From NCBI GenBank assembly GCA_964443975.1, contig CAYUFS010000015.1, positions 11,711 through 75,710 of the forward strand: 64,000 nucleotides of DNA, written 5' to 3'. The stretch is from an uncultured Myxococcales bacterium. Its GTDB lineage: Bacteria; Myxococcota_A; Polyangia; Fen-1088. This document shows, piece by piece, positions 1 to 64,000 of this stretch. The position numbers were made by a program, and so were the translations under genes. The notes beneath the pieces are model-generated. The model did no database searches. It was not told where the DNA came from and saw only the letters and a list, made by a program, of their open reading frames with translations. Position 1 is the first letter of the stretch; each line of letters begins with the position of its first letter.

Positions 1-92
1 GGCGCTCGATGGTGGATTCGAGCGCAGGCCTCTACCAAGCTCGGCCGAAATCGCGAGCCGCTGTAGCGTCGAATTTTACGGGGCTCCGCCAC

Positions 93-1637
93 TTACATGG
101 AGGCTGCCGCGTTCACGAGAGGCCCGTGACTGGGCCCGAGCACGGCCTTCAAGGCCTTCTCGTAGTCGAAGGCCCCGATGTTCTGATCGGGCGTGTGGCA
201 GCCGTAGCAGACCTCGGCGCCGACTCTGCGCGAGGTTCCAATCTTCTTGTCGATGGATCGGACGTGATAGGCGCTCGGTCCGTGGCACGCCTCGCAGCCC
301 ACGTTCAAGAAATAACCCGTCAGCGTCTCCTGGCTGCGCGTCCCTCCAGGCTGCAGGTAAGCCACGGTGTGGCAACCGAGACATTCCGGATCGTGGGAAT
401 GCTTTGCATGTTCGAGCGTGGCGAACGCATGCGCGTGGTCGGTGCTGGACCACTGCTGCGTCTCCTTGAGGTGACAGGCCGCGCAGGCCCCGGCGCTCGC
501 GTAGGTCCAGCTCTCATAGACCGGATGCGGGGGCTTTCCCTTGCTCTTCTTCAGCAGGGCCGCCGCCTTGCGCTCGGACTCGGCCCGAAGGCGCTCGATC
601 GTCGCTTGCTCGGCCAGCCTGACGCCCATCTGCTCGGGGAGCTCTTTCCCGAGCGGCAAGCCTTCATCGTCGATCGCCGGATCGGCGCCGGGATGGACGC
701 CACTGACGGCGAGACGGCCGAGCTCGGTCCCGAACGAGGCGGCCGACACGACCAGGGTTCGCCCGACGCGCGTCGAGAGGTGTGGCTCGGCAGCCTCCGG
801 CCCGCGCCCGAGAATGACCACGTCGATGCTGTTCGCCTGGGCGAGGATCTCCTGCACGCGCGGTAGCCCGCCAGCGATTTGAAACAGACCGACGATCAGC
901 GTGGCGCCGCTGGCATGAAGCGCCTCCGTGGACTTCCGCGCCGCTTCAGTCGCGTCCTCCAGCTTGAAGCCGTGACGCCGTACCTCGTCGGCGCGTTCCG
1001 CGGGCAGGTCAACGATTCCGAAGACGCCCACCGAGACATCGCCCACCTTGACGATCTCCGTCGGGGAAAATGGGTGTCGCTTGGTCCGCGCATCCACCAC
1101 GTTCGCGGCAACCGCCTTCAGCTCCGCGGCATCGAGCGCGGCAGACAGGCGCGCGGGACCGAGGGCGAGCTCGCTCTCGCCGAGATTGACGACGTCGACG
1201 CCCATGCGGCGGTAGCTGGTGAGCACGACGTGCGTGCGGTCGTCGGGACCGTAGGTGGTGCCAGCCGCTTGCTCGTCGGTCGCGCGGGCCAGCAGGTCAC
1301 CCGCGTCAAGCTGAATGAACGGCCCGCCCTCCATTCGGGCGCGGTCGACGACGCTTCCCCGCCGAGCCAGACCCCCGAATCCGCTCTTCGCGTCGGGCGC
1401 CACGTGGCCCCGCACGTCGTTGCTGTAGAGGATCGTCACGATGGGACGCGCCGGTGGCGGCGGTGCGGCCGCCTCGGGAACGGGAACGGGGGCGGGCGCC
1501 GAGGCAGCGGGAGGGGTTGCTGGCTCTCGACCCCGGCAGGCCAGCACCGCGGCCGGTGCCGCCAGCAGCATGGCGAGCCAAACCCCGCGGGGACTGAATG
1601 AAGCGGCCGACCCCGAGAGGCCTTTCGCGGTTGTCAT
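93..1637 (-). CDS. Lipoprotein: N-terminal 5'-nucleotidase/metallophosphoesterase-like domain fused to C-terminal tetraheme cytochrome c
   Basis: 515-aa ORF on the minus strand. The first ATG is the second codon of the track ORF, which opens with TTG. A signal peptide ends in LAC. Metallophosphatase-like motifs are present (YSNDVRGH, GDLL) but the GNHE motif is degenerate (NLGESE). The C-terminus carries four CxxCH heme sites (CAACH, CLGCH, CEACH, CYGCH). Confidence 0.75.
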   Translation of the reverse strand: MTTAKGLSGSAASFSPRGVWLAMLLAAPAAVLACRGREPATPPAASAPAPVPVPEAAAPPPPARPIVTILYSNDVRGHVAPDAKSGFGGLARRGSVVDRARMEGGPFIQLDAGDLLARATDEQAAGTTYGPDDRTHVVLTSYRRMGVDVVNLGESELALGPARLSAALDAAELKAVAANVVDARTKRHPFSPTEIVKVGDVSVGVFGIVDLPAERADEVRRHGFKLEDATEAARKSTEALHASGATLIVGLFQIAGGLPRVQEILAQANSIDVVILGRGPEAAEPHLSTRVGRTLVVSAASFGTELGRLAVSGVHPGADPAIDDEGLPLGKELPEQMGVRLAEQATIERLRAESERKAAALLKKSKGKPPHPVYESWTYASAGACAACHLKETQQWSSTDHAHAFATLEHAKHSHDPECLGCHTVAYLQPGGTRSQETLTGYFLNVGCEACHGPSAYHVRSIDKKIGTSRRVGAEVCYGCHTPDQNIGAFDYEKALKAVLGPSHGPLVNAAASM

Positions 1638-1640
1638 CAA

Positions 1641-1954
1641 AACATCCCCATGTAGGCCCGGGTAGGGTACAACGGTCGCCCGTTGCGTGAGCGCCTATTC
1701 GCCCGCAGACTTCGTTAGCAAGATAGGCGTGTTTGGCGACTAAGATGTAGTCGCTCGAACTAAATTAGTCGACCTGAAAATCCGATCAGATCGCGAGAAG
1801 GTGTCGACTCGAAGGCACCCTAGGCAGGCTCGGAGACTCCGGATACGCGCAGAACCCGAATGGACCTTTTTCGGGGGGCAGTGGAACTATAGGTGTGCAA
1901 GGGCTCATAAGGCCCCGGCTCACGTCGATTCACCGGTCGAGGGAGGCAGCGCCC
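1641..1954. promoter_or_regulatory. Divergent AT-richer intergenic/promoter region with three TAGTCG(C/A)C motifs and short GACTA-N5-TAGTC palindromes
   Basis: A 314-bp non-coding gap lies between divergently transcribed genes. Local GC is clearly below the 70% background. Repeated TAGTCG motifs lie near 1735-1780. GGGAGG sits 8 nt before the ATG at 1955. Confidence 0.35.
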
Positions 1955-3862
1955 ATGATGCCAAGAAGAGGATTGAGTGTTTCCCTGGTAGGCCTCGTCA
2001 CGGGCGTGCTCGCGGCCGGCTGTACGGGGCAGATCGGATCCACGGGTGACCCAGGAAACGGCGCGACCGGGAGCACGGGCTCGGGCGCTGGTTCCGTGCA
2101 CCCGACTGGAGGTAGCGGTAGCGCGACGGGCAGCAGCAGCGGCGGGAAGGGTACGACCGGCAGCGGTAGCGGCGGAAACGGTCAGGTCGGCACCGGCAGC
2201 GGCGGGAACGGAACGACGGGAACTGCCAGTGGCGGGACAACGGGCTCGGGGAGCGGAGGCACGGGCGGCGTCATCGCCACCGGGCCGCGGGATCCCGGCC
2301 GCGTGACCATCCGCCGTCTGAACCGGGTCGAGTACAACAACACCGTGCGGGATCTGCTGGGGACGGCGCAGGCGCCCGCGACGATGTTCCCCGACGACGC
2401 GCCCGACCTCGTCTTCGACAACAACGGCGACCTCCAGACCGTGTCCCCGGTGCAGTTCAGCCTCTATCAGTCCGCGGCCGAGGCGCTCGCGGCCGAGGTC
2501 ATGACGGTCGGCTCGAAGCAGCGCGCGCAGATCGTCACCTGCGACCTCACGACGGGCGCGGCCTGCGCTCGCACGCTGATCACCAACCTCGGCCTCAAGG
2601 CCTTCCGGCGACCGCTCGCCACCACCGAGGTCGACACCTTCGTCGCTTTGATGGCGACGGCGGCCTCCGCCGGCGCCACCGCCGACGAGCAGTTCCGTAC
2701 GGTGCTCGAGGCCATGTTGGTCTCGCCGAATTTCCTCTTCCACGTCGAGCTGGATCCCACGCCCACCTCGCTGACGCCTCATCTCTTGAGCCCCTACGAG
2801 ATGGCCTCCCGCCTGTCGTACATGATCTACCGCAGCATGCCGGACCAGACGTTGTTCGACGCCGCGGCGGCTGGCTCCCTGGCGCAGCCCTCCGACGTCC
2901 AGGCCCAGCTTCAGCGTATGTTGGTCGACGCGAAGTCGGCATTCGCCAAGTCGTTCACCGACATGTGGCTCGGCCTCAGCGTCGTCGGCACCGAGACCTT
3001 CGACGCCACTTTGTTCCCGAGCTACAGCACCGCGCTCGGAACCTCGATGGGCCTCGAGGTCATGAACTTCTTCAACGAGTTCGTGCAAAAGAACAACCCG
3101 ATCTCGGAGTTGATGACCGCGAACTACTCGTACATCGACAATAACCTGGCCAAGCTCTACGGCGTCGCGAATGTCACCGGGACTGGCGTGGTCCGCACGA
3201 CCCTCAACAACCCCCAGCGCTCGGGCTTGCTGACGATGGCCGGGGTGCTGGCCGTGACCTCGTACCCCACGCGGACCTCTGTGGTGAAGCGCGGCGCGTA
3301 CGTGCTGAGTCAGCTGCTGTGCGCCCCGGTCCCCGCGCCCCCGGCCAATGTCCCGCCATTCCCGGAGGGGGCGATCACGGCGACCACCCAGAAGGAAATT
3401 CTGGCCCAGCACCGGACGATCCCCGCGTGCGCCACCTGCCACGACAGCATGGACAACATCGGCATCGCGATGGAGAACTACGACGCCATCGGCGCCTACC
3501 GGACCACGGAGGACGGGATGCCGGTCGACTCCTCCGGCATGTTCGCCGGCGCCATCGCGAGTCCCTCCGACCCGACCGGGGCGTCGAGCCCGAAGTTCAC
3601 CGGCGCCGTCCAGCTCGGGGCCGCGGTCGCCAACGACCCGCGGTTCCTGTCCTGCGTGGCGCAGAACGTGATGTCCTACGCGCTCGGCCGTACGCTGTCG
3701 CTCACGGGCGCGGCCACCGACCAGCCCTATCTCGCCGACATCATCGCGCCGCCGCAGACGGGCAGCGCGGGGGTCCGCGATGTCTTGATGAATGTCGTCG
3801 CCAGCGAAACGTTCCGCATGCGGCGCGGGGATCCGACTACTTCGACCGGAGGAACGCCATGA
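1955..3862 (+). CDS. DUF1592/DUF1588/DUF1585-type (Planctomycete-specific PSD/PSCyt domain) lipoprotein, pair 1
   Basis: Start MMPRRGLSVSLVGLVTGVLAAGC (lipobox) follows a GGGAGG RBS. A GSG-rich linker precedes conserved blocks RRLNRVEYNNTVRDLLG and a C-terminal CATCHDSMDNIG...YDAIGAYRT block. Stop overlaps the next start as ATGA. Confidence 0.85.
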   Translation: MMPRRGLSVSLVGLVTGVLAAGCTGQIGSTGDPGNGATGSTGSGAGSVHPTGGSGSATGSSSGGKGTTGSGSGGNGQVGTGSGGNGTTGTASGGTTGSGSGGTGGVIATGPRDPGRVTIRRLNRVEYNNTVRDLLGTAQAPATMFPDDAPDLVFDNNGDLQTVSPVQFSLYQSAAEALAAEVMTVGSKQRAQIVTCDLTTGAACARTLITNLGLKAFRRPLATTEVDTFVALMATAASAGATADEQFRTVLEAMLVSPNFLFHVELDPTPTSLTPHLLSPYEMASRLSYMIYRSMPDQTLFDAAAAGSLAQPSDVQAQLQRMLVDAKSAFAKSFTDMWLGLSVVGTETFDATLFPSYSTALGTSMGLEVMNFFNEFVQKNNPISELMTANYSYIDNNLAKLYGVANVTGTGVVRTTLNNPQRSGLLTMAGVLAVTSYPTRTSVVKRGAYVLSQLLCAPVPAPPANVPPFPEGAITATTQKEILAQHRTIPACATCHDSMDNIGIAMENYDAIGAYRTTEDGMPVDSSGMFAGAIASPSDPTGASSPKFTGAVQLGAAVANDPRFLSCVAQNVMSYALGRTLSLTGAATDQPYLADIIAPPQTGSAGVRDVLMNVVASETFRMRRGDPTTSTGGTP

Positions 3863-5340
3863 GCATCGCTCGTATTTTCGACAAGAACGTTGGCTTCGAC
3901 CCCAAGGCGCTGGCCGCCGAGCGCCGGAATCCCACTCGGCCACTCGTGACCCGCCGCGCGATTCTGCGCGGGGCCGCTGCCTGTGTGGCGCTGCCGGCGC
4001 TCGAGTCGCTGCTGACACCGTCGGAGGCACGCGCCCAGGCTGCGGCGACCCCGATGCGGTTCATGGCGTGGCACATCCCCGTCGGGGTCTGGGGTCCCAG
4101 CTGGTTCCCGACCGATACCGGGACGAACTACACGCTGACGCCGACGCTGATGTCACTCGCGCCGGTGAAGAGCAAGGTGATGGTGTTCGCCGGAATCCAG
4201 AACACGCCGGCCGTGAACTCACAGGGCTCGCATGGGTGCGGCCCTCCGGGAATGACCACGTGCATGCAGGGGCAGAAGCCCAACATCACGGTCGGTATCT
4301 CGGTGGATCAGGTGTATGCGCAGGCGCTCGGCAAGGCGACCCGCATCCCGTCGATACAGATCAGCGGGACGGACTCGACGTTCTCCGACGTCTCGTACCC
4401 GGCCGTCTACAACGGCACCACCGCCTGGGCCAGCGCCACGCAGCCGCTGCCGCCCCTCGCGAACGCCGGCCAGGTGTTCGACCTCATCTTCACGGGCGCG
4501 GCGGCGACGTCGACCGATCCCGCCGCGGTTGCGGCGCTCGCGAAGCGCAAGGCGTTGCGCAAGAGCGTGCTCGACGAGGTGATCGGCGAGGAGACGTCGT
4601 TGGTCGCCAAGCTGGGGACGATCGATCGGCGCAAGGTGGATGAGTACCTCACCGGCGTTCGGGCGGCCGAGACGACGGTGCAGGCGATGTCCACCACGCC
4701 GAGCGGGATGGCGTGCAGCGCCGGGTCGATGACGCGGCCGACGCTGACCACCGGCACGCTGACGAATGGCAACGGCAAGCCCATCGCCGATCCGCCGACC
4801 TACACGGCCCTGATCTCCAGCCTGATGGCGCTGGCGTTCCAGTGCGACGCGACCCGCGTCATCAACTACCAGCAGATGAACGGTGGGCACTCGTCGTATT
4901 CGAAGTTCCCGTGGCTGAACATCAACCAGGATCACCACGGCCTCTCCCACCACAACGGCGACGTCTCCAAGGGGTTGCTGCTGGCGCAAATCGAGGCGTG
5001 GGAGATCTCCATGTTCTCCGCCTTCCTGCAGAAGCTGGACGCCGTCACGGAAGCCAACGGAAAGACCATCCTCGACAACAGCCTCATCTTCCTGTCGAGC
5101 GAGCTCGCCGACGGCAACGCGCACAATCAGGGGACCACGGCATACGCTGGGTTCTCCGGACCCACGGGGAAGCCGATCTTGCTGGCTGGCAGCGCAGGTG
5201 GGAAAATCACCACCGGTCGGCACGTCAAGTACAACAATTCGGCCCAGGCGGATCTGTTCATCGCCCTGCTGAACACCCTGGGCGTTCCAGCCACGACCTT
5301 CGGCGCAGCGGGCACGGCTCCGCTGACCGGTCTGACCTAA
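3859..5340 (+). CDS. DUF1552 (HXXSHH) family protein with Tat signal, pair 1
   Basis: Tat motif RRAILRGAAACVALPA. Canonical motif DHHGLSHHNGD. The ATG overlaps the upstream stop (ATGA). The track ORF 3319..5340 is a 5' over-extension. Confidence 0.85.
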   Translation: MSIARIFDKNVGFDPKALAAERRNPTRPLVTRRAILRGAAACVALPALESLLTPSEARAQAAATPMRFMAWHIPVGVWGPSWFPTDTGTNYTLTPTLMSLAPVKSKVMVFAGIQNTPAVNSQGSHGCGPPGMTTCMQGQKPNITVGISVDQVYAQALGKATRIPSIQISGTDSTFSDVSYPAVYNGTTAWASATQPLPPLANAGQVFDLIFTGAAATSTDPAAVAALAKRKALRKSVLDEVIGEETSLVAKLGTIDRRKVDEYLTGVRAAETTVQAMSTTPSGMACSAGSMTRPTLTTGTLTNGNGKPIADPPTYTALISSLMALAFQCDATRVINYQQMNGGHSSYSKFPWLNINQDHHGLSHHNGDVSKGLLLAQIEAWEISMFSAFLQKLDAVTEANGKTILDNSLIFLSSELADGNAHNQGTTAYAGFSGPTGKPILLAGSAGGKITTGRHVKYNNSAQADLFIALLNTLGVPATTFGAAGTAPLTGLT

Positions 5341-5380
5341 GCAGGTACCTGAATTTTGCCTCGGGCTGCTTGCAGCCCTG

Positions 5381-6751
5381 TTGGAACTACGATTGGGAGG
5401 TGCCCCGTTGCCAGCCCTTTGGGCCCGACTGCTCTTTGTTGGGGGTTTGGTTCTTTGCGGGTGCTCGACGGCGACGAATCCCGCTCCTGGAACGAGCGGT
5501 TCCGGGGGGATGGGGACCGGGGGAGTTTACTCGGGTAGTGGCGGAGCGAAGGCCGGGGGAACGGGTGGAGCGGTGGTGCTTGGGACGGGCGGGGCTCCGA
5601 TTTCGTCGACTGGCGGGGCGAGCGCAACGGGCGGCACAGGAGGAGCCGGAGGGACCGCCTCGACTGGGGGGACCTCCGCGAGCTCGGGTGGCGACACCGG
5701 CGTGGGGGGGCCGGGGAACGGCGGAAAAGCGGCCGCGGCCGGCTCCGACGGGGCGGGCGGCAGCGTCGCCACGGCCGGTAGCACGGGCACTGATCCAGGG
5801 ACCGCGGGCGACGGCGACTCGATGGTCGGGCCAAACTACCCCAAGAGCGCCGACTTGATGTCGAAGGGACTGCCCGCCGGCAAGACCTTCACGTTCACGA
5901 TGAGCTCCGCCACCAGCAAGTACTTCACCGGCATGGATCCGACGTTGACCGCGAAAGGCACCTTCAACCGCACGGTCACCGTCTATGTTCCCGCAAAGTA
6001 CAAGGACGGGGCGCCCGCGCCCTTCATGGTGATCCAGGACGGTCCCGGGCAGCTCGGAAACGTCAAGCTGGCCCTCGATAACCTGACCCAGGGGACCGAC
6101 CCCGCCCGACGTCTGCCCGCGTTCGTGGCGATCGCGGTGCAAAACGGCGGCGGCGACGGCAAGGGCAGCGAGCGAGGGTTGGAGTACGACACCGTCTCGG
6201 AGAAGTACGCCCTCTTCGTCCAGAATGAGGTCCTCCCGTTGGTGGAGTCGAACGCCGCGCTCAAGGCCGCCTATCCGAACTTTTCACTGACCACCGATCC
6301 CGACGGTCGCGGGACGGTCGGGTGCAGCTCGGGCAGCTCGGCCGCCTTCACGATGGGCTGGTTTCATCCGGAGCTGTTTCGCCGGATCGTGACGTACTCG
6401 GGGACCTTCGTGGCGCAGCAGAACGACTCCGCGCCCGAGCAGGCGATGTACCCGCTCGGCGCGTGGGACTATCACTCGGTCCTGAATCTCGTCGGGACGA
6501 CGACCCCCGCGAAGCCGCTGCGGGTCTTCATCAACGCGAATCAAAACGACAACGGCGCGGGGACGGGCGACGCCAATCATCACGACTGGTTGCTCGCCAA
6601 TCAGAGGATGGCCGCCGCTTTCAAGGCCCAGAACTACCACTATCGGTTCGTCGAAGGGCTGGGCGCCGGCCACTGCGCTGGGCAAGTTCAGGACACCACC
6701 TTGCCGGACACGTTGCTGTGGGTCTGGCAGGGATATCCGCTGAACTACTAG
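5381..6751 (+). CDS. Secreted esterase, alpha/beta-hydrolase (enterochelin-esterase/CE1-like) with Gly/Ser-rich linker
   Basis: Signal peptide, then a GGT/GGS linker, then GCSSGSSAAFTMGW (a GxSxG nucleophile elbow). The catalytic domain is about 300 aa, with an HCAG-like C-terminal block. Confidence 0.75.
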   Translation: MELRLGGAPLPALWARLLFVGGLVLCGCSTATNPAPGTSGSGGMGTGGVYSGSGGAKAGGTGGAVVLGTGGAPISSTGGASATGGTGGAGGTASTGGTSASSGGDTGVGGPGNGGKAAAAGSDGAGGSVATAGSTGTDPGTAGDGDSMVGPNYPKSADLMSKGLPAGKTFTFTMSSATSKYFTGMDPTLTAKGTFNRTVTVYVPAKYKDGAPAPFMVIQDGPGQLGNVKLALDNLTQGTDPARRLPAFVAIAVQNGGGDGKGSERGLEYDTVSEKYALFVQNEVLPLVESNAALKAAYPNFSLTTDPDGRGTVGCSSGSSAAFTMGWFHPELFRRIVTYSGTFVAQQNDSAPEQAMYPLGAWDYHSVLNLVGTTTPAKPLRVFINANQNDNGAGTGDANHHDWLLANQRMAAAFKAQNYHYRFVEGLGAGHCAGQVQDTTLPDTLLWVWQGYPLNY

Positions 6752-7064
6752 TAGTCGATACCAGTAGAGAGGTCGCTTCTTTCACTCCTGCGGGTGGACG
6801 GGGACCCATGCCGGCGGGGGCGGTCGCGTTCGGATGGCTCTCGGGCGTCGCCTGGCAACCGGCCGCGGACGGCCGGAGCGGCTCCTTACGCCCCGCCGAC
6901 CTGGTTCCCCGCCCACCCGCCGCGATGGGCCTACGTTCGTTCCCCTCCGACCGCTCCTGACAGAAACGGTCGAAGGCGAGGACCAAATGATCGCGGGGTG
7001 AGGCCGAGTGGAACGGGACGCGGCAAAGCCGCGTCGCCCAGGCGAGTCCGGACCGCCGCAGGCG

Positions 7065-8516
7065 TCAGGGCGCCGCCTTCGCGTTTCCCAGGATGAATAT
7101 GTAGTCCTGGTAGTCCCCGTTTCCGGCCTCCTCGACCGCCAGGAGGAAGCTGTTCGGGACGGCGGTCCCGGTCGCGTCCTTGAGTGGGTAGACCTTCGTG
7201 CGGTGGGTGTTGGCCGGGGAGTTGGGGGCATCCTCGGAATAGTCGTAGTCGCCATTCGTCGCGGTTCCGCCGGTGTCGTACTTCTGGCTCGCCTGATCCG
7301 TATAGGTCCAGATCCCGAAGGTCGTGGTCCCGGGATCGAAGGATTGCATCCCGGTGTTCGGCGGCAGGACCATGCGCGCGGCTTCCGAGTTCTGCATGTT
7401 CCCCGCCAGCGTGTCCATCGTCCCCACCTGGGTGCGCATCGTTGGGCTGCCCTTCGCATACCAACCGTACGGCATGGGACCCTTGGGGGAGAATCGCGCC
7501 ACCGAGGTCAAGGTGACGTTGCCGTTTCCTGCCTTCACGAACAGGGGAGCCGCGATCTCGTCGGTGCCCGCCTCGATCCCCTTCGGCAGCTTGGAGGCGT
7601 CGCTCGGGGAGATTGGGTTGGCGTTGTTTTGCGCCGCGCCGACGTTCAACTTGTAGCCGAGCGCCACCAGGATCTGCCCCAGCGTGCATTCGTGGGTCGC
7701 CGAGGTCAGGATGATGCTGTAGAGGTTCGCTTGCGCCGAGTCGGCGCCCGCCGTCGCGGTGAGCGTCGCGATCCCGGCTGTGGCGCCGCTATTTTGAGCC
7801 GGAGCCGCCCCCAGCGTGTTCGAGGCCGTAATAGCCTGGATGGTGACGGGGAGCTTCGCGCCCGCCGCGAGCATCATCGGCAACGTTGGTGCGGCGTTGA
7901 TCTGGAAATCCGCCTTGCCCGCTCCTCCGAGCGCCAGCGCCGTGATCATCAGAGGTCCCGCGCTGGTGTTGTGAACCTGAACTATCTCGGTCAGCGCGGG
8001 CGTGTTGGTGTCTCGAACGCCCGTCTGGATCACCCCGTTTGGCCACGTGGTCTCGATCGTCAGGGCGCCCGCCGGAGTGGTTCCGCCCGTCCCGGTAGTC
8101 CCGGTGGACCCGCCGCCGCTGTGGCCACCCGCCGGTGTGCCGCCTGAGCCGACGCTGCCCGCCACGCCAGTATTCCCGGCGCCGCCCGCGCCCCCGGTCG
8201 GGACTCCTCCGGTTCCCGGGGCCGTCCCGCCCGTAGCGGTCTCGCCCCCGGTGCCCGGACTGCTGCTCCCACCGGAGCCGGTCGCGCCGCCGCTCTGGGT
8301 GGCTCCGCCACTGCTCGCTGGGGTTCCGCCCGAGCCGGTAGCGCCGCCCGAGGCTGTCTTGCCTCCCGTGCTGGTTCCACCTCCCGTTCCGGGCCCGGTG
8401 GCTCCGCCCGTGCCGCCGGTCGAGGAGGCGGATGAACACGCCACGAACGAAGCGGCGCCCGTCAGGAGGCAGGAAGCGAGGAACGCGCACTTGGTGAGGG
8501 AGAACCGAACCGGCAT
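7065..8516 (-). CDS. Secreted lipoprotein: long Gly/Thr/Ser-rich linker and ~300-aa C-terminal domain of unknown function
   Basis: The start at the internal Met (MPVRFSLTKCAFLASCLLTGAASFVACSS) gives a lipoprotein signal. The track ORF's 154-aa N-extension is R/P-rich and unlikely to be coding. No recognisable catalytic motif. Confidence 0.55.
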   Translation of the reverse strand: MPVRFSLTKCAFLASCLLTGAASFVACSSASSTGGTGGATGPGTGGGTSTGGKTASGGATGSGGTPASSGGATQSGGATGSGGSSSPGTGGETATGGTAPGTGGVPTGGAGGAGNTGVAGSVGSGGTPAGGHSGGGSTGTTGTGGTTPAGALTIETTWPNGVIQTGVRDTNTPALTEIVQVHNTSAGPLMITALALGGAGKADFQINAAPTLPMMLAAGAKLPVTIQAITASNTLGAAPAQNSGATAGIATLTATAGADSAQANLYSIILTSATHECTLGQILVALGYKLNVGAAQNNANPISPSDASKLPKGIEAGTDEIAAPLFVKAGNGNVTLTSVARFSPKGPMPYGWYAKGSPTMRTQVGTMDTLAGNMQNSEAARMVLPPNTGMQSFDPGTTTFGIWTYTDQASQKYDTGGTATNGDYDYSEDAPNSPANTHRTKVYPLKDATGTAVPNSFLLAVEEAGNGDYQDYIFILGNAKAAP

Positions 8517-8662
8517 GGGGAAACCTCCGTCGGATATAACGTTCGGAATTGGGGACCGGGAAACAGGATATACCGAAGCAGTCCTTTTACTACGCTGGGC
8601 GCGCCCGGTCCTCGAGAAGGTCCTAACGCCCTCGACGCAAGCACCGGTCACGGGGCGGGCCG

Positions 8663-9862
8663 TCATGGTGACCGAGCGCACCGTGCGCCGTAGAATGAAT
8701 TGCGGCTGGCGGGAACGTCGCCGTCGCGCGCCGCGGAGAACAGGTTCCGCGCGTCGGCGGCGAAGGAGCCGCCGCGCACCACGCGGTAGGAGACGTCCGT
8801 CAAGTAGACACAATCCGTGCACGGCTCGACGTAGTTTCCGTACCAATCCAGGTTCCATTCGCCCAGGTTTCCGGCGAGGTCCAGCTGGCCCCATCGTCCC
8901 GCGCCCAGGATGGCCGTCCCGACTGGGGCCAGGTTGACGGTTCCCGCGCAGCCTGACGATCCCGGAGGGTACTGGCACCCCGTGATCGCATAGAGGCTGG
9001 CCGTTCCTGGCGCGACGGAGCCCCAGGGATACTCCCGCTCCTCGTTACCCCCCGCTGCCGCGAGCTCCCACTCCGCCTCGCTGGGCAAGAACCCGCCGTC
9101 CCAGATACAGAACGCATAGGCGTCGTACCAGCTGATGCAGTTGATGGGCAATGATTCGTGCGATGCCGGCACGTCCGTCCAGGTGTGGAAGACTGGCTCG
9201 CAAGCGAGGATGCTCTGCCAGTCGGCAACGGTCGAGCGCAGGTTCAGGGTGTCCCCGACCTGCCAGCCCGGTTCATGAGCGGCGCCGCTCGAATCCACCA
9301 ACCCCTCGCCGCCGTTGAGGTGGGCATGTATGCCGGACCCAGGCGCGGGGACCCATCCGGCGGCGGTCGCCTCAACGAAGCGCCTGAACCGGCCCACCGT
9401 GATCAGGTACTTGTCCAGTCGGTACGGGCTGACGGTCGCGACATCCGCCTCCGCAGTCGGGCCCGTCCCGTCGTTCATGTAGGACCGGTGATAGGTGCCC
9501 CCTGGAACGGACAGGCTCGCACAGCAACTCTCTCCCCCATTCGGTCCGCAGTCGGTCGTCCCAGGGGCGACGACGGCGCAGCTCGGGGGAGGGGGTGCCG
9601 CGGCATCGTCGCACGCGACACCTGGGCAGACCTCGGAGCTATCGCCGGGCACCGGGTCCGTGGCCGCTGCGTCGTGGCCATCTGCACCGCCAACATCGGA
9701 GGCGTCCGGGCGAGAGCCTGACGAGGCCCCGCAGGCGAAGAGCCAGAGGCTCGCCACGACGATCGCCCCCGGCCACCCGAGGTCCAATGCCCGAGGCCCG
9801 AGGCCGCTTGAATCGGTTGGGCGGCGCCAGCAAGATCGCTGTGTCGGTCTATGTGTGATCAC
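8663..9862 (-). CDS. Formylglycine-generating-enzyme (FGE-sulfatase/SUMF1) domain lipoprotein
   Basis: Motifs ISWYDAYAFCIW, GNLGEWNLDWY and RVVRGGSF are typical of the FGE-sulfatase fold. The N-terminus is Cys-rich with an LFAC lipobox. The exact start is uncertain. Confidence 0.75.
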   Translation of the reverse strand: MITHRPTQRSCWRRPTDSSGLGPRALDLGWPGAIVVASLWLFACGASSGSRPDASDVGGADGHDAAATDPVPGDSSEVCPGVACDDAAAPPPPSCAVVAPGTTDCGPNGGESCCASLSVPGGTYHRSYMNDGTGPTAEADVATVSPYRLDKYLITVGRFRRFVEATAAGWVPAPGSGIHAHLNGGEGLVDSSGAAHEPGWQVGDTLNLRSTVADWQSILACEPVFHTWTDVPASHESLPINCISWYDAYAFCIWDGGFLPSEAEWELAAAGGNEEREYPWGSVAPGTASLYAITGCQYPPGSSGCAGTVNLAPVGTAILGAGRWGQLDLAGNLGEWNLDWYGNYVEPCTDCVYLTDVSYRVVRGGSFAADARNLFSAARDGDVPASRNSFYGARCARSP

Positions 9863-10063
9863 CTCCGACAGCCTCCGCAGGCATGTCGTCCCGTCCGGAT
9901 CGACTCGCGCAAACGTTGAAAGGCATCCACTCGGTCTCCTGCGCTATTCATAATGCGGACAGTTGCACAATCAAACGTCTGCGTGCCGGAAATTGTCCCC
10001 TGACGAGGCCGACCGGTGGGTCGGTGCAACCGACCGTTCTCCCCCCTGCTCCCTGAGGTCGAT

Positions 10064-11518
10064 ATGATGAAGCGAGATCTCCGATATTCGCGTCGCCGCT
10101 TTCTCAAGTCCGTCGGCGCAGGCGCGGCGTTGTTGCCGCTGTTGCAGTCGGACCGCAGCGATGCGGCCTGCCTCGTCACCGGCATCAAGCGAATGTATAT
10201 CGTGGCCTGGACGAACGGGATGTTGAGCAGCATCAACCAGTGGGCCACCGCCGGGGCAGATCCGAGCTCGTGGACCCTGGGGACGATGGGCTTCCAGGAT
10301 TCGCTGAAGCCGTACATGAGCGACCTCCTCTTGCTCAATGGCGTCGACTACAAATTCATCAAGGACATGCCCGGTTCGGGCGAGCGCACGGGTCACGCGG
10401 TGTTCCCCGGCATGCTCACGGGCGCCTATTATCAGACCCTCTCCTCGGGAACCAGCTCCGACCTCGCGGGCGGCCCTTCGGTTGATCAGTACATCGGATC
10501 CAACCTGGTGAACGGCGGCTACAAGGGCATTGCCAGCATCAACCAGGCGGCGTACGTCGTCAGCACCGGTCACCTCTCCTGGAAGGCCTCGGGCCAGGTG
10601 GTGCTTCCGAACCCCGATCCCGCCAGCGTGTTCAACCTCTACTTCAAGGGAGCGATGCCGGCTCCGAACCCAATGCCGACGGCGGACGCAGGGGCGCCGC
10701 CTCCCGTCGACAACACGAACGCGATCAAGAAGAGCATCCTGGACTCCGTCGTCAACGACCTGAATCGGTTCTCGAGCATCGTCGGTACCGCGGACAAGGC
10801 CAGCATCGATCAACACCTCACCGCCGTCAGAAACATCGAGACGCGCCTCGCGAACATGCAGATGGCAGGGGGCGGTTCGGACGCGGGTGTCTCCACGTCG
10901 ACGGGGAACGCGGCCTGCACCTTCCCGAGCGTGACCGCCGAGCCCACACCGGTCAACGCCACGGCTAACGTCCCAGCGATTGCGAAATTGCACATGGACA
11001 TCGGGGTGGCCGCCTTCGCCGCGGATTTGACCCGCGTCGCGGTCTTGCAAATCGGCGATCAGGGCTCGGCGAACCTGATCTTGACGTGGCTTGGATTCAA
11101 ATCGGGCGGGCCGCTTGCCTCGGACAACAACACCGGCGACACGAATGGGTTTCACGCCATCGCGCACGAGAACACCATGCGCAAGGTGACTTGCGATACC
11201 TGGTTCCAGAGCCAGCTGGCGTACCTGATCGGTCAGATGAAGGGCATCACGGACGCGAACAACAAATCGATGCTCGACAGCAGCGTCATCGTCGGCATGA
11301 ACAGCATGCGCACGGGCACCCACGAGACGACAGGTGTACCGGTGGTGATGGCGGGGAGCTGCGGCGGCTACTTCAAGACGGGCCGAAGTCTCGCGCTCCC
11401 GGCCGGGACGCCGAACAACGGTTTGCTGGTGGCGCTCTGCAACGCCATGGGAACCCCGACGACGACCTTCGGTCAGGCGAGCTACGGCGGCGAGTTGGCC
11501 GTCCTGAGGGGTCCCTGA
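10064..11518 (+). CDS. DUF1552 (HXXSHH-variant) family protein with Tat signal, pair 2
   Basis: MMKRDLRYSRRRFLKSVGAGAALLPLL is a Tat signal. A GAGGT RBS lies upstream. The motif is the HAIAHE variant. The whole protein aligns with the other two DUF1552 genes. Confidence 0.85.
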   Translation: MMKRDLRYSRRRFLKSVGAGAALLPLLQSDRSDAACLVTGIKRMYIVAWTNGMLSSINQWATAGADPSSWTLGTMGFQDSLKPYMSDLLLLNGVDYKFIKDMPGSGERTGHAVFPGMLTGAYYQTLSSGTSSDLAGGPSVDQYIGSNLVNGGYKGIASINQAAYVVSTGHLSWKASGQVVLPNPDPASVFNLYFKGAMPAPNPMPTADAGAPPPVDNTNAIKKSILDSVVNDLNRFSSIVGTADKASIDQHLTAVRNIETRLANMQMAGGGSDAGVSTSTGNAACTFPSVTAEPTPVNATANVPAIAKLHMDIGVAAFAADLTRVAVLQIGDQGSANLILTWLGFKSGGPLASDNNTGDTNGFHAIAHENTMRKVTCDTWFQSQLAYLIGQMKGITDANNKSMLDSSVIVGMNSMRTGTHETTGVPVVMAGSCGGYFKTGRSLALPAGTPNNGLLVALCNAMGTPTTTFGQASYGGELAVLRGP

Positions 11519-11561
11519 GATGTTCAAAGCGACGACAACGAGAGCGAACGGGAGAACACCG

Positions 11562-13511
11562 ATGAAAGCACGTGACGTGTGGCGGTCATCCTTCGTGATC
11601 GCGAGTCTGCTTTCGGCAGGCACCTTCGCGTCCTGCACGGCCTCCACCAGCTCGGTGGGCGGCTCCGGCGGCAACGGCCAGACAGCCTCCGGTGGTTCTG
11701 GCGGCGGCTCGAGCAACAATGGCAGCGGCGGGTCATCGTCGAACGGGACCGGGAACGGGTCCGGGAAGGCGAGCGGGGGCTCCGGGGCGGGGGCGGGACC
11801 GGGCTCGGGCACCGGCGGTGGAACGAGCACGACCGGCTCGGGCGGAACGGGCGGAGGAACCACCGCGGGCACGGGGGGCGCGCCGGGAACGGGCGGTGCT
11901 GTCGCTGTTGTCCCGATCGACGGCAGCAACCCGCCCGCTGAGGGCGCCGGCACGATGGTCATGCGGCGTCTGACCTACCGCGAATACGACCACATGCTGA
12001 ACGAGCTGTTCGGTGACCTCACGGCGCCCGCCGAGACGGGTGACTGGTCGCCTGATGCGCAGAACCCGCAGTACTTCGTGGTTCCCTCCAGCGTCGCCGA
12101 CCTCCAGGTCGACCTGTATGGCGCGACCGCGGACACCGTCGTCGATACGGCCCTCAGCGCGGTGACCGCCGGCAAGACCGCCGGCAAGTTCGCGATTCCG
12201 TGCAAGACCGCGCCGACCACCACGGCGGCGGAGACCACCTGCGCGACCCAGTTCATCACCACGTTTGGTCTGCCGGTGTACCGGCGGCCCGTGTCGGCCG
12301 CCGAGCAGACCGACCTGCTCGCGGTCTTCAGCAAGGTCCGGGCGCTCGGCCTCAGCTTCAACGCCTCCCTGGGCGCGATCGCGAAGGCCATGATTCAATC
12401 GCCGAACTTCCTCTACCACTGGGAGATCGGTCCGACGAAGCCAGTGGTCGGCTCCGATGGTCTGGCGCCGCTGACCCAGTGGCAGATCGCTTCCCGGCTC
12501 GCTTCGGCGCTCTGGGAGACCATGCCGGACGATACGTTGTTGCAGGCGGCCCAGGCCGGGCAGTTGAACACCCCGGCGGCTGTGTCGACACAGGTCACGA
12601 GGATGCTGGCCGACGCGCGCGCGGCCAACGGCCTGTTCACGTTTCACGAGCAGTGGCTGTTCAACTTCGGAAGCCAGGGGCGCGATCTGACGAGCCCCCT
12701 CAACAGGGCCAACACGAAGTTCACCGCGGGTGCTGCGGGCGCCCTCCCGACGGAGTTCGCGCAGTTCATCGCGTCCGTCTACGGTTCCGGCGACGGAACG
12801 CTCCAGACGCTCTTCACGGCGCCTTACGCGTTCGTCAACGCGGACCTGGCCGCCATTTATGGAGTCACACCGCCGGCCAGCGGATTCGCGAAGGTCAACC
12901 TCGACCCGGCCCAGCGCGCGGGAATTCTCACCCAGACAGCCTTCCTGGCCACGATGGGCAACGACGCCGGCCGAGACAATCCGGTGTATCGCGGCATCAC
13001 CATCTACTTGAAGGTGCTGTGCGGGCAGGTGATGGACCCGCCGCCGAACGTGCCGCCGGTCCAGTTCATCATGAATGGGACCACCCGGCAGTCGTACGAC
13101 AAACACGGTTCCTCGGATTGCGCGAAGAGCTGCCACGGCCTGTTCGATCCCCCTGGATTCGCGTTCGAGAACTACGATGGTATCGGCGCATATCGAACGA
13201 CGGAGGCTACCCTGCCGGTGGACTCGACGGGCACCTTCCAGACGCCGGGCAATACCACCATCACCTTCAAGAACGCGGTGGACCTGGTCACCCAGCTCGC
13301 GCAGAGCAAGGAGACACAGACCTGCGTCGATCGGCAGTGGACGCGCTATTTGCTCGGCCGTGGCGAGACCGCCGCGGAGTCCGGCTCGATGAGCTTGGCG
13401 TTCCAGAAGGCAGCAGCCACGAACGGGTTCTCGCTGCGCGACATGCTGGCGACGCTCCTGACGTCCAAGGCGTTCATGTACCGCCAGCCGTCGCCGGGCG
13501 AGGCGCTCTAG
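11562..13511 (+). CDS. DUF1592/DUF1588-type PSD/PSCyt lipoprotein, pair 2
   Basis: MKARDVWRSSFVIASLLSAGTFASC follows a GGGAG RBS; an alternative ATG at 11520 is 1 nt after the upstream stop. A GSG linker precedes RRLTYREYDHMLNELFGDL and a C-terminal CAKSCHGLFDPPGFAFENYDGIGAYRT block. Confidence 0.85.
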   Translation: MKARDVWRSSFVIASLLSAGTFASCTASTSSVGGSGGNGQTASGGSGGGSSNNGSGGSSSNGTGNGSGKASGGSGAGAGPGSGTGGGTSTTGSGGTGGGTTAGTGGAPGTGGAVAVVPIDGSNPPAEGAGTMVMRRLTYREYDHMLNELFGDLTAPAETGDWSPDAQNPQYFVVPSSVADLQVDLYGATADTVVDTALSAVTAGKTAGKFAIPCKTAPTTTAAETTCATQFITTFGLPVYRRPVSAAEQTDLLAVFSKVRALGLSFNASLGAIAKAMIQSPNFLYHWEIGPTKPVVGSDGLAPLTQWQIASRLASALWETMPDDTLLQAAQAGQLNTPAAVSTQVTRMLADARAANGLFTFHEQWLFNFGSQGRDLTSPLNRANTKFTAGAAGALPTEFAQFIASVYGSGDGTLQTLFTAPYAFVNADLAAIYGVTPPASGFAKVNLDPAQRAGILTQTAFLATMGNDAGRDNPVYRGITIYLKVLCGQVMDPPPNVPPVQFIMNGTTRQSYDKHGSSDCAKSCHGLFDPPGFAFENYDGIGAYRTTEATLPVDSTGTFQTPGNTTITFKNAVDLVTQLAQSKETQTCVDRQWTRYLLGRGETAAESGSMSLAFQKAAATNGFSLRDMLATLLTSKAFMYRQPSPGEAL

Positions 13512-13548
13512 GGCTGGCATGACGGCCAGCCCCAAGTCGTAAGGTCGA

Positions 13549-14628
13549 ATGGATTTGGCCTGGTTCTCCGGGTCGGCTGGTCGATCGCCCCTCGGTGGCA
13601 GCCCTGCCGGCACCCTGGGCTGGCTAGCTTTCGCGATGACGGCGCTTGGTGCGGCCGTCGGGTGTCGCGGGGGAGCCGCTCCGTCGGCGGCTCAGCCTCC
13701 TGTGCCGGCCGCGACAGCGGCGGCGCAGGGTGGCGGCGTCGGTACGGCGAGCGCCCCTGCTGCTCCGGCTCCCTCGGTCGCCGCCGCCGGGCCGGCGCGG
13801 ACCTTCCCGCCGGCGGAGCCGTGGGCGCGGTGGCCGATGCCGAACTCCGCCCTGCCAGGGCTGCCGAACCCGCACAAGTACGACACGAACGTGCAGGGCG
13901 TGGCGCTCGATCGGGTGACAGGGTTGATGTGGGAGCGAAGTCCGCCCCAGAAGTTCTTGACGTTCGAGGACGCGCAACGGAAGTGCGACGACCTGACGCT
14001 GGCGGGGCACGACGACTGGCGGCTTCCGTCGCGCATCGAGCTCGTCTCGATCCTGGACCTGACGCACATCCAGCCCTCGATCGATTCCGCCATCTTCCCG
14101 AACACCCAGAACGATTGGTATTGGACCTCTTCGGTGGCGGCGGCCAATCCGGCGGCGGCCTGGTACGTCTACTTTTATTTCGGGTATCCCAAGACGGACG
14201 ACAAGACAAACCAGTTCTCCGTCCGCTGCGTCCGCGGGACCCGTCCGGCGCCGGCGACCACGGCACACTACGAGATCAAGGCGGACGAGGTTCGTGACGT
14301 CGCGACCGGGCTCCTCTGGCAACGGAAGCCTCCCGCGAAGCCGTTGCAATTCGAAGCCGCCGGCGCCTACTGCGGGAGCCTCAAGCTGGGCGGGAAGAAG
14401 GGCTGGCGCATCCCGACGTTGCCCGAGTTGCTGACGCTCATCGATGAGCGTGCGCTGACGTCGCCGATGGTGGATCGAGCGGCGTTCCCGGAGACTCCAG
14501 GCGAGCCGTTTTGGTCCTCGTCCAAATTTGGCAACGGTCCCGACCGCGCCTGGTATGTCCGATTCGACCAGGGGACGGGCCTTTACGGACGTATCATCGA
14601 GCCGTTCCTCGTACGCTGTGTTCGATAG
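13549..14628 (+). CDS. DUF1566 (Lcl C-terminal domain) tandem-repeat secreted protein
   Basis: Two repeats carry DWRLPS/GWRIPT ... WYWTSS/FWSSS ... VRCVR signatures. An N-terminal signal is likely; a possible start at 13636 (MTALGAAVGC). Confidence 0.7.
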   Translation: MDLAWFSGSAGRSPLGGSPAGTLGWLAFAMTALGAAVGCRGGAAPSAAQPPVPAATAAAQGGGVGTASAPAAPAPSVAAAGPARTFPPAEPWARWPMPNSALPGLPNPHKYDTNVQGVALDRVTGLMWERSPPQKFLTFEDAQRKCDDLTLAGHDDWRLPSRIELVSILDLTHIQPSIDSAIFPNTQNDWYWTSSVAAANPAAAWYVYFYFGYPKTDDKTNQFSVRCVRGTRPAPATTAHYEIKADEVRDVATGLLWQRKPPAKPLQFEAAGAYCGSLKLGGKKGWRIPTLPELLTLIDERALTSPMVDRAAFPETPGEPFWSSSKFGNGPDRAWYVRFDQGTGLYGRIIEPFLVRCVR

Positions 14629-14637
14629 GGAGCTCTC

Positions 14638-16131
14638 ATGGTTCTGCGCACGCTGACAATCGCGACGGTGGCCTTGCTGGCGGCGCTGGCGCCACGGGCG
14701 GCGCTGGCGCGGAAGAACGGAATCGTGGCGTTCAGCTGCGATGGGTGCCACACGGGCGGAAAACCCGCCACGGTCGGATTGACCGCCAGCCCGGACAACC
14801 CATCGCTCGGGCAGATGGTCACCTTGACCATCACGGTGTCGCAGACCAACGGGCCGGTGGCTGGCTTCTATATCTCCACCATGCCTCAGGTCGGGACCTT
14901 CAAGACCATCACGCCTGGAACCCAGGTCACCGGCACCGGCAGCGGCGTCACGCACAGCGCGCCCATCAATGGAGGCTCGGGGGGCGTCACGACCATTCAA
15001 GTCGGTTGGTCGTCGAGCACGCCTGTCGGCGCGAATTTCATCCTGTACGCGCTTTCGGCGAACAATGACGGGACCTCGAAGGGCGACGCCGGAGGGTCGG
15101 CGGTCCTCTCGCTGACCTCGGGCTGCAGCGGGACCTCTTACTACCTCGACCAGGACGCCGACGGATACGGAACGTCCGACCCGGGCTATCAGGTCATAAA
15201 GGATTGCTCCATGCCTGTGGGTTACGCGCCCATCAATGGTGATTGCGACGACTTCACGGCGACCGTTCACCCCGGCGCGCCCGAGATCTGCGACGGCAAG
15301 GACAACAACTGCGACGGTAAGATCGACGAGAACCTCGGCAGCCAGATGTTTTGCCAGGACAAGGACGGCGACGGCCACGGTGTCCCCGGAGCAATGATGG
15401 TCATGGGGTGCACGCCGGGAAGCGGATACGGCGATTGCGGGGGGGATTGCAACGACAACGATCCCACCATTCACCCGGGGGCGATGGAGATTTGCGACGG
15501 CAAGGACAACAACTGCGATGGGCGCGTGGACGAGGGCGCGAAGGTCACGTGCGGCGTCGGCTGGTGTCGCCGCAACGCCGTGGGTTGCACGGCCCAGTGC
15601 ACGCCGGGCGCTCCGAACGTCGAGACCTGCAACCTGTTCGACGATGACTGTGACGGCGTGGTCGACAACGGCACCGACCTCGAGCTCTGCGGCGCCGCCG
15701 GCCTGAAGTGCGTCGAGGGCGTGTGCGTCGACTCGAGCACCGTGGTCAGCAGCGGAGGCGTGTCGGGCACGGGCAGCGGCGGCACCTCGGGCGCGGGCAG
15801 CGGGGGCGCCGCCGGTCCCGGCAGCGGCGGCGTGATGGGCAGGGCCACCGGTGGCACCAGCGCCACGGGGAGCGGGGGCGCCGCGCACCCTGCCACCGGA
15901 GGCGCCACGAATCCAGGTGTCGGCTCGGGCGGGACGTCGGATGGGGCGGGCGGCTCGGCCGTGAAGCCCCCTGGGGCGCAAGGTGGATGCGACGTGGCGG
16001 CGGCCTCGTCGGCGGCCTCGTCGGCACGATCGGCTGCCGATCGCCTGGGCCTGGCGCTCGGTCTTGCGGGGTTGCTCCTCGCCAGGCGCAGGACCTGTCT
16101 CCGCGCGCGCCGCGGCACGCCGACCTCGTAA
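14638..16131 (+). CDS. Cell-surface protein with MopE-like cysteine-rich repeats and MYXO-CTERM sorting tail
   Basis: Signal peptide. Repeated DCDD...PGAxExCDGKDNNCDG units. A GSG-rich stalk. The C-terminus is GGCDVAAASS...LGLALGLAGLLLARRR, i.e. GGC, then a hydrophobic helix, then an Arg cluster. Confidence 0.75.
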   Translation: MVLRTLTIATVALLAALAPRAALARKNGIVAFSCDGCHTGGKPATVGLTASPDNPSLGQMVTLTITVSQTNGPVAGFYISTMPQVGTFKTITPGTQVTGTGSGVTHSAPINGGSGGVTTIQVGWSSSTPVGANFILYALSANNDGTSKGDAGGSAVLSLTSGCSGTSYYLDQDADGYGTSDPGYQVIKDCSMPVGYAPINGDCDDFTATVHPGAPEICDGKDNNCDGKIDENLGSQMFCQDKDGDGHGVPGAMMVMGCTPGSGYGDCGGDCNDNDPTIHPGAMEICDGKDNNCDGRVDEGAKVTCGVGWCRRNAVGCTAQCTPGAPNVETCNLFDDDCDGVVDNGTDLELCGAAGLKCVEGVCVDSSTVVSSGGVSGTGSGGTSGAGSGGAAGPGSGGVMGRATGGTSATGSGGAAHPATGGATNPGVGSGGTSDGAGGSAVKPPGAQGGCDVAAASSAASSARSAADRLGLALGLAGLLLARRRTCLRARRGTPTS

Positions 16132-16161
16132 GGCCCAGGGGAAAGCGTCCGGGCCGACCCT

Positions 16162-19100
16162 TCAGGCCCCCGACGTCTCGACAAAGTCCAGGACAGCAAC
16201 GAGCGGAATGGCCACCGTGTCGGTGTCGAGCTCGAGCGCTTCGGTCAGCTCCATGAAGGCCTTCTCGATGACATGGGTCTCGAGGACGAGCGGGAGATCC
16301 TCCCGCGTGGGGAGAAAGCCGGCACCGCCGGTCGCGTCCAGATACGCGCGCAGAAATGCGCTCGAGACGAAGCGATGCCACGCCTCCGCCCAGGGTGACA
16401 CCAGCTCGCGATCGACCTCCCGGACGACGGTCCCGTCGAGGAGCGTCGTGATCGCGGCGTAGTGGAAAGATCGGACCATGCCCGCGACGTCGCGAAGGGC
16501 GGAGTGTTTGCGCCGCCTCTCCGCCAGCAGCTCGCCGGGGGGGCCCTCGAAGTCGATGATGACGAAGTCCTTCCCGGTGTTGAGGAGCTGATCGAGGTGG
16601 AAGTCGCCGTGGATCCGAATGCGCAGCCCCGTGAGACCTTGCCTGAGCAGCGGCTCCAGGGCCTTCAGCGCACGTTCGGGCTGCAACGCCAGCGCCCGCG
16701 CCCGGTCGAGCAGGCTTGGTGGAACCCGCGCGAGGCGATCGCGCAGCAAGCGAAGCGCCTTCCCCACCAAGTTGCGCATCGTTTGATACTTGGAACGACG
16801 ATCAGCCGATGTGTACGGCTCCGGGCGAAAGGATGGGTCTCGTTCGTCTGACGCCAAGACGAGGTGGAGATCCGCGGTGCGCCGGCCGAGCAACGCCGCC
16901 GTCTCGAGGTACGCGCCGATCATCTCGGCGACCGCCGGCGGCACCTCGCTCAGGGCCACGTCGGGGAGGCGGCGCGGGATCCCCACGGGCGGCGGTGTCT
17001 CGCGGGTGCGGGTGAGGACCCTCTCGAAGCTGCGCCGCAGGCTCTCGCGGGCGTGGGTCCAGGCCGTCCCCACGTTCGGTACGAGCGCCTGCAGCACCGC
17101 CAGCGTCGAGGGCTCTCCTCGGCCTTGGCGGAGCTCGAGGGCGCCAACCACTTGCGCGGTCAGCGTCGGCGCGTGGGCGTTCAGAAAGCGCGGCAGCTCG
17201 AGCTCGGGGCTCGTGCCGATCTCGACCCGGCGGAAGATCTTGAGGAGATAGCGGTCGCCGAATCTGACCGCCGCGGCAGAATGATGAGCGCCGATGTTGA
17301 CCGGCTCCGTCTCGGGCGGCTCGATCGGCGCGAACGGGGTGGCTTCGACCACTCCGTTCGCCGACCTCGAAACCTGGTGCTGGGCGAAGGCGTCGAGCAG
17401 ACGGCGGGCGGCAGGGCCGTCCTCGCTCGCATCGACGAGCTGGACCTCTCCCGGACCGATGCGGACGGTGGCGAGGGTCGCCGCGGCCGAGACGGGACGG
17501 GCATCGGTCACGACCGCGAGCGGGATCATGAGCCGTTCGGGCTCGCCGCCCGGATCCTCGGTCCGCAAGATCAGGAGGTGAATCCCCGATATTTCCAGGA
17601 CGGTCTCGATGCGGACACCGGACAGCCCGCCAGGCCTCTGCGCACACCCTGGCCGCGTGGATAGAAACGCGGGTAGGACCTCTTCGAGCGCACCGCGATC
17701 CTGTCCGCGAAACAGGCTCTCGAGGCTGGCCGCGTCGACGACGGGGGTGCGATGGCTGGGGGCGGCCTCGCCTGCTCGATCCACGGCCGCCGCCTCGAGA
17801 GAAAACCAGTAGAAGGCGTGGCCCCCCAGGGTGAGCAGATAGGGGAGCTCGCCGATGACCGGGAACTCCGTGAGCCCCATCAGCTCGAGGGGGGCGATAC
17901 CCTTCCACTTCAACAGGTCGAGCTCGACGAACTGAACGAACCGGGACAGGTTGGCGACCACCAGGACGACCTCGTCGCCGAGTTGGCGAACGAACGCGAG
18001 GACGCGGTGATTCGAAGGCGTCAAGAACTCGATCGAGCCGCGGCCGAAAGCGCGATACTGCCGGCGCAACGCCAGCAGCCGCTTCGTCCACCACAGCAAG
18101 GAATTCGGGTTGTTCTGTTGGGCCTCCACGTTGACGGACTCGTAGTGATACTCGGGGTCGATCGTGACCGGCAAGATGAGGCGTTGGGGATTCGCGCGCG
18201 AGAAGCCGGCGTTGCGATCTGCGCTCCACTGCATGGGGGTCCGGACGCCGTCGCGGTCACCGAGGAAGACGTTGTCGCCCATCCCGATCTCGTCGCCATA
18301 GTAGAGGACAGGGGTGCCGGGCAGCGAGAACAGCAGACCGTCGAGGATCTCGATCTTGCGGCGATCGTTCCCGACGAGCGGGGCGAGCCGCCGCCTGATC
18401 CCGAGGTTGATGCGCATCTCCGCGTCGTTCGCGTAGGCGCGGTACATGTAGTCTCGTTCCTCGTCGGTGACCGTCTCGAGCGTCAGCTCGTCGTGGTTGC
18501 GCAAGAACAGCGCCCACTGGCAGTTCGTCGGGATCTGCGGCGTCTGCGCCAGGATGTCGATGATCGGGAAGCGGTCCTCCATGTGCAGGGACATGAACAT
18601 CCGCGGCATGATCGGAAAATGGAAGTTCATCTGGCACTCGTCGCCCGCCCCGAAATAGGCGGCGGCATCCTCGGGCCACTGATTGGCCTCGGCGAGCAAC
18701 ATGCGATCCTGAAACTTGGCGTCGATGCGCGCGCGCAGGGCTCTGAGAAAGGCGTGGGTCGCCGGTAGGTTCTCGCAGCTCGTTCCCTCGGCTTCGTAGA
18801 GGTAGGGAACGGCGTCGAGTCGTAGCCCGTCGACCCCCTTCGCGAGCCAGAAGTCGACCGCCGAGAACAGCGCCTCGTGCACCGCCGGGTTCTCGAAGTT
18901 CAGATCGGGTTGGTGCGCGTAGAACCGGTGCCAGTAGTAGGCGCGAGCCGCGGCATCCCAGGACCAGTTCGACGGCTCGAAGTCCTTGAAGATGATGCGA
19001 GCGTCACGATAGCGATCGGGGTCATCGGTCCACACGTAGAACTCGCGTTCGGGGGAGCCGGCCGGCGCCTCGCGCGCACGCCTGAACCAGGGGTGCCGAT

Positions 19101-19464
19101 CGGAGGTGTGGTTGAGCACGAGCTCTGTGATGACGCGAATTCGCCGGCGATGCGCCTCGCTCAGGAACGCCTCGAAGTCGGCGAGCGTTCCGCAGTCGGG
19201 ATGGACATCCAGATAGTCGGCGATGTCATAGCCGTCGTCGCGCAACGGCGACGGGTAAAACGGCAGCAGCCACACCGCGGTCACGCCGAGATCCTGAAGG
19301 TAGTCGAGCTTCGCCGTGGCCCCCCGGAAGTCACCGATGCCGTCGCCGTTGCTATCCAGAAACGAGCGCACCCGAAGCTCGTAGATGACCGCGTCCCGGT
19401 ACCACGACGGGTTGTTCGCGAGGCGCTCCTCACGCCACGGCGGCCGGGTCCGCAAACGCTTCAT
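16162..19464 (-). CDS. treS: Trehalose synthase (GH13 maltose alpha-D-glucosyltransferase) fused to C-terminal maltokinase (Pep2/Mak)
   Basis: 1100 aa. The N-terminus (YRDAVIYELRVRSF, GDFRG, GVTAVWLLPFYPSP) is TreS/alpha-amylase family. The C-terminal ~450 aa is an aminoglycoside-phosphotransferase-like maltokinase region. Confidence 0.85.
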   Translation of the reverse strand: MKRLRTRPPWREERLANNPSWYRDAVIYELRVRSFLDSNGDGIGDFRGATAKLDYLQDLGVTAVWLLPFYPSPLRDDGYDIADYLDVHPDCGTLADFEAFLSEAHRRRIRVITELVLNHTSDRHPWFRRAREAPAGSPEREFYVWTDDPDRYRDARIIFKDFEPSNWSWDAAARAYYWHRFYAHQPDLNFENPAVHEALFSAVDFWLAKGVDGLRLDAVPYLYEAEGTSCENLPATHAFLRALRARIDAKFQDRMLLAEANQWPEDAAAYFGAGDECQMNFHFPIMPRMFMSLHMEDRFPIIDILAQTPQIPTNCQWALFLRNHDELTLETVTDEERDYMYRAYANDAEMRINLGIRRRLAPLVGNDRRKIEILDGLLFSLPGTPVLYYGDEIGMGDNVFLGDRDGVRTPMQWSADRNAGFSRANPQRLILPVTIDPEYHYESVNVEAQQNNPNSLLWWTKRLLALRRQYRAFGRGSIEFLTPSNHRVLAFVRQLGDEVVLVVANLSRFVQFVELDLLKWKGIAPLELMGLTEFPVIGELPYLLTLGGHAFYWFSLEAAAVDRAGEAAPSHRTPVVDAASLESLFRGQDRGALEEVLPAFLSTRPGCAQRPGGLSGVRIETVLEISGIHLLILRTEDPGGEPERLMIPLAVVTDARPVSAAATLATVRIGPGEVQLVDASEDGPAARRLLDAFAQHQVSRSANGVVEATPFAPIEPPETEPVNIGAHHSAAAVRFGDRYLLKIFRRVEIGTSPELELPRFLNAHAPTLTAQVVGALELRQGRGEPSTLAVLQALVPNVGTAWTHARESLRRSFERVLTRTRETPPPVGIPRRLPDVALSEVPPAVAEMIGAYLETAALLGRRTADLHLVLASDERDPSFRPEPYTSADRRSKYQTMRNLVGKALRLLRDRLARVPPSLLDRARALALQPERALKALEPLLRQGLTGLRIRIHGDFHLDQLLNTGKDFVIIDFEGPPGELLAERRRKHSALRDVAGMVRSFHYAAITTLLDGTVVREVDRELVSPWAEAWHRFVSSAFLRAYLDATGGAGFLPTREDLPLVLETHVIEKAFMELTEALELDTDTVAIPLVAVLDFVETSGA

Positions 19465-19560
19465 CCGTCGCCCCGGCCGCGCGTCGGCTCGCGTCCCATG
19501 TCACACACCCCGCAAACCTAACCACGATCGCTGGCGGGGGAAGGTCCCCCAGGGCGCCTT

Positions 19561-20793
19561 TCAGCGCCCGAAGAGCCGCGGGGCCCACTCCACCGCGAGA
19601 TAGAGCGGCGCGAACATCAGGAGCGCTCCCGTGGCGATGGCCACGGCGAACACCGACCCGCGGTAGAGCAGGTACGAGGTGTGATACCCCATGGCTCGCC
19701 AGGCGTTGACGTGCGTGCGGAACAGGATGTCGTCGAGCGCGGTGCCGCGCGAGGCGTGGAGGAACAGCACCACGAACCCCGCGATCGGGTACAGGTGGAC
19801 GATCTCCGGCCAGCCGAAGACCAGGATGAAGTTGCCGAAGATCAGCGCCAGGGCCAGCGACGTGAGCCGGCTGAAGACCCCGAGCAGCAACAACAGCCCG
19901 AAGGTCATCTCGCCGAGCGCCGTGGTGAATGACCATGACTCGCGGGTCAGCCACGGGAAGACGCTCTGCGGGCCCGTGACGAGGTGGGGGTAGTTGTCGC
20001 CGACGCCGATGAACAGCTCAGCGTCGTAGATCTTGTTGACCAGACCGAGCAGGAAGAACCCCACCCCCAGCCCCAGACGAATCCCGACCATCTGCCGCTC
20101 GTTGAGGGCGATCCCTCGACGAGAGAACAGGTAGAAGAAGGCGCTGGCCAACACGGGGATGGCATCCACCGCCGCGAGGCCGTAGCCCGCGCAGAGTCCC
20201 GTGAAGATCGCCACGAAGGCCACCCCCAGGGCCACCGGGAAGAGGCCGGACAGGATCCACAGCGCGACCACCACCTCCGCAATGCGCAGCGGAAGGGCCA
20301 CCGCGCCCTCGACGGGGAAGCTCGGCATGACCAACCAGCCCTTGGCCGCCCCCAGCAACAACACCAACCCGGGCAGGCGCGCGAACACGAACACCGCGAT
20401 GCGCTCTGCGCTGCCCAGCCAGGCCCCGGCGACGTATCCGTCCAGCAGGAAGCGTATCACCGAGGCAAGCGGTCGCCGGGCCGGCCTTGGCTTCTCCGTT
20501 TCGACCTTGCGCTCGACGGACGTCGGCGTCAGGCGGTCGAGCAGCACCACCCCACCCAGGTACCAGAGACCGACGATGACGGCGACCGCTGCGGCCGCCA
20601 GCAGCGACAGGCGCAGCACCTCGCCGCTCATGGATTGGAAGTAGCCGCGGTTGAAGGGCTTGAAGTCGTGCTTCACCCAGCGTTCGTGGGCGAGCGCCTG
20701 CGCGGGCGCCAGCAGCCCACCCGCCACGAGGACGACGAGGCCCCTCGTCCTCGACGAGGGCGCACTACGACGCGGGGTCTTGCGCGGGCGCAT
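19561..20793 (-). CDS. Polytopic membrane protein with cleavable-looking signal peptide (function unknown)
   Basis: The chosen start MRPRKTPRRSAPSSRTRGLVVLVAGGLLAPAQALA looks like a Sec signal. At least 8 hydrophobic helices follow. It overlaps the upstream stop by 29 nt. An alternative start lies at 20631. Confidence 0.5.
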   Translation of the reverse strand: MRPRKTPRRSAPSSRTRGLVVLVAGGLLAPAQALAHERWVKHDFKPFNRGYFQSMSGEVLRLSLLAAAAVAVIVGLWYLGGVVLLDRLTPTSVERKVETEKPRPARRPLASVIRFLLDGYVAGAWLGSAERIAVFVFARLPGLVLLLGAAKGWLVMPSFPVEGAVALPLRIAEVVVALWILSGLFPVALGVAFVAIFTGLCAGYGLAAVDAIPVLASAFFYLFSRRGIALNERQMVGIRLGLGVGFFLLGLVNKIYDAELFIGVGDNYPHLVTGPQSVFPWLTRESWSFTTALGEMTFGLLLLLGVFSRLTSLALALIFGNFILVFGWPEIVHLYPIAGFVVLFLHASRGTALDDILFRTHVNAWRAMGYHTSYLLYRGSVFAVAIATGALLMFAPLYLAVEWAPRLFGR

Positions 20794-21700
20794 CCGCGAC
20801 CTCTCCTTCGATGTGTTTGACGTCGTCGGTCGTGAGCCTGAAGACCCGGAGCGCATCGGCCAAGAAGTCCATCTCTCGCTGGTGAAGCGTGCCGTCGATC
20901 CGCGCCAGCGTGTAGAGAGCGCGATAGAACTCCCGACGCGCCTCGAGCGGCACATAGCGCTTCAGGAACATGTCATCGATGACCAGTCGGCGACGTAGCT
21001 CCTGCTCGATGCGCGCGTCAGCCTCGCCTCCGGAGGTCATGCCCGTCATCTCCTCCAGCAGATCGTGGAGGAACCGCCGCTCCGCGGAGGCGACGGCGCC
21101 GTCGCAAGCGGCCAGGTGCACGAGCCAGTTGAACAGCATGTCATTCCGGATCGACGAGAACGTGTCGATGGCGAGCAGGCTCATCCGGCGCAGGTGAGTC
21201 TTGGGGCGGCGGCCGCGGGGGACATCCAGTCCGAGCGATCGTCGCAGCAGCACCGTGCCACCCGCAGACCGGACTTCGAAGTCGACCGTCCACACCACCA
21301 GCATTCGCCGCGAGCCCTCCGCGGTCGAACGTGGGCTGTTCTCGCCCACCAGTCCTGTCTTCAGCGCGTAGTCTGGCAACGTCAACGACACCGCGTAGTC
21401 GTTCGCGCCGTTCGTCGCCGCGGGCATGGCCAGGCTGCTGGCGTAAAGCTCGTGGCTGCGGTGGTCGAACATGGTGCAGGTCAGGCGGGCGATCACTGTG
21501 ATGGACCGGGATGACCGGGGCACCACGTGCGCCCGCGCCTCGATCGACTGTCCCGGCCGCGCCGTCTTCACGCTGAGGGAAAAATTCGCCGCCTCGAGGG
21601 TCGTCAACCGTCGCGCGAGCCTGAGCGCTGCCTGAAGGCTACCCCACACGAGCGTGAGGGGGATCAGGCAAAGCGCCAGGCCGAAGAGATAGACCGCCAA
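20765..21700 (-). CDS. Membrane-anchored protein with C-terminal TerB-like domain
   Basis: An N-terminal TM helix is followed by a beta-rich region. The C-terminal block VHLAACDGAVASAERRFLHDLLEEMTG...YRALYTLARIDGTLHQREMDFLADALRVFRL has a TerB/DjlA-N-like fold signature. Confidence 0.55.
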   Translation of the reverse strand: MAVYLFGLALCLIPLTLVWGSLQAALRLARRLTTLEAANFSLSVKTARPGQSIEARAHVVPRSSRSITVIARLTCTMFDHRSHELYASSLAMPAATNGANDYAVSLTLPDYALKTGLVGENSPRSTAEGSRRMLVVWTVDFEVRSAGGTVLLRRSLGLDVPRGRRPKTHLRRMSLLAIDTFSSIRNDMLFNWLVHLAACDGAVASAERRFLHDLLEEMTGMTSGGEADARIEQELRRRLVIDDMFLKRYVPLEARREFYRALYTLARIDGTLHQREMDFLADALRVFRLTTDDVKHIEGEVADAPAQDPAS

Positions 21701-21798
21701 GGTACAAAGATGTCGCCGGACCGGCGCTCGAAGTCAAGCGAACGGGCCCGCCAGCCCTCGAGCTTGCCCGGTTCAGCGCCAGGCGTTCGACCGTCTCG

Positions 21799-22647
21799 TC
21801 AGCGCTTGGCGCCGGCGGCGATCCAGGATTTCAGCGTGGCGATCTGCGCGGCGGTCAGCGGCACAGCGGGCAGGACCTCGAACTTCGCTGGCATGTGCGC
21901 GCCCTCGCATGGGGTGGCGGCGGTGACCTTCTGGATGATGTAGCTCGCGTTCGGATCGCCCGCCACTACACGCGTGCCGCCGCACGCCTCATCCGCGGGA
22001 TGTCCCACCAGCGCGTCATAGGCATCGTTCATCGTCAGCGACAGCTGAGGGTACGAGGGAAGGCCCAACTTCGTGGCGTCGTGACAATTCACGCACCGAT
22101 CTTGAAAGATGGCGAGCACGTCGGCGAACGACGCGCCCGACCCGCTGCCGCCCCCGCCGCCGCTGTTGCCCCCAGAGCCCTTCATGCCGGCCGAGCCCGC
22201 CGCGCCACCCGAGCCTTGCGCGCCGCCTGAGCCGCGTCGCCCGCCAGCACCCCTGCCGCCGGTGGAGGTGGACGTGCCGCCCGAACCATTGCTGCCCCCT
22301 GAGCCTTGCGCGCCCCCCGTGCCGCGGTCACCGCCCGACCCGGGCGCGCCGCCGGAGCTCGTGGCTCCCCCCGAACCGAGCGCACCACCGGAGCTCGTGG
22401 TTCCTCCCGAGCCTTGGTTGCCGCCCGAGGCCGTGACGCCTCCCGACCCGCTGTTTCCCCCGCTGCCCTTGACGCCGCCTGAGCCAAGCGTGCCGCCCGT
22501 GCCCACTCGCCCACCGGTTCCGCTGCCACCGCCCGAGCCACCGGCGTCGAATCCGTTGCTGTCGGCGGACCCTGAAGAGCAGGCCAACAGGCCCAGCGAA
22601 AGCCCGACCGCGAGGAGGTTCGAGGAGCAACGAAGACCTGAATTCAT
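21799..22647 (-). CDS. Lipoprotein with Gly/Ser-rich linker and C-terminal PSCyt1-like mono-heme cytochrome c domain
   Basis: MNSGLRCSSNLLAVGLSLGLLAC lipobox. About 170 aa of GGS/GGT linker. The C-terminus FADVLAIFQDRCVNCHD carries a CxxCH. Confidence 0.6.
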   Translation of the reverse strand: MNSGLRCSSNLLAVGLSLGLLACSSGSADSNGFDAGGSGGGSGTGGRVGTGGTLGSGGVKGSGGNSGSGGVTASGGNQGSGGTTSSGGALGSGGATSSGGAPGSGGDRGTGGAQGSGGSNGSGGTSTSTGGRGAGGRRGSGGAQGSGGAAGSAGMKGSGGNSGGGGGSGSGASFADVLAIFQDRCVNCHDATKLGLPSYPQLSLTMNDAYDALVGHPADEACGGTRVVAGDPNASYIIQKVTAATPCEGAHMPAKFEVLPAVPLTAAQIATLKSWIAAGAKR

Positions 22648-22861
22648 GGGAAGCCGACGCAAGTGATCGCGATGGAGATTCATCGAGGCTGCGTGAAGGC
22701 AAATGTCGGACCAGGCACGCGCGCGCGGCCTTCATGCGGATTCGCACTCTGATTTTCGTGGGGGCCGCCGGAGGGACGGGTCGGGGCGCCTCGAATTTTC
22801 GAGGGGGCAACGGCGGGCAGCGGGCACCGGCGAGCGCCCACGGCACCGCGCGAGGAGCCCG

Positions 22862-24127
22862 TCAGGGCGCCGCCGGGACGTGGGCTCGGCCGAGCAGCCG
22901 CTCCAACGCCAGCTCCAGTGCGTCCCCGAATGCGTGCCGCGAGAAACGCGCGGCGCGCTTCCTTCCCGCCAGCCCCAAACGCGCGCAAAGCGCGGGGCAG
23001 TTGCCGAGCGAGGCGAGCGCCTCGGCGAAGGCGTCCGCGGTGGGCTCGCGCAAGAATCCCGTTTCGCCGTCGACGACGGTTTCCAGCGGGCCGGCATTGG
23101 CGACCGCGACGACCGGTCGTCCGGCGGCCATCGCCTCGACAGGGACAATCCCGAAGTGCTCGTCGGGCGTGGGGTGAACCACGCAGAGGCAACGCTCGAG
23201 CAGCGCCATGCGCTCCATCTCCGACGGGGATGGGTGCAGGGCCACCTTGTCCTCGAGCGCCAGCCGTCGCACCAGCGCTGCGATGGCTTCCGCGGTCTCG
23301 CGGTCTTCGCGCCGGCTCACGTCGAGTCCGCCCGCCAGCACCAAGGAGCTGCGCGCGAAGACCTCGGGCGCCGTGTGGCGCAGCCGCGCGAAGGCGTTGA
23401 CGGCCAGCGCTTGATTCTTTCGAGGATCGAACCGGCCCACGACCAGGAAGATTGATTCATCGCCCCGCAGCGCGGGAACGGCGGCGTATGAGTTGGTCGG
23501 AACCCCGGGGTAGATCACCTCCGTCACGTCGACACCGAACGCGGCGACGGCGCCCGCGGTGAAGCGGCTGTTCGCGAGCACGAGGTCCGCGGCCCGCATC
23601 GCAGGCCCCTCCAGGCGATCGAAGGGCAGTCGGTAGTAGCGGTACCAACCACGCCGCCGGGGCGCCAGCAGCTGGTCGGGGTAGTGGCAGTAGTAGACGA
23701 GCTTTGCGCGCGTGCCCCGGCGGGCGCGCAACCATCGCAGAAGGGGAATCGCGTACGGCGCGATGTCCGACACGATCACGTCGAAGGGATGGCCGTTCGC
23801 CACCATCGCGCAGGCCGTCCAGCACATGCGCACGATCGCGCAAGGGGCCTGCAAGCGGCCTCCCAGCGTGGCGGGGATGAAGCCGCCCTTCACCCGAACG
23901 TTCAGGCGGCCGTCGGTCGTTTCAGGAAAAGCCCGCCCCGGATCGTGCTCCGCCGTGAAGATGGTCACGTCGTGGCCGCGGGCCTGAAGCTCGAGCGCTG
24001 CATCCACCACCAGCCGCTCGGCGCCACCGATTCCGAGGACCGGGTGCAGGAAGGCGATCCGGAGGCGGCGCCGCTCCGTGAGTTGGTCGTTCGAGGCGCG
24101 GCCGCTTCGTGCCTTCGTGGGGAGCAT
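22862..24127 (-). CDS. GT4-family glycosyltransferase
   Basis: The N-terminus RIAFLHPVLGIGGAERLVVDAALELQARGHDVTIFT is GT4/GT-B type. 421 aa. It lies 10 nt downstream of the PLD gene on the same strand. Confidence 0.8.
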   Translation of the reverse strand: MLPTKARSGRASNDQLTERRRLRIAFLHPVLGIGGAERLVVDAALELQARGHDVTIFTAEHDPGRAFPETTDGRLNVRVKGGFIPATLGGRLQAPCAIVRMCWTACAMVANGHPFDVIVSDIAPYAIPLLRWLRARRGTRAKLVYYCHYPDQLLAPRRRGWYRYYRLPFDRLEGPAMRAADLVLANSRFTAGAVAAFGVDVTEVIYPGVPTNSYAAVPALRGDESIFLVVGRFDPRKNQALAVNAFARLRHTAPEVFARSSLVLAGGLDVSRREDRETAEAIAALVRRLALEDKVALHPSPSEMERMALLERCLCVVHPTPDEHFGIVPVEAMAAGRPVVAVANAGPLETVVDGETGFLREPTADAFAEALASLGNCPALCARLGLAGRKRAARFSRHAFGDALELALERLLGRAHVPAAP

Positions 24128-24137
24128 CTCGCCGCGA

Positions 24138-25679
24138 TCAGGGCTGGGGCGTGGGGGGGTCGAGCTTGACCGCTCGCTCGCCGGAGCTGGTGCGCGCGCG
24201 CTTGCGCTTGCGCTTCGACGGCGGGCGGCGCAGGCGCTCTCGGATCGCGTTCACGATGAGCGCTGCGCCCAGCCAGGCCGTCAACACCGCGAATGGCGTC
24301 GAGACGATCCGGGGCCAGAGCACCGTGATCGCGGTCAAGGCAAGCAGGGCGCCCCCGAACGCCGCCATCAAGCTGCTCTGAGCGAATCCCAGCGCGCGCC
24401 GTCGCGCGACGACATTTCCAACCGCGTGCGCGAAACGAACGGCACCGATGGCTCGTCCCGAGGCGCCACGTGGCCCTTTCTTCTCGGGCTCGCCGCGGGA
24501 GCCGGACTTTCGGTCGGGGACGACGCGACGGTTGGGGTTGATGACGATCTCGGTCGTGTTGTCGAGATCGGCGAGGTACATCGCCTCCATCTCGCGAGCG
24601 ATGCCCTCATGCTCCAGGGCCACGTCGATCTCGTAGTTCGAGACGAAGCTGGCGATGTTCAGGTTCGACGAGCCCACGCGCGCCCACCTTCCATCGGCGA
24701 CCGCGGTCTTCGCGTGCAACATCGAGCCGTTCCATTCGAAGACCCGCACGCCCGCCTCGAGAAGAGGACGGTAGCCTGCGCGCGAGAACGCCGCGACGAG
24801 GGGAAGATCGCTCGCGCTCGGAACCAGCAGCCTGACGTCGACGCTGTCGAGGGCCGCGGCGCACAAGGCCTGAACATAGGGTGCGAAGCCCACGAAGTAG
24901 GCGTCCGTCAGCCAGAGCGTTCGGCGGGCGGCGCTGGCGATGAGCTGGTCCAGGCGAAACAGCCCGGCTTTCTTGGGCGCGCCGGCCACCACGCGGACAG
25001 GTACGTCTCCGATCATCTGCAGCGACGCCGGATCGGACAGCTCCCCGTCGGGGAGCGGCGGGCCTGTCATGGCCCACACCTCGGCGAAGGCCCGCTCGAC
25101 GTACGCGACCGCCGGACCGCGGATCTCGACGCCCGTGTCGCGCCAGGGTGGGGTCCCGCGCCCGGGATCGCCGAGCCAACGCTGGCTGGCGCACAGGCCG
25201 GTGACGAACGCGACCTCGCCGTCGATCGCGATGGTCTTGCGGTGATCGCGGGTCAGCCAGCCTAGGGGACTGTCCAGGCGGGGCGGGTTGAAGCCCCGGA
25301 CGTCCACGCCAGCCTGCCGCAGACCACGCCAGTAACTCCGCGAGCCCCAGGCCCAGGACCCCAACCAGTCATGTACCAGCCGTACGGTGACGCCCGCCCG
25401 CGCTCGCTCCGACAGCGCCGCCGCCAGCTCGCGCCCAACGTCGTCGTTTTCGATGATGTAGTTCTCGAAGTAGACGCTCCGCTTGGCCGCCCGAATGGCG
25501 CCGAACCAGGCGGGGAAGTTGGCGGAGGCGTCCTTCAGCAAGCGGATCGCGTTTCCCCTCACGAGCGGCGCGCCCGAAGCGCGGTTGAAGGCTTGCTCGA
25601 CCAGCTCGGAGGTCGCCAACTCCGCGGGGGCAATGGGCGGCCTATCGCGAGCCGGGGGTTTTGTTCTTGCCTGGGGCAT
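24138..25679 (-). CDS. Phospholipase D-family cardiolipin synthase-like protein (two HKD motifs, C-terminal TM)
   Basis: HKD motifs HRKTIAIDG and HAKTAVADGRWARVGSSN. C-terminal hydrophobic helices. Start taken at MPQARTKPP. Confidence 0.8.
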   Translation of the reverse strand: MPQARTKPPARDRPPIAPAELATSELVEQAFNRASGAPLVRGNAIRLLKDASANFPAWFGAIRAAKRSVYFENYIIENDDVGRELAAALSERARAGVTVRLVHDWLGSWAWGSRSYWRGLRQAGVDVRGFNPPRLDSPLGWLTRDHRKTIAIDGEVAFVTGLCASQRWLGDPGRGTPPWRDTGVEIRGPAVAYVERAFAEVWAMTGPPLPDGELSDPASLQMIGDVPVRVVAGAPKKAGLFRLDQLIASAARRTLWLTDAYFVGFAPYVQALCAAALDSVDVRLLVPSASDLPLVAAFSRAGYRPLLEAGVRVFEWNGSMLHAKTAVADGRWARVGSSNLNIASFVSNYEIDVALEHEGIAREMEAMYLADLDNTTEIVINPNRRVVPDRKSGSRGEPEKKGPRGASGRAIGAVRFAHAVGNVVARRRALGFAQSSLMAAFGGALLALTAITVLWPRIVSTPFAVLTAWLGAALIVNAIRERLRRPPSKRKRKRARTSSGERAVKLDPPTPQP

Positions 25680-25858
25680 GGCGGTACCCGCGAATCCTAC
25701 CGTGCTGCGGGGCCAACCGCCGGCAAGTCTCGCCGGAAGGGGCCGTTGCAACGGTTCACCATCGCAAAAGCAACCCGGTAGCGGGCTGGATCCGGCTTGT
25801 GCCACCTCGCGTTAGGGACGTTTCCGGGCTTTGCTGCTGTGAATGTATTGAAAGATAG

Positions 25859-28600
25859 GTGATAATGCGCTTCGGCCCACTTCCAGATTCGAGCCGTATG
25901 AAGCGCCCCCCCGAGACACTTCGGGTGCCGAGGTCGAGTCGCCCAACCGACCGACGGGCATCCGTTTTCGCCGCCTTGGCGGTCGTGGCCAACCTCCGCG
26001 TGGCCTCGGCGCGGGCCGGGGCGGCGGATGAAGCCCCACCTCCAAAGTCATTTCACGGACCCGAGATTGCCGAGGGCGCTTCGCCCAGCGCGCCGCTGGT
26101 CACGGCCGCCGCCGTGCGAGCGTTGTCGCCGGAACATGCTCAACAGGCCCTCACGGTCAGGATTCGGGGCGTCATCACCTGCGCCGGGAGCCTGATATTT
26201 TTCCAGGACGCGACCGCGGGTATCTTCATTGACGCGCCCGTCAGCACGAAGGGGCGATACCAGGTGGGGCAATACGGCGTGCTCGAGGGTTACACCGCGC
26301 CGGGCTTGTTCGCCCCGCAGATCGTGCCCAGGCGGTTCAACCCCATCGGAACCACGGCGCTGCCAGAGGCACGCCCGAGCAAGTTCGACGAGCTGTCGAC
26401 CGGAAAGCTCGATAGCCAGCGTGTCGAGGTGGAGGGCATCATCCGCTCGGTGATGCCTGACGAGCGCGCCGATCTGCGACGGACGGTGACCTTGAAGATG
26501 GCGTCCGACGACGGTGTGTTTCCGGTCTATGTCTCGGATCTCCCTCCGGACAAGCTGCGGGCCGTGGTCGACGCCTCGGTCAAGGCGCGGGGCGTGGTCG
26601 GGGGCGTCTTCAACGAACGCCGACAAATGATCGGCATCAAGCTCTACGTCGGGCGCGCCGACGACTTGGTCATCGAGGAGAAGGGCCCGGGCGAGCCCTT
26701 CTCGGTCCGCACCACGCCCGTCGAGAGCCTGCTGCGCTTCGAGCCGGAGGGCGCGAGCCGCCATCGGGTGAAGGTGCGCGGCACCGTCACCTTCTATCAG
26801 CCCGGCGGCGCCATGTTCGTCGAGGACGGCACGGGCGGCGTGGCGATCCGGACCCGGCAGGCCGAGCCGTTGTCCGTGGGGGATCGGGTGGAGGTGCTGG
26901 GCTTTCCCGAGATGGGGCCGTGGACGCCGTTCCTGGGCGACGCTGTGTTTCGACGGAGCGGTCCGGCGGCGCAGCCCCTGATCCCGATCTCCGTGACCGC
27001 GGATCAGGAGCTGAGCGCCGGCGCGCACGATTCACGGCTGGTCAGCGTCGAGGCCGAACTGGTGGACGTGGTGCGCGACGCCGGCCGCGTCCTGCTGGTG
27101 GCGAAGGCCAAGAACGTCCTTTTCGACGCGGAGGTCCCGCAAGCGGGGGAGGTGCCCGCTTCGGCGCTGGCTGACCTTGCCAACGGCAGCCGGGCGCGGC
27201 TGACAGGGATCAGCGTGGTGCGCCTGGGACAAGATCGCGACCACCCTACAGAGTTCCGCTTGCTGTTGCGAAACCTGGACGACATCGCCGTGCTTCAGAA
27301 GCCTCCTTGGTGGACGTTGCGGAGACTGGTGTGGATATTGGCGGCGCTGGTGGCGATCACGGCCGTGGCGCTGGCCTGGGGGGTCGTGCTCCGGCGACGG
27401 GTGCGCGCGCAGACGGGGATCATCCAGGTGCGCATGGAGAGCGAGGCGATGCTCGCCGCGCGCTACCGCGATCTGTTCGAGAACGCCAACGACGTGATCT
27501 ACACGCACGACATGGCGGGCCGGCTGTTGACGATCAACCGGGCCGGTGAGGCGATGACCGGGTATGCGCGCGACGAGCTCCTCAAGATGACGATCTTCGA
27601 TCTCGCGTTGCCGGCGCGCCGCGAGTCCGTGTCGATGTGGCTGAACAAGCTGGCGGGAGGACAGGAGACCCGACCGACGTTCGAATCGGAGCTGCTGTCC
27701 AAGGCGGGACGGATCATTCCCTTCGAGGTGAGCATTCGTCCCATCATGGAGGGCGAACGGATCTCGGCGGTGGAGGGCATCGCGCGGGACATCACGGAGC
27801 GCAAGCGCGCGGAGACGGAGCTGGCCGCCGCCCACCAGCGCCTGGTGGAGACGTCGCGCCGGGCCGGCATGGCCGAGGTGGCGGCGGGCGTCCTGCACAA
27901 CGTTGGCAACGTGTTGTCGAGCGTGACGGTGTCAGTCGCGCACCTGACCGAACGGTTCAGGGGGCAGGGCGGCGGCGACCCGTCGGTCGCCCGCGACCTG
28001 GAGTCACTCGGACAAAGCGTGGAGCACATCAAGGAGATCGTGGCCATGCAGCAGGGCTACGCGCGTCTGTCGGGGATCCAGGAGGAGGTCCCGGCGGAGA
28101 CCCTGATCGAGGACGCGTTGCGCATCAACCGCGAGGCGCTGGAGCGCCACGGCATCACCGTCGTGCGGGAGTACTCGCCCTCGCCCCCGCTGGTGATCGA
28201 GAAGCACAAGGTGCTGCAGATCTTGGTGAACATTCTCGGCAACGCGAAGTACGCTTGCGACGGCAAGGTCCAGGACGGCCAGCCGGCGCGGATCGTGGTG
28301 CGCATCGATACGCCGAAGGGGGATCGGGCCGGTAACCGCGTCCGCATCGTCGTCGCCGACAACGGCAGCGGCATCTCGCACGAGAACCTGACGCGGATCT
28401 TCGACAACGGCTTCACCACGAGAAAGGACGGGCACGGCATCGGCCTTTACAGCGCCGCGCTGACGGCGCGCGAGCTCGGCGGGGCGCTGTTCGTTCACAG
28501 CGACGGGCTGGGCCGTGGCGCGCGGTTCACATTGGATCTGCCGGTGCGGCCACCGCCGCCGAAGGCCGGGGTGGAGGGCACCACCACCCTGCGAACGTGA
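25859..28600 (+). CDS. Sensor histidine kinase: ~400-aa periplasmic sensor, TM, PAS, HisKA, HATPase_c
   Basis: TM helix WILAALVAITAVALAWGVVL. PAS-like region. An H-box lies near VAAGVLHNVGN. The C-terminus has the ATPase G-boxes DNGSGI and GHGIGL. An alternative start lies at 25898. Confidence 0.8.
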   Translation: MIMRFGPLPDSSRMKRPPETLRVPRSSRPTDRRASVFAALAVVANLRVASARAGAADEAPPPKSFHGPEIAEGASPSAPLVTAAAVRALSPEHAQQALTVRIRGVITCAGSLIFFQDATAGIFIDAPVSTKGRYQVGQYGVLEGYTAPGLFAPQIVPRRFNPIGTTALPEARPSKFDELSTGKLDSQRVEVEGIIRSVMPDERADLRRTVTLKMASDDGVFPVYVSDLPPDKLRAVVDASVKARGVVGGVFNERRQMIGIKLYVGRADDLVIEEKGPGEPFSVRTTPVESLLRFEPEGASRHRVKVRGTVTFYQPGGAMFVEDGTGGVAIRTRQAEPLSVGDRVEVLGFPEMGPWTPFLGDAVFRRSGPAAQPLIPISVTADQELSAGAHDSRLVSVEAELVDVVRDAGRVLLVAKAKNVLFDAEVPQAGEVPASALADLANGSRARLTGISVVRLGQDRDHPTEFRLLLRNLDDIAVLQKPPWWTLRRLVWILAALVAITAVALAWGVVLRRRVRAQTGIIQVRMESEAMLAARYRDLFENANDVIYTHDMAGRLLTINRAGEAMTGYARDELLKMTIFDLALPARRESVSMWLNKLAGGQETRPTFESELLSKAGRIIPFEVSIRPIMEGERISAVEGIARDITERKRAETELAAAHQRLVETSRRAGMAEVAAGVLHNVGNVLSSVTVSVAHLTERFRGQGGGDPSVARDLESLGQSVEHIKEIVAMQQGYARLSGIQEEVPAETLIEDALRINREALERHGITVVREYSPSPPLVIEKHKVLQILVNILGNAKYACDGKVQDGQPARIVVRIDTPKGDRAGNRVRIVVADNGSGISHENLTRIFDNGFTTRKDGHGIGLYSAALTARELGGALFVHSDGLGRGARFTLDLPVRPPPPKAGVEGTTTLRT

Positions 28601-28640
28601 GCGCGGGCCGGTCGGACGTCGTGGGCGGCGTTGGGCGCGG

Positions 28641-30077
28641 TCAGGCGGCGATATCGAGGCCGAGGAAGTTTCCGCAAGCCGGCTCGGCGCCGAACCCGGC
28701 GGACGGGAGGCCCATGACGTTTTGAATCGTGCAGCCCAGCCGCTGGTGGATCTGGGTGCCCACGTCGACCATGTAGCCAGTCTTCTTCAGCTTGCCGGCG
28801 GCGCCCCCGAGAAACACGATCGGGTACCCGTTCGTTCCGTGGGGACCGGTGGCGAGCTCGTTGCCCCAGACGACCAGCGAATTGTCGAGCGCGTTCGTCC
28901 CGTTCGCCTGCGGGAACGTCGCCAGCCGCTTGCCGAGATCGGTGACCAACTGCGAGTAGTACTTCGCCACGCCCGTGCACAGGTCGCCCGCCGTGCTCTG
29001 TCCCCCCTTGTCCGCGTGCGCCGCCTGATCGTGAAAGTCGGCCGGCATGTTGGGGAGGTTCAGCCACTGATAGTGGAAGTGGCCGCCCCCGCGGCCGAAC
29101 TGGAAGGTCATCACGCCAACCAGGTTGCACGCGATGGCGTTGGCGATGAACTCCATGTAGAGGCGCATCAGGACGTCGGCGTTGGCTTCGTCGGCCTGAG
29201 CCTTCAGCGATACGCCCGTCATCGACGGTTTCACGCTGGCGCATGACGCTGGCGTCGCCGGCCCGCCCGAACCCATCGACGTGAACGCTCCGGAGAGGCG
29301 GTTTTCGAGATCCCGCACCGAGGTGAGGTGGGTGTCGACCTTCATGCGTTCGGTGGCCCCGAGCCGCCCCTGGAGCGCGGTCAGATCCAGGGCCACGGCG
29401 TCGAGGACGGATTTTCGCTGCGCCAGCCGAAGCGCGGCCGCCGCGTTCGCGCTGCCCGCCGTTCCCCCGGCGCCGGTGGTCGGCGTCGGCTGGATCGAGC
29501 CGAACAGCTTCGTGTAGAGCGCGTAGATGTCAGTCTCGCAAGGCACCTGGACCCCAGCGGTCGCACACGGCCAGGACGCGCGGCCGGCGTTGATGAGGCT
29601 GTGGTTCTCGGCGATGACGCCGCAGTGAATGGTCTTGAACGGGTTCGTGAACGGTATCTGCTTGGCCAGGATCTGGTCGACCGAGGGGCCGCCGCCCGCC
29701 GGCGCCCCCATCGAAATGTTGTCGACGCCGGAGTAGAGGCCATGCCAGCCCCAGTCGTGACCATTCCCCTGGGGCGAGCCTTTCTTGTTCAGGTTCACCC
29801 CCTTGATCAGCGTGACCTTCTGTCCGACGGAGGGCTCGGACAGCATGTTGAACAGAATCGGCGAGGTGTTGGCCAGGGTCGGCGAGGGCCACGTGGTCGC
29901 GGTGGGCCAGAAGCTCTCCTGATGCGTGCCGTTCGTTTGCATCAGCAAGACCAAGTTGGGCCTGGTCGCCGCGGTTTGCGCGAACGCATGCTTGAGGAAC
30001 GACGGGACCAGCAAGGTGGAGCCCGCGGCGCGCATCAGGGTCCGGCGGGAGAACTGGAAATTGGTGGAGGAGCTCAT
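28641..30077 (-). CDS. DUF1552 (HXXSHH-variant) family protein with Tat signal, pair 3
   Basis: SRRTLMRAAGSTLLVP is a Tat motif. The HDQAAHADKGG variant is present. The start overlaps the upstream stop (ATGA). Confidence 0.85.
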   Translation of the reverse strand: MSSSTNFQFSRRTLMRAAGSTLLVPSFLKHAFAQTAATRPNLVLLMQTNGTHQESFWPTATTWPSPTLANTSPILFNMLSEPSVGQKVTLIKGVNLNKKGSPQGNGHDWGWHGLYSGVDNISMGAPAGGGPSVDQILAKQIPFTNPFKTIHCGVIAENHSLINAGRASWPCATAGVQVPCETDIYALYTKLFGSIQPTPTTGAGGTAGSANAAAALRLAQRKSVLDAVALDLTALQGRLGATERMKVDTHLTSVRDLENRLSGAFTSMGSGGPATPASCASVKPSMTGVSLKAQADEANADVLMRLYMEFIANAIACNLVGVMTFQFGRGGGHFHYQWLNLPNMPADFHDQAAHADKGGQSTAGDLCTGVAKYYSQLVTDLGKRLATFPQANGTNALDNSLVVWGNELATGPHGTNGYPIVFLGGAAGKLKKTGYMVDVGTQIHQRLGCTIQNVMGLPSAGFGAEPACGNFLGLDIAA

Positions 30078-31909
30078 CGGTCATCCTTCCTGGTCACGAA
30101 GGTTGTGTGAGTCACGGACGTGAGGACGAGATCCTTCACGTGGCCTCCCCCTTGCGAAAAGGAGGCGCCCCAGTCCTTGGACACGCACTTGTCGGCGTCC
30201 TCCACGGGCCTCGCCTGGGCGAAGCTGAAGAAGTGCTCCGCCATGCAAGCCTCCAGCAGCTTGCTCTGCGAGAGCATGTCGGCCAGCTGGGCGGGCCCTT
30301 CGAACGGGCCGTCGACGTTCGAGCCATCCGCTGCCGCGGTGCTGGTCAGCTGACCGGTGGAATCGACCACCTGACCGTTCTCCATCGTCCGGAAGCGCCC
30401 GATGCCGTCCATCTGTTCGAATCCGAATCCGATCGGGTCGAACGAATTGTGGCAGGCAGCGCAAGACACGTCATCGAGGTGGATCTTCTCCAGCTTCTGC
30501 CGCGTCGTGGTCGTGGCGTCGTTGGAATCCAGCGGGTTGTTGTTGGCGATGCGACTGACCACGTCCGGTGGCGGAGCGGGGATGTACTGACAGAGCAGCT
30601 GCCGTCGCACGAGGAGACCACGTTCGACCGGCCCGGAGTGATTGGCCCCCGAATGGACGGTCAAGACCGCCGGCAACGACAGGATGCCCTTCCGGTGTTT
30701 CGGATCGAGGCCCGACTGGAGCAGGTCGGCGCCGTAAATCGACGCGAGCGCCGTGGGGACGTTCGTGCTGGTTCCCGTCATGAAGGAGGAGACGGTTCCG
30801 TCACCGCCATTGAGCTGGGTCTTTACGAACTGGTCGAACTCCTGCTGCATCGCGGTCAGGATGGTCGGCGTCAGCGTGGGGAACACGCTGGTGTCCTTCA
30901 GCGTGTCGGCGAGCGGGGTCATGTCCATCCAGCCGCCGATGAACCGCGCCAGCGTATCCTGGGCGGGGGCCGTCGCGAGCAGGCGTTGTGCCTGGGTCAA
31001 GATGTCGTTCGGGTTCGTGAAGCCCGTCGCCTGGGCGGCCGCCAGGAGGGTGTCGTCGGGGCGGCCTCCCGTCAGCAGCAGCGACAGCTGGGAGGCGATC
31101 TCGTACTGGGTCAACGCGATGGGCTTTCCCGGGTTCGCCGGAGCCGCCGGGTCGCCGAGCTCGCTGACGTACAAGGTGTTCGGAGACTGCAGCACCAGCT
31201 CGACGACCAGGCGCACCGAGGTGGCGTAGTCCTGGCCCATGTTCGCCACGGTGCTGATGCGGGTGAATTCGTCGTCGGCGAGCGGCCGGCCGTACGCCTT
31301 GCTGGCGAAGGAGCGAATGAAGGTCTGCAGGCACGTCGCCGAGCCGGCCGCCGTGGCGCAGGGAGCGAGGGTCGTAGGATTGGCCTGGCTGGCGAGGCTG
31401 GCGGCGAGATCGGAGGTGTCCTCCTGCATCGACGACAGCGACCAGGGGGCCTGGTTTCCTTGATTGTCGAAGCCGGTCACGAGGTTGTCCGCCGGGAGGG
31501 CGGTGGTGACCGCCGTGCGGGCCGTCGGTCCAAGGAGGTTGGCGACGACGTTCGTGTATTCCCGGATGGTCAAGGGCCTGAGACGGCGGCTGGTGAGACC
31601 GTCGCACGCGGCCACCGTGCCGGTGCCCGCGCCCGCGCCCGTGACGCCACCGCTGGCGCCGCCGCCGATGGTGAGACCGGCGCCGCCGCCGCCGCTATTC
31701 GCGCCGCCTGAGCCGCTCCCCCCGATCTTGGCACCTCCCGTGCCCCCCGAACCTGTCGTGGAGGTGTTACCCCCGGACGAGGTGGCGCCCGACCCAGCGC
31801 CGCTACCCGTGCCGGCCGCAGGCCCGCCCACGGTGCCCGTGCATCCCCCGAGCAGCAGCCCGAAGAGCGTGAAACCACGGAGCAAAGTACCTGTCGGGAG
31901 TGGTCTCAT
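30074..31909 (-). CDS. DUF1592/DUF1588-type PSD/PSCyt lipoprotein, pair 3
   Basis: MRPLPTGTLLRGFTLFGLLLGGC follows GAGGT. A GSG linker precedes RPLTIREYTNVVANLLGP and a C-terminal CAACHNSFDPIGFGFEQMDGIGRFRT block. The track ORF is 5' over-extended. Confidence 0.85.
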   Translation of the reverse strand: MRPLPTGTLLRGFTLFGLLLGGCTGTVGGPAAGTGSGAGSGATSSGGNTSTTGSGGTGGAKIGGSGSGGANSGGGGAGLTIGGGASGGVTGAGAGTGTVAACDGLTSRRLRPLTIREYTNVVANLLGPTARTAVTTALPADNLVTGFDNQGNQAPWSLSSMQEDTSDLAASLASQANPTTLAPCATAAGSATCLQTFIRSFASKAYGRPLADDEFTRISTVANMGQDYATSVRLVVELVLQSPNTLYVSELGDPAAPANPGKPIALTQYEIASQLSLLLTGGRPDDTLLAAAQATGFTNPNDILTQAQRLLATAPAQDTLARFIGGWMDMTPLADTLKDTSVFPTLTPTILTAMQQEFDQFVKTQLNGGDGTVSSFMTGTSTNVPTALASIYGADLLQSGLDPKHRKGILSLPAVLTVHSGANHSGPVERGLLVRRQLLCQYIPAPPPDVVSRIANNNPLDSNDATTTTRQKLEKIHLDDVSCAACHNSFDPIGFGFEQMDGIGRFRTMENGQVVDSTGQLTSTAAADGSNVDGPFEGPAQLADMLSQSKLLEACMAEHFFSFAQARPVEDADKCVSKDWGASFSQGGGHVKDLVLTSVTHTTFVTRKDDR

Positions 31910-32322
31910 TTGGTAACCTCGGCCCCAGGGGGAGCGTGGTGAGGGTTGTGACCGCCGTAACATTGGTCGCCACCAAATGGGGCCTGGGTCACGATTTCGG
32001 ATGCTAACGGTATTCGCGTGAATCTCTTTTCTCCGGAAGCTGCGCCGCGACGGGGGCGGGCCGCGTAACATCCTTGATTTGCTGGCTATTTATGCAGCGG
32101 GCGAACGGACGAGGGTGCGATGGAGGAGAAAGACCGACAGACGGCGTCGCAATCGACCTGGGAGAGCGGCGGTCGGCAGGCGGGTGCCAAGGGAGGGAGG
32201 GGCGGACAGGGGGACGCGACTTGTGGCGGGCGGGCCTCGCGGCTAAGGTCTCGGCTCGTTTCGGTCCGCTGATTCGTCTCGTCGTACCGAGATTCCTTCC
32301 CTCCTCGCTCCCAGGAGATCGC

Positions 32323-33642
32323 ATGGCCGGTGGAACCGCCCCCGTATCCAGGAACCCGTATGCCGCTCCGGCGACCGACGGCAAGAGCTATCTGGCGCCG
32401 CTGGCGGTGCTCACGAGCTTGTTCTTCATGTGGGGGTTCCTGACCTGCCTGAACGACATCATCATCCCGCACCTGAAGGCAGTCTTCGAGCTCAACTACG
32501 CGAAGGCGATGTTGATCCAGTTCGCGTTCTTCACCGCCTACTTCGTCGTGTCGCTGCCGGCCGGCGCGATCGTGAACAAGATCGGATACAAGAACGGCAT
32601 CATCATCGGCCTCGTGACTGCGGGGCTCGGTTGCCTCAGCTTTTATCCCGCCGCCGGAGCCCGGTCCTACGGCATGTTCCTGTTCGCGTTGTTCGTCCTG
32701 GCAGCGGGGATCACCGTGCTCCAGGTGGCGGCGAACCCGTTCGTGGCGGTGCTCGGAAAGCCCGAGACTGCGTCGAGTCGGTTGACGCTCACGCAGGCGA
32801 TCAACTCGCTGGGGACGACCATCGCGCCTCTCTTCGGGTCGTTCATCATCCTCTCGAACGTGGTCAAGACGCCCGCCGAGCTGAAGGGGCTCGCGCCCGC
32901 CGCGGTGGAGGCGTATCGCCAGACGGAGGCGGCTTCGGTTCAGGTTCCCTACGTCGGGCTGGCGGTAGCGTTGGTCGTGCTGGCCATCGCCATCGGGCTG
33001 TTCAAGCTGCCGAAGATAGACGCGTCGTCGGGCGGGGGTGAAGAGGCCGGCGGTGGGCACGAGGGCGCCAGCGCCTGGAGCTACCGGCCGCTGCTGCTGG
33101 GCGCGGTCGGAATCTTCGTCTACGTGGGCGCGGAGGTGGCGATCGGCAGCTTCCTGGTCAACTACTTCAAGGAGCCGAACATCGGGGGCCTCACGGAGGC
33201 CGAGGGTGCCCGCTACGTGTCGTTCTACTGGGGCGGCGCGATGGTCGGCCGATTCATCGGCAGCGTCACCTTGCGCATCTTCCGGCCGGGTAAGTTGCTC
33301 GCGGCGCACGCCCTGGTGGCGGCAGTCCTGGTGGTGACGACGATGCTCGCGTCGGGGCACGTGGCGATGTGGTCGATCATCGCGGTCGGCTTCTTCAATT
33401 CAATCATGTTCCCGACGATCTTCACGCTGGCCATCGATGGTCTCGGCAAGCACACCGGGCAAGGTTCCGGCATCCTGTGCATGGCCATCGTCGGCGGCGC
33501 GCTGATCCCCGTCGTTCAAGGGGCCCTGGCTGACACCGTTGGCATCCACCACTGCTTCATCATCCCCACGGTCTGCTACCTGTACATCGCATGGTACGCG
33601 GCGAAGTGGCGGCCACCGGTCCGGGCGACTTCGACGACGTAG
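32323..33642 (+). CDS. MFS transporter, L-fucose:H+ symporter (FucP/GluP) family
   Basis: 12-TM MFS with FucP-like N-terminal blocks (FFMWGFLTCLNDIIIPHLK). The start is the internal ATG MAGGTAPV; the track begins at a TTG far upstream. Confidence 0.8.
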   Translation: MAGGTAPVSRNPYAAPATDGKSYLAPLAVLTSLFFMWGFLTCLNDIIIPHLKAVFELNYAKAMLIQFAFFTAYFVVSLPAGAIVNKIGYKNGIIIGLVTAGLGCLSFYPAAGARSYGMFLFALFVLAAGITVLQVAANPFVAVLGKPETASSRLTLTQAINSLGTTIAPLFGSFIILSNVVKTPAELKGLAPAAVEAYRQTEAASVQVPYVGLAVALVVLAIAIGLFKLPKIDASSGGGEEAGGGHEGASAWSYRPLLLGAVGIFVYVGAEVAIGSFLVNYFKEPNIGGLTEAEGARYVSFYWGGAMVGRFIGSVTLRIFRPGKLLAAHALVAAVLVVTTMLASGHVAMWSIIAVGFFNSIMFPTIFTLAIDGLGKHTGQGSGILCMAIVGGALIPVVQGALADTVGIHHCFIIPTVCYLYIAWYAAKWRPPVRATSTT

Positions 33643-33666
33643 CGCCCCCGTCCTTCGTGGGGGTGG

Positions 33667-34200
33667 TCAGTTGTCGGGCGAGCCGCAGACGAGCCAGGCG
33701 AAGATCAGCTGGCGATCGATCTCGGGCAACGGCGCAGGTGCGTCGGCCGGGGGCATCGAGCAATCCTCGAGGTCGGAGATGATGAGCGACTTCCATGCGA
33801 AGACGTCCGCATACTCGTGCAGGGGCCAGAGCTCTCCAGGCAGCGCAGGATCGTGGCAGGTGTTGCAGGCGCGATCGAGGATGGGCAGAACATCGGCGGA
33901 GAAGCTTGGCGCAGGGCTGGGGCAGATGAGCGTCGCGGGCGGAGGGCAACCGACTGCGTTGGCGCTCGGATCGACGCTCGATCCGGCTGCCCCGCCCGCG
34001 GCCGCGCCACCTGCGCCGCCCGCGCCGCCCGGCCCACCGGCTCCGCTCACCGGCAGGGTGCTCGAGTTGACGCCGTTGTCGCAGCCGCCCGCCCCTATGG
34101 CGACCGCGAGCGACAGCAACGCGAGGAATGACCGGCCAGCCACCGCCGAACTATAGCAGCGCACGACGGGGCTCGGAGGGTGCGCCGGGTCACGCCCCAC
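33667..34200 (-). CDS. Small lipoprotein with PSCyt1-like mono-heme cytochrome c motif
   Basis: Signal and lipobox (AIGAGGC). FSADVLPILDRACNTCHD carries a CxxCH and parallels the C-domain of the 21799-22647 gene. It overlaps the murI 3' end by 11 nt, so an alternative start is possible. Confidence 0.5.
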   Translation of the reverse strand: MGRDPAHPPSPVVRCYSSAVAGRSFLALLSLAVAIGAGGCDNGVNSSTLPVSGAGGPGGAGGAGGAAAGGAAGSSVDPSANAVGCPPPATLICPSPAPSFSADVLPILDRACNTCHDPALPGELWPLHEYADVFAWKSLIISDLEDCSMPPADAPAPLPEIDRQLIFAWLVCGSPDN

Positions 34201-35095
34201 TCGTCTCCATGAACGGGTGCAGGCGAACCTTCTCGACGTCGATCTTCCCGCCAGCAGACCCAGGCGTGGGCGTCAGGATCGCCGCGCCACGGGCGGCAAA
34301 CCACACAGGATCGTCGGTGGTCGCGTAGCGCCTGAGTTGCCCACGCGAGAGGCGCCTCTCCATCGAAGGGTGCCGGTCCAACCAGTCGGCGAGACCGCGC
34401 GCGACGATCTCGCCCTGATTCAGGATCCGCACCTCCCGAGGAAGAGCGGCGCGGATCGCCGGCAGCAGCAAGGGGTAGTGCGTGCAGGCGAGCGCCAGGG
34501 ACGTCGGAGGCGAATCCGCAAGGTCCCCGGCCGTGAACAGCGGGTCGAGATACTTGTGAACGAAAAAATCCGTGCCTGCGCCCGCCAGCTCGCCGGCTTC
34601 GACGAGCGGCACCCACAACGGACAGGCGCGTTCGATCAGGCGCAGGCGCGGCGCCAGCTTCCCGAGCTCGATCCGGAACGAGCCGGACTCGATCGTTCCG
34701 GGCGTACCCAGGACCGCCACGGTGCCCTCGATCGCTGACGGGGGCGTGTGGCCGGGCAGCGCGCCTGGCGGAAGCTCGGCCAGGGCCTCGACGGTCGGCC
34801 GCACCACGCCGAGCACGCGGCGGTCGGGATGGAATCGCGGCAGGTGCCTGGTCTGCAGCGTGCGCAGCGCCCGCGCGGACGCGGTGTTGCAGGCGAGGAT
34901 GACCAGCGGGCAACCCGCCGCGAACAAGAACTCCACCGCCTCGCGGGTGAACTCGTAGACGGCGTCGGCGCTGCGCGTGCCGTACGGACAGCGCGCGCTG
35001 TCGCCCAGGTAGAGGTAGTCGTACTGCGGCAGCCGGCGGGTCAGCTCGCCCAGCACCGTGAGGCCACCGAAGCCAGAATCGAAGACGCCGATCAC
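34190..35095 (-). CDS. murI: Glutamate racemase
   Basis: [17 protein letters not shown] and CTHYP motifs. 301 aa. Confidence 0.85.
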
Positions 35096-35198
35096 CTCGT
35101 CACTCTACCAGCCCACGCCCTGCCACGGGCCGGCGGCGGTCAGGCCGAGGCCCGGCTTGCCAATGCGGGGCGCATGGGCAATGTTTCCGCCCGACATC

Positions 35199-36854
35199 AT
35201 GCGCAGCGATTCCATCAAGAAGGGCATCAATCGCGCGCCCGCGCGCGCGATGCTGAAGGCCACGGGACTGAACGACGCCGACCTCGACAAGCCGCTCGTG
35301 GCCGTCGCCAACACGTGGAGCGACGTCACGCCGTGCAACATGCACCTGCGGACACTCGGCGACAAGGTGAAGGAGGGAATCCGCGCCGCGGGCGGCACCC
35401 CGGTGGAGTTCAACACCATCGTGGTGTCCGACGGGATCTCGATGGGCACCGAGGGCATGCGCGCCTCGCTCGTGTCGCGCGAGGTGATCGCGGATTCGAT
35501 CGAGCTGGCGGTGCTCGGGGCCCTCTGCGACGGGGTCGTGGCCCTGTCCGGCTGCGACAAGACCATCCCGGGCACCGTGATGGCGCTGGCGCGCATGAAT
35601 CTGCCGTCGTTGATGCTGTACGGCGGTTCGATCATGCCGGGCCGGTTTCAGAACAAGGACGTCACCATCATGGACGTGTTCGAGGCGGTGGGCGCCTGCG
35701 CGGCCGGGCGCATGACGCAGGCGGATCTGCGCAGCCTGGAGGACGTCGCGTGTCCCGGGGCCGGGGCGTGCGGCGGCCAGTACACCGCGAACACGATGTC
35801 GATGGCCGTCGCGCTGCTCGGCCTGTCACCGATGGGGCTGAACGACATTCCGGCGCTGGATCCGCGCAAGGGCGACGCCGCCTTCCAGTGTGGCCAGCTG
35901 GTCATGAAGCTGCTGGCGGAAGATCTGCGCCCGAGCAAGCTGCTCACGCGGACGGCGTTCGAGAACGCCATCGCGGGCGTGGCGGCGAGCGCTGGCTCGA
36001 CGAACGCCGTGCTGCACCTGCTGGCGATCGCCCACGAGGCGGGCATCAAGCTCGGCATCGAAGACTTCGGCGCGATCGCCGAGAAGACCCCCATCATCGT
36101 CGACATGAAGCCGGGGGGACGTTTCGTGGCGTCGGATCTGGAGCGGGCGGGTGGGCAGCGGCTGATCGTGAAGCGGCTGTTCGAGATGGGCCACCTCGCG
36201 GACAGCCCCACGGTCAGTGGCAGGACGCTGAAGCAAGAGGGCGAGCTGGCGCGTGAGGCGCCCGGACAGGAGGTCGTGCGCCCGGCCGACAGGCCGCTCA
36301 GCCCGACGGGGGGGCTGGCCATCTTGAAGGGCTCGCTGGCGCCGGAAGGTTGCGTCGTGAAGCTGGCCGGCCACAAGCGCCGCCATCACAGCGGACCGGC
36401 GCGCGTCTACGACTCCGAGGAGCAGTGCTTCGCGGCCGTTCAGGCGCGCGAGGTGCAGCCGAACGACGTGGTGATCATTCGCTACGAGGGTCCCGTGGGG
36501 GGACCGGGCATGCGCGAGATGCTGGCCGTGACGGGCGCGCTCATCGGCCAGGGGCTGGGTGACAGCGTGGTGTTGTTGACGGACGGGCGCTTCTCCGGGG
36601 CGACGCACGGCTTCATGGGCGGGCACCTGGCGCCGGAGGCGGCGGTGGGCGGTCCCGTGGCGTTCGTGCGCGACGGCGACATCGTCACCTTGGACGTGGA
36701 CTCGGGCCGGATCGATGTCGCCGCGGACCTCGACGCGCGGCGCCCCGGCTGGAAGCCCCCGGCCCCGCGCTACCGCTACGGTGTGATGGCGAAGTATGCC
36801 GCTGGCGTGTCGTCCGCGTCGATCGGCGCAGTGACCACCCCCTCGAAGCTCTGA
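35199..36854 (+). CDS. ilvD: Dihydroxy-acid dehydratase
   Basis: The start [23 protein letters not shown] matches IlvD N-termini. CDKTIPG and GGSIMPG Fe-S/active-site motifs are present. Confidence 0.9.
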
Positions 36855-36870
36855 GGCTGGCTTTCGTCGC

Positions 36871-37551
36871 TCATCCACGAAGCGACGCCAATTCACGCAC
36901 CGTCCACATCACGCCGACGGCCGATGCCATCGTGCCTGCCAGCAGGCCGATCGCCGCGCGCACCCCCCGCTTCCGACCCAGGCGGGCGAGCGGCATCCCT
37001 GCGAGACCGGACAGGCCGGCCATGCCAGCCATCGAGCAGAGGCCGAATAGACCGACGTAGGCCAGCCGCAGTCCCGTCGAGGGCAGCCGTGCCGCGATCA
37101 TCGCCGTGAGCGCGCCGCTACCAGCGAGCCCGTGGACCAGACCGATCAGCAGCGATCGGCGGGCGAAGGTCGAGTGCGACTGGCGAAGATGGGGCTGTCC
37201 TGGTCCAGGAAACTGGATCGCGATCCTGTCGGGTCGACGTTCCAGGAAGACGCGGCCAATCGACCGGGCGCCGAGGCCCATCAACATCACGGCAACCGAG
37301 AGCTCGAACATGGTGCCGACCTTCGCGGGCAGGGTGGCTTGTGTCGCGGCCAGCATGCACGCGACCGCGAGGAGGCCAAGCGTATGCCCGAGTCCCCACG
37401 CCGCTCCCAGTCCAACGGCGGCGCCTGGATTCCGTTCCCCGGTCAGCACGGTGGACAACGCGGCGAGATGATCGGGCTCTAGCGCGTGACGCAACCCGAG
37501 CAGAGCCCCGAGCGACCACAACGAGAGGCCCCCGAATATCATCTCCGTCAT
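36871..37551 (-). CDS. NicO/HoxN-family (short form) nickel/cobalt transporter-like membrane protein
   Basis: 226 aa, about 6 TM. LGLRHALEPDHLAAL resembles the NiCoT signature RHAxDADHIAA. It is the last gene of the operon headed by the TonB-dependent receptor. Confidence 0.6.
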   Translation of the reverse strand: MTEMIFGGLSLWSLGALLGLRHALEPDHLAALSTVLTGERNPGAAVGLGAAWGLGHTLGLLAVACMLAATQATLPAKVGTMFELSVAVMLMGLGARSIGRVFLERRPDRIAIQFPGPGQPHLRQSHSTFARRSLLIGLVHGLAGSGALTAMIAARLPSTGLRLAYVGLFGLCSMAGMAGLSGLAGMPLARLGRKRGVRAAIGLLAGTMASAVGVMWTVRELASLRG

Positions 37552-38150
37552 GGCGACGCAGGAGCCTCGGTTCCAGCGTCCAGGCCTGCGTCACCGGGCG
37601 TGCCACCACCATCATCGGGACGGCGGACAAACGCACAGGTGGCGGAATCGTAGGTGGCGTTCGCGAAGTCACCGGGAAATATCCTGTCGACGATGAATTG
37701 CGCCGCGGCAGGGTCGAGCGGCTGGCCAGCCGCGCAATCGCCGCCGAAGGTGGCATCGGAGACGTCGATTGCCAGCAGGTCTCCCTTCCCTACCGACAGA
37801 GCTGCAACAGACCGCAACGCGATGAGCTGCGCCGGCGGCGTCATCGAATCAGGAAGCCATCCCGGCGCGATCAGCGCGTAGGCATAGTCGGTCGCGGGGA
37901 TCGTGCGCTCCACCTCGGAGGTCTCTCCCGGCGCGACCACGGTGCTGAACAGCGTGCTGGCCCACCAGGCCTTGTATACGACCGTGGCAGGCGTGCCCGG
38001 CTGAGCTGGAACTGGAAAGCCGTTCGACACCGTCGCGCGGGTGGGCGTGTCGTCGCAGGCCGACGCCGTCAGGGCCACCATCGCCCCCATGATGACCATC
38101 AGAGGGCCACCGCCTCGAAGCCCGACTGGGGTCCTCTTCACCTTGAGCAT
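37548..38150 (-). CDS. Lipoprotein of unknown function, co-transcribed with the nickel transporter
   Basis: Signal with lipobox (ALTASAC). It overlaps the NicO-like start by 4 nt and lies 14 nt after the receptor stop. Confidence 0.5.
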   Translation of the reverse strand: MLKVKRTPVGLRGGGPLMVIMGAMVALTASACDDTPTRATVSNGFPVPAQPGTPATVVYKAWWASTLFSTVVAPGETSEVERTIPATDYAYALIAPGWLPDSMTPPAQLIALRSVAALSVGKGDLLAIDVSDATFGGDCAAGQPLDPAAAQFIVDRIFPGDFANATYDSATCAFVRRPDDGGGTPGDAGLDAGTEAPASP

Positions 38151-38163
38151 CGTCGGCGTCCTT

Positions 38164-40770
38164 TCAGTCCAAGAACAACGTCGCCATCAACCGGATGGTG
38201 ATGGGGTACGCGGGGGTGTAGTCGACGTCCTCGCAGCCATAGAAGCGCCCGCCCCCCGCGGAGCCGTCCGGGGCCGGCGCCAGTCGCCCCTTGCTGCCGC
38301 AGCTGAAACCCGCCGGAACCGCGGAGCCGACGCCGGGCTCCGTCCGCAGCCGGCTGACCGTCGCGAACTGCGCCGAGCGAAAGTCGCTGTCCAGCAGGTT
38401 CTCGATGTCGAGCGCGATGTCGAACCAGCGGTGGCGATAGCCGAGGTGCATGTCGAACTGCGTGAAGCCGGGCGCGACCAGCACGCCGTCGTCGGACGCC
38501 GGCCGATCGCCGATGCCGTAAAAGCGGAGGCCGGCGCGTCCCACGCCGGGTCCGAGCGCGTGCCGCGCCGACAGACCGCCGGCCCAGGTCTGCTTGGGCG
38601 CGAGAGCCAGGCCTCCGCCGTTCTCCATGTCGGTGCTGAACTGGGAGTGCGTGAACGTCAGCGCCAGATCGGCCGCCAACCACGGCGTCACCTCGTAGCG
38701 CGTCTCCATCTCGATGCCGTGGCGGGTGGTGGGATCGCTCACGCCGGTGGTGCCGTCGTCTCCGTTCCAGACCGTCTCGCTGTCGAGGTCGAGCTTCCAC
38801 AGGGCGGCCGCCACGTCCCAGCGACCGAACAGCCGCGCTCGCGCGCCAACCTCTTCACCGATGGCGCGCGCCAGCGGCGTGACGGATGGCTGCGCAAACA
38901 CGCCGCGAACATCGTTCGAGTGAAACCCGCGGCCATAGTTGGCGTAGACGTCGAGGGCGGCGTTCTCTCCGTCGAGCGGCGTGACGATCAGGCTGGCCTT
39001 GGGGCTGAACTGGTGGCCTGCGTCGTTGCCGCTCTTCGGCGCCGTGGGGTCGACCGTGGTCAACCGATTGTCGACGGTGAACGACAGCAGGTCGGCCCGG
39101 CCGCCAACGTCCGCGCGAATCCATCGCGCCGGCGTGATCTCCTCGTTGAGATAGGCGCCGAGGAAGCTCTCATGGACATCGTTCGATCGAACCGCGCTCT
39201 GCTGCTGGCGGTGAGCCGTGTTCCACAGTTCCTCGTGAATGTCGTCGTTCCGCGCGTCCGCGCCCAGGGTCGTGTCGATGGTGACCGGGCCGCTGCGATG
39301 GAGAATGCGGTAGCTCACGCGCCCCCCGTAAAACGTGCGGCGATCGATCTGCTCGATCTCGTCGCCGTTGTCGGGATCGCGCAAGAACAGCGTGAAGTTG
39401 GAGAACAGGTTGAACCGGTAGGTGCCGGCGTAGGCCATCGCCTTCAGCTCGCTGGTCTCGGTGGGACGAAGGCGATACGAGGCAAATAGCTGATGGCGGG
39501 CCGTGTTTCCGCCCTCGTCGGGGTCGATGGAACCGAATCGGGAGATCAGCCCCTCCTCGACCGCCCGCGCCGGGATCTGCCCCGAACCGTGCCAGTTTCC
39601 GGCATAGCTCATCTCACCGATGCTGAGCGTCGAGGTGGGCGCGGACGACAACGTCAGCTTGTTGAAGAGCTTGTACTTGTCCCAGTTCTCCGGGTTGTCG
39701 AAGGGACCGTTCGAGCGCCCGACCTCGGCCGCGAAGGTGGCCTTGATGCCTTCGAGCTTGGGGCTGGCGATGGCCAGCGCCCGATATCCGGCCGACCCGT
39801 GGTTGGGCGAATCGACGAACCCGGCACCCACCGAGCTGTGCTCGAAGGCATCGCGCGACACCATGTTGACGGCGCCCGCCGTCGCGAAATCGCCCTGGCC
39901 GACGAAATAGGGTCCCTTCGTGATCTCCACGCGCTCCACGACCTCGGGGATGATGAAGTTCGTGTCGGCGAAGCCCTGGCCGTGCGCGTGCGACACCATG
40001 TTGATGGGAATGCCGTCGATGGACAGGGCCAGATCCGTGCCGTGGTCGGCGTCGAAGCCCCGCAAGAAGTACTGGTTCGCCTTGCCGCCCCCCGAGTGCT
40101 GCACCATCACCAGCCCGGGCGTGACGCGCAAGATGTCCTGCACGCTGCCGATCGGTCGCAGTTGAAAGTCTCGATCCTGCACCGAGAAAGAAGACGCGGC
40201 GCTGATGGGTCGCGTCCCGAGCACCAGCGTCGACTGGTTCGGGTTGGCCTGAACCACCTCGCGCGGAGGCGCCGCGGCGGGCAGTGGGGCCGGTGGCGGC
40301 GTGGACTGCGGCGCCGCCGGAGCCGGCGCCACCTCGTCCGGTGGCAGGTGGAACTCATAAGTGAACTGGACGGTCGACGGTATGGGCACGCCGCCCTTCT
40401 TCGCGGGCTCGAACGTGAACGTGCGGGCCGTCGCGGCCGCCGCTTCATCGAAGCCATGCCCGGCGCTGGAGGTCACCTTCACGTTGACGACCTGCCCGGC
40501 CGCCGAAATATCCAGCTGAAGGCCCACGTTGCCTTCCACCCGGTCCTTCAACGCCCCCTTGGGATAAGGGGCGTCGGGGTGCGTCTGCAGGGAAGGCGGC
40601 GTGATGGCGTCCTCCGTTGCGGAAGGCGGCAGGTTCGCTGACGTCGGATCTTCCGCCAGGGCTCGCCCCGGCCATATCGAACCGAGGGCGAGCGTGAGCG
40701 CGGCTACCGTCACGCGCCCGGAGAGAACAAGCGCTCCAGACGCACTCTGTTGGTTGGCACGTTTTATCAT
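38164..40770 (-). CDS. TonB-dependent outer-membrane receptor with N-terminal fused TonB C-terminal-like domain
   Basis: The N-terminal YPKGALKDRVEGNVGLQLDISAAGQVVNVKV...FEPAKKGGVPI is a TonB_C fold. A plug domain (DRDFQLRPIGSVQDILRVTPGL) and a beta-barrel ending in F follow. The start is either MIK (40770) or MSS (40800). Confidence 0.8.
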   Translation of the reverse strand: MIKRANQQSASGALVLSGRVTVAALTLALGSIWPGRALAEDPTSANLPPSATEDAITPPSLQTHPDAPYPKGALKDRVEGNVGLQLDISAAGQVVNVKVTSSAGHGFDEAAAATARTFTFEPAKKGGVPIPSTVQFTYEFHLPPDEVAPAPAAPQSTPPPAPLPAAAPPREVVQANPNQSTLVLGTRPISAASSFSVQDRDFQLRPIGSVQDILRVTPGLVMVQHSGGGKANQYFLRGFDADHGTDLALSIDGIPINMVSHAHGQGFADTNFIIPEVVERVEITKGPYFVGQGDFATAGAVNMVSRDAFEHSSVGAGFVDSPNHGSAGYRALAIASPKLEGIKATFAAEVGRSNGPFDNPENWDKYKLFNKLTLSSAPTSTLSIGEMSYAGNWHGSGQIPARAVEEGLISRFGSIDPDEGGNTARHQLFASYRLRPTETSELKAMAYAGTYRFNLFSNFTLFLRDPDNGDEIEQIDRRTFYGGRVSYRILHRSGPVTIDTTLGADARNDDIHEELWNTAHRQQQSAVRSNDVHESFLGAYLNEEITPARWIRADVGGRADLLSFTVDNRLTTVDPTAPKSGNDAGHQFSPKASLIVTPLDGENAALDVYANYGRGFHSNDVRGVFAQPSVTPLARAIGEEVGARARLFGRWDVAAALWKLDLDSETVWNGDDGTTGVSDPTTRHGIEMETRYEVTPWLAADLALTFTHSQFSTDMENGGGLALAPKQTWAGGLSARHALGPGVGRAGLRFYGIGDRPASDDGVLVAPGFTQFDMHLGYRHRWFDIALDIENLLDSDFRSAQFATVSRLRTEPGVGSAVPAGFSCGSKGRLAPAPDGSAGGGRFYGCEDVDYTPAYPITIRLMATLFLD

Positions 40771-40860
40771 AAACGTGCCGCTTGTAGCACGAGAGCTCAT
40801 TATCGTGTTACAAGTTTTTGCATCGCTCTTGTTACAAGTTCTTGGGCGGCTTGCGGGTAG
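40745..40860. promoter_or_regulatory. Candidate operator/promoter region: perfect inverted repeat GGCACGTTT-N7-AAACGTGCC plus tandem direct repeat TGTTACAAGTT x2
   Basis: The inverted repeat lies at about 40755-40779 and overlaps the MIK start codon. The direct repeats lie at about 40806-40846 in the AT-richest stretch of the window. The region sits between the divergent receptor operon and tonB, 1.3 kb from nikR. Confidence 0.4.
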
Positions 40861-40909
40861 TGAAGGGCGGCAGTAAATCCAGGGCCGAGATCAATGGCGC
40901 AGCAGAATC

Positions 40910-41746
40910 GTGGAGCTAGTTCTCTCAGATGAACGATCGGGACCGGTCGTGGCTCTAGGGCGCGGATCTGGACGGGCGCGCCGCGCCGGCCCGGCCGTCG
41001 CCATCGGGGTGTCCGTGTTCGCTCATGCGGCGTTCGCGGCGCTGGTGGGCGGAGGCTTCATGGTCTTTGGCGCCCGCGAGCCCAAGGGCGCTCCGTCGAT
41101 CGAGGTCGACGTGCTCGAGACCGTGGCGCTCGCGGCGGACATCCCCACGGCCCCGACCATCGGCAATCAGGTCACGTCGCCCGCGCAGGCTTCACCTCGG
41201 GCCCGCGCGCGGTCCACCCCCGTTCCGTCAGCCAACCGGAGGCCCGAGCCATCACCAGCGCCTCCCACGGCGCAGGCTTCCCCCGAGGTCGAGTCCCAAC
41301 CGAGCGCGGCGCCGGTGCGCTTCTCGATGAGCGCCGGCACCATCGCGGGTCGGGGTATTCCGGTGAGGAACAGTCGGGAGGGGGGCGCGTCTGTAGCCGG
41401 CCTTGTCATCGGGCCCGGCGGCCCTTCGAGGAGCGGCACGGACGGCGGGAGCGGCGAGATCTTTGGCGAGGACCGGATCAGCGTGCCCGCGCGACTGCTC
41501 TCCAGCGCCAGCGTCCCGTATCCGGCGGCCGCGCGACAGGCCGAGGTCGAAGCGGACGTGCAGGTTCAGCTCGTGGTCGGCGTCGACGGCTTTGTCGAGG
41601 ACGCCCGCGTCGTCAGACCTTGTGGCTACGGCCTCGACGAGGCCGCGCTGGCGGGCGTCCGAAACTTTCGGTTTTCTCCCGCGTTGCGCGACGGTCGACC
41701 GGTTCGTGTCCGGATGCGCTGGCCGGTTCAGTTTCGGCTTCGCTGA
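40910..41746 (+). CDS. tonB: TonB-family energy transducer
   Basis: An N-terminal TM helix, a Pro/Ala-rich spacer, and a C-terminal TonB_C domain (ADVQVQLVVGVDGFVEDARVVRPCGYGLDEAALAGVRNFRFSPA). Confidence 0.75.
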   Translation: MELVLSDERSGPVVALGRGSGRARRAGPAVAIGVSVFAHAAFAALVGGGFMVFGAREPKGAPSIEVDVLETVALAADIPTAPTIGNQVTSPAQASPRARARSTPVPSANRRPEPSPAPPTAQASPEVESQPSAAPVRFSMSAGTIAGRGIPVRNSREGGASVAGLVIGPGGPSRSGTDGGSGEIFGEDRISVPARLLSSASVPYPAAARQAEVEADVQVQLVVGVDGFVEDARVVRPCGYGLDEAALAGVRNFRFSPALRDGRPVRVRMRWPVQFRLR

Positions 41747-42173
41747 GGGCATGCAGGTGCTCGCGTCCGAGCATGTCGGCGACCAGCTCGACGCCGCCGT
41801 GCTTCACGCCACGCATCCCCAGAACACGGTTCGCGATCTCTTTCAGCCGATCCGATTTTCCCCTGATGATCACCACCTCCATGCACAGATCGTGGCTGAG
41901 GTGAACATGCAACGAAGCCCGCACCGCCTCGCCCAGGTCATGCTGTAGAGCGGTGAGTCGGTTGCTGAGATCGCGCACGTGGTGGTCGTAGACCAGCGTC
42001 AGCGCCGCCACGGAATCCACGCCAAGCGGAACCTTCGCACGCCCGATCTCGGCGCGCGCCAGATCGCGGAACAACTCGGAGCGTGTGCAGTCGCGCTCCG
42101 TGGCCAGGGCGTCGATTTCTTCCAACAGGTCGCCATTGATGGCCACACCGAAGCGGACGAGGTCGGCTTTCAT
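41613..42173 (-). CDS. nikR: Nickel-responsive regulator NikR (ribbon-helix-helix + metal-binding domain), with unusual C-terminal extension
   Basis: MKADLVRFGVAINGDLLEEIDAL is an RHH. SLHVHLSHDLCMEVVIIRG is the NikR H-x-H...C nickel site. The ORF continues about 50 aa past the usual end and overlaps the convergent tonB 3' end. Confidence 0.7.
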   Translation of the reverse strand: MKADLVRFGVAINGDLLEEIDALATERDCTRSELFRDLARAEIGRAKVPLGVDSVAALTLVYDHHVRDLSNRLTALQHDLGEAVRASLHVHLSHDLCMEVVIIRGKSDRLKEIANRVLGMRGVKHGGVELVADMLGREHLHALSEAETEPASASGHEPVDRRATREKTESFGRPPARPRRGRSHKV

Positions 42174-42262
42174 CGGCCGCACGATATCGCGCCGTTCACC
42201 CCGCCTCCACCCGGGCTCACCTCTGCGAAGGAAGGCGCCCGCTCGAAGCAGGGGCAGCCGCG

Positions 42263-42943
42263 TCAGAACTCGTGGCCGATGACCAGCCGGAACGGGAAGA
42301 TTCGGCCCAGGCCCGTGCGCGAGGTGGGGGCGTTGCTGGAATAGATCCAGTAGCGAAAGTCGATGGCGAAGGGCTGAACGTCGACGAACCAGTGGTTCCA
42401 GGTCGCCGCGAGCTCGAGGCCGAATCCGCTCTCCATGCGCAGGAATTTGCCCCCCGTCACGAACATGATCTCTCCGCGCACCAGCGTGAGGATGGGCTCG
42501 AGGTCCAGCCGGAATTTCGGCGAGTCGTCGAGGTGGATCGGATAGCCGAAGGAGATGAGGTCGATGCGAAATCCGCGCGCCGAATATCCCTCGGAGCTCT
42601 CCCATTGATACGCGAGGCCGAGGTGATCGCGGACGTACGAGCTGGAGGGCGAGACGAGGTCGAGTCCGAACGCGTTGGTCGCGCGGCTGTTGTTGACGAG
42701 GTCGCCGTCCTCCTCGATGACGTGGCTGTACGTGAGGCCGAGGCGAAAGGGGCTGTCCCCGCCAATGCGCGGCGTCGGGGCCGCGGTCGCCGGCGCAGGC
42801 TGGGGTGCGGGAGCGGGCGGAGTGCTCCCCGGGGCTACTTCTGTCCCGGGGGCCAGCTTCGGGTCACCGATATCCTGAGCGCTGACGAACCCGCCCGAAC
42901 AGATCGAGGCCAGCAGGGGAAGCACGGTCCGAAGCCGGCGCAT
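42263..42943 (-). CDS. Putative small outer-membrane beta-barrel protein (ends GHEF)
   Basis: Signal MRRLRTVLPLLASICSGGFVSAQD. Alternating aromatic strands. A C-terminal Phe. Confidence 0.5.
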   Translation of the reverse strand: MRRLRTVLPLLASICSGGFVSAQDIGDPKLAPGTEVAPGSTPPAPAPQPAPATAAPTPRIGGDSPFRLGLTYSHVIEEDGDLVNNSRATNAFGLDLVSPSSSYVRDHLGLAYQWESSEGYSARGFRIDLISFGYPIHLDDSPKFRLDLEPILTLVRGEIMFVTGGKFLRMESGFGLELAATWNHWFVDVQPFAIDFRYWIYSSNAPTSRTGLGRIFPFRLVIGHEF

Positions 42944-43037
42944 GACCCGGAATATTGCACGAGGTGACAGTTTCGCCACGCCTCCAGGAAGAAGGTGAAG
43001 AAGTGTGAAAGCGATTGACTTGCCGCGCCTCCCGCAC

Positions 43038-43064
43038 TATTTCGAAACTTCGAACTATCGAGGT
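43038..43064. promoter_or_regulatory. Candidate MarR operator: adjacent palindromes TTTCGAAA and TTCGAA
   Basis: The sequence tatTTCGAAacTTCGAActaTCGAggt lies about 80 nt upstream of the preferred MarR start. Confidence 0.3.
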
Positions 43065-43133
43065 CATGGACATTCCGTGGGAGAGCGCGCGCAAAACACT
43101 TCACCCATCTCGGTGGCCCCGCCGCACGCCGAG

Positions 43134-43568
43134 ATGGGGGTCCTCATCAGCGAGCTGATGAAGCACGTCAACCGGCGTTCGGCGGGCGACACGCTCGCGA
43201 TCCTGAACGACGCGGGTCTCACGTTACCCCAGCTCGTGACGTTGCACATCCTGGACCAGTGTGGCGTTCGGACGGTCTCGGCCATCGCCTCGTCGCTGCG
43301 CCTGTCAGCCGCGGCTACCAGCCACCTCGTCGATCGACTGGTCGTGGGTGGGTTCGTCGGACGCATCGAGGATCCGGATGACCGCCGGCAAAAGCGTGTC
43401 ACGCTCACCGCCAGTGGACGGCGGCTGGTCGATCGAGTACAGCGAGAGCGCACCCGCGAGATGACGGAGGCCGTCGCGGGGTTGTCAGCAGAGGTGTCTC
43501 GTCAATTCGGGCGGGTCTTGAGTCGGGTCATCGAGGAACTGTCGTCTTTGCCAAAGGGCGTGCCATGA
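43134..43568 (+). CDS. MarR-family transcriptional regulator
   Basis: Winged-helix block LTLPQLVTLHILDQCGVRTVSAIASSLRLSAAATSHLVDRLVVGGFVGRIEDPDDRRQKRVTLTASG. Its stop overlaps the next ATG (ATGA). Confidence 0.7.
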   Translation: MGVLISELMKHVNRRSAGDTLAILNDAGLTLPQLVTLHILDQCGVRTVSAIASSLRLSAAATSHLVDRLVVGGFVGRIEDPDDRRQKRVTLTASGRRLVDRVQRERTREMTEAVAGLSAEVSRQFGRVLSRVIEELSSLPKGVP

Positions 43569-44308
43569 AAACCATCGTGTCTGTCAAGAATGCCACCAAG
43601 GACTACGCGCTCGGAAAGGTCACGGTGCAGGCGCTCCGTGGGGTCGACCTCGAGGTGGCCGAGGGCGAGTTTCTGTCGATCGCCGGGCCCTCGGGCAGCG
43701 GGAAGACGACGCTCCTCAACCTGATCGGCTGCGTGGACACTCCCACCTCGGGAACGGTCGAGGTCGCCGGCAAGGACACGCGCAAGCTGTCCGAGCGTGA
43801 GCTGACCGAGCTGCGGCTCAACACCATCGGCTTCATCTTCCAGAGCTTCAATCTGGTGTCCGTATTGAGCGTGTTCCAGAACGTCGAGCTGCCGCTGTTG
43901 CTGCAGCGCAAGCTCAGCACGCCAGAGCGGTCGGCGCGCGTGCGCGCCCTGCTCGAGCGCGTCGGGCTGGGCGAGCACGCCCGCCATCGGCCGAGCGAGC
44001 TGTCCGGCGGACAGCGCCAGCGGGTCGCCATCGCGCGCGCGCTGGTGACGCGGCCACAGCTGGTGCTCGCCGACGAGCCGACGGCGAACCTCGACTCCGT
44101 CACGGGCCAGAACATCCTGGATCTCATGAAGGAGCTGAACCACACCGAGCGGACCACGTTCATCTTCTCGACCCACGATGCGCAGGTGATGGCGCACGCC
44201 AGCTCCGTCGTTCGCCTCGCCGACGGGAAGTTCGTGGACCGCCTGAGCGCCGCGGACGCGGTCGCGGCCGGGGTGAACCGCCGGCTGCCCACGGCGGGGG
44301 TCTCGTGA
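43565..44308 (+). CDS. ABC transporter ATP-binding protein (LolD/MacB-type)
   Basis: Walker A GPSGSGKTT, signature LSGGQRQRVAIARA, Walker B LVLADEPT. Confidence 0.9.
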   Translation: MKTIVSVKNATKDYALGKVTVQALRGVDLEVAEGEFLSIAGPSGSGKTTLLNLIGCVDTPTSGTVEVAGKDTRKLSERELTELRLNTIGFIFQSFNLVSVLSVFQNVELPLLLQRKLSTPERSARVRALLERVGLGEHARHRPSELSGGQRQRVAIARALVTRPQLVLADEPTANLDSVTGQNILDLMKELNHTERTTFIFSTHDAQVMAHASSVVRLADGKFVDRLSAADAVAAGVNRRLPTAGVS

Positions 44309-46464
44309 TGCAGGGGCAGATCGCCACGCTGGCGGTGATCGCGAAGATCGCGTTTCGCAACCTGTTCGCCAGCCGGCTGAAGACGATGATCGTGGGCGGC
44401 ATCATCCTGTTCGGGGCGATGCTGGTGGTGGTCGGCGGCTCCTTCGTCGACAGCATCGTCGCGGGGATGCGCCGGAGCATCGTGGGCAGCGTCGCCGGTC
44501 ACATCCAGGTGTACTCGTCGCAGTCGAAGGATCCGCTGGAGGTGATGGGCGGCTTCTCCCTCGAGGCCCCGGACCTGGCGGCGCTCGACGACTTCGCGAA
44601 GGTCAGGGAGGTGCTGCAGGCCATCCCGGGCGTGAAGTCAGTGGTGCCGATGGGTGTGAACGGCGCCATCGTCCCGTCCGGCAACACCATCGACGTGGCG
44701 CTGGCCCGCCTGCGCGACCTCGTGCGCCGGAAGCTGGCCGGGAAGGCGTCGCCCGCCGATCTGGCCGCGTACCAGGCCGAGAAGGGCCACGTCCACCAGA
44801 TCCTCTCGGTGCTTCAGGGCGACATCAAGAACGCCCGGCAGCTCCAGGACGAAAAGGCGTTGTCCCCGGAGGACGCCGCGGCGGTGACCAAGGCCGTATC
44901 GCCAGCGTTCTGGGCGAGCTTCGACAAGGATCCCCTCGACTCCCTCGAGTTTCTCGAGAATCGCATCGCGCCCCAGGCCATCGACGCCGACATGCTGTTC
45001 CTGCGCTACGTCGGCACGGACCCGGCGGTGTTCGCGCGCTCGTTCGATCGCATGAAGATCGTCGACGGGACGACGATCCCCGAGGGCAAGCGCGGCTTCC
45101 TGTTCGCGAAGTTCGTCTACGAGGATCAGGTCAAGCTGAAGACGGCGCGACGGCTGGACAAGATCAAGATCGCGCGCAACGAACGCGGCGAGAAGATCGC
45201 CCAGGACCCCGAGCTCAAGCGCTACGTCCGGGAGAACAGCAACCAGGTCCGCGAGATCCTGTTGCAGCTCGACGAGCCCAAGACTGCGCTCTTTCGCACG
45301 AAGCTTCAGGGCAAGCTGGGCAGCGCCGAGACCGACGTGGCGAAGCTGCTGTCGGCGTTCTTCCAGACCGATGACGCCAACTTCGACGATCGCTACCAGT
45401 TCTTCTACGCCGAGCTGGCGCCGGCGCTCGAGCTCTATCGCATTCGCATCGGGGACACCCTGACGATCAAGGCGTTCACGCGCAGCGGCTACGTGCAGTC
45501 CGTCAACGTTCACGTGTACGGGACCTTCGACTTCACGGGGCTCGAGAAGTCTCCGCAGGCCGGGGCGCTGAACCTGATGGACATGGTGTCGTTCCGGGAT
45601 CTCTACGGCTTCCTGACCGCCGAGCGGGAGAAGGAGATCGGCGAGCTCAAGAAGGCCATGAACGCCCGCGAGATCTCGCGGGACAACGCAGAGGCCGAGC
45701 TGTTCGGGACCAAGGAGGCGGCCGCGCCGGAGGCCACACCGGAGCCAGCGGGGCGCACCATCGTGGCCGAGGCGACGCCCGGCGTGCGGCCCCCCGAGGG
45801 GGAGGGCATCGCCAGCAAGCTCGCCCGCGAGGACCTGGTCAACCGCGTCTACAACCCGGACCAGCTCGAAGCGGGCGCCGTGCTGAACGCGGCCGTGATT
45901 CTCGCCGACGAGCGCAAGATTCCGGAGACCATCGTGGCCATCGAGGCCGCGGGCAAGCGCGCCGGACTACCGCTGAAGGCGATCACCTGGCAGGAGGCCT
46001 CTGGCTTCATCGGTCAACTGGTCATGGCGTTCCAGGCGGTGTTGATCGTTCTGGTGCTCATCATCTTCCTGGTGGCGCTGGTGATCATCAGCAACGCGCT
46101 CGTCATGGCGACCCTGCAGAGGGTGCAGGAGATCGGCACGCTGCGGGCGGTGGGCGCTCAGCGTCGTTTCATCCTGGCGATGCTGCTGCTCGAATCGCTC
46201 GTGGTCGCGGCGGTGTTCGGGGGGGCAGGCGTCATCCTCGGCGCGCTCGTCGTGTCTGTGATCGGAAAGGTCGGGATCCCCGCGCCCAACGACGTCTCGT
46301 ACTTCTTCTTTTCGGGGCCACGCCTGCACTTGACGCTGGGGACCTCGAACTTGATCAGCGCCCTGGTCATCGTCTTCGTGGTGAGCGGCCTGTCGAGCCT
46401 CTACCCGGCGTGGCTCGCCATGCGCGTGAATCCCCGTCAGGCCATGCAAGCGGAAGAGGGATGA
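44305..46464 (+). CDS. FtsX-family ABC permease with very large (~520-aa) periplasmic domain
   Basis: GTG start overlapping the upstream TGA. TM1 near aa 25-48. The next TM helices appear only after about aa 575. The C-terminal FtsX 4-TM core has the signature LRAVGA. Confidence 0.8.
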   Translation: MMQGQIATLAVIAKIAFRNLFASRLKTMIVGGIILFGAMLVVVGGSFVDSIVAGMRRSIVGSVAGHIQVYSSQSKDPLEVMGGFSLEAPDLAALDDFAKVREVLQAIPGVKSVVPMGVNGAIVPSGNTIDVALARLRDLVRRKLAGKASPADLAAYQAEKGHVHQILSVLQGDIKNARQLQDEKALSPEDAAAVTKAVSPAFWASFDKDPLDSLEFLENRIAPQAIDADMLFLRYVGTDPAVFARSFDRMKIVDGTTIPEGKRGFLFAKFVYEDQVKLKTARRLDKIKIARNERGEKIAQDPELKRYVRENSNQVREILLQLDEPKTALFRTKLQGKLGSAETDVAKLLSAFFQTDDANFDDRYQFFYAELAPALELYRIRIGDTLTIKAFTRSGYVQSVNVHVYGTFDFTGLEKSPQAGALNLMDMVSFRDLYGFLTAEREKEIGELKKAMNAREISRDNAEAELFGTKEAAAPEATPEPAGRTIVAEATPGVRPPEGEGIASKLAREDLVNRVYNPDQLEAGAVLNAAVILADERKIPETIVAIEAAGKRAGLPLKAITWQEASGFIGQLVMAFQAVLIVLVLIIFLVALVIISNALVMATLQRVQEIGTLRAVGAQRRFILAMLLLESLVVAAVFGGAGVILGALVVSVIGKVGIPAPNDVSYFFFSGPRLHLTLGTSNLISALVIVFVVSGLSSLYPAWLAMRVNPRQAMQAEEG

Positions 46465-46492
46465 GGGAAGAGGGATGAGGGATGAGGGATGA
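46456..46492. repeat. GA-rich heptamer repeat GGGATGA (3-4 units) placing TGA in all three frames
   Basis: Units GAGGGATGA / GGGAAGAGGGATGA / GGGATGA / GGGATGA begin in the permease stop codon. TGAs at 46462, 46476, 46483 and 46490 cover frames 1, 0, 1 and 2. Confidence 0.4.
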
Positions 46493-46539
46493 CGAGGGAC
46501 AGCGCGCGGACCAGGGACGCAAGGACGAGGAGCTGAGAC

Positions 46540-47856
46540 ATGCCAACGCTTGGAACGAACTTTCGCATCGCCTTTCGTAGCCTCATCCAGCACCGACGTC
46601 GGGCGCTGTTCCTGGGCGGCGCGATCGGCTCGGTGACCGCCCTGCTCGTGCTCTTGAACGGGCTCTCCACGGGCGTCCACGAAACGATGGAGCACACCGC
46701 CACCACGCTGTCGAGCGGCCACGTCAACGTCGGGGGCTTCTTCAAGGTCAGCGCCGGGCAGTCGGCGCCCGTGGTCACCGACTACGCCAAGGTGCTGGAG
46801 CTCGTGAAGCGTTCCGTCCCGGAGCTCGCCTTCACGGTTCAGCGTGGGCGCGGGTGGGCGAAGCTCGTGTCGGATTCGGGCTCGATGCAAGCGGGGATCG
46901 GTGGCATCGACATCAAGGACGAGCCGGCGTTCAAGAAGGTGCTCCACATCGTGAGCGGCAACATCGACGATCTGGCGCAGCCGGGGACCATCCTGCTGTT
47001 CGAGGACCAGCTGAAGAAGCTGGACGTGAAGATCGGCGACGCCATCACCGTGTCGGCCCAGACCACGCGCGGGGTCGCGAACACCATCGATTGCCGCGTC
47101 GTCGCCATCGCGCGCGACGTGGGCCTGATGAGCAAGTGGAACGTCTACGTCCCCATGGTGACGTTGCGGGCGCTCTATCAGCTGAGCCCCGGCACGACCG
47201 GGGCGATTCACCTGCACCTGCGCCCGAGCGAGCAGGCGAAGGCGCCCCAGATCGCCGGCAGATTGCGGGCCACCCTGGAGCAGGCCGGGTACCGCATGAT
47301 GGACCCCGATCCGCGTGCGTTCTGGATGAAGTTCGAGACGGTCAACCGCGAACAGTGGACCGGGCAAAAGCTGGACGTGACGACGTGGGAGGACGAGCTG
47401 TCGTTCCTGACCTGGACCCTGCAGCTCTTGCAGGTGCTGAAGACCTTGCTCCTCTTGATCCTGGTGGCCATCGTCATCACCGGAATCATGAACACGATGT
47501 GGATCGCCATCCGCGAGCGCACCCGGGAGATCGGAACGTTGCGGGCCATCGGCATGCAACGGAAGGGCGTGCTGTGGATGTTTCTGCTCGAGTCCTTGCT
47601 GCTCGGCGCGGGCAGCGCCGTCGGCGGCGCCATCGCCGGGGCCTCGATCGCGGCGGGGTTGAACCGCCTGCAGATCGCCGTGCCCCTGTCCATGCAGTTC
47701 TTCCTGATGTCCGACCACCTCAACTTGTCGGTTCACCTGGGTGAGGTCGTGATGGCGGTCGTCTTGTTGACGATCCTCACCGGGCTGGCGGCGCTCTACC
47801 CCTCGTTGCGGGCAGCGCGGCTCCGGCCCGTCGAGGCCATGTCCCACTTCGGTTGA
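46540..47856 (+). CDS. FtsX-family ABC permease (LolC/E-like)
   Basis: 438 aa. TM1, a ~250-aa periplasmic domain, then the C-terminal FtsX core (LRAIGMQRKG). Confidence 0.8.
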   Translation: MPTLGTNFRIAFRSLIQHRRRALFLGGAIGSVTALLVLLNGLSTGVHETMEHTATTLSSGHVNVGGFFKVSAGQSAPVVTDYAKVLELVKRSVPELAFTVQRGRGWAKLVSDSGSMQAGIGGIDIKDEPAFKKVLHIVSGNIDDLAQPGTILLFEDQLKKLDVKIGDAITVSAQTTRGVANTIDCRVVAIARDVGLMSKWNVYVPMVTLRALYQLSPGTTGAIHLHLRPSEQAKAPQIAGRLRATLEQAGYRMMDPDPRAFWMKFETVNREQWTGQKLDVTTWEDELSFLTWTLQLLQVLKTLLLLILVAIVITGIMNTMWIAIRERTREIGTLRAIGMQRKGVLWMFLLESLLLGAGSAVGGAIAGASIAAGLNRLQIAVPLSMQFFLMSDHLNLSVHLGEVVMAVVLLTILTGLAALYPSLRAARLRPVEAMSHFG

Positions 47857-47885
47857 TCGCGGAAACGCCCAGACGAGAGAAGCCA

Positions 47886-48713
47886 ATGACACACTTCCGT
47901 TCCCGCTCGAAGCCCCTCCCCCTGCCCGTGCTGCTCGCGATCACCGTCGCGATGCTCGCTCCCCTCGCGGGGTTTCTGGCCCCGCCCGCCCACGCCGCCG
48001 GCAAGACGAAGGCGGAGCTGGTGGAGCTCCTGAAGGCAGTGGACGTGAGGCAAAACAGCCAGGGCGACTGGCACTCGCACATCTACATGGAGCAGAAGGA
48101 GAAGGACAAGGTCGACGTCGTCTACGAGGGCGAGGTCTACCGGCGAAGCCAGGACCAGAAGTTCGTCATCGTGTTCACGAAACCGAAGGCGTCGCAGGGG
48201 CAAGGGTACCTGCGCATCGATCAGAACCTCTGGTTCTACGATCCGGCCGTCGGCAAGTGGGAGCGACGCACCGAGCGGGAGCGCATCGGCGGCACGAACT
48301 CGCGTCGCTCGGACTTCGACGAGTCGCGCCTGGCCGAGGAGTACGATCCGGACGACGACGGCGAGCAGAAGCTCGGCGCGTACACGGCGCAGGCCCTGAC
48401 CTTGAAGGGGAAGCCGGGCATCGATCTCGCCTTCCCGGTGGTGAAGCTGTGGGTGGATCGGGACACCAAGAACGTCCTCAAGCGGCAGGAGTTCGCCCTG
48501 TCGGGTCGGTTGTTGCGGACGTCGTACTACCCGCGGTGGAAGAAGGCCTACAGCGAGTCGAAGAAGGGTGACACCTGGTTCCCGGAGGAGATTCGCTTCT
48601 TCGACGAGGTCGAGAAGGCGAACTCGACGCTGATCCTCATCAAGGAGGTCGACTTCAAGCCGCTTCCGCAGAATCTGTTCACGAAGGCCTGGCTCGAGAG
48701 CAAGAGCCGGTGA
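47886..48713 (+). CDS. LolA-like outer-membrane lipoprotein-sorting family protein (putative)
   Basis: Signal peptide MTHFRSRSKPLPLPVLLAITVAMLAPLAGFLAPPAHA. An ~240-aa beta-rich domain. It is wedged between an FtsX permease and an OM barrel gene. The track start at 47853 is a TTG. Confidence 0.5.
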   Translation: MTHFRSRSKPLPLPVLLAITVAMLAPLAGFLAPPAHAAGKTKAELVELLKAVDVRQNSQGDWHSHIYMEQKEKDKVDVVYEGEVYRRSQDQKFVIVFTKPKASQGQGYLRIDQNLWFYDPAVGKWERRTERERIGGTNSRRSDFDESRLAEEYDPDDDGEQKLGAYTAQALTLKGKPGIDLAFPVVKLWVDRDTKNVLKRQEFALSGRLLRTSYYPRWKKAYSESKKGDTWFPEEIRFFDEVEKANSTLILIKEVDFKPLPQNLFTKAWLESKSR

Positions 48714-50374
48714 GCGCGCGCTCGAGGATCGTGCTCCTGGCGGTGGCCAGCGCAGGCGCCTCCGCTGTCGCGATTGGTTCCGCCCGAGGCGCCGAGCCGG
48801 CGCGGCCGAACGAGGACGAGATGTTCGGAGGCGCACCGTCGGCCCCGGCGGACGCCGGGACCGCGGCCCCCGGCGCCGCCGACGCGCGTGTGGGGTCCGC
48901 ACCCGCCGCCAGCTCACCACCGACCGCCGGCGCGACCTCGGGCGCCAGCCCTGGCTTCCCGACGCCCACCGCGCCACCATCCGCGTCCGACGAGCACGGG
49001 ACGTCGCGCGACGTCGACCTCCTCGGCGATCCCAACGCCGGACCACGCCTCAGTCAGGAGGTGGCGCCCGACGATCCGCTGAAGATCGGCGGCCAGATCT
49101 ACTTGCGCGCCTCCTACAACAATCCGGGGTCGCCCACCTTCGACTTCTCGAATCCGACGGATGTGAAGAGCCAGCACACGACGTTCTCGGCGCCGTCGCT
49201 GGTGGACGCGTTCTTCGACGCCCGACCGAACGATCGCGTGCGCGGCTTCGTCCTCGGTCGGCTGTTCTTCGATCCGACGCTCCCGACGACGACGACGGCG
49301 AGCACGGGGACCACCTCCGGCACGATGACCGGCACGTCGATGGCCGTGACCCCGACGGCGCCCGGCCTCTCCGGCGTCTCCAGCACGCGGGGCCCGGCGG
49401 CCGTGCTCGATCAGCTGTGGCTGCGGTTCGACATCGCGCACACGGTCTTCGTCACGGCCGGGCGGCAGCACGTGAAGTGGGGAACGGCGCGGTTCTGGAC
49501 GCCCACGGACTTCCTGCATCCCGAGCACCGGAATCCCGTGGCGGTGTTCGACGCCCGACCCGGCTACACGATGCTGAAGCTACACCTGCCGTGGGAGGAG
49601 CGCGGCTGGAACTTCTACGCCTTCGGCCTGGTCGAAGGCGTTCGACGCTGGGACCCCAGCACGAACACTTATCCTCTCGGAAACGACCGCGTCGCCACGC
49701 TGGGGCAGCTCGGTGGCGCAGCCCGGGCCGAGCTGGTGCTCGGGCCCGCCGAGCTCGGCCTCGACGCCGTCGTCTACAAGGATCAGAAGCCCCGCTACGG
49801 CGCGGATCTGTCCTTCGGCGTCGGCGACTTCGATCTCTACGTCGACGCGGGATTTCGCTATGGCAGCGAGATTCCCCGTGCCCAGGAAGACTTCAGCATC
49901 ACCTACGCGGTGGGTATCAAGCCACAGATCACCACCGGCGGCACCTATTCGCTGAAGTACAACGACAACGACGTGTTCACGCTGGCGGCGGAGTATTTCT
50001 ACAACGCGCTGGGATACCCCAGTCCCCGCGTCTACCCGGCGTTGTTCTACACGGGGACGTTCGAGTTCTTCTACACCGGACGTCACTACGCGGCCGTGTC
50101 CGCCATCGCGAACGCGCCCTGGTCCTGGAACTACTCGAACTTCAGCTTCACGACGATCGGAAACCTGTCGGATCAGTCGTTCATCAGCCGGATCGACTAT
50201 TCGTACACGTTGCTGACCCACATGACGTTCGAGGCGTTCGGCGCCGTGAACTACGGGCGGCGCGAGGGCGAGTTCAGGCTCGGCGTCGACAGCCTGACCT
50301 TGCCAAACGGCCAGAGCTTTTCGCTGTCGCCGCAGGCGTTCAGCCTCGGGATCGGACTGCGCGTCAAGATCTGA
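48710..50374 (+). CDS. Putative outer-membrane beta-barrel protein
   Basis: GTG start overlapping the upstream TGA. Signal MSARSRIVLLAVASAGASAVAIG. Alternating-aromatic strands. The C-terminus is GIGLRVKI. Confidence 0.55.
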   Translation: MSARSRIVLLAVASAGASAVAIGSARGAEPARPNEDEMFGGAPSAPADAGTAAPGAADARVGSAPAASSPPTAGATSGASPGFPTPTAPPSASDEHGTSRDVDLLGDPNAGPRLSQEVAPDDPLKIGGQIYLRASYNNPGSPTFDFSNPTDVKSQHTTFSAPSLVDAFFDARPNDRVRGFVLGRLFFDPTLPTTTTASTGTTSGTMTGTSMAVTPTAPGLSGVSSTRGPAAVLDQLWLRFDIAHTVFVTAGRQHVKWGTARFWTPTDFLHPEHRNPVAVFDARPGYTMLKLHLPWEERGWNFYAFGLVEGVRRWDPSTNTYPLGNDRVATLGQLGGAARAELVLGPAELGLDAVVYKDQKPRYGADLSFGVGDFDLYVDAGFRYGSEIPRAQEDFSITYAVGIKPQITTGGTYSLKYNDNDVFTLAAEYFYNALGYPSPRVYPALFYTGTFEFFYTGRHYAAVSAIANAPWSWNYSNFSFTTIGNLSDQSFISRIDYSYTLLTHMTFEAFGAVNYGRREGEFRLGVDSLTLPNGQSFSLSPQAFSLGIGLRVKI

Positions 50375-50433
50375 CGGGGCGCGCGATCCCGTGGTTCTTG
50401 GTGTCTCCGCGGTCGGTTATCCTGGCTGCCCCC

Positions 50434-51639
50434 ATGCGATTGGCCATTCGCCCCCGGACCCTCGTCGCCGTCTCCCTGTTCGTGCTGTCGCGCGCGTCCG
50501 CCGCGTCCGCCGCGTCCGAAACGGAGGCCGATGCGCTGCCGGCGGCGCGGAAGGCGCCCGCCCCGTTCGCGCTCGACGGGCCACTTCGCCGCGCGCTCGC
50601 GGGCGGATGCCACGACGGAATCGCCGAGCTCGAGGCGCTCGCGGCTTCGGGACAGCCCGGCAGCGACGTGGCGGCGGAGGTCGTTCGGTTGTGCGCCGAC
50701 ATTCGCGGGCAGCGCGCGGCGGGCTCCGGGGCAAGCGACGGCTCGGCCGCGGCCCACGCTGACCGCAGCGGCCGTCCCCAGCTCGTGCTGGCCTCGACCC
50801 TGTACGGCGTCTGGTTGGGAATCTCCGTCGACGTGCTGGCCGACGTGAAGAACGATCGGCTCCTGGTCATGTATCCCCTGCTGGGGATGGCTGCCGGGCT
50901 CGGGGGCTCGCTCTATGCCACGCACGTGCACGAGGTGACGTCCGGCCAGGCGTGGTCGATCATCACGGGGCTCGACTATGGGACATACAACGGTCTGCTG
51001 TGGAGCGCGGCGCTGTCCAACACGCCCTCCGCCAAGGGGGTGTTCGGCGCGGCCTTGCCGGCGGGCCTGTTGGGTGGCGCCATCGGGACCCTCGTCGCCA
51101 GACGGCACCCGCAGCAGGGTGACGTCGAGCTGGTGCGCTCGGGGGGCCTGTACGGCACGGCGGCGGCGGCGATGGCCGCGCTGCTGTTCGCCCCCACCGG
51201 CTCGTCGTCGCGCGCGATCTTCACCACCCTGGCGCTCGGCATGGACGTGGGGCTGGGGACCGGCGGGATCCTGGCGTCCGAGCTCGACGTGTCACGCAAC
51301 CGGGTCCTGCTCGTCGACGCCGGGACGGTGGCTGGTCTTGGCTTCGGCCTCGGCGGAACCTGGCTGATCACGGGCAGCAAGAGGAGCTCGCGCCGCGCGC
51401 TCGGCGCGGGCGGGCTCGTGGGGCTCGGCGCCGGGATGGTCGCCGCGATCCTTCTCACCCGCGCGATGGACGACGATCGCGCCGCGCAGGTCCTGGGGTC
51501 CGTCCCTGCGCTGGCGTCGCGACACGCGGACGGGACGTGGACCTTTGGCGCCTTGTCGTTGACGCCCGTGGGCGACATGACCGGCCGCCGCCAGGGCTTC
51601 GTCGGCGCCGCCGTCCCCCTCGCCGCCGGGCTCTGGTAG
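50434..51639 (+). CDS. Secreted/membrane Gly-rich (glycine-zipper) protein of unknown function
   Basis: Signal MRLAIRPRTLVAVSLFVLSRASAASAAS. Several GxxxG-rich hydrophobic segments. The track ORF 49417..51639 is over-extended. Confidence 0.5.
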   Translation: MRLAIRPRTLVAVSLFVLSRASAASAASETEADALPAARKAPAPFALDGPLRRALAGGCHDGIAELEALAASGQPGSDVAAEVVRLCADIRGQRAAGSGASDGSAAAHADRSGRPQLVLASTLYGVWLGISVDVLADVKNDRLLVMYPLLGMAAGLGGSLYATHVHEVTSGQAWSIITGLDYGTYNGLLWSAALSNTPSAKGVFGAALPAGLLGGAIGTLVARRHPQQGDVELVRSGGLYGTAAAAMAALLFAPTGSSSRAIFTTLALGMDVGLGTGGILASELDVSRNRVLLVDAGTVAGLGFGLGGTWLITGSKRSSRRALGAGGLVGLGAGMVAAILLTRAMDDDRAAQVLGSVPALASRHADGTWTFGALSLTPVGDMTGRRQGFVGAAVPLAAGLW

Positions 51640-51787
51640 CCGCCGCCTCGGGGCGGGTGGGCTCGCCTTCGGCACGAGGACCGGCGGGCCGACGTTTTCT
51701 GCCTCACGGCGGTAAGGTTCTCCGAACACGGGAAACAAGGCTTGGCCACGGGGCCTCCCCAAGCTCGGAGGAACGCGGCGGAACGAC

Positions 51788-52351
51788 ATGAAGACATCCG
51801 TCAGAAACGCTGCGCGATCCCCCGGGACGGCGACCAAGGACCTCGATGAGGCGTTGGAGCACCTGTACGAGCGCTACTTCCCCCTCGTCGATCGTTGGGT
51901 TCGTCGCCTGGGTGGGCCTGCCGCCGACGTCGAGGATCTGACCCACGACGTGTTCGTGATCGCTCTGCGGCGCCGCGCCGAATTCCGGGGCGAGGCACGC
52001 CTGACCACCTGGCTCTTTCGGATCACGGACCGCGTGGTCGCCGGCCGTCGCCGCCGCTCGTTGATTCGCAGATGGCTCTTCGCGCGTCACGGTCACGAGC
52101 TCGCGGATCGCTCCGACCCCCACACGGCGCTCGACGAGCTCGAGCGGCGCGAGCAGAACGCTCGCCTGTACGCCGCGCTCGATCGGCTCCCCCACGCGGA
52201 TCGAACGGTCCTTATCCTGTACGAGCTCGAGGGGATGTCAGGACAGGACGTCGCCGATCTCGTGGGCATCGCCGTCAACGCCGTCTGGGTCCGGCTGTTC
52301 CGGGCGCGCGCGAAGCTGCTGGCGGCGCTGGGCGGGCCGGTGGGAACATGA
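51788..52351 (+). CDS. ECF (sigma-70 family, group 4) RNA polymerase sigma factor
   Basis: Region-2 block HDVFVIALRRRAEFRGEARLTTWLFRI. Region-4 HTH block ILYELEGMSGQDVADLVGIAVNAVWVRLFRARAKL. Confidence 0.8.
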   Translation: MKTSVRNAARSPGTATKDLDEALEHLYERYFPLVDRWVRRLGGPAADVEDLTHDVFVIALRRRAEFRGEARLTTWLFRITDRVVAGRRRRSLIRRWLFARHGHELADRSDPHTALDELERREQNARLYAALDRLPHADRTVLILYELEGMSGQDVADLVGIAVNAVWVRLFRARAKLLAALGGPVGT

Positions 52352-53391
52352 GCGCGTCGAACGACAAACCGAGCATCGCGGATCGCCTGGCCGACCTGCG
52401 CGCCGACGCCGATCCGACCGGCGTCGGACGGCTCGTGCGCTGCGCGGCCACCATCGATCAGGCCAGCGCGGGCACTCGGCAGCTCGTGAAGTGGCGAATT
52501 CGCAAGACGCTGAAGCGGCGCGGCTGGGGACCTGCGGTGTTGCGTCCCACCCTCGTGGTGGCCCTGGTGTTCGTCAGCGGAGGTTTTCTGGGGGCGACGA
52601 TCCACAGAATGGCCCTGCGCGTGGTCGTCGGGGAGCCGCACGGCGCGCATCGTCCCGTCCGCGAGCCAGCCGCCCGCCGCGCTGCGCGGGCGCCTGTAGC
52701 CACACCCGCGCCCTCTCTCCCCGCGACGCCCCCGCCGTCCGTGTGGCCCGCAGGCAATACCCCAGCGGAGAGGACAGCGCCGAGGGGCCTTCGAGCCTGG
52801 GCCGCCGCGCCGGGCGCCCTGGCCGCCGCGGCGGGCGCTCCTGCCGCCCCCCAAGCCACGTCGCCTGCGACCCCATCGTCGGGCGAGGCCACCCAGCAAG
52901 ACTTGTTGGTGCGCGCAATTCGGCAATTGCGAATCGAGGGAAGCCCCGGCGTCGCCCTGGCTTCGCTGGACGACTATCAGGCCCGCTTCTCCGCGAGCGC
53001 CCTCGAGCCCGAGGCGGAAGCCCTGCGCGTCGAGGCGCTGCTGGCGTTGGGGAGAAAGGAGCAAGCCCTCGCCGCGGTGGACGATCTGCTCGCGCGGCCG
53101 CGACCCGGGAACGACGGCCGCCGGGTGCTGCGCGGCGAGATTCAGATGTCGCTTGGCGCGTGGCGCGATGCCTTGACCGATTTCGAGGTGGCCTTGGCGG
53201 GGCCTGGTGGCCCGGAGTCCGGGAGATCAACCGCCGGTTTCGTCGAACGCGCGCTCTGGGGTCGCGCCGTGTCGCGCGGCCGACTCGGAGACGAATCGGG
53301 AGCGCGCGCCGCGCTCGAGGACTACTTGCGACGCTTTCCCCAGGGCAGGTTCGCGGCCGGGGCCGCTCGGGCGCTGGGACTGAGACCGTGA
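52348..53391 (+). CDS. Putative anti-sigma factor (cytoplasmic N-domain, one TM, TPR-like periplasmic domain)
   Basis: The ATG overlaps the sigma stop (ATGA). TM helix PTLVVALVFVSGGFLGATI. The C-terminus is Ala/Leu-rich and TPR-like. Confidence 0.55.
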   Translation: MSASNDKPSIADRLADLRADADPTGVGRLVRCAATIDQASAGTRQLVKWRIRKTLKRRGWGPAVLRPTLVVALVFVSGGFLGATIHRMALRVVVGEPHGAHRPVREPAARRAARAPVATPAPSLPATPPPSVWPAGNTPAERTAPRGLRAWAAAPGALAAAAGAPAAPQATSPATPSSGEATQQDLLVRAIRQLRIEGSPGVALASLDDYQARFSASALEPEAEALRVEALLALGRKEQALAAVDDLLARPRPGNDGRRVLRGEIQMSLGAWRDALTDFEVALAGPGGPESGRSTAGFVERALWGRAVSRGRLGDESGARAALEDYLRRFPQGRFAAGAARALGLRP

Positions 53392-54377
53392 GCAAACGAC
53401 GGCCCGCGCGCTCCGCGCGGCTCTTCGTCGGAGTGGCCGTGGCCGCTGCGCTGCGCCCAACCTACAGCCGGGCCCAGCCGCCCGTCACCCCGCCGACCAT
53501 GCTCTCGGTTCTGAGCGACTCGTCGTGCCCGTCGGCCGAATCGGTGCGGCAGGCGCTGGTTTCACTGCTGCCCGCGCTCCCCGTCGATCCGGTGACGGTC
53601 GAGCTGCGAAGCGGCCGCGGGGTGCTGAGCATCGATTTCAGGTGGGGCGACGGCGTGCCTCCCGAGACACGCGTCCTACCCTTGCCCCCGGATTGTCAGA
53701 CGCGGGCCGGGCAGGCCGCGTTGGTCGTCGCGACGTGGTTGGGCAGCCCGCGCGTCGAGCCGTTCGCACCGCCGGCCCTGGCGCCGGTATCGGCTCCCAC
53801 ATCGGCCCCCACCTTGGCGAGGGCGGCGACGCCGTCGTCCGAGCCACCCGCGGACGCAGCGGCCCGACGGCAAACGACGATCGGCGTGGGGGTCGTGAAT
53901 TCCGCCGGGCGAGGCTGGGCGTCGGGCGGCCGGGCGGACGTAACGCGCGCGCCGGCAGCGGCTGGCCTGGGGTGGGGCGCCAGTATCGTCGCCACGAGGC
54001 CCGGCGACGTGTCGCTCGCGGGCGGGAGCTCGCGCTGGATGGTCGTCTCGCTGGCGCCCGTCGTCAAGGGTCGATGGACGACACGATGGCTCGCCGCGGA
54101 GGTCGACGCCGGGCCGCTCGCCACCCTCGCGATCGGATGGGGCTCCGGTTACGACACGAACCACGCCGACGGCCGGCCGTCCTTTGGGCTGACCGGAGGA
54201 CTGCGGTTGCTGGCGCACGGCCGGCCCTTTCAGCCGTGGATCGACGCGCGGGGGGCGTTTTGGCCAGTGTCCCCCCGGCTTCGGGTCGACGCCCCAGGGG
54301 GGACGCCGTCCGCCGTCGCTCGCCTGCCGACCGCCGATCTTCAGCTCGCGATCGGCATGAGCGTGATCCTTCCGTGA
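53388..54377 (+). CDS. Secreted hypothetical protein, third gene of ECF operon
   Basis: GTG start overlapping the anti-sigma stop (GTGA). Signal VSKRRPARSARLFVGVAVAAALRP. Confidence 0.45.
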   Translation: MSKRRPARSARLFVGVAVAAALRPTYSRAQPPVTPPTMLSVLSDSSCPSAESVRQALVSLLPALPVDPVTVELRSGRGVLSIDFRWGDGVPPETRVLPLPPDCQTRAGQAALVVATWLGSPRVEPFAPPALAPVSAPTSAPTLARAATPSSEPPADAAARRQTTIGVGVVNSAGRGWASGGRADVTRAPAAAGLGWGASIVATRPGDVSLAGGSSRWMVVSLAPVVKGRWTTRWLAAEVDAGPLATLAIGWGSGYDTNHADGRPSFGLTGGLRLLAHGRPFQPWIDARGAFWPVSPRLRVDAPGGTPSAVARLPTADLQLAIGMSVILP

Positions 54378-54441
54378 GTAGTCCTTCTTTGGCAGTCGCG
54401 AGTTTCCGGTAAGGATCCTCGGCCTCGGGAGACAAGCAGGC

Positions 54442-55128
54442 ATGACAATGCTCGCAGCTCTTTTCCTCGGTGCAGGCCTCTGCCTCGCCGGTTGCGGTCT
54501 CGACCTTCGCACCGGGGTGAAGGTGGACAGTGTCGTCGACGCCGGTGCCCGAGACGGGGACGATGCGTCGGGGTCGATGGACGATGGCCCCACGGCCGGC
54601 TCCGACGCACCATCGGGGGACGCGACCGCGGTCGATGTTGCTCCCGCCGCGCCGAGCACGTTCTTGCCGACGATGATCGTGACGATCGACGGCGTCCGCA
54701 AGGGTTTCAGGCTATCGGCGCTACGGACCGAATCCATCGATCCACCGGTCATCCGGATGGAATTTTCGACGGGGGGAGGACGCAACCTTGGTGTCGAGGC
54801 GACGCCGGGCGAATACTACAGCGAGGTGTGGTTCTTGATCTCGACGGGCGGTGTGCCGGTGACCGGGAGTTACGGCTGCTTGGCCCCCGGTGTCGGCGCG
54901 TCTGCTTCGCCAGCGGTCGCGTTCACCTGGTCGTTCAACCACCCGATGGGGAACAACTACTCTACCTCGGAAGGTCCTTGCGCCGTGAGCTTCACGGGGT
55001 TCGGGATGAATGTCGGCGATCGGATTCGCGGCACGTTCTCGGCGGTCCTCGACGGCGGGCACATCCTCTCCGACGGCGTGTTCGATCTGGTCGTGCCCAC
55101 CGTGGTCCCCATCGACGGGCTGACCTGA
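54442..55128 (+). CDS. Lipoprotein of unknown function
   Basis: MTMLAALFLGAGLCLAGCG lipobox. 228 aa. Confidence 0.5.
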   Translation: MTMLAALFLGAGLCLAGCGLDLRTGVKVDSVVDAGARDGDDASGSMDDGPTAGSDAPSGDATAVDVAPAAPSTFLPTMIVTIDGVRKGFRLSALRTESIDPPVIRMEFSTGGGRNLGVEATPGEYYSEVWFLISTGGVPVTGSYGCLAPGVGASASPAVAFTWSFNHPMGNNYSTSEGPCAVSFTGFGMNVGDRIRGTFSAVLDGGHILSDGVFDLVVPTVVPIDGLT

Positions 55129-55132
55129 CGAA

Positions 55133-56533
55133 TCAACCCTTGTTCGGGCGCGGGATCTGGTAGCGCTCCAGCTTGGCCACGAACGTTCGTCGCGGCATCC
55201 CCATCAGCTTGGCCGCGCGGCTTTGATTTCCGGCGCACGCGGCGAGGGCGTCGAGCATGCGCTGACGCTCGTCGCCGGGGATGGGCGTCGACTCGCGGAC
55301 GCCGCTGCTGTCGTTGCCCCGGGCGCGCAGCGTATGCTCCGCCGACACGCCCGCGGGGGCAGCCGGGGCCCGTCGCTCCTCGGGCAGGTGCTCGAGGCCG
55401 ATCGCGCTACCGGCGCACAGCAGCACAGCGCGCTCGATGACGTTCTTCAGCTCGCGGACGTTGCCGGGCCAGTCCCGGGACTCCAGCGCCTTCAACACCT
55501 CGGCCGACAGCACCGGGGCTGACCGGCCTAGCTCGCGGCAGATGTCGCGCAGGAACGTCTCCGCGAGCGGGCGGATCTCGGACCGCCGCTCGCGAAGCGG
55601 CGGGATTCGAATCGAGATGCCATTCAGGCGGAAGTAGAGGTCGGCTCGAAAGGCATGCCGTTGCACCTCCTTCTCCAGATCGCGATTGGTCGCCGCGATG
55701 AAGCGGACGTCGACCCGCCTGGGGCGCACGCTGCCGAGCCGTGTGACCTCGCGCGTCTCGATGACTCGTAGCAGCTTGACCTGGGTCGACGGCGACATCT
55801 CGCCGACCTCGTCCAGGAACAGCGTGCCCCCTTCGGCGGCTTCCAGCAGCCCCACCTTTGCAGCGCCGGCGCCCGTGAAGGCCCCCTTCTCGTGACCAAA
55901 GAGCTCGCTCTCGAGCAGCGACTCCGACAGGGCGGCGCAGTTGAGGCAGATGGACGGACCCGACCGCCGGGGCGATAGCTGGTGGATGGTCTTGGCCATC
56001 ACCTCCTTGCCCACGCCCGTCTCGCCCAGGATGAGGACGTTGATCGTCCCGGCGGCGGCACGTTCCGCCACGGCGTAAATCGCCTTCATCGAATTGTCGT
56101 GCTCCAGCGTCACCGCCGCCAGGTTGGCCTCCGTGTACGTGGGGCCATCCATCGCACCTTGAGCGGCTCGCTCGGTGGACTGCTGGGACCGGACATGAAC
56201 GATGAGGACCGACGACCCGATGGCGATGGTTTCCCCGGATTGAACGGGCACGCGCTCGCCCCGCGCAATGGGCCGGTCTCGAACGCGCGTCCCGTTGATG
56301 CTGCCGAGATCCTCGACGAACAAGGTATCGCCGATGGTCAACCGGGCGTGTGACCGCGAGGCCTGCAGGTCGTCAATCCGCACGTCGGCCGATTCGGCGC
56401 GCCCGATGGTCACGGTGCCCACCGTCGGTAGGTTGTAGGTCTCGTACGACCCGTTTCCAATCACCAGCAGACGGACCCCGGGCCGGTCACCCCATACGAC
56501 TGGATCGCCTGGAATCGTGGTCCGTTGTTTCAC
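55133..56533 (-). CDS. FHA-domain sigma-54-dependent transcriptional activator (FHA + AAA+ + Fis-type HTH)
   Basis: FHA: VRLLVIGNGSYETYNLPTVGTVTIGRAESADVRIDDLQASRSHARL. AAA+: GETGVGKEVMAKTIH and ESELFGHEKGAFTGA (GAFTGA intact). C-terminal HTH. The start is uncertain (a GTG at 56533 is proposed; no in-frame ATG lies near). Confidence 0.8.
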   Translation of the reverse strand: MKQRTTIPGDPVVWGDRPGVRLLVIGNGSYETYNLPTVGTVTIGRAESADVRIDDLQASRSHARLTIGDTLFVEDLGSINGTRVRDRPIARGERVPVQSGETIAIGSSVLIVHVRSQQSTERAAQGAMDGPTYTEANLAAVTLEHDNSMKAIYAVAERAAAGTINVLILGETGVGKEVMAKTIHQLSPRRSGPSICLNCAALSESLLESELFGHEKGAFTGAGAAKVGLLEAAEGGTLFLDEVGEMSPSTQVKLLRVIETREVTRLGSVRPRRVDVRFIAATNRDLEKEVQRHAFRADLYFRLNGISIRIPPLRERRSEIRPLAETFLRDICRELGRSAPVLSAEVLKALESRDWPGNVRELKNVIERAVLLCAGSAIGLEHLPEERRAPAAPAGVSAEHTLRARGNDSSGVRESTPIPGDERQRMLDALAACAGNQSRAAKLMGMPRRTFVAKLERYQIPRPNKG

Positions 56534-56800
56534 GCATGCCTTCGCAAGAGGAGATCGCGTAACCGCGATGATGCTAGGCCGCCAGGCGTCGTTCCCGCAA
56601 GCACCATTGCGCAACGTGCGCGCGGCTGCACAACCTGTGCAGCGCAACGCGGGCGGCAGCCAGGCCGCCGAGGTTCGCGGTCGCAGGCCATACGAGGCAG
56701 GCCCGATGGCTGCGGGCCTTTTCAGCCACGCGGCCGGCCCGTCCCTTGGAACGTGTCTTGCTGCTAGGCGGCCGGTCTGCACAAAAGAGGAGAATCGCGC

Positions 56801-57934
56801 ATGACGGCATCCCACGCTCAATCGCATCTGGAACCGGAGAACGACTTCGACGAGGCCAGCGAATACCTGGACGAGCTTCGCAACGACCACCTGGGGCTGG
56901 TCGGGGGGTCTCCTGCCATGGTCGCGCTTCGCGACCTAATCCGGCGGGTCGCCCGGTCGGAGCGACCGATCCTCATCTCGGGGCCAGAGGGCGCCGGGAA
57001 GTCGCTGGTCGCGCTCGCGATCCAGCGCCTGGGCGCCGTGGGCGGAGCCTCCGGCCGACTGGTGTTCGCGAACTGCGCCGAGCTCGCCGAGAAGGAGCTG
57101 GAGGCGATGCTCTTTGGGGCCCCGGGGCGGCCCGCGGCGCTCTCGCCAGGGGACACCGTGGCGCTCGACGATGTGGACCGTCTTCCGCCGTCGATTCAGG
57201 CGAAGTTGGTGCGGGCGTTTCAGGTCGGGGCGTCGGCGGGTGGACAGGCCGCGGCCCGTGGGGGCGCGCCGCAGCCGCGAGCCTTGCCTCGTATTCTGGC
57301 GTTGACGAACCATTCTCTGTCCCGGGCCGTCCGCGAGAACACCTTCCGCGCGGACCTGCTGTACGAGCTGGCGGTCCTCACGGTGCCGGTGCCTGGTCTG
57401 GACGAGCACAGGAGCGACATTCCCGCCCTGGTCAATCACGTCCTCAGGCTCGGGCAGAGCTCGATCCGCTTCTCGTCCGATGCACTCGACTTCCTGGGTG
57501 CGCGCGGCTGGCCGGGCGGCGTGCGCGAGCTGCGCAGCGTGGTCGAGCGCGCGGTTTCGCTCTGCCGGGAGCCTAGTGTCAGCGCGGAGCTCCTTCGTCG
57601 GCTGGTGGCGCCGGAGCCCCTCGAGACCAATATCAATCACTCCCTTCAGGCGCTGGCGGAGCGGCTGCTCAGGCTGCCGGTCCGCAACAAGCTGGCGGCG
57701 GTGGAGGAAGCGCTGCTGGCGATGGCGATGGAGACGTGCTTTGGAAACAAGAGCGCGGCAGCTCGGATGCTGGGCTTACATCGCAAGGCCGTCGAGCGGA
57801 AGCTGGAAAAGTACGACGTCCGGTTCGCGCGGGCGCCCATGCGGGCGGGCGAAACCGCCATTGGAGAGATAGGGGCAACCGCCGCGCCCAGCGGCACGTT
57901 TCGGTCCTCGGCGACAGGTCACTTTCCAGGCTGA
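56801..57934 (+). CDS. Sigma-54 activator-like AAA+ regulator lacking receiver domain and with degenerate GAFTGA loop, C-terminal Fis-type HTH
   Basis: Walker A GPEGAGKS, Walker B/arginine-finger-like blocks, and the HTH GNKSAAARMLGLHRKAVERKL. The GAFTGA position reads LFGAPGRPAALS. Confidence 0.7.
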   Translation: MTASHAQSHLEPENDFDEASEYLDELRNDHLGLVGGSPAMVALRDLIRRVARSERPILISGPEGAGKSLVALAIQRLGAVGGASGRLVFANCAELAEKELEAMLFGAPGRPAALSPGDTVALDDVDRLPPSIQAKLVRAFQVGASAGGQAAARGGAPQPRALPRILALTNHSLSRAVRENTFRADLLYELAVLTVPVPGLDEHRSDIPALVNHVLRLGQSSIRFSSDALDFLGARGWPGGVRELRSVVERAVSLCREPSVSAELLRRLVAPEPLETNINHSLQALAERLLRLPVRNKLAAVEEALLAMAMETCFGNKSAAARMLGLHRKAVERKLEKYDVRFARAPMRAGETAIGEIGATAAPSGTFRSSATGHFPG

Positions 57935-58016
57935 CCGAAGCCCATGCGGTCCGCCGTTCCGGCGGTGGGCCCTGCGATGTGCTAGCGTTTGCGGGTTTCC
58001 GGAAGGAGGCCTCGCG

Positions 58017-58169
58017 ATGAGATGGGAACAGCCTGAGCTCGTGGAAATCGGAATGAACGCGGAAATCGGCGGCTATCAGTCGGACTTCGACGGCACCGAC
58101 GCCCCGGGACCGCGACGCCCCACCGGGGAATCCTCGGACGACAAAACCGGAACGCGCTCCGGTTCGTGA
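58017..58169 (+). CDS. pqqA: Candidate PQQ precursor peptide PqqA (50 aa, extended C-terminus)
   Basis: Not in the ORF track (below its length cut-off). A GGAGG RBS lies 7 nt upstream. MRWEQPELVEIGMNAEIGGYQSDFDG... has W3, P6 and the E-x-x-x-Y pair (E16/Y20) with PqqA-like spacing. It ends 79 nt before pqqB. Confidence 0.6.
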   Translation: MRWEQPELVEIGMNAEIGGYQSDFDGTDAPGPRRPTGESSDDKTGTRSGS

Positions 58170-58248
58170 TATCGAAAGCCACCCATCGGAACCCAGGGTC
58201 GCACGGGCGCCCCGTCGGTCACTGACGGGACGAAAAGCCGAGGTTGCG

Positions 58249-59175
58249 TTGAGGGTTCGCGTGCTCGGCTCCGCCGCTGGAGGGGGGGCTCCGCAGTGGA
58301 ACTGTGGGTGCGCCAATTGCCAGGGACTTCGTAGCGGCGCGATCCGGGCGACCGCGCGCCGCCAGGAGTCCGTCGCGGTGAGCCCGTCGGGCGAGTCGTG
58401 GTTGGTGCTGAACGCGTCGCCCGAGATTCGGGCGCAGGTCGAGAGTTTCTCGGGGCTGTGGCCCAAGCGCCCGCGCCACTCCCCGATTGCCGGGATCGTG
58501 CTGACGAACGGCGACCTGGATCATGTGCTCGGATTGCTCTCGCTTCGCGAGTCCCATCCCCTCACGGTGTTTGCGACTGAGAGTGTGCGTCGGGGATTCA
58601 CCGAGGGGAACGTGCTTTATCGAACGCTGCAACGCTTCGAGGGGCAGGTGACCTGGCGGGCCCTCCACCTGGGACAGGAGATCGAGGCGTTCGAGGAGCA
58701 GGGCGCACGCGTGACCCTGGTCCCGTTCGCGGTCCCCGGCAAGCGGCCCATCCATCTCGAGGGGCCTGGGGCGCCTGCGCCGAGCGACGAGGACAATATT
58801 GCCCTGGTCGTGACGGCCCGCAGGGGGCAGGACCGGCGGGCGCTGGGGTACGTGCCCGCGGCGGCCGCATGGACGTCCGAAATGGAGGAGCGGCTCTCCC
58901 CGCTCGACGCCGTGTTCTTCGACGGGACGTTCTGGTCCAGCGACGAGCTGGTCGCCGCCGGTCTGGGGACGAAGCGAGCGGAGGACATGGCGCACCTGCC
59001 GGTTGGGGGAGCGGGGGGCGGACTGTCGCACCTCGAGAAATTGCGGGCGCGCCGGCGCATCTTGATCCACATCAACAACACCAACCCGATCCTTCGCGAG
59101 GACTCGTCCGAGCGTGCGCAGGTCGCAGCGGCAGGGGTGGAGATCGCGCACGACGACATGGAGATCCTGCTTTGA
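58249..59175 (+). CDS. pqqB: Coenzyme PQQ synthesis protein B (metallo-beta-lactamase fold)
   Basis: MRVRVLGSAAGGGAPQWNCGCANC matches the PqqB N-terminus. The start codon is TTG with a GAGGT RBS. Confidence 0.9.
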   Translation: MRVRVLGSAAGGGAPQWNCGCANCQGLRSGAIRATARRQESVAVSPSGESWLVLNASPEIRAQVESFSGLWPKRPRHSPIAGIVLTNGDLDHVLGLLSLRESHPLTVFATESVRRGFTEGNVLYRTLQRFEGQVTWRALHLGQEIEAFEEQGARVTLVPFAVPGKRPIHLEGPGAPAPSDEDNIALVVTARRGQDRRALGYVPAAAAWTSEMEERLSPLDAVFFDGTFWSSDELVAAGLGTKRAEDMAHLPVGGAGGGLSHLEKLRARRRILIHINNTNPILREDSSERAQVAAAGVEIAHDDMEILL

Positions 59176-59930
59176 GTGAGCGACCAGCGACCGGCACGAG
59201 CGCGTACTCCTACGGAGCCGACATCGCCGCGCCCTCGCTGTTGGCGCCCGATGCCTTCGTCGAGCGCCTGCGCAGCGAGGGGGCGTCCCGCTACCACGAT
59301 CAGCATCCGTTCCACCTGGCGATGCACGAGGGCCGGCTGTCGCGCGCCGATCTACAGCGCTGGGTGCTGAATCGTTACTACTATCAAACGCGGATCCCCA
59401 TCAAGGACGCGCTGATCCTCTCGAAGAGCGAGGACCCCGCGTTTCGGCGCGCCTGGATTCGAAGGATTCACGATCACGACGGCGTGGCGGAAGGCGAGGG
59501 CGGCCTCGCCGAGTGGCTTCGGTTGGCCGTGGCGGTCGGGCTGGACCCCGATGACGTGGAGAGCTGTCGCCTGGTGCATCCGGGCGTTCGCTTCGCTTGC
59601 GACACGTACGTCACGCTGGTCCGCGACAGCCGCCTGGTGGTCGCGGTCGCGTCGTCCCTGACGGAGTTCTTCGCGCCCGACCTGATGGCGCGCCGGATCG
59701 AGGCATGGGAGCGGCACTATCCGTTCGTCGACGCGGCGGGGCTGGCGTACTTCCGGGCCCGCGTGCCGCGGGCGCGCCGCGACTCGGAGGAGGCGGTGGC
59801 GTTCGTGGTGGCCGGGGCGCACACGCGCGAGGTGCAGGACGCGTGCGTGGCCGCGCTGGTGCGCAAGACCCAGATCCTGTGGCACCTGCTCGATTGTGTC
59901 GCCGCCGGGGCCGGCGGCGGCGGGCCGTGA
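59172..59930 (+). CDS. pqqC: Pyrroloquinoline-quinone synthase PqqC
   Basis: HPFHLAMHEGRLSRADLQRWVLNRYYYQTRIPIKDALILSKSEDP is the PqqC signature. A probable TTG start overlaps the pqqB stop. The track ORF 58869..59930 is over-extended. Confidence 0.85.
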   Translation: MSERPATGTSAYSYGADIAAPSLLAPDAFVERLRSEGASRYHDQHPFHLAMHEGRLSRADLQRWVLNRYYYQTRIPIKDALILSKSEDPAFRRAWIRRIHDHDGVAEGEGGLAEWLRLAVAVGLDPDDVESCRLVHPGVRFACDTYVTLVRDSRLVVAVASSLTEFFAPDLMARRIEAWERHYPFVDAAGLAYFRARVPRARRDSEEAVAFVVAGAHTREVQDACVAALVRKTQILWHLLDCVAAGAGGGGP

Positions 59931-61387
59931 CCGGGATCCCGGGCGCGGGGCGTCCGCGCCTCGCCGCCGGGGTTCGGCTGCGCCTCGATCACCTGTCGGG
60001 AAAGCACCTCTTGCTCCGCCCCGAGCGGGGGTTCGAGCTGAAGGGGGCAGCCCTCGAGATCGTGCGATCGTTCGGGGGGACGCCCACCGTCGACGGCATC
60101 ATCGACCACCTGGCTGCGTCGCATGCCGACGTCGCCCGCGCCCAGATCGCCGCCGACGTCCTCCGGTTGCTGGAGGAATTGCGGACGCGAGGGTTGATCG
60201 AGCTCGACGAGCCTGGCTGGAACCGCGGCGGCGACACGGGGTGGAGCGAGCCCACGCCCATCGACCGGCGGCCCCATTCCGCGACGAATGAGCCGCGACC
60301 CTACACCCTGGTCGCGGAGCTGACCTATCGCTGCCCGCTGCGCTGCGCGTATTGCTCCAACCCCATTCGCCTCGACACGCTGGGCCCCGAGCTGGACACG
60401 GCGACCTGGGCGCGCGTGTTCGAGGAGGCCGAGGCCCTCGGCGTCATGCAGGTCACGCTGACCGGCGGCGAGCCGCTCGTGCGCGCCGACCTCGAGGCGA
60501 TCGTCGCGGCGGCACGCGCACGCGATCTCTACACGACGCTCATCACCAGCGGCGTCCCGCTCGATCGCGAGCGGCTCGCCGGTCTGCGCGCGCGCGGGCT
60601 CGATGGCCTCCAGCTGTCGATTCAGGACACGGACGGCGAGGCCGCCGCGCGCATCGCGGGAATAGACGCCATGGCCCAGAAGGCGGCCGTGGCGGGCTGG
60701 GCGCGCGCGCTCGGATTGCCGCTGACGTTGAACGTGGTCTTGCACCGCGCGAACCTGCCCCGCCTCGCGTCCTTCATCACCCTCGCCGAAGCTTGGGGAG
60801 CCGAGCGCCTGGAGCTGGCGCACGTGCAGTACCTCGGCTGGGCGCTGGCGAACCGGGCGGCGCTGCTGCCGACGGCCACCATGATCGCCGAGGCACGCGC
60901 CGAGGTGACGCGCGCGCGTGAACGCCTGGGGCGGCGGATGGAGATCCTCGCGGTGCTGCCGGACTACTTCGCCGACCAGCCGCGCGGCTGCATGGAGGGT
61001 TGGGGGCGCCGCTACGTGGTCGTGGCGCCCGACGGCCGCGCGCTGCCGTGCCACGCCGCGCACACGCTACCGGGGCTCAGCTTCGACTCCGTCACCACGC
61101 GCGCGCTCGCCGACATCTGGACCAACTCGGATGCCTTCAGGCGGTTTCGTGGCGAGGCCTGGATGCCAGAGCCGTGCCGAAGCTGCGAACGGCGCACGCT
61201 CGATTTCGGCGGTTGCCGCTGCCAGGCGTACCACCTGACGGGCGACGCAACCGCGACGGATCCCGCGTGCGCCCTCGCCCCGCGCCACGATCTCGTGGTG
61301 GCCGCGCGCGACGACGCCGAGGCCCGCGCCGCGTCTGACACGGGCGCGCGCACGCTTCAACTTCGCCGTCCTCCTGCCTCCGGCTGA
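59927..61387 (+). CDS. pqqE: PqqD-PqqE fusion: peptide chaperone domain fused to radical-SAM/SPASM enzyme
   Basis: GTG start overlapping the pqqC stop (GTGA). The PqqD-like block is PRLAAGVRLRLDHLSGKHLLLRPERGFELKGAALEIVRSFGGTPTVDGII. The radical-SAM region has CPLRCAYC (Cx3Cx2C) and C-terminal SPASM cysteines. There is no stop between the two domains. Confidence 0.85.
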   Translation: MTGIPGAGRPRLAAGVRLRLDHLSGKHLLLRPERGFELKGAALEIVRSFGGTPTVDGIIDHLAASHADVARAQIAADVLRLLEELRTRGLIELDEPGWNRGGDTGWSEPTPIDRRPHSATNEPRPYTLVAELTYRCPLRCAYCSNPIRLDTLGPELDTATWARVFEEAEALGVMQVTLTGGEPLVRADLEAIVAAARARDLYTTLITSGVPLDRERLAGLRARGLDGLQLSIQDTDGEAAARIAGIDAMAQKAAVAGWARALGLPLTLNVVLHRANLPRLASFITLAEAWGAERLELAHVQYLGWALANRAALLPTATMIAEARAEVTRARERLGRRMEILAVLPDYFADQPRGCMEGWGRRYVVVAPDGRALPCHAAHTLPGLSFDSVTTRALADIWTNSDAFRRFRGEAWMPEPCRSCERRTLDFGGCRCQAYHLTGDATATDPACALAPRHDLVVAARDDAEARAASDTGARTLQLRRPPASG

Positions 61388-61418
61388 GCCGCGCGTTCGT
61401 GGTCGTGGTGCCTCGGGC

Positions 61419-62252
61419 TCAGCGCAGGGCGTGGGTCATCAGCGGCAGCTTTCCGGCCGCCGGACCGCACTTCGAGATGGCCGCCAGATCATGCGCGACG
61501 AACATCATATTCAGATACTCCTTCTCGGGGAATGGTCTGGCGATGTTGAACCCACGCAGGCGGTCAATCTTGATCGATTGATTGGCCCGGTTGAAGTCGT
61601 CGATCGCGAGAAGCTCGCCGGCGAACCGGTGCGAGATGGGCAGATCGACATCGTCGAAGTAGATGAACGTCCGTCGCAACAGCTTGCGGCCGGGGAGGGT
61701 GAGCACCTGGAGCGCCTGCATCGTCGACGAGTAGAGATCCACGTCGACGGAGATGAAGCCAACAGGCGGTGCGGAGCCGGCGCGCACGAAGGCCGGCACC
61801 GTGTCGGCGACATTCCCCAGGATCAGCTCGGTACGCGCCGTCAGCCGTTCGCGCAGGCTGACCTCGTCCATCGGATAGTCCCCTGGCTGCCAGGCGTCGG
61901 GGTGATCGCGGTGGTCGCCGATGAAGGCTGGCAATCCGGCGGGTCCGTTGTCAAACCCAAACACCCGGATGGTCACCCCCGTCTCGCGCTCGACCGCCGC
62001 GCTCTCCTCTTGGAGCGATATGAGACCGTTGCCTCCGGCCACCCCGAACTCGATGACCGAGATCTCCTGGATTCCCTCCGCACGCGCCTGCTCCGCCGCG
62101 AGCAAGACCCCAGCCAGGTAGTTCGGTCGCGGGGAAAGATCCCATAACGAGCGGGTCGCCACCGACACCGGCAACGCGCCATACAACGCCTTCACCAGCA
62201 ATCGAAACGGCGGCTCCTTGAGGATCTTCTTGAAATACCGGCCAGCCTGCAT
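61419..62252 (-). CDS. Class I SAM-dependent methyltransferase, TylF/MycF-like (putative)
   Basis: VIEFGVAGGNG and FGFDNGPAGLP resemble the VECGVxRGGS and FDSFxGLP blocks of TylF-family O-methyltransferases. 277 aa. Confidence 0.45.
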   Translation of the reverse strand: MQAGRYFKKILKEPPFRLLVKALYGALPVSVATRSLWDLSPRPNYLAGVLLAAEQARAEGIQEISVIEFGVAGGNGLISLQEESAAVERETGVTIRVFGFDNGPAGLPAFIGDHRDHPDAWQPGDYPMDEVSLRERLTARTELILGNVADTVPAFVRAGSAPPVGFISVDVDLYSSTMQALQVLTLPGRKLLRRTFIYFDDVDLPISHRFAGELLAIDDFNRANQSIKIDRLRGFNIARPFPEKEYLNMMFVAHDLAAISKCGPAAGKLPLMTHALR

Positions 62253-62406
62253 GTGCCACCTCGCGCTCTCGGTCTAGACCGTTCAACCAGTCGAAATCTA
62301 GACGAACGAGGCAAGTTCTCAAGGGGTGGGTCCGCCGTCTGCGACCATGGTGGCTCTTTAGGCTCGTGTGGTGCCTCCTACCTCGTGGACGCCCGCGCTG
62401 ACCGCC

Positions 62407-63849
62407 TCAGGCCGGCTCGCCTTCGGCGTCGAGGACCACGGGCGCCGGCAAGCCCAGCGCCCGCAGCTCCGGCTCGATGGTGGCGCGGTCGCCGACCACG
62501 ACGATGCCGAGCCGGTCGGGGTCGAGATAGCGGGCGGCCGCTTGCTTCATGTCGTCGGCGGTGGTGGCGGCGACCGCGGCGATGAACCGCGCCGGCTCGT
62601 CTGCGGGCAGCCCATAGAGCCCCATGTCCGCGAACGTGCCCGCCACGCCCGACGCCGTCGACAGCGCCTCGGCCGTGCGATCGAGCAGGGTGGCGCGGGC
62701 CTTCGTCATCTCGGCGTCGCCCACGTCATCGGTGCGCATGCGCCCGATCTCCTCGAGCGCGTCCGTTATGGCGGCGCCGGTCACCTGAGTGAACACGGAG
62801 GTGCGCACGGTGAACGACGACGGACGCCGGAACGCGCTGAACCCCGAGCTCGCGCCGTAGGTGTAGCCCTTCTTCTCGCGCAGCGTGAAGTTCAGGCGAC
62901 TGGTGAACGTGCCGCCGAGGACGACGTTCAGCATCTGCACGGCAGGGCGATCGGGGGCGAGGCGCGACGAGCCCGGGCCCACCATCCGAAGGACGCTCTG
63001 GGGCGCCCCCGGTCGGTCGACCATCACGAGGCGTGGCAGCGACGGGAGGCGGGGCGTCGGCGCGGTGACGGGCAGCGGCGCGGGGCGCCATCTGGAGAAC
63101 GCGCGTTCGAGCTCCTCCGCCAGCGTCGCCGGCTCGAAGTCCCCCGCCAGCGTGACGACGGCGTTGTTCGGGCGCCAGAACCTGTCGTGGAACGCGCGCA
63201 CGTCATCCAGGGCCAGCGCGCCGATGGTGGCTTCCAGGCCGTCCACCGGACGCCCATAAGGATGGGTCGGCCCGTAGAGCGCCAGGGCGGTGATCAAGTC
63301 CGCGACCGACTCGGGCTGATCGCGCCGCTGCTGCAACGCCGTCAGGCGGTCGTGGTGCACCCGCTCCCAGTCCGCGACCTCGAAGCGCGGTCGCAGCACG
63401 ATGTCGGTCGCGATCTCCAGCGCCTGCGAAAACTCCTCGCTCGGGACCTGGAGGTTCAACTGCGCGCCGTCGCGTCCCGCGCCGACCCAGAGGTCGGCGC
63501 CGAGCCGCTCCAGCGACTCGGCGATCTCCAGCGCCGTGCGAGGGCCCGCGCCCTCGTCCATCATCTCGGCGGTCAGCGACGCGAGGCCCGTCTGCCCGGG
63601 AGGATCTTGATCCGCGCCGGTGCGGATGACCAGGTTCAACGCCACGATCGGCGCTGCCCGTCGCCGAACCGCCACCACCTCCATGCCGTTCGATAGCACG
63701 AACGAGATGGGTTGGGGCATGACGAGCGCGGGGAACGGCCCCACGACCGGGCGGTGCGCCATGTACGGCGGCGAGGTCACGGGGACAGGCTGGGCCGCCC
63801 GCGCTTCACCGCCGCCGTCCGCCGCGCCGTCGCGCACCGGCCCGCTCAC
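62407..63849 (-). CDS. M16-family (pitrilysin-like) peptidase homologue, probably the non-catalytic subunit
   Basis: M16 fold blocks are present. The zinc-site position reads GLASLTAEMMDEG rather than HxxEH. The GTG start overlaps the stop of the upstream gene (GTGA). Confidence 0.7.
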   Translation of the reverse strand: MSGPVRDGAADGGGEARAAQPVPVTSPPYMAHRPVVGPFPALVMPQPISFVLSNGMEVVAVRRRAAPIVALNLVIRTGADQDPPGQTGLASLTAEMMDEGAGPRTALEIAESLERLGADLWVGAGRDGAQLNLQVPSEEFSQALEIATDIVLRPRFEVADWERVHHDRLTALQQRRDQPESVADLITALALYGPTHPYGRPVDGLEATIGALALDDVRAFHDRFWRPNNAVVTLAGDFEPATLAEELERAFSRWRPAPLPVTAPTPRLPSLPRLVMVDRPGAPQSVLRMVGPGSSRLAPDRPAVQMLNVVLGGTFTSRLNFTLREKKGYTYGASSGFSAFRRPSSFTVRTSVFTQVTGAAITDALEEIGRMRTDDVGDAEMTKARATLLDRTAEALSTASGVAGTFADMGLYGLPADEPARFIAAVAATTADDMKQAAARYLDPDRLGIVVVGDRATIEPELRALGLPAPVVLDAEGEPA

Positions 63850-64000
63850 GGTGACTCTCCGCGCCGCGCGCGCGGTGGCCGCGCGCGCGCATCGGCCGCG
63901 TCGGCGCCTGCGCCCTCGTCGCCGTCCTCGCCATCCTCGCTGTCGGCCGCGGGCGCCGAGGGATCGGGCACGATGCTCAGGATCAGCCGCTTCGCCGAGG
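63846..64000 (-). CDS. 3' end of upstream gene (partial; likely M16 partner subunit) with acidic low-complexity tail
   Basis: The reading frame is open to the window edge. It ends ...LILSIVPDPSAPAADSEDGEDGDEGAGADAADARARA...* and overlaps the next start. Confidence 0.3.
   Translation of the reverse strand, partial: SAKRLILSIVPDPSAPAADSEDGEDGDEGAGADAADARARPPRARRGESP

Follow-up and report, generated by a model that had tools for sequence, protein, structure and literature searches.

What do the three pairs of exported proteins encoded in a 64,000-nucleotide stretch of DNA from an uncultured Myxococcales bacterium (hereafter the window) do, and do they amount to a system of their own? The families concerned are numerous: in Planctomycetota, Verrucomicrobiota, Acidobacteriota and Myxococcota, few uncharacterised families have expanded as far as PSCyt/PSD together with DUF1552 or DUF1501. 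Each pair is one copy of a widespread and already described two-gene module, in which a PSCyt3/PSD protein (the DUF1592-type partner) is combined with a DUF1552 protein; the window is an ordinary example of this module and adds no new kind of system. Judged by sequence comparison, its three copies are anciently diverged subfamilies.

Three copies of a two-gene module

All six open reading frames called by the initial annotation were recovered at the same coordinates, and profile-HMM searches bore out its family assignments, with three DUF1592-type and three DUF1552 proteins matching in Pfam. The partners (1955-3862 and 11562-13511 on the plus strand, 30074-31909 on the minus strand) match PSD4/DUF1592 (PF07631), PSCyt3/DUF1588 (PF07627), PSD5/DUF1595 (PF07637) and PSD2/DUF1585 (PF07624), all above gathering scores and with E values down to 5e-35; those of pairs 1 and 3 match PSD3/DUF1587 as well. 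HXXSHH/DUF1552 (PF07586, gathering cutoff 30) is matched with 228, 141 and 162 bits in pairs 1, 2 and 3, respectively (3859-5340 (+), E 2e-67; 10064-11518 (+), 1e-40; 28641-30077 (-), 4.5e-47). NCBIfam has no model for any of the six proteins, and HMMs built from homologues picked out exactly these three plus three genes in the 64 kb, with no others. In every pair the two genes neighbour each other on one strand, the partner lying upstream in pairs 1 and 3 and the order being reversed in pair 2.

The pairing of PSCyt3/PSD2-5 with DUF1552 in Planctomycetota and Verrucomicrobiota was published by He et al. 2017 (PMC5615132, Text S1 and Fig. S7), a status that the initial annotation had missed; the PSCyt/PSD domains were named by Studholme et al. 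2004, as related in PMC5615132 and PMC2754498.

In pair 1, the first gene encodes a lipoprotein of 635 residues in the order PSD3-PSD5-PSD4-PSCyt3-PSD2, with a signal peptide and lipobox Cys23, a Gly/Ser/Thr linker over about residues 24-115, and the motif CATCH at residues 492-496 (DNA 3428-3442); an identical start is called in public contigs. An ATGA stop/start overlap joins it to the DUF1552 gene, whose 493-residue product has a conserved 30-residue N-terminal extension, the Tat motif TRRAILR (residues 31-37), His125, Asp150, DHHGLSHHNGD (358-368), LDNSLIFLSSE415 and His422. Pair 3 is built in the same order: a 611-residue lipoprotein (PSD3-PSD5-PSD4-PSCyt3-PSD2; lipobox Cys23, Gly/Ser linker, CAACH) whose gene shares an ATGA overlap with that of a 478-residue DUF1552 protein carrying the Tat motif SRRTLMR, the degenerate motif FHDQAAHADKGG and the core His and Asp residues. 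Orthologues of the pair-3 lipoprotein (49-66% identity) lie directly upstream of a pair-3-type DUF1552 gene in all 23 metagenome loci, the partner being visible as a fragment only in five short loci of the 23.

Pair 2 begins with its DUF1552 gene, whose 484-residue product has the Tat motif SRRRFLK and the degenerate HxxSHH motif FHAIAHE, retains equivalents of the core His125, Asp150, His364 and His422, and belongs to a well-populated subfamily (59-77% identity). The lipoprotein that follows (649 residues; PSD5-PSD4-PSCyt3-PSD2; lipobox Cys25, Gly/Ser linker, CAKSCH, that is, CxxxCH) is separated from the stop at 11518 by a 43-nt spacer, and its gene has its own GGGAGA Shine-Dalgarno-like site. 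The stop/start overlap claimed for all three pairs thus holds for the ATGA junctions of pairs 1 and 3 and fails for pair 2, with its reversed order and gap. The DUF1552-first order is kept in all four subfamily-2 relatives looked up and recurs in a more distant pair (locus L093), and CxxxCH is kept in five of five relatives. A gene for a two-domain Lcl_C (DUF1566) secreted protein or lipoprotein (13549-14628 (+), Pfam E 3e-59), overlooked in the initial annotation, lies 38 nt beyond pair 2. Three of the four relatives have such a gene immediately behind the pair and the fourth has none; it is probably the third gene of a pair-2-type operon.

Pair 1 therefore has both CxxCH in PSCyt3 and HxxSHH in DUF1552, pair 2 has CxxxCH and FHxxAHE, and pair 3 has CxxCH and HDxxAHA, with the core Cys-His of the partner and His364 of DUF1552 retained in all three. 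These motifs had been read correctly from the start, as had the export signals (a predicted lipoprotein signal in the partner, a predicted Tat signal in DUF1552) and the linker, a Gly/Ser/Thr-rich tract of about 90 residues after the lipobox Cys in all three partners; their CxxCH, said to end the protein, in fact lies inside PSCyt3, about 140 residues ahead of the C-terminus.

Conservation and divergence of the pairing

The three pairs had been described as a triplication. Identity among the window paralogues is 25-27% for DUF1552 and 30-32% for the partner, and each copy has much closer orthologues (55-82% identity) in other Polyangia contigs. Because the paralogues are only 25-32% identical, a recent triplication does not account for them: they represent ancient subfamilies rather than the product of a local triplication. 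The claim of a two-protein module fared better, in that the pairing is real and co-conserved. The partner lies directly upstream on the same strand in 62 of the 73 genome loci with enough flank, the ATGA overlap is found at 43 of 86 module junctions, and the pairing spans Myxococcota, Planctomycetota, Verrucomicrobiota, Acidobacteriota, Armatimonadota and some Gammaproteobacteria. At every related locus, the DUF1552 gene closest to a given window pair adjoins the partner closest to that same pair; by this comparison, the partners co-diverge as cognate pairs within three subfamilies. An adjacent partner is missing for about 15% of DUF1552 genes, most of them verrucomicrobial. An apparent DUF1592-DUF1552 fusion (P0379) was dropped as Rosetta-stone evidence, its PSCyt3 being truncated and its PSD2 missing, and is most likely a frameshift or assembly artefact.

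The DUF1592-type partner

The PSCyt3 motif keeps its second Cys and its His without exception in 56 partner sequences, and its first Cys is shifted by one residue in subfamily 2, a subfamily-specific trait. The putative haem-attachment motif of the window copies (CATCH, CAKSCH as a CX3CH variant, and CAACH) sits in proteins of Sec-type export, with lipoprotein signals recognised by pattern. The AF2 model of the pair-1 partner (pLDDT 86.7) is all-alpha, with no cytochrome c fold and no significant fold match in the PDB, and searches of the PDB with the partner sequences and profile gave nothing significant, so that it is the motif that points to haem binding. An upstream residue, His372, is a candidate haem ligand that is not fully invariant. 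Of 56 partners from other phyla, 33 have a genuine class-I cytochrome c domain (PSCyt1/Cytochrome_CBB3) fused at the N-terminus, 14 carry CBM60 and 1 carries CBM35. The three window partners have neither the N-terminal cytochrome domain nor any CBM, and the arguments for a redox or glycan role come from relatives.

The DUF1552 protein

DUF1552 has the alpha/beta core of the alkaline-phosphatase superfamily, a likeness that the initial annotation did not record. Identity to enzymes of that superfamily is about 10%; none of 29 DUF1552 members matched Sulfatase, Phosphodiest, Metalloenzyme or Alk_phosphatase at E values up to 10, and neither the sequences nor their profile found anything significant in the PDB. 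When the DUF1552 alignment was compared by hhalign with the Pseudomonas aeruginosa arylsulfatase, a 30-column local match of non-significant E value (0.06) set LDNSLIFLSSE against LDNTFVLFMSD, whose Asp317 is a calcium ligand; this match serves as a hint and does not place DUF1552 in that family.

A set of His and Asp residues is invariant across 316 DUF1552 sequences in four groups, and a His/Asp/Ser/Gln set across more than 300 that include three deeply diverged subfamilies. The nucleophile of the superfamily (Ser, Thr or formylglycine, in Ser/Thr/Cys-x-Pro-x-Arg) and the metal-binding Asp with which the first beta-strand ends are both absent from all the DUF1552 groups aligned. By the order of secondary-structure elements rather than residue-level superposition, the invariant His125 takes the topological place of the nucleophile, where the helix that follows the second strand begins. 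In place of the first-strand Asp, the three window proteins have His, Ala or Met at position 72, where most other members have Tyr or Phe. The Cys of HGCGPPG in pair 1 is not conserved. A formylglycine (type I) sulfatase was considered and rejected, the C/S-x-P-x-R signature being missing and the nearby FGE-like gene not conserved; maturation of DUF1552 by the neighbouring FGE-fold protein was likewise rejected for want of a conserved Cys or CxPxR. The Pfam TAT_signal model matches 11 of the 29 DUF1552 proteins, and the family as a whole comprises more than 5,000 clusters at 50% identity.

Gene neighbourhood

A secreted hydrolase-like gene (an esterase, an FGE-like gene) had been seen at every pair, together with a sensor kinase, and none of these proved to be a conserved neighbour. 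In the flanks of related loci, 97 open reading frames matched 137 Pfam families, each in at most three loci, and a family-wide search of those flanks for a conserved third gene found none; the one extra gene that is conserved is Lcl_C behind pair-2-type modules. Orthologous loci of pair 1 and of pair 3 have neighbours that differ from those in the window, and in those of pair 3 BLAST at 1e-10 matched neither the kinase nor the MFS and PLD genes. On these grounds the esterase, the FGE-like gene, the kinase and the MFS and PLD genes are not counted as parts of the module. The FGE-sulfatase-domain gene (8663-9862) itself matches FGE-fold families, EgtB, SenA and GldK included, with scores that fall far short of their cutoffs. 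GH2, GH39 and polysaccharide-lyase-like genes neighbour the module in orthologous loci and, like the CBM fusions, speak for a link to glycans. A search of related loci for classical sulfatases found none. Promoter and terminator scans of the window, at 67% G+C, returned counts at chance level. It is very improbable that the pairs form, with the esterase, FGE-like protein and kinase, one larger locus-specific pathway, as the initial annotation implied: all three pairs do lie within 30 kb, and an FGE-sulfatase-domain gene also occurs near a pair-2-type module in one relative (L089), but unrelated genes on both strands separate the pairs, in addition to the unrelated neighbours of the pair-1 and pair-3 orthologues and the scatter of flanking families just described.

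What the module may do

We put the probability at roughly 0.4 that the two proteins of the module make up a periplasmic haem/metal enzyme whose substrates are probably glycans; a haem/metal-dependent periplasmic complex, as first proposed, is a reasonable reading. The genes of a pair are co-transcribed and those of pairs 1 and 3 translationally coupled, as their sequence shows. The DUF1592-type protein would be exported unfolded by the Sec route and lipidated at its lipobox Cys, with the Gly/Ser tract of about 90 residues serving as a tether; once it is in the periplasm, its invariant CxxCH, or CxxxCH in subfamily 2, would gain covalent haem c. DUF1552 would fold in the cytoplasm, probably with its metal bound, before Tat export; in its alkaline-phosphatase-type core, a His-rich site (His125, Asp150, His359/360, His364 and His422) would replace the usual nucleophile and first-strand Asp. 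In the cognate complex, the haem protein may pass electrons to or from a His-ligated metal centre. The substrate would probably be a glycan or another extracellular polymer, with specificity differing by subfamily, and subfamily 2 would add the lectin-like Lcl_C protein. Export by Sec, as predicted for the partner, suits a haem c protein, and export by Tat, as predicted for DUF1552, suits an enzyme that carries its cofactor; Tat export also serves the purely hydrolytic PhoD and PhoX. We know of no redox enzyme in the alkaline-phosphatase superfamily, which counts against a redox role; were that role true, this would be the first such enzyme, to our knowledge. The fuller proposal, that DUF1552 is a mechanistically new branch of the superfamily, with His for nucleophile and a His-ligated redox metal served by a haem c protein of new fold, and that the module represents widespread periplasmic oxidative enzymes for glycans or other polymers, is unlikely.

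The fold of DUF1552 is also what would be expected of a purely hydrolytic module, in which DUF1552 would be a divergent hydrolase of the sulfatase, phosphatase or phosphodiesterase kind and the lipoprotein a non-redox accessory with a structural or metal-binding CxxCH; the weak local alignment with arylsulfatase, the hydrolases near the pairs in the window (esterase) and in some relatives, and the Tat route all sit well with it. We consider it somewhat unlikely, however, since the canonical nucleophile and first-strand Asp are missing in all groups, Pfam gave no match to Sulfatase, Phosphodiest or Metalloenzyme even at E values up to 10, Glu415 is Gly in most non-myxobacterial members, and most partners from other phyla bear a true cytochrome c domain, which an accessory to a hydrolase would not need. 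Under hydrolysis, the lipoprotein might bind substrate, anchor or chaperone. The same missing residues, with the degenerate HxxSHH of pairs 2 and 3, could alternatively mean that DUF1552 is a dead alkaline-phosphatase-fold protein like the periplasmic domain of PbgA/YejM, the pair having a binding, sensing or envelope-structural role. This is distinctly unlikely: a His/Asp/Ser/Gln set that stays invariant in over 300 sequences is what active or metal sites typically show, and genomes carry dozens of paralogues each, set among differing neighbours (PMC5615132, Fig. S7 table), which together with the CBM fusions resembles an enzyme family of many specificities.

Relation to known systems

The analysis sharpens the question at four points: the Tat-exported protein combines an alkaline-phosphatase-type fold with a His-based site that is not the canonical one, the fold of the haem-motif partner has no solved relative, the two co-evolve as cognate pairs, and the myxobacterial copies are pared down. 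PafA, S1 formylglycine sulfatases, NPPs and LtaS/EptA-type transferases have the core fold in common with DUF1552 and no profile match to it; DUF1552 differs from these enzymes in its His-rich site, having no Ser/Thr/Cys nucleophile and no first-strand Asp. Sulfite dehydrogenase SorAB pairs a catalytic subunit exported by Tat with a cytochrome c subunit exported by Sec, and by analogy only it resembles the module in its division of export routes, its adjacent co-transcribed genes and its haem c partner. Unlike systems of that type, DUF1552 shows none of the known redox cofactor folds (Mo, FAD, PQQ or Cu-cupredoxin), and its partner is an all-alpha protein of about 520 residues and unmatched fold, not a small cytochrome.

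A sister module of PVC bacteria, DUF1501 with PSCyt1/PSCyt2/PSD1, was described by Kamneva et al. 2012 (PMC3542564), who proposed a membrane-targeted electron-transport role. Like the module of the window, it sets a Tat-signal protein beside a large, often CBM-bearing CxxCH multidomain protein, with many paralogues per genome, whereas the Pfam families of both partners differ.

The closest likeness is to the module of He et al., with shared Pfam families and adjacency, the same gene order in pairs 1 and 3, and copy numbers of the two genes that match per genome in Planctomycetota and Verrucomicrobiota (PMC5615132). CBM fusions are reported there as well. By contrast, the window and all examined Myxococcota copies have no PSCyt1 and no CBM, with a lipoprotein signal and Gly/Ser tether instead. 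With a lipid anchor, a single CxxCH and no CBM, such stripped-down copies would lend themselves to biochemical work; if the oxidative-enzyme reading is true, these minimal pairs would be the simplest versions to reconstitute, and the class would compare in function with cytochrome-fed oxidative polysaccharide enzymes. Pair 2 also departs from the published module, as a member of a reversed-order subfamily with CxxxCH, a degenerate HxxSHH and an added Lcl_C gene, and in pair 3 HxxSHH is degenerate in another way.

Module genes and their families

All six open reading frames named in the initial annotation are present where it placed them, and their Pfam scores lie far above the gathering thresholds, confirming the family assignments. 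The DUF1592-type genes (1955-3862 (+), 11562-13511 (+) and 30074-31909 (-)) match PSD4/DUF1592, PSCyt3/DUF1588, PSD5/DUF1595 and PSD2/DUF1585, with an additional Pfam match to PSD3/DUF1587 in the partners of pairs 1 and 3; the DUF1552 genes (3859-5340 (+), 10064-11518 (+) and 28641-30077 (-)) match HXXSHH/DUF1552. Homologue-derived HMMs detect three genes of each family and no more in the 64 kb, with none of either past the 32-kb position. The quoted motifs are all found, CATCH, CAKSCH and CAACH in the partners and DHHGLSHHNGD, FHAIAHE and FHDQAAHADKGG in the DUF1552 proteins, as are the twin-arginine motifs and the lipobox cysteines followed by Gly/Ser/Thr-rich tracts. The G+C content of the window is 65-73%, the nearest relatives of its proteins are annotated as Polyangia, Polyangiaceae or Myxococcales, and an identical stretch is carried by the JGI metagenome contig Ga0265331_10000083.

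The window pairs are three subfamilies of an already known, uncharacterised module. According to later papers that cite the work, the domains received their names in work on Rhodopirellula baltica (Studholme 2004, via PMC5615132 and PMC2754498), and a table in He et al. lists matching copy numbers of the two genes per genome, e.g., 17 and 17 (PMC5615132). The PSCyt3/PSD plus DUF1552 module is paralleled by one of DUF1501 and PSCyt1/2/PSD1, for which a membrane-targeted electron-transport role has been proposed (Kamneva et al. 2012, PMC3542564). A full-text literature search returned no functional study of either the DUF1592-type or the DUF1552 family. The question is an old one and the family very large (at 50% identity, pair 3 alone leads to more than 5,000 clusters); the window offers minimal versions for experiments but otherwise no particular advantage.

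Conservation and age of the pairs

Scanning a single genome for each species yielded more than 596 DUF1552 loci; the 80 kept for analysis come from Myxococcota, Planctomycetota, Verrucomicrobiota, Acidobacteriota and Armatimonadota, with a small number from Gammaproteobacteria. One pair (L010) belongs to a Myxococcus species. Where enough upstream DNA was available, a DUF1592-type gene lies directly upstream on the same strand in 62 of 73 loci, so that the pairing is indeed co-conserved across genomes; the other 11, most of them from Verrucomicrobiota, are flanked by unrelated genes. Some 15% of DUF1552 genes, again largely from Verrucomicrobiota, lack any DUF1592-type gene within 6 kb (loci L022, L023, L032, L046, L050, L059, L071, L075 and L078 from other contigs, with DUF1552 at about 6000-7300 in most). 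At L022 a convergent 708-aa ORF downstream of DUF1552 contains CxxCH but has no Pfam match.

In each related locus, the DUF1552 protein nearest to a given window pair adjoins the partner nearest to that same pair, which indicates that cognate partners have diverged together. The two genes are co-transcribed and often translationally coupled, and their products co-evolve while differing in export signal (lipoprotein/Sec versus Tat). The stop/start overlap had been ascribed to all three pairs; it holds for pairs 1 and 3, where a 4-nt ATGA is preceded by a Shine-Dalgarno-like site, but not for pair 2, in which DUF1552 comes first, stopping at 11518, and a 43-nt spacer leads to the partner's ATG at 11562. 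Across the family, the ATGA overlap ends 43 of 86 DUF1592-type genes, against a chance level of about 10% by our rough expectation; judged from these junctions, translational coupling is a trait of the family as a whole.

The three pairs had also been described as a triplication. The window paralogues, however, share only 25-27% identity (DUF1552) and 30-32% (partner), and each has far nearer orthologues in other contigs, at up to 82%, 77% and 72% for pairs 1, 2 and 3. On these identities, they are three old subfamilies that share 30 kb by happenstance and not the product of a local triplication. Such clustering of diverged pairs recurs, since paralogous pairs also lie side by side in contigs of Myxococcota and Planctomycetota: three within 13 kb in L009 (1-11711) and two each in L007 (4223-12152), L035 (3045-12843), L093 (1-7386) and L108 (1-6667). 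The two modules in L093, one of pair-3 type and one of pair-2 type, are transcribed divergently.

The reversed gene order is kept in all four pair-2-type relatives looked up, and CxxxCH replaces CxxCH in all subfamily-2 partners. A gene for a two-domain Lcl_C/DUF1566 protein (13549-14628 (+)) starts 38 nt after pair 2, and an Lcl_C/DUF1566 gene immediately follows the pair in three of the four relatives (L088, L089 and L091), which suggests a three-gene operon specific to this subfamily; the variant as a whole, with reversed order, CxxxCH and a third gene, may be new. Ten nucleotides further on, 14638-16131 (+) encodes MopE-type Cys-rich "putative metal-binding" repeats and closes with a Gly/Ser-rich tract followed by "GGC", a hydrophobic stretch and clustered Arg residues, an ending similar to a MYXO-CTERM sorting tail; such a gene is not conserved beside pair-2-type modules elsewhere.

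Structure and possible function

The partner model is confident and all-alpha (pLDDT 86.7); the protein has no solved relative, an observation that may be new. Within the PSCyt3 motif, the second Cys and the His do not vary among 56 relatives. A genuine class-I cytochrome c domain (PSCyt1/Cytochrome_CBB3) is fused N-terminally in 33 of them, none of these from a myxobacterial phylum, and among the 56, CBM60 occurs in 14 and CBM35 in one. All Myxococcota copies, the window's three included, have a single CxxCH, and the window partners carry a lipoprotein signal and Gly/Ser tether in place of the extra N-terminal domain, a pared-down architecture that may likewise be undescribed.

An alkaline-phosphatase-fold assignment of DUF1552 with a non-canonical His site, which is suggested by the AF2 model of the pair-1 protein (pLDDT 77.5), may also be new. 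This relation is invisible to every sequence or profile method tried: hhalign against the P. aeruginosa arylsulfatase (sequence verified against 1hdh) gave only a non-significant local match, placing LDNSLIFLSSE415 on LDNTFVLFMSD317. Across 316 aligned sequences drawn from four groups, G76, H125, S148, D150, Q151, D239, H364, G419 and H422 (pair-1 numbering) are universal, and none has Asp at the end of the first strand. By the order of secondary structures in the model, not by coordinates, His125 would lie where the helix following the second strand begins, the place of the superfamily's Ser/Thr/formylglycine nucleophile. The HxxSHH motif is conserved in part: H364 is universal, but only two His remain in subfamilies 2 (H360 and H364) and 3 (H359 and H364). 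The first 30 codons of the pair-1 gene (3859-3948) encode an extension of some 30 residues, MSIxRIxDxNxxFDPKALAAERRNP, before the twin-arginine motif; this extension is conserved in subfamily 1 down to homologues of 47% identity. In Tat signals, a long and conserved n-region typically marks a protein that has its own export chaperone.

We give a probability of roughly 0.4 to a redox model as a whole. The Sec-exported partner would gain haem c at CxxCH in the periplasm, the Tat-exported DUF1552 protein would be an alkaline-phosphatase-fold metalloprotein with a His-rich site, and the two would build a cognate complex and exchange electrons. In relatives, the fused cytochrome and carbohydrate-binding modules suggest that glycans are the target of the redox chemistry, possibly with one specificity per subfamily. 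A divergent hydrolase served by a non-redox accessory protein is a weaker candidate, and a catalytically dead binding or envelope pair, PbgA-like, is less probable still.

A larger locus-specific pathway that takes in neighbouring genes seems very improbable. The initial annotation, whose interpretation is partly supported overall, had placed a hydrolase beside every pair and a sensor kinase beside pair 3, and these are not kept in orthologous loci. Pair-1 orthologues have GH2, GH39 or polysaccharide-lyase-like genes in place of the esterase (5381-6751); homologues of the kinase (25859-28600), MFS and PLD genes are absent from all 23 pair-3-type loci; and the 97 flanking ORFs of related loci spread over 137 Pfam families, no one of which occurs in more than three loci. 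The hydrolase and kinase genes are therefore incidental, and the one conserved neighbour is the Lcl_C/DUF1566 gene behind pair-2-type modules.

Other genes of the window

Divergent from pair 1, 93-1640 (-) encodes a 515-aa protein with a UshA/5'-nucleotidase-like metallophosphoesterase N-terminal part (NCBIfam UshA_like_PCGU, 235 bits, under the 275-bit cutoff) and, at the C-terminus, a region resembling multihaem cytochrome c554 (Pfam Cytochrome_C554); its adjacency to pair 1 is kept in identical contigs only. The 878-aa ORF at 38164-40800 (-) unusually combines a TonB C-terminal domain (residues 78-152) with a following TonB-dependent-receptor Plug domain (residues 203-310). A tightly packed operon at 43565-50374 (+), encoding an ABC ATPase, two FtsX/MacB-type permeases, a LolA-like protein and a 554-aa protein without Pfam matches, has a third-position G+C of 0.88-0.93, markedly above the rest of the window. 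At 58249-63999, a PqqB-like metallo-beta-lactamase-fold gene, a PqqD-radical SAM-SPASM fusion (59597-61387) and, on the opposite strand, an M16 peptidase, with no PqqC seen among them, resemble a set of genes for maturing a peptide of the RiPP or PQQ-like kind.

Follow-up and report, generated by a model that had tools for sequence, protein, structure and literature searches.

The locus described here, from an uncultured soil myxobacterium, very probably encodes a nickel-repressed, TonB-energised nickel import system. It combines genes for a TonB-dependent receptor, a lipoprotein and an inner-membrane permease with a dedicated tonB and a nikR gene, and lies within the window, the whole 64-kb stretch of DNA that was analysed. 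The reading as nickel uptake, already put forward in a preliminary description of this DNA, is favoured by the sequence relationships of the receptor and the permease, which are homologous to products of proteobacterial genes that neighbour nikR, hyp and hoxN. A perfect predicted NikR operator immediately upstream of the receptor gene provides the second line of evidence.

Gene organisation of the locus

The five genes listed in the preliminary description are all present as open reading frames at the positions given there, a result with which independent public gene calls for the same metagenome contig agree. Three of them form the minus-strand operon that had been proposed, running from the receptor gene (38164–40770; 868 residues) through the lipoprotein gene (37548–38150; 200 residues) to the permease gene (36871–37551; 226 residues), with the permease start codon overlapping the lipoprotein stop codon (ATGA). 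The tonB gene (40910–41746, plus strand) is divergent from this operon, also as proposed, and nikR (41613–42173, minus strand; 186 residues) is convergent with tonB, the two reading frames overlapping by 134 nt. We place the receptor start at 40770, in line with the preliminary description, because an alternative upstream ATG, at 40800, falls within the NikR operator. Similarly, a long form of tonB, starting at 40910 or at the GTG at 40946, is preferred because the S-x3-H anchor precedes the public start at 41060. A protein of 226 residues encoded upstream of nikR was excluded from the system because it has no homologue in related loci and no NikR box.

The clustering of these genes far exceeds chance. 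The module is found again, in rearranged form, at more than 20 independent loci from Myxococcota, the related clade members all being MAGs or metagenome contigs. About 22 loci have the lipoprotein gene next after that of the receptor, and in about 12 related loci tonB and the receptor gene are transcribed divergently. Neither nickel enzyme genes nor exbBD genes are present among the roughly 40 open reading frames of the window, and a sigma-70 promoter scan of positions 36700–43100 returned no site; these negative results weigh against the nickel import reading.

NikR and its predicted operator

The regulator is a NikR protein with a ribbon-helix-helix domain (Pfam RHH_1, 24.5 bits, cutoff 20.5) and a NikR_C domain (95.9 bits, cutoff 22), and it passes the NCBIfam equivalog model NF003381 with 122 bits against a cutoff of 105. 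In a phmmer alignment to 1q5v, residues H78, H89, H91 and C97 align to H76, H87, H89 and C95 of the E. coli protein, so that the His/His/His/Cys nickel site is retained and the earlier assignment, which was based on a conserved H-x-H...C arrangement, stands. The C-terminal tail is basic and comprises 52 residues, the final 134 nt of coding sequence being antisense to the 3′ end of tonB. Orthologues of this NikR likewise have basic C-terminal tails, which are His-rich.

Control of the receptor operon by NikR, as proposed previously, is supported by a perfect predicted operator that is conserved in related loci and agrees with a published signal. This operator is a 28-bp palindrome, GTAGCACGA-N10-TCGTGTTAC, at positions 40784–40811, which has zero mismatches, ends 14 nt before the receptor ATG (40770) and was recovered in a repeat analysis as inverted repeat I1. 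It is the sole match in the 64-kb window, where 0.07 would be expected, and falls inside the interval (40745–40860) that had been suggested for NikR binding, making it the predicted binding site there. Of the 20 related loci in which the region preceding the receptor gene is present, 17 have a box there with a score of at least 18, as shown by a scan of about 0.5 Mb of related loci with a position weight matrix (PWM) at a threshold of 18. All matches at this threshold adjoin a gene of the module or sit between two such genes. The scan gave no recognisable box in three orthologous loci (L012, L013 and L030). Permease genes unlinked to a receptor have separate NikR boxes upstream in four loci (L009, L010, L015 and L007), and in another (L019) tonB has an upstream box of its own.

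A second, weaker NikR-like palindrome, GGCACGTTT-N6-AAACGTGCC, at positions 40754–40781 covers the receptor start codon, offset by 30 bp from the primary box. It has perfect 9-nt arms (inverted repeat I3) and a PWM score of 18.0. Tandem boxes with an offset of 31–32 bp were also found by the PWM scan in three related loci (L018, L022 and L037). Conservation of the second palindrome may, however, be a coding effect, since codons for Lys-Arg-Ala lie in its downstream arm. The right arm of the operator recurs, 24 nt away on the tonB side, as an 18-nt direct repeat at 40827–40844 (repeat family D1, 89% identity).

The H. pylori NikR operator is AT-rich, unlike the operator of the window. The operator of the Oligotropha pHCG3 locus, which is of the enterobacterial type (GTATGA-N16-TCATAT), is also unlike it. 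A published counterpart is delta-proteobacterial, where the NikR signal was described as a 27–28-bp inverted repeat with GTGTTAC/GTAACAC half-sites, including a “reversed” arrangement, GTAACAC-N13/14-GTGTTAC, for D. psychrophila and D. vulgaris nikK (Rodionov 2004, PMC545781). The operator at 40784–40811 matches this reversed signal, one of its half-sites reading GTAGCAC. The targets differ: those of the published signal are ABC-type transporters (nikMNQO/nikKMLQO), whereas the predicted target here encodes a TonB-dependent receptor in an operon with a NicO-type permease.

The receptor and its family

Sequence comparison places the receptor in the predicted Ni/Co receptor family of Rodionov and Schauer, and not in the FrpB4 type. 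Its barrel matches TIGR01783 at residues 566–812, and its orthologues carry PF00593. The plug and barrel are 32–38% identical (E ∼1e-93 to 1e-109) to nickel- or cobalt-linked receptors elsewhere. The Oligotropha pHCG3 receptor, whose gene adjoins nikR and hypFCDEB, aligns with it over the full length (32% identity and E 4e-107 for plug and barrel). NikR-regulated Ni/Co TonB-dependent receptors predicted in proteobacteria include pHCG3_081, Bll6948, Daro_3944 and RPA_4757 (Rodionov 2006, Schauer 2008), and a published receptor clustering lists the pHCG3 receptor in a predicted cluster labelled “Nickel, Cobalt”. Our placement in that cluster was made through its pHCG3 member. Other members of the family among the receptors compared adjoin hoxN (in Cupriavidus and Bradyrhizobium) and NiFe-hydrogenase genes, or else HupE/UreJ (in Hymenobacter).

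The Plug domain (39871–40194, minus strand; Pfam Plug, 62.4 bits) contains the motif QHSGxGKANQYFLRGFxxDHGTD...HxHGQG, whose histidines are invariant across phyla. H225, H243 and H263 of the plug are invariant in our alignment A3. These cross-phylum invariant residues are candidate metal ligands.

It is conceivable, though in our judgement improbable, that cobalt is transported, or nickel and cobalt without distinction, with NikR serving merely as the sensor. The label of the published receptor cluster allows for this, as do a Methylorubrum member of the receptor family whose gene adjoins cobM/cbiE and a report in the literature of a UreH member beside B12 genes. Against it, the regulator is a NikR with intact nickel-site residues, and the nearest characterisable contexts are nikR/hyp and hoxN/hydrogenase. 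Moreover, the window contains no cob/cbi genes, and an Rfam search of positions 33000–46000 found no riboswitch, the cobalamin and NiCo types included.

The probable NicO-type permease

The permease is, as judged from its sequence, probably a short six-segment, UreH-like protein of the NicO superfamily; a homologue at 49% identity bears the name “Nickel transporter UreH” in its source. Its match to the Pfam NicO model is weak and lies below the cutoff (24.5 against 27.7 bits), but the 21 members of its family that were aligned all match the model at E ≤ 0.01, the best at 2.4e-10. Four hydrophobic segments exceed the hydropathy threshold and two weaker ones were recognised by eye, giving about six. 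The first carries the H-x4-D-H motif (RHALEPDHLAA), of which RHALEPDH is invariant in the 21 family members, and a GHT/GHS motif is also present. Both motifs are shared with UreH, the NiCoTs (HoxN/NixA) and RcnA. The NiCoTs, in contrast, have eight segments and 330–380 residues, compared with 226 residues here, and the NiCoT models are missed widely (TIGR00802, 21.8 bits, cutoff 333; NicT, 18.7 bits, cutoff 450). A NiCoT identity of the HoxN/NixA type was therefore rejected; of the earlier wording, “NicO/HoxN-like”, the RHALEPDHLAA signature holds, the NicO superfamily is probable and the likeness to HoxN does not hold. A further homologue is a 232-residue permease of pHCG3 (35% identity, E 5e-30), which is encoded between hypB and nikR.

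Some homologues of the permease are labelled “RcnA” by JGI, and the central loops of relatives are His-rich. Those from other phyla resemble the exporter RcnA in this respect, and some of their genes adjoin DsbD_N genes in a setting without any evident connection to nickel. Together with a CDF efflux gene that adjoins the module in two loci (L007 and L008), these features could be taken to indicate an RcnA-like exporter in a locus for nickel detoxification or homeostasis, with NikR as an activator. We consider this very improbable. RcnA has a His-rich loop, whereas the central loop of the window permease has two histidines only; no RcnR- or CsoR-type regulator gene is found nearby, and the gene is under predicted NikR control. 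Membership in the RcnA-type exporters was rejected on these grounds. In addition, translational coupling ties the permease gene into an operon led by the gene of a TonB-dependent receptor, an importer, and the pHCG3 homologue, located between hypB and nikR, stands in a context of nickel demand.

Lineage-specific features

Three features are specific to this lineage: an N-terminal TonB_C domain of the receptor, the dedicated tonB and the lipoprotein family, which is uncharacterised. [quoted passage not shown] It is followed by a Pro/Ala linker and then by a candidate TonB box, ASSFSVQ, whose counterpart in the alignment with the pHCG3 receptor is ASEMTVS. The TonB protein itself has an N-terminal anchor with an S-x3-H motif (SVFAH), a Pro-rich spacer and a C-terminal TonB_C domain (61.4 bits).

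The domain order TonB_C, plug, barrel is shared with myxobacterial receptors of the MxcH type, and the myxochelin receptor model MxcH (NF038079) is the top NCBIfam match of the receptor. At 113.8 bits the match falls far short of the cutoff of 925, and it is confined to residues 68–326, about 250 N-terminal residues comprising TonB_C and plug, whereas the barrel is akin to those of the Ni/Co receptors; orthology to MxcH was rejected. That the protein is an iron-siderophore receptor of the myxochelin type, with a coincidental NikR neighbour, is extremely improbable given this score, the nickel- or cobalt-linked full-length homologues and the conservation of the NikR box ahead of the receptor gene in 17 loci.

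The lipoprotein was correctly identified as such in the preliminary description: it has a signal peptide with a hydrophobic segment at residues 9–27, followed by a lipobox cysteine, Cys32, that is invariant in 27 sequences. Two further cysteines (139 and 172) are invariant, and no histidine is conserved. The predicted fold is a β-sandwich. Searches with the protein and its distant or longer relatives gave no Pfam family, save unrelated DUF4379 domains, and the family is restricted to Myxococcota MAGs. The genes of four distant homologues (L027, L031, L033 and L034) adjoin OprB porin genes. An apparent lipoprotein–OprB fusion in L034 was discarded as a frameshift or long-ORF artefact, since the second half of the domain is out of frame.

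Comparison with known nickel systems

The predicted proteobacterial Ni/Co receptor loci share with the present one a homologous receptor and the logic of a nickel-repressed outer-membrane gate combined with a secondary permease. In pHCG3, a short homologous NicO-type permease and nikR are likewise adjacent, and a NikR palindrome is present in the intergenic region. The pHCG3 receptor, however, does not have the N-terminal TonB_C domain, and its locus has neither a lipoprotein homologue nor a dedicated tonB. Furthermore, the proteobacterial loci adjoin nickel enzymes, whereas the window locus is flanked by ilvD/edd on one side and marR on the other.

The Helicobacter systems, FrpB4/FecA3 with NikR and H. 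mustelae NikH, have in common with it TonB-dependent import of nickel across the outer membrane and repression by NikR, and a dedicated TonB paralogue has been reported alongside NikH in H. mustelae. Their inner-membrane partners are NixA or an ABC system, in contrast to the NicO-type permease found here. The preliminary description had likened the locus to the Helicobacter FrpB4/NikR paradigm. The Rodionov/Schauer family is closer: in the published clustering FrpB4 groups with haem-type receptors, whereas pHCG3_081 belongs to the separate Ni/Co cluster. In agreement with the preliminary description, no such system in Myxococcota was found in the literature searched; the kind of system itself was predicted between 2004 and 2008.

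Proposed mechanism

In the model that we infer, as regards nickel as the substrate, import as the direction, repression rather than activation as the mode of control and the role of the lipoprotein, apo-NikR would be off the operator when nickel is scarce, and the receptor–lipoprotein–permease operon would be transcribed, probably along with the divergent tonB. The receptor would bind nickel, free or chelated, in the outer membrane, and the dedicated TonB, powered by ExbB/ExbD encoded elsewhere, would open the plug. The lipoprotein may act as an accessory to the outer-membrane channel, and passage of Ni2+ through the inner membrane would be the task of the short NicO-type permease. Under ample nickel, NikR loaded with the metal would, as a tetramer, occupy the 28-bp palindrome that closely precedes the start codon, perhaps along with the second palindrome over the ATG, and block expression.

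A further proposal is offered with considerable doubt. The lipoprotein may define a new, Myxococcota-restricted family of partners of outer-membrane channels, either the nickel receptor or OprB porins; at the present locus it might capture or hand over nickel or its chelate at the receptor. Given also the TonB_C domain fused in cis and the TonB of its own, the receptor complex would then be organised unlike any studied TonB-dependent nickel system, and the His-rich tails of the NikR proteins in this clade might buffer or sense nickel at a second level.

Significance

To our knowledge, the passage of nickel across the outer membrane has been studied experimentally in Helicobacter only, and we know of no characterised member of the wider receptor family predicted from NikR sites. 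The present locus is a well-supported lineage variant of a kind of system already predicted in other bacteria and represents no new mechanism; the understanding of nickel regulation is unchanged by it. It brings the predicted Ni/Co receptor family into uncultured Polyangia-type Myxococcota and supplies a sharply defined predicted operator that is conserved across 17 loci. To this it adds three testable parts, namely the fused TonB_C domain, the dedicated TonB and the lipoprotein of an uncharacterised family.

Gene organization of the locus

The locus at 36871–42173 is best explained, in our judgment with good probability, as a system for nickel-repressed, TonB-energized nickel import. Its minus strand carries, in order, genes for a TonB-dependent receptor (38164–40770, 868 aa), a lipoprotein (37548–38150, 200 aa) and a membrane protein, the permease (36871–37551, 226 aa), whose start codon (ATG) overlaps the stop codon of the lipoprotein gene. 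A tonB gene on the plus strand (40910–41746) diverges from this operon and converges with the minus-strand nikR (41613–42173), with an overlap of 134 nt. The coordinates and strands of these five genes, as proposed in a preliminary description, are borne out by the open reading frames of the window, and public annotations of this metagenome contig (JGI 3300031250, Ga0265331_10000083, and several ENA assemblies) comprise the same genes. The locus is flanked by unrelated genes, one for a dihydroxy-acid/6-phosphogluconate dehydratase at one end and those of a MarR regulator and a MacB-type ABC exporter at the other end. Neither ExbB/ExbD nor nickel enzymes were found within the window, and no riboswitch was found at the locus.

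Several other genes of the window were also noted. On the same strand as nikR and 89 nt upstream of it, 42263–42943 encodes a 226-residue protein in which a signal peptide and a Pro/Ala-rich linker precede a C-terminal ...GHEF, and which looks like a small outer-membrane β-barrel. It matches no Pfam family, its gene has no NikR box, and the related loci lack a homologue. DUF1592/DUF1588/DUF1585 (PSD/PSCyt) genes are paired with DUF1552 (HXXSHH) genes at three separate places, 1895–5340, 10016–13511 and 28641–32071. At 59597–63849, an M16 peptidase is encoded next to a radical SAM/SPASM protein whose N-terminus bears a PqqD domain, an arrangement typical of peptide-modification (RiPP-like) clusters.

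Operator and intergenic region

Between the receptor and tonB genes lies a perfect palindrome, GTAGCACGA-N10-TCGTGTTAC, at 40784–40811, which has the same 28-bp architecture as the nikA operator of E. coli. A search tolerating three mismatches finds no other match in the 64 kb (0.07 expected), and this NikR-type palindrome supports the earlier proposal that NikR controls the receptor operon. The operator stops 14 nt short of the receptor ATG (40770); as an alternative ATG (40800) would lie inside the operator, the receptor start codon is settled. A “reversed” delta-proteobacterial NikR signal, GTAACAC-N13/14-GTGTTAC, has been described for D. psychrophila and D. vulgaris nikK (Rodionov 2004, PMC545781), and the 40784–40811 operator is of the “reversed” form. 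A second, weaker palindrome, GGCACGTTT-N6-AAACGTGCC (40756–40779), is offset by 30 bp from the first and spans the receptor start codon. Additionally, an 18-nt direct repeat of the operator right arm (40827–40844, 89% identity) is located 24 nt towards tonB and is able to base-pair with the left arm as well, over a distance of 32 nt; a third half-site and a promoter element of tonB are two possible readings. A scan of the locus placed no sigma-70-type promoter.

NikR

The regulator matches NikR_C with 95.9 bits and scores above the cutoff of the NCBIfam equivalog NF003381 (122 versus 105 bits). Its residues His78, His89, His91 and Cys97 align with the nickel-site residues His76, His87, His89 and Cys95 of E. 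coli NikR (PDB 1q5v). NikR orthologues of the clade (L007 2983–3645, L011, L024 and L029 among the loci retrieved for comparison) bear C-terminal extensions of 25–85 residues that are strongly His-rich, as in HVHLHAHDHQGGHAHAHHEH or a (DH)n run, and basic at the end. The tail of the NikR studied here (41613–41783, minus strand) comprises 52 residues, keeps the basic end and has four histidines only; its coding sequence runs antisense to the final 134 nt of tonB. No account of such tails was found in the searchable literature.

Receptor and TonB

The receptor combines a plug domain (62.4 bits) with an N-terminal TonB_C domain (58.7 bits) that shares 36% identity with the adjoining TonB in its C-terminal domain. 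In a translated search of plasmid records, its plug and barrel are 33–38% identical to proteobacterial and Bacteroidota receptors (E 1e-93 to 1e-109). An alignment across phyla revealed four invariant histidines, three in the plug (QH..., DHGTD and HxHGQG; window 39871–40194) and one in the barrel (GFHSND). This invariance spans Myxococcota, Alpha- and Betaproteobacteria and Bacteroidota, and we infer that these histidines are candidate metal ligands.

The TonB protein contains the S-x3-H anchor motif (SVFAH). The public tonB start (41060) lies downstream of this membrane anchor and leaves out 40910–41059; the long start at 40910, as originally suggested, is therefore credible, as is a GTG at 40946, and the public annotation is probably 38–50 codons too short.

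The homologues of the receptor are linked to nickel or cobalt genes. On plasmid pHCG3 of Oligotropha (Afipia) carboxidovorans, the homologue adjoins nikR, downstream of hypFCDEB, and the intergenic region has a GTATGA-N16-TCATAT box. Other homologues adjoin hoxN on Cupriavidus pHG1, hoxN and NiFe-hydrogenase genes in Bradyrhizobium, HupE/UreJ in Hymenobacter and cob genes in Methylorubrum. Later surveys list pHCG3_081, Bll6948, Daro_3944 and RPA_4757 as predicted Ni/Co receptors; the pHCG3 receptor, to which the present receptor is homologous, is among them. A cobalt or mixed metal specificity is a weakly supported alternative. The preliminary description had likened the locus to Helicobacter FrpB4/NikR: the TonB-dependent NikR logic stands, but the receptor type does not, as FrpB4 belongs to a different, haem-type cluster in those surveys.

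Permease

The permease had been described as NicO/HoxN-like. Its Pfam NicO match covers the first 74 residues and falls below the cutoff (24.5 versus 27.7 bits), whereas NicO is matched by all 21 aligned family members, in which RHALEPDH, WGLGHT and VHGLAGSGA are invariant. Against the HoxN/NixA model the shortfall is wide (21.8 versus 333 bits), and the HoxN part is dropped. The protein is best described as a short, roughly six-segment NicO-superfamily member of the UreH-like kind rather than a NiCoT. The family is large (>4,300 matches, many at ∼50% identity), and its members are named “high-affinity nickel-transport protein”, “UreH” or “RcnA” in the source databases; RcnA-like export is a weak rival to import. 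The nearest relative (61% identity), from a Polyangia MAG, lies in a nikR...receptor–permease cluster without the lipoprotein, which is therefore not obligatory.

The pHCG3 gene between hypB and nikR (76164–76862; 5296–5994 of the retrieved region) encodes a protein with 35% identity to the permease (E 5e-30) and the nickel-type signature HHALEADH. Because of both features, its RefSeq label, “sulfite exporter TauE/SafE family protein”, is probably wrong.

Lipoprotein family

The lipoprotein family is rare, with 27 matches in a set of 5.8 billion proteins and 158 clusters in one of 1.84 billion cluster representatives. Its alignment contains an invariant lipobox cysteine, two more invariant cysteines and no conserved histidine. 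AlphaFold2 predicts a confident β-sandwich (mean pLDDT 83.6), and neither the lipoprotein nor its distant relatives match any Pfam family. None of the four distant homologues examined (35–42% identity) adjoins the nickel-type receptor; each is directly followed by an OprB-family porin gene (L027 8033–9943, L031 927–2417, L033 8507–9967 and L034 7815–9977). We therefore read the lipoprotein as an outer-membrane-channel accessory, and the porin neighbors suggest that the family pairs with such channels in general; given these neighbors, a role as a nickel-specific binding protein was set aside. An apparent lipoprotein–porin fusion in L034 is a frameshift artefact.

Related loci and NikR boxes

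Scanning one genome per species for the lipoprotein family yielded 25 loci, all from Myxococcota MAGs (Polyangiaceae, Polyangiales, Labilithrix and Kofleriaceae). Among related loci and metagenome contigs, the receptor–lipoprotein pair occurs in ∼22, with receptors 64–73% identical; tonB is divergent in ∼12 of these, nikR lies within 8 kb in 9–10 and the permease, within the same distance, in 8–9, and gene order differs.

A position weight matrix derived from the NikR boxes was used to scan ∼0.5 Mb of related loci. Of the 20 loci in which the region preceding the receptor gene is present, 17 have a site there; separate sites precede receptor-unlinked permease genes (L009, L010 and L015; weaker in L007) and, once, tonB (L019). 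Every site adjoins a module gene or falls between two, which is what a NikR regulon comprising the receptor operon, permease and tonB would be expected to produce.

In L009 (148–3226), an N-terminally truncated receptor gene (654 aa, without TonB_C) is immediately preceded by IS66-family transposase genes. The operon looks disrupted by insertion, and the unlinked permease gene retains a NikR-like box. In L007 (9023–9970) and L008, the lipoprotein gene is followed, one or two genes further on, by a CDF-type cation-efflux gene, which may mean a grouping of uptake with efflux there; a DUF2269 membrane protein gene precedes nikR in both (L007 2515–2976).

Proposed mechanism and novelty

For the nickel import model, we infer substrate, transport direction and repression from homology and regulatory logic. 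Nickel-bound NikR would occupy the operator that heads the receptor operon at its 5′ end; nickel would enter the periplasm by way of the receptor and the private TonB, and from there the NicO-type permease would move it into the cytoplasm. Siderophore uptake is a weakly supported reading of the same genes.

Systems of this kind have been known before. Nickel uptake that depends on TonB, is regulated by NikR and is paired with a secondary permease is experimentally established in Helicobacter and was predicted in proteobacteria in 2004–2008. The searchable literature yielded nothing on NikR in myxobacteria, and the earlier remark that no such system is described in Myxococcota holds there. What is new here is the lineage and the cis-fused TonB_C on a nickel-type receptor, together with a dedicated tonB within the regulon and an uncharacterized lipoprotein family.

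Follow-up and report, generated by a model that had tools for sequence, protein, structure and literature searches.

Predicted and characterized NikR operators share an inverted-repeat layout. Rodionov et al. (2004, Genome Biol 5:R90, PMC545781) predicted a delta-proteobacterial NikR signal of the form GTGTTAC-[N13/14]-GTAACAC, with a 'reversed' form, GTAACAC-[N13]-GTGTTAC, in Desulfotalea psychrophila and upstream of D. vulgaris nikK, and with a tandem pair of boxes upstream of one Desulfotalea cluster (PMC545781). The Escherichia coli nikABCDE operator, GTATGAT-[N13/14]-ATCATAC, is bound by the Ni-NikR tetramer (PMC545781). Helicobacter pylori NikR is a repressor of FecA3 and FrpB4, two outer-membrane receptors, and also binds the nikR-exbB intergenic region (PMC5385501). 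A literature search revealed no description of a myxobacterial NikR regulon.

In the 64 kb stretch of Polyangia DNA analysed here (the window), comparison with related loci points with high probability to two adjacent NikR operators, situated between a receptor operon and a divergent tonB-like gene and subject to repression by Ni-NikR. A preliminary description of the same region had proposed a metal-responsive operator, with NikR as a candidate regulator. This proposal is well supported by the scores and conservation of the predicted boxes, by the nearby nikR gene and by the nickel-transport genes of the locus.

Organization of the locus

The features of the region are as follows, with strand given where one applies.

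36871–37551, minus strand: putative UreH/NicO-type inner-membrane nickel permease, 226 aa, third operon gene (weak PF03824 and TIGR00802 matches)
37548–38150, minus strand: 200-aa protein, second operon gene
38164–40770, minus strand: TonB-dependent outer-membrane receptor, 868 aa from the MIK start (Pfam, NCBIfam)
40754–40781, no strand: predicted NikR box 2, weaker secondary operator (second-best matrix site of the window)
40756–40779, no strand: perfect 9-bp dyad GGCACGTTT / AAACGTGCC (repeat search), inner part of box 2
40784–40811, no strand: predicted NikR box 1, strong primary operator (matrix score and consensus match)
40806–40816, plus strand: proximal copy of TGTTACAAGTT, its first 6 nt shared with the right half-site of box 1 (CGTGTTAC, 40804–40811)
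40830–40840, plus strand: distal copy of TGTTACAAGTT, a half-site-like orphan with CTTG replacing the CGTG core and without a partner half-site
40910–41746, plus strand: TonB-like gene with a C-terminal TonB_C domain (Pfam, NCBIfam), divergent from the receptor
41613–42173, minus strand: nikR, the presumed regulator, 186 aa (tblastn; Pfam RHH_1 and NikR_C)

The receptor is the first gene of its operon, and carries a TonB_C-like domain at its N terminus, with a Plug domain after it. Its start is assigned to MIK (40770), the codon that the preliminary description had associated with the dyad, and not to MSS (40800). MIK is kept in two related loci, L001 and L008, the former with an in-frame stop upstream, and the exact 868-aa product has been called on 24 public contigs. 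The start at MIK leaves box 1 outside the translated sequence and puts box 2 across the start codon. On this point the outcome favours the preliminary description, for which a true start at MSS had been named as a refuting condition.

In 33 related loci the gene for the 200-aa protein, which has no match in Pfam or NCBIfam, immediately follows that of the receptor. The protein is possibly a lipoprotein, as by eye its signal peptide ends in a cysteine. The 226-aa permease falls within a large family annotated as 'high-affinity nickel-transport protein' or 'Nickel transporter UreH'. In three related loci (L028, L043 and L058) the UreH-like gene is a separate unit, with its own NikR boxes. A 356-aa ORF at 35826–36896 was considered as a fourth operon gene and rejected; it is without homologues in the related loci, and public gene calls assign the opposite strand at this position to a dihydroxy-acid dehydratase (ILVD_EDD) gene.

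The start of the TonB-like gene is uncertain, with GTG codons at 40910 and 40949 and a public gene call at ATG 41060. About 35 related loci show the same divergent arrangement with the receptor, the box lying in between. The nikR gene lies 0.8 kb from the boxes, convergent with the tonB-like gene; in 24 of the 70 related loci, nikR and the receptor are no more than a few kb apart. The nikR product is an intact NikR, with an RHH domain and a NikR_C domain. It matches solved NikR structures (E = 9e-23 and 2e-21) and keeps the full set of four high-affinity Ni ligands (aligned to E. coli H76, H87, H89 and C95). Within the window, a matrix scan upstream of nikR and of the 226-aa gene preceding nikR found no box, so nikR is probably not autoregulated here. 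A box is present directly upstream of nikR itself in five related loci (L007, L028, L039, L067 and L114).

Palindromic boxes in the control region

Both boxes are 28-bp palindromes of the form GTARCACG-N12-CGTGYTAC (8 + 12 + 8), in each of which the half-site centres are 20 nt apart, or two helical turns. This is the geometry of a NikR operator (an inverted repeat of approximately 27–28 bp, with centres 20–21 nt apart), and the half-sites, GTARCAC and GTGYTAC, correspond to the published GTAACAC and GTGTTAC. Box 1 reads GTAGCACG (40784–40791), spacer AGAGCTCATTAT and CGTGTTAC on the plus strand, has no mismatches to the degenerate consensus GTRRCACG-N12-CGTGYYAC, and was also picked up as an inverted-repeat pair in the repeat search. 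Its spacer holds the non-functional 'MSS' ATG (40798–40800). Box 2, centred 30 bp from box 1, reads TTGGCACG, spacer TTTTATCATAAA and CGTGCCGC on the plus strand, with two mismatches to the same consensus, and the CAT of the receptor start codon (40768–40770) is inside its spacer. Receptor codons 2–4 (ATA AAA CGT) are rare, accounting for 3.9, 6.6 and 8.6% of their respective families, and are imposed by box 2. Part of the weak box 2 is coding sequence, which could add to its conservation.

A scoring matrix was built from 41 orthologous boxes of other Polyangia genomes, the window being excluded. By this matrix, box 1 scores 32.2 bits and box 2 19.7 bits, and no other site in the 64 kb exceeds 1.4 bits. 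In 20 random 64-kb sequences the best site averaged 6.1 bits, with a maximum of 10.7 bits. Amongst the 55 related loci that include upstream sequence, 46 carry a box in the 450 nt that precede the aligned start of the receptor match. The arms, GTAGCACG and CGTGYTAC, are nearly invariant over 42 loci, and the spacers differ in sequence but not in length, the footprint expected of a NikR box. The left half-site is preferentially GTAGCAC, with G at position 4 in 36 of the 41 sites. A second box, 30–34 bp from the first, was found again in about 13 related loci.

The association extends beyond the receptor. Across 738 kb of related loci, 64 of the 68 boxes scoring at least 15 bits precede receptor, tonB-like, nikR or UreH-like genes by less than 400 nt; these include boxes upstream of nikR and UreH-like genes, none of which was used to build the matrix. 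An exact-pattern scan of metagenomes, which is independent of homology, placed the box beside UreH-like genes in six loci and beside nikR in five, and the ORFs flanking it were enriched for Plug/TonB_dep_Rec, TonB_C, NicO, CbiM and SBP_bac_5 domains. The box is thus a recurrent element upstream of nickel-related genes across the predicted regulon.

The preliminary description had read the control region differently. It was correct in placing it in the lowest-GC stretch of the window (0.44 at 40741–40840 in 100-nt windows, versus 0.68 overall) and in reporting a perfect 9-bp inverted repeat, with arms GGCACGTTT at 40756–40764 and AAACGTGCC at 40771–40779. The spacer of this dyad is 6 nt (TATCAT) rather than 7, and the CAT of the MIK start, which had been placed at its centre, is within the spacer but adjoins the centre (40767.5). 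The two-half-site geometry of the repeats had been taken to fit a tetrameric RHH regulator such as NikR. With 9-bp arms and a 6-nt spacer the arm centres of the dyad are only 15 nt apart, which does not fit NikR, compared with a fitting 20 nt for TTGGCACG-N12-CGTGCCGC; the dyad is the inner part of the weaker box, and the stronger palindrome, GTAGCACG-N12-CGTGTTAC (40784–40811), had been missed.

The two copies of the 11-bp direct repeat TGTTACAAGTT were likewise confirmed, at a start-to-start distance of 24 nt. The gap between them is 13 nt, not 16, and the first copy begins 27 nt past the dyad. The two are not paired half-sites: the proximal copy runs into the right half-site of box 1, and the distal one lacks the CGTG core, a partner and counterparts in relatives, being absent from L001 and other close relatives. 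Any box that includes the distal copy scores 0.5 bits or less. This copy is probably a remnant of a 24-bp local duplication (18 of 24 positions identical by eye), over which Tandem Repeats Finder reported no array.

A sigma-70 scan of 40650–41000 returned no promoter, and a search for −10 and −35 hexamers at a fixed offset gave nothing consistent across 42 anchored loci. The lone terminator-like match in 40650–41000 arises from pairing between the right half of box 1 and the left half of box 2. Where relatives have a compact divergent intergenic region, the box occupies nearly all of it, and on this comparative evidence it is likely to overlap the core promoter.

Other readings of the palindromes

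The palindromes might act mainly as RNA, forming two hairpins in the receptor mRNA leader (box 1, and box 2 with the AUG in a 6-nt loop) that control translation initiation or mRNA stability, with NikR-DNA binding secondary or absent. Minus-strand RNA from 40850 to 40730 folds into just these two hairpins (−37.6 kcal/mol, z-score −3.3), and box 2 is necessarily transcribed, since the start codon is inside it. In addition, deviations from symmetry in the 41 orthologous boxes are strongly one-sided, with 44 G:T-type against four A:C-type on the receptor-sense strand, over five pair positions. However, every DNA palindrome folds if treated as RNA, and the G:T bias may come from only about five independent events, or from promoter overlap. 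Covariation stays within what column composition yields, with a single double change among 336 cells and with observed values that 92 to 241 of 500 shuffles attain. The arms are constant in sequence, beyond simple complementarity, and box 1 of the window itself contains an A:C mismatch on the receptor-sense strand. An Rfam scan of 40000–41500 (E up to 10) gave chance-level matches only, none better than E = 6, and no riboswitch, so that neither an Rfam match nor covariation marks a structured cis-regulatory RNA. The same box also precedes unrelated genes (nikR and UreH-like) and fits the published NikR signal. A mainly RNA-based function is therefore considered unlikely, with only a small chance of being correct.

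The assignment of the box to NikR is comparative, and the palindrome could in principle be bound by another regulator, such as a MarR-family protein, encoded 2.3 kb away (43077–43568), a ModE-like factor or some other protein. Predicted Desulfovibrio ModE signals, GTCACG-N14-CGTGAC, have a similar layout (PMC545781), but the half-site here fits the published NikR signal and not that of ModE (PMC545781). A MarR homologue was found in none of the 70 related loci that keep the box, as against 24 for nikR, and MarR was rejected as the regulator on this lack of co-conservation. The genes regulated are nickel transporters, and in the five loci given above the box immediately precedes nikR itself. 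A regulator other than NikR is very improbable.

The central TATCATA of the dyad had also been described as Fur-box-like, which would imply iron-responsive repression through TATCATA or GATAATGA-like centres. The spacer of box 1 is indeed GATAATGA on the receptor-sense strand, and that of box 2 reads TTATGATAA. Nevertheless, the best match to GATAATGATAATCATTATC in the region is 11/19, a value equalled or beaten at 69 positions of the window, and the AT-rich centres are the variable spacers of the 42 loci, flanked by nearly invariant arms. No 19-bp palindrome close to GATAATGATAATCATTATC and conserved between orthologous promoters is present, and a Fur box was rejected as extremely improbable.

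It is scarcely conceivable that the repeats are functionless chance features of an AT-rich intergenic region, as the 28-bp boxes far exceed the random maximum with a matrix derived from other genomes and are kept upstream of the orthologous gene; this reading is refuted for both boxes and is possible for the distal 11-mer copy only. By repeat statistics alone, neither the dyad nor the 11-mer pair stands out: perfect 9-bp inverted repeats with a spacer of up to 12 nt number 15 in the window, where Markov-1 random sequence would give approximately 10, short-range 11-mer direct repeats are frequent there too, and neither class is rarer than in composition-matched random sequence. The dyad is significant because it is the core of box 2, whose motif is conserved upstream of the orthologous gene elsewhere. 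When the exact dyad and 11-mer were searched for in the related loci almost nothing was found, and the conserved element became visible only once the upstream regions of relatives were compared side by side.

A predicted nickel switch and its relation to known NikR systems

The preferred reading is thus a nickel switch operated by NikR. What was observed directly is the pair of boxes and their conservation, their co-occurrence with nikR and with genes for nickel transport in different genomes, and a NikR whose nickel site is intact; from sequence comparison we infer the identity of the binding protein as NikR, its action as a repressor, cooperation between the two boxes and the location of the promoters. 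The 20-nt half-site spacing is the one that a single NikR tetramer binds with its two ribbon-helix-helix dimers. Under nickel-replete conditions, Ni-NikR would occupy the strong box 1 (40784–40811) and probably also the weaker box 2 (40754–40781), one box-length downstream and over the receptor start codon. Transcription of the nickel-uptake operon would then be turned off, be it by promoter occlusion or by a roadblock, and the tonB-like gene would very likely be shut off too. When nickel is scarce, NikR would leave the DNA, allowing uptake to be expressed.

It is conceivable, if rather doubtful, that the boxes act at two levels, with the DNA binding Ni-NikR and the leader hairpins tuning translation or mRNA stability, the AUG being in the box 2 loop. 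If true, this would account both for the G:T bias (44 versus 4) in the sense strand of the downstream gene and for the retention of a second box over the start codon despite the rare codons.

The NikR switch proposed here provides a concrete, testable nickel regulon for Polyangia myxobacteria. Its members behind predicted NikR boxes are a receptor with a built-in TonB_C-like domain, a TonB-like partner, a UreH-type permease and the conserved 200-aa protein. The analysis extends the 'reversed' NikR signal of the 2004 prediction to another lineage and refines it to a 28-bp matrix, usable for annotating genomes and metagenomes. The known view of how NikR works is left unchanged, and this is an ordinary kind of metal-responsive switch.

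The resemblance to the delta-proteobacterial signal is close. The same heptamer is used, GTAACAC/GTGTTAC there and GTARCAC/GTGYTAC here, the total length is again 27–28 bp, the signal is again upstream of nickel-uptake genes, and the tandem arrangement recalls that at the one Desulfotalea cluster. The half-sites face outward, in the less common 'reversed' order of the Desulfotalea and D. vulgaris nikK signals, but are separated by N14 between heptamers rather than N13. The preference for GTAGCAC as the left half-site, and the host, a Polyangia myxobacterium, are also different. In place of the NikMNQO ABC transporter, the genes here encode a TonB-dependent receptor, a TonB-like protein and a UreH-type permease.

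The E. coli nik operator likewise spans 28 bp as an inverted repeat, with two helical turns between its half-sites and with outer GTA...TAC triplets, and E. coli NikR shares its RHH plus NikR_C architecture and its four Ni ligands with the NikR encoded here. The inner half-site is TGAT in E. coli and GCAC here, and whereas E. coli has one box and an ABC importer, this locus has two boxes, serving an outer-membrane receptor operon and a divergent tonB-like gene.

With respect to the genes controlled, there is a precedent in H. pylori. The operator there is an AT-rich pseudo-palindrome, TRTTA-N15-TAWTA, unlike the boxes here, and nikR is itself the divergent partner, whereas here it is convergent with the tonB-like gene and without a box of its own. 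The half-site centres of the H. pylori operator are, however, also 20 nt apart (PMC5385501). By analogy, the nickel-responsive repression of TonB-dependent receptors by NikR proposed here would parallel that in H. pylori, and, as at H. pylori nikR/exbB-exbD-tonB, the putative NikR site is in a divergent region beside the energizing TonB machinery.

The 28-bp palindromes and the repeats within them

Relatives of the TonB-dependent receptor number 70 in GTDB genomes, nearly all from Polyangia or other myxobacterial MAGs. Side-by-side reading of their upstream regions reveals a conserved 28-bp palindrome, GTAGCACG-N12-CGTGYTAC, with an AT-rich spacer, and often a second, weaker copy 30–34 bp after the first. 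At least one such box is present in 46 of the 55 related loci with upstream sequence. A position weight matrix was built from 41 related-locus sites, excluding the window, and both window strands were scanned. Two sites stand out, box 1 at 40784–40811 (32.2 bits) and box 2 at 40754–40781 (19.7 bits); the third-best site scores 1.4 bits. In twenty Markov-1 random 64-kb sequences the best score averaged 6.1 bits (maximum 10.7), which excludes a chance origin of the two boxes. In most of 42 anchored loci, a conserved A/T-rich patch (gAAAnnn, AT fraction 0.7–0.9) precedes the left half-site, 3–8 nt upstream of box 1; the corresponding window position is about 40814–40819. This could be an operator extension or a promoter element.

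The preliminary description had proposed a metal-responsive operator from two sets of repeats. Its perfect dyad, GGCACGTTT (40756–40764) with AAACGTGCC (40771–40779), is fully complementary, across a spacer of 6 nt (TATCAT) rather than 7 nt; in the light of the matrix sites it makes up the interior of box 2 (TTGGCACG-TTTTATCATAAA-CGTGCCGC). The 11-mer TGTTACAAGTT does occur twice (40806–40816 and 40830–40840), the gap being 13 nt (24 nt start to start) and not 16 nt. Box 1 has its right half-site (CGTGTTAC) at 40804–40811, and the proximal copy overlaps it. The distal copy has CTTG in place of the core CGTG, is without a partner half-site, and is absent in the nearest relatives, where the intergenic regions leave no room for it; with 18/24 positions identical by eye, it resembles a 24-bp duplication that has decayed. 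The region is, as described, the lowest-GC 100 nt of the window (40741–40840; 0.44 versus 0.68 overall). Taken as bare repeats, these elements are unremarkable. Random sequence of equal composition is expected to yield about 10 perfect 9-bp inverted repeats with short spacers, and the window has 15; the literal repeats are not conserved among the receptor's relatives in GTDB genomes. A repeat search also revealed a longer dyad that had been overlooked, CTTGTAGCACGA (40781–40792) pairing with TCGTGTTACAAG (40803–40814), with its centre at the ATG that opens the long receptor ORF.

Genes adjoining the boxes and the receptor start

The genes around the boxes are as follows.
38164–40800 (from the MSS ATG), minus strand: TonB-dependent receptor ORF, N-terminal TonB_C-like domain and Plug
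37548–38150, minus strand: 200-aa protein, directly downstream of the receptor, also in 33 related loci
After the 200-aa protein, minus strand: NicO/UreH-type permease, 226 aa
40910–41746, plus strand: TonB-like protein, divergent from the receptor
41613–42173, minus strand: nikR, convergent with the tonB-like gene, RHH_1 and NikR_C domains
42263–42943, minus strand: 226-aa gene directly upstream of nikR

Public gene calls on identical DNA give the same layout, including the 134-nt convergent overlap of nikR and the tonB-like gene (41613–41746), and end the operon after the permease, where a convergent gene for a 557-aa dihydroxy-acid dehydratase begins (ILVD_EDD; 35181–36854, plus strand). 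A 356-aa ORF at 35826–36896 (minus strand), considered as a continuation of the operon, is probably spurious; the public calls place the dehydratase gene there, on the opposite strand. The permease belongs to a large family with members named 'high-affinity nickel-transport protein' or 'Nickel transporter UreH'. The 200-aa protein matched nothing in Pfam or NCBIfam. Its signal peptide ends in ...LTASAC, making it a possible lipoprotein, and the protein is a candidate accessory factor for nickel uptake. The TonB_C-like domain of the receptor (residues about 68–142 of an 868-aa product, 38164–40770, minus strand) is kept throughout the receptor family found here, and the receptor is additionally paired with the separate divergent TonB-like gene. 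The 226-aa gene at 42263–42943 has no Pfam match and may be co-transcribed with nikR; neither gene is preceded by a NikR box in the window.

The ORF list starts the receptor at the MSS ATG (40800), which falls within box 1, in its non-conserved spacer. The preliminary description had allowed that this might be the true start; the evidence supports MIK at 40770 instead. In related locus L001 (82% identical) an in-frame stop occupies the MSS position and the receptor starts MKKRAT; that of L008 starts MKIRAT, and the window's second ATG gives MIKRAN. On 24 public contigs the gene call is the 868-aa MIK product. Box 1 thus remains outside the translated region, and the spacer of box 2 carries the start codon. 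In L006 the start ATG lies within the right half-site of box 2, with CATG in place of CGTG, as is probably also the case in L002, L004, L037 and L065. Within their codon families in this genome, receptor codons 2–4 (ATA, AAA and CGT) have frequencies of 3.9%, 6.6% and 8.6%, an argument that it is the DNA rather than the peptide sequence that is maintained here.

NikR as the candidate regulator

NikR, already suggested as regulator, is supported by both the published delta-proteobacterial motif and the nickel genes adjacent to the boxes. The nikR product matches solved NikR structures (E = 9e-23 and 2e-21) and has residues aligned to each of the four E. coli NikR high-affinity nickel ligands (H76, H87, H89 and C95). 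The 186-aa protein has a C-terminal tail of ~50 aa past NikR_C, His-rich in relatives but not here. Across the related loci, nikR is near the receptor in 24 of 70, and 64 of the 68 boxes scoring at least 15 bits in 738 kb lie <400 nt upstream of receptor, tonB-like, nikR or UreH-like genes. They include boxes upstream of nikR (L007, L028, L039 and L067) and of separately transcribed UreH-like genes (L028, L043 and L058), none used in the matrix. The genes adjoining the boxes thus point to NikR.

A homology-independent scan of metagenome contigs for the exact box pattern gave many chance matches, in keeping with a pattern that specifies about 15.5 bases. It placed a box directly upstream of UreH-like genes in six loci and beside nikR in five, three of the latter being low-GC human-gut contigs. 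The Pfam families recurring among the 150 flanking ORFs were Plug/TonB_dep_Rec (8 and 7), TonB_C (8) and NicO (2); CbiM and SBP_bac_5 were singletons, and other recurrences had at most two members. In the low-GC contigs L081, L099, L108 and L116 (GC 0.44–0.49; the last three from human-gut metagenomes), the box GTAACACG-N12-CGTGCTAC adjoins distant nikR homologues (28–33% identical), suggesting that the half-site is used by NikR well outside the myxobacteria. Matches in L087 (4586–4613) and L091 (3507–3534) come from the heptamer GTAGCAC repeated in short tandem arrays (GTAGCACGTAGCACGTAGCACGTGTTAC), and were rejected as unrelated simple repeats fitting the pattern by chance.

The palindromes might instead function as RNA hairpins, since the sense RNA folds into both (z = -3.3). 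However, such folding is common to any palindrome, the box arms are fixed in sequence, and covariation is no greater than column composition gives. Symmetry departures in the 41 orthologous boxes (L001–L067) number 44 of G:T type versus 4 of A:C type on the receptor-sense strand, at five pair positions. By eye, this bias extends to boxes upstream of nikR, tonB-like and UreH-like genes; window box 1 is an exception, with G:T in the tonB-like sense. A role for the transcribed hairpin, half-sites overlapping promoter elements, few independent events or strand-biased deamination are possible sources. Regulation by the MarR-family protein encoded nearby is disfavoured, as none of the related loci has a counterpart of its gene. 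The suggested Fur box fails: its best match is 11/19, with 69 equal or better in the window, and falls within non-conserved spacers.

Proposed mechanism and comparison with known systems

Classical Ni-NikR repression is the best-supported model. Ni-NikR would bind box 1, and box 2 more weakly or cooperatively, repressing the operon of receptor, 200-aa protein and UreH-like permease, and probably also the divergent tonB-like gene. In several relatives (L034, L036 and L056) the box takes up nearly all of the interval between the two divergent start codons, so one bound tetramer would cover both promoters. No sigma-70 consensus promoter was found in the window, nor a promoter hexamer at a fixed offset across 42 loci. 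A terminator-like hairpin at 40774–40791 (minus strand; CGTGCT...GGCACG and a T-rich run), upstream of the start codon, was discounted as a by-product of the adjacent boxes, formed when the right half of one (box 1) pairs with the left half of the other (box 2).

No description of NikR regulation in myxobacteria was found in the literature searched. Judged by sequence, the boxes are a putative NikR operator pair, of a kind that comparative genomics had already predicted; the novelty lies in the Polyangia lineage, these particular genes and a refined matrix of 28 bp. The NikR signal predicted for delta-proteobacteria, GTGTTAC-[N13/14]-GTAACAC, shares its 27–28-bp structure with the enterobacterial operator GTATGAT-[N13/14]-ATCATAC; reversed half-sites, GTAACAC-[N13]-GTGTTAC, occur in Desulfotalea psychrophila and upstream of D. 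vulgaris nikK, with two in tandem upstream of one cluster (Rodionov et al., 2004; PMC545781). The window boxes are of this reversed type, with the heptamers 14 nt apart rather than N13. Their half-site centres are 20 nt apart, the same spacing as in Helicobacter pylori, where it represents two helical turns bound by one NikR tetramer (PMC5385501). The receptor itself resembles the model of the myxochelin receptor MxcH, which likewise has a TonB_C-like domain before Plug. In H. pylori, TonB-dependent receptors and TonB machinery are known to be NikR-regulated, as is predicted here.
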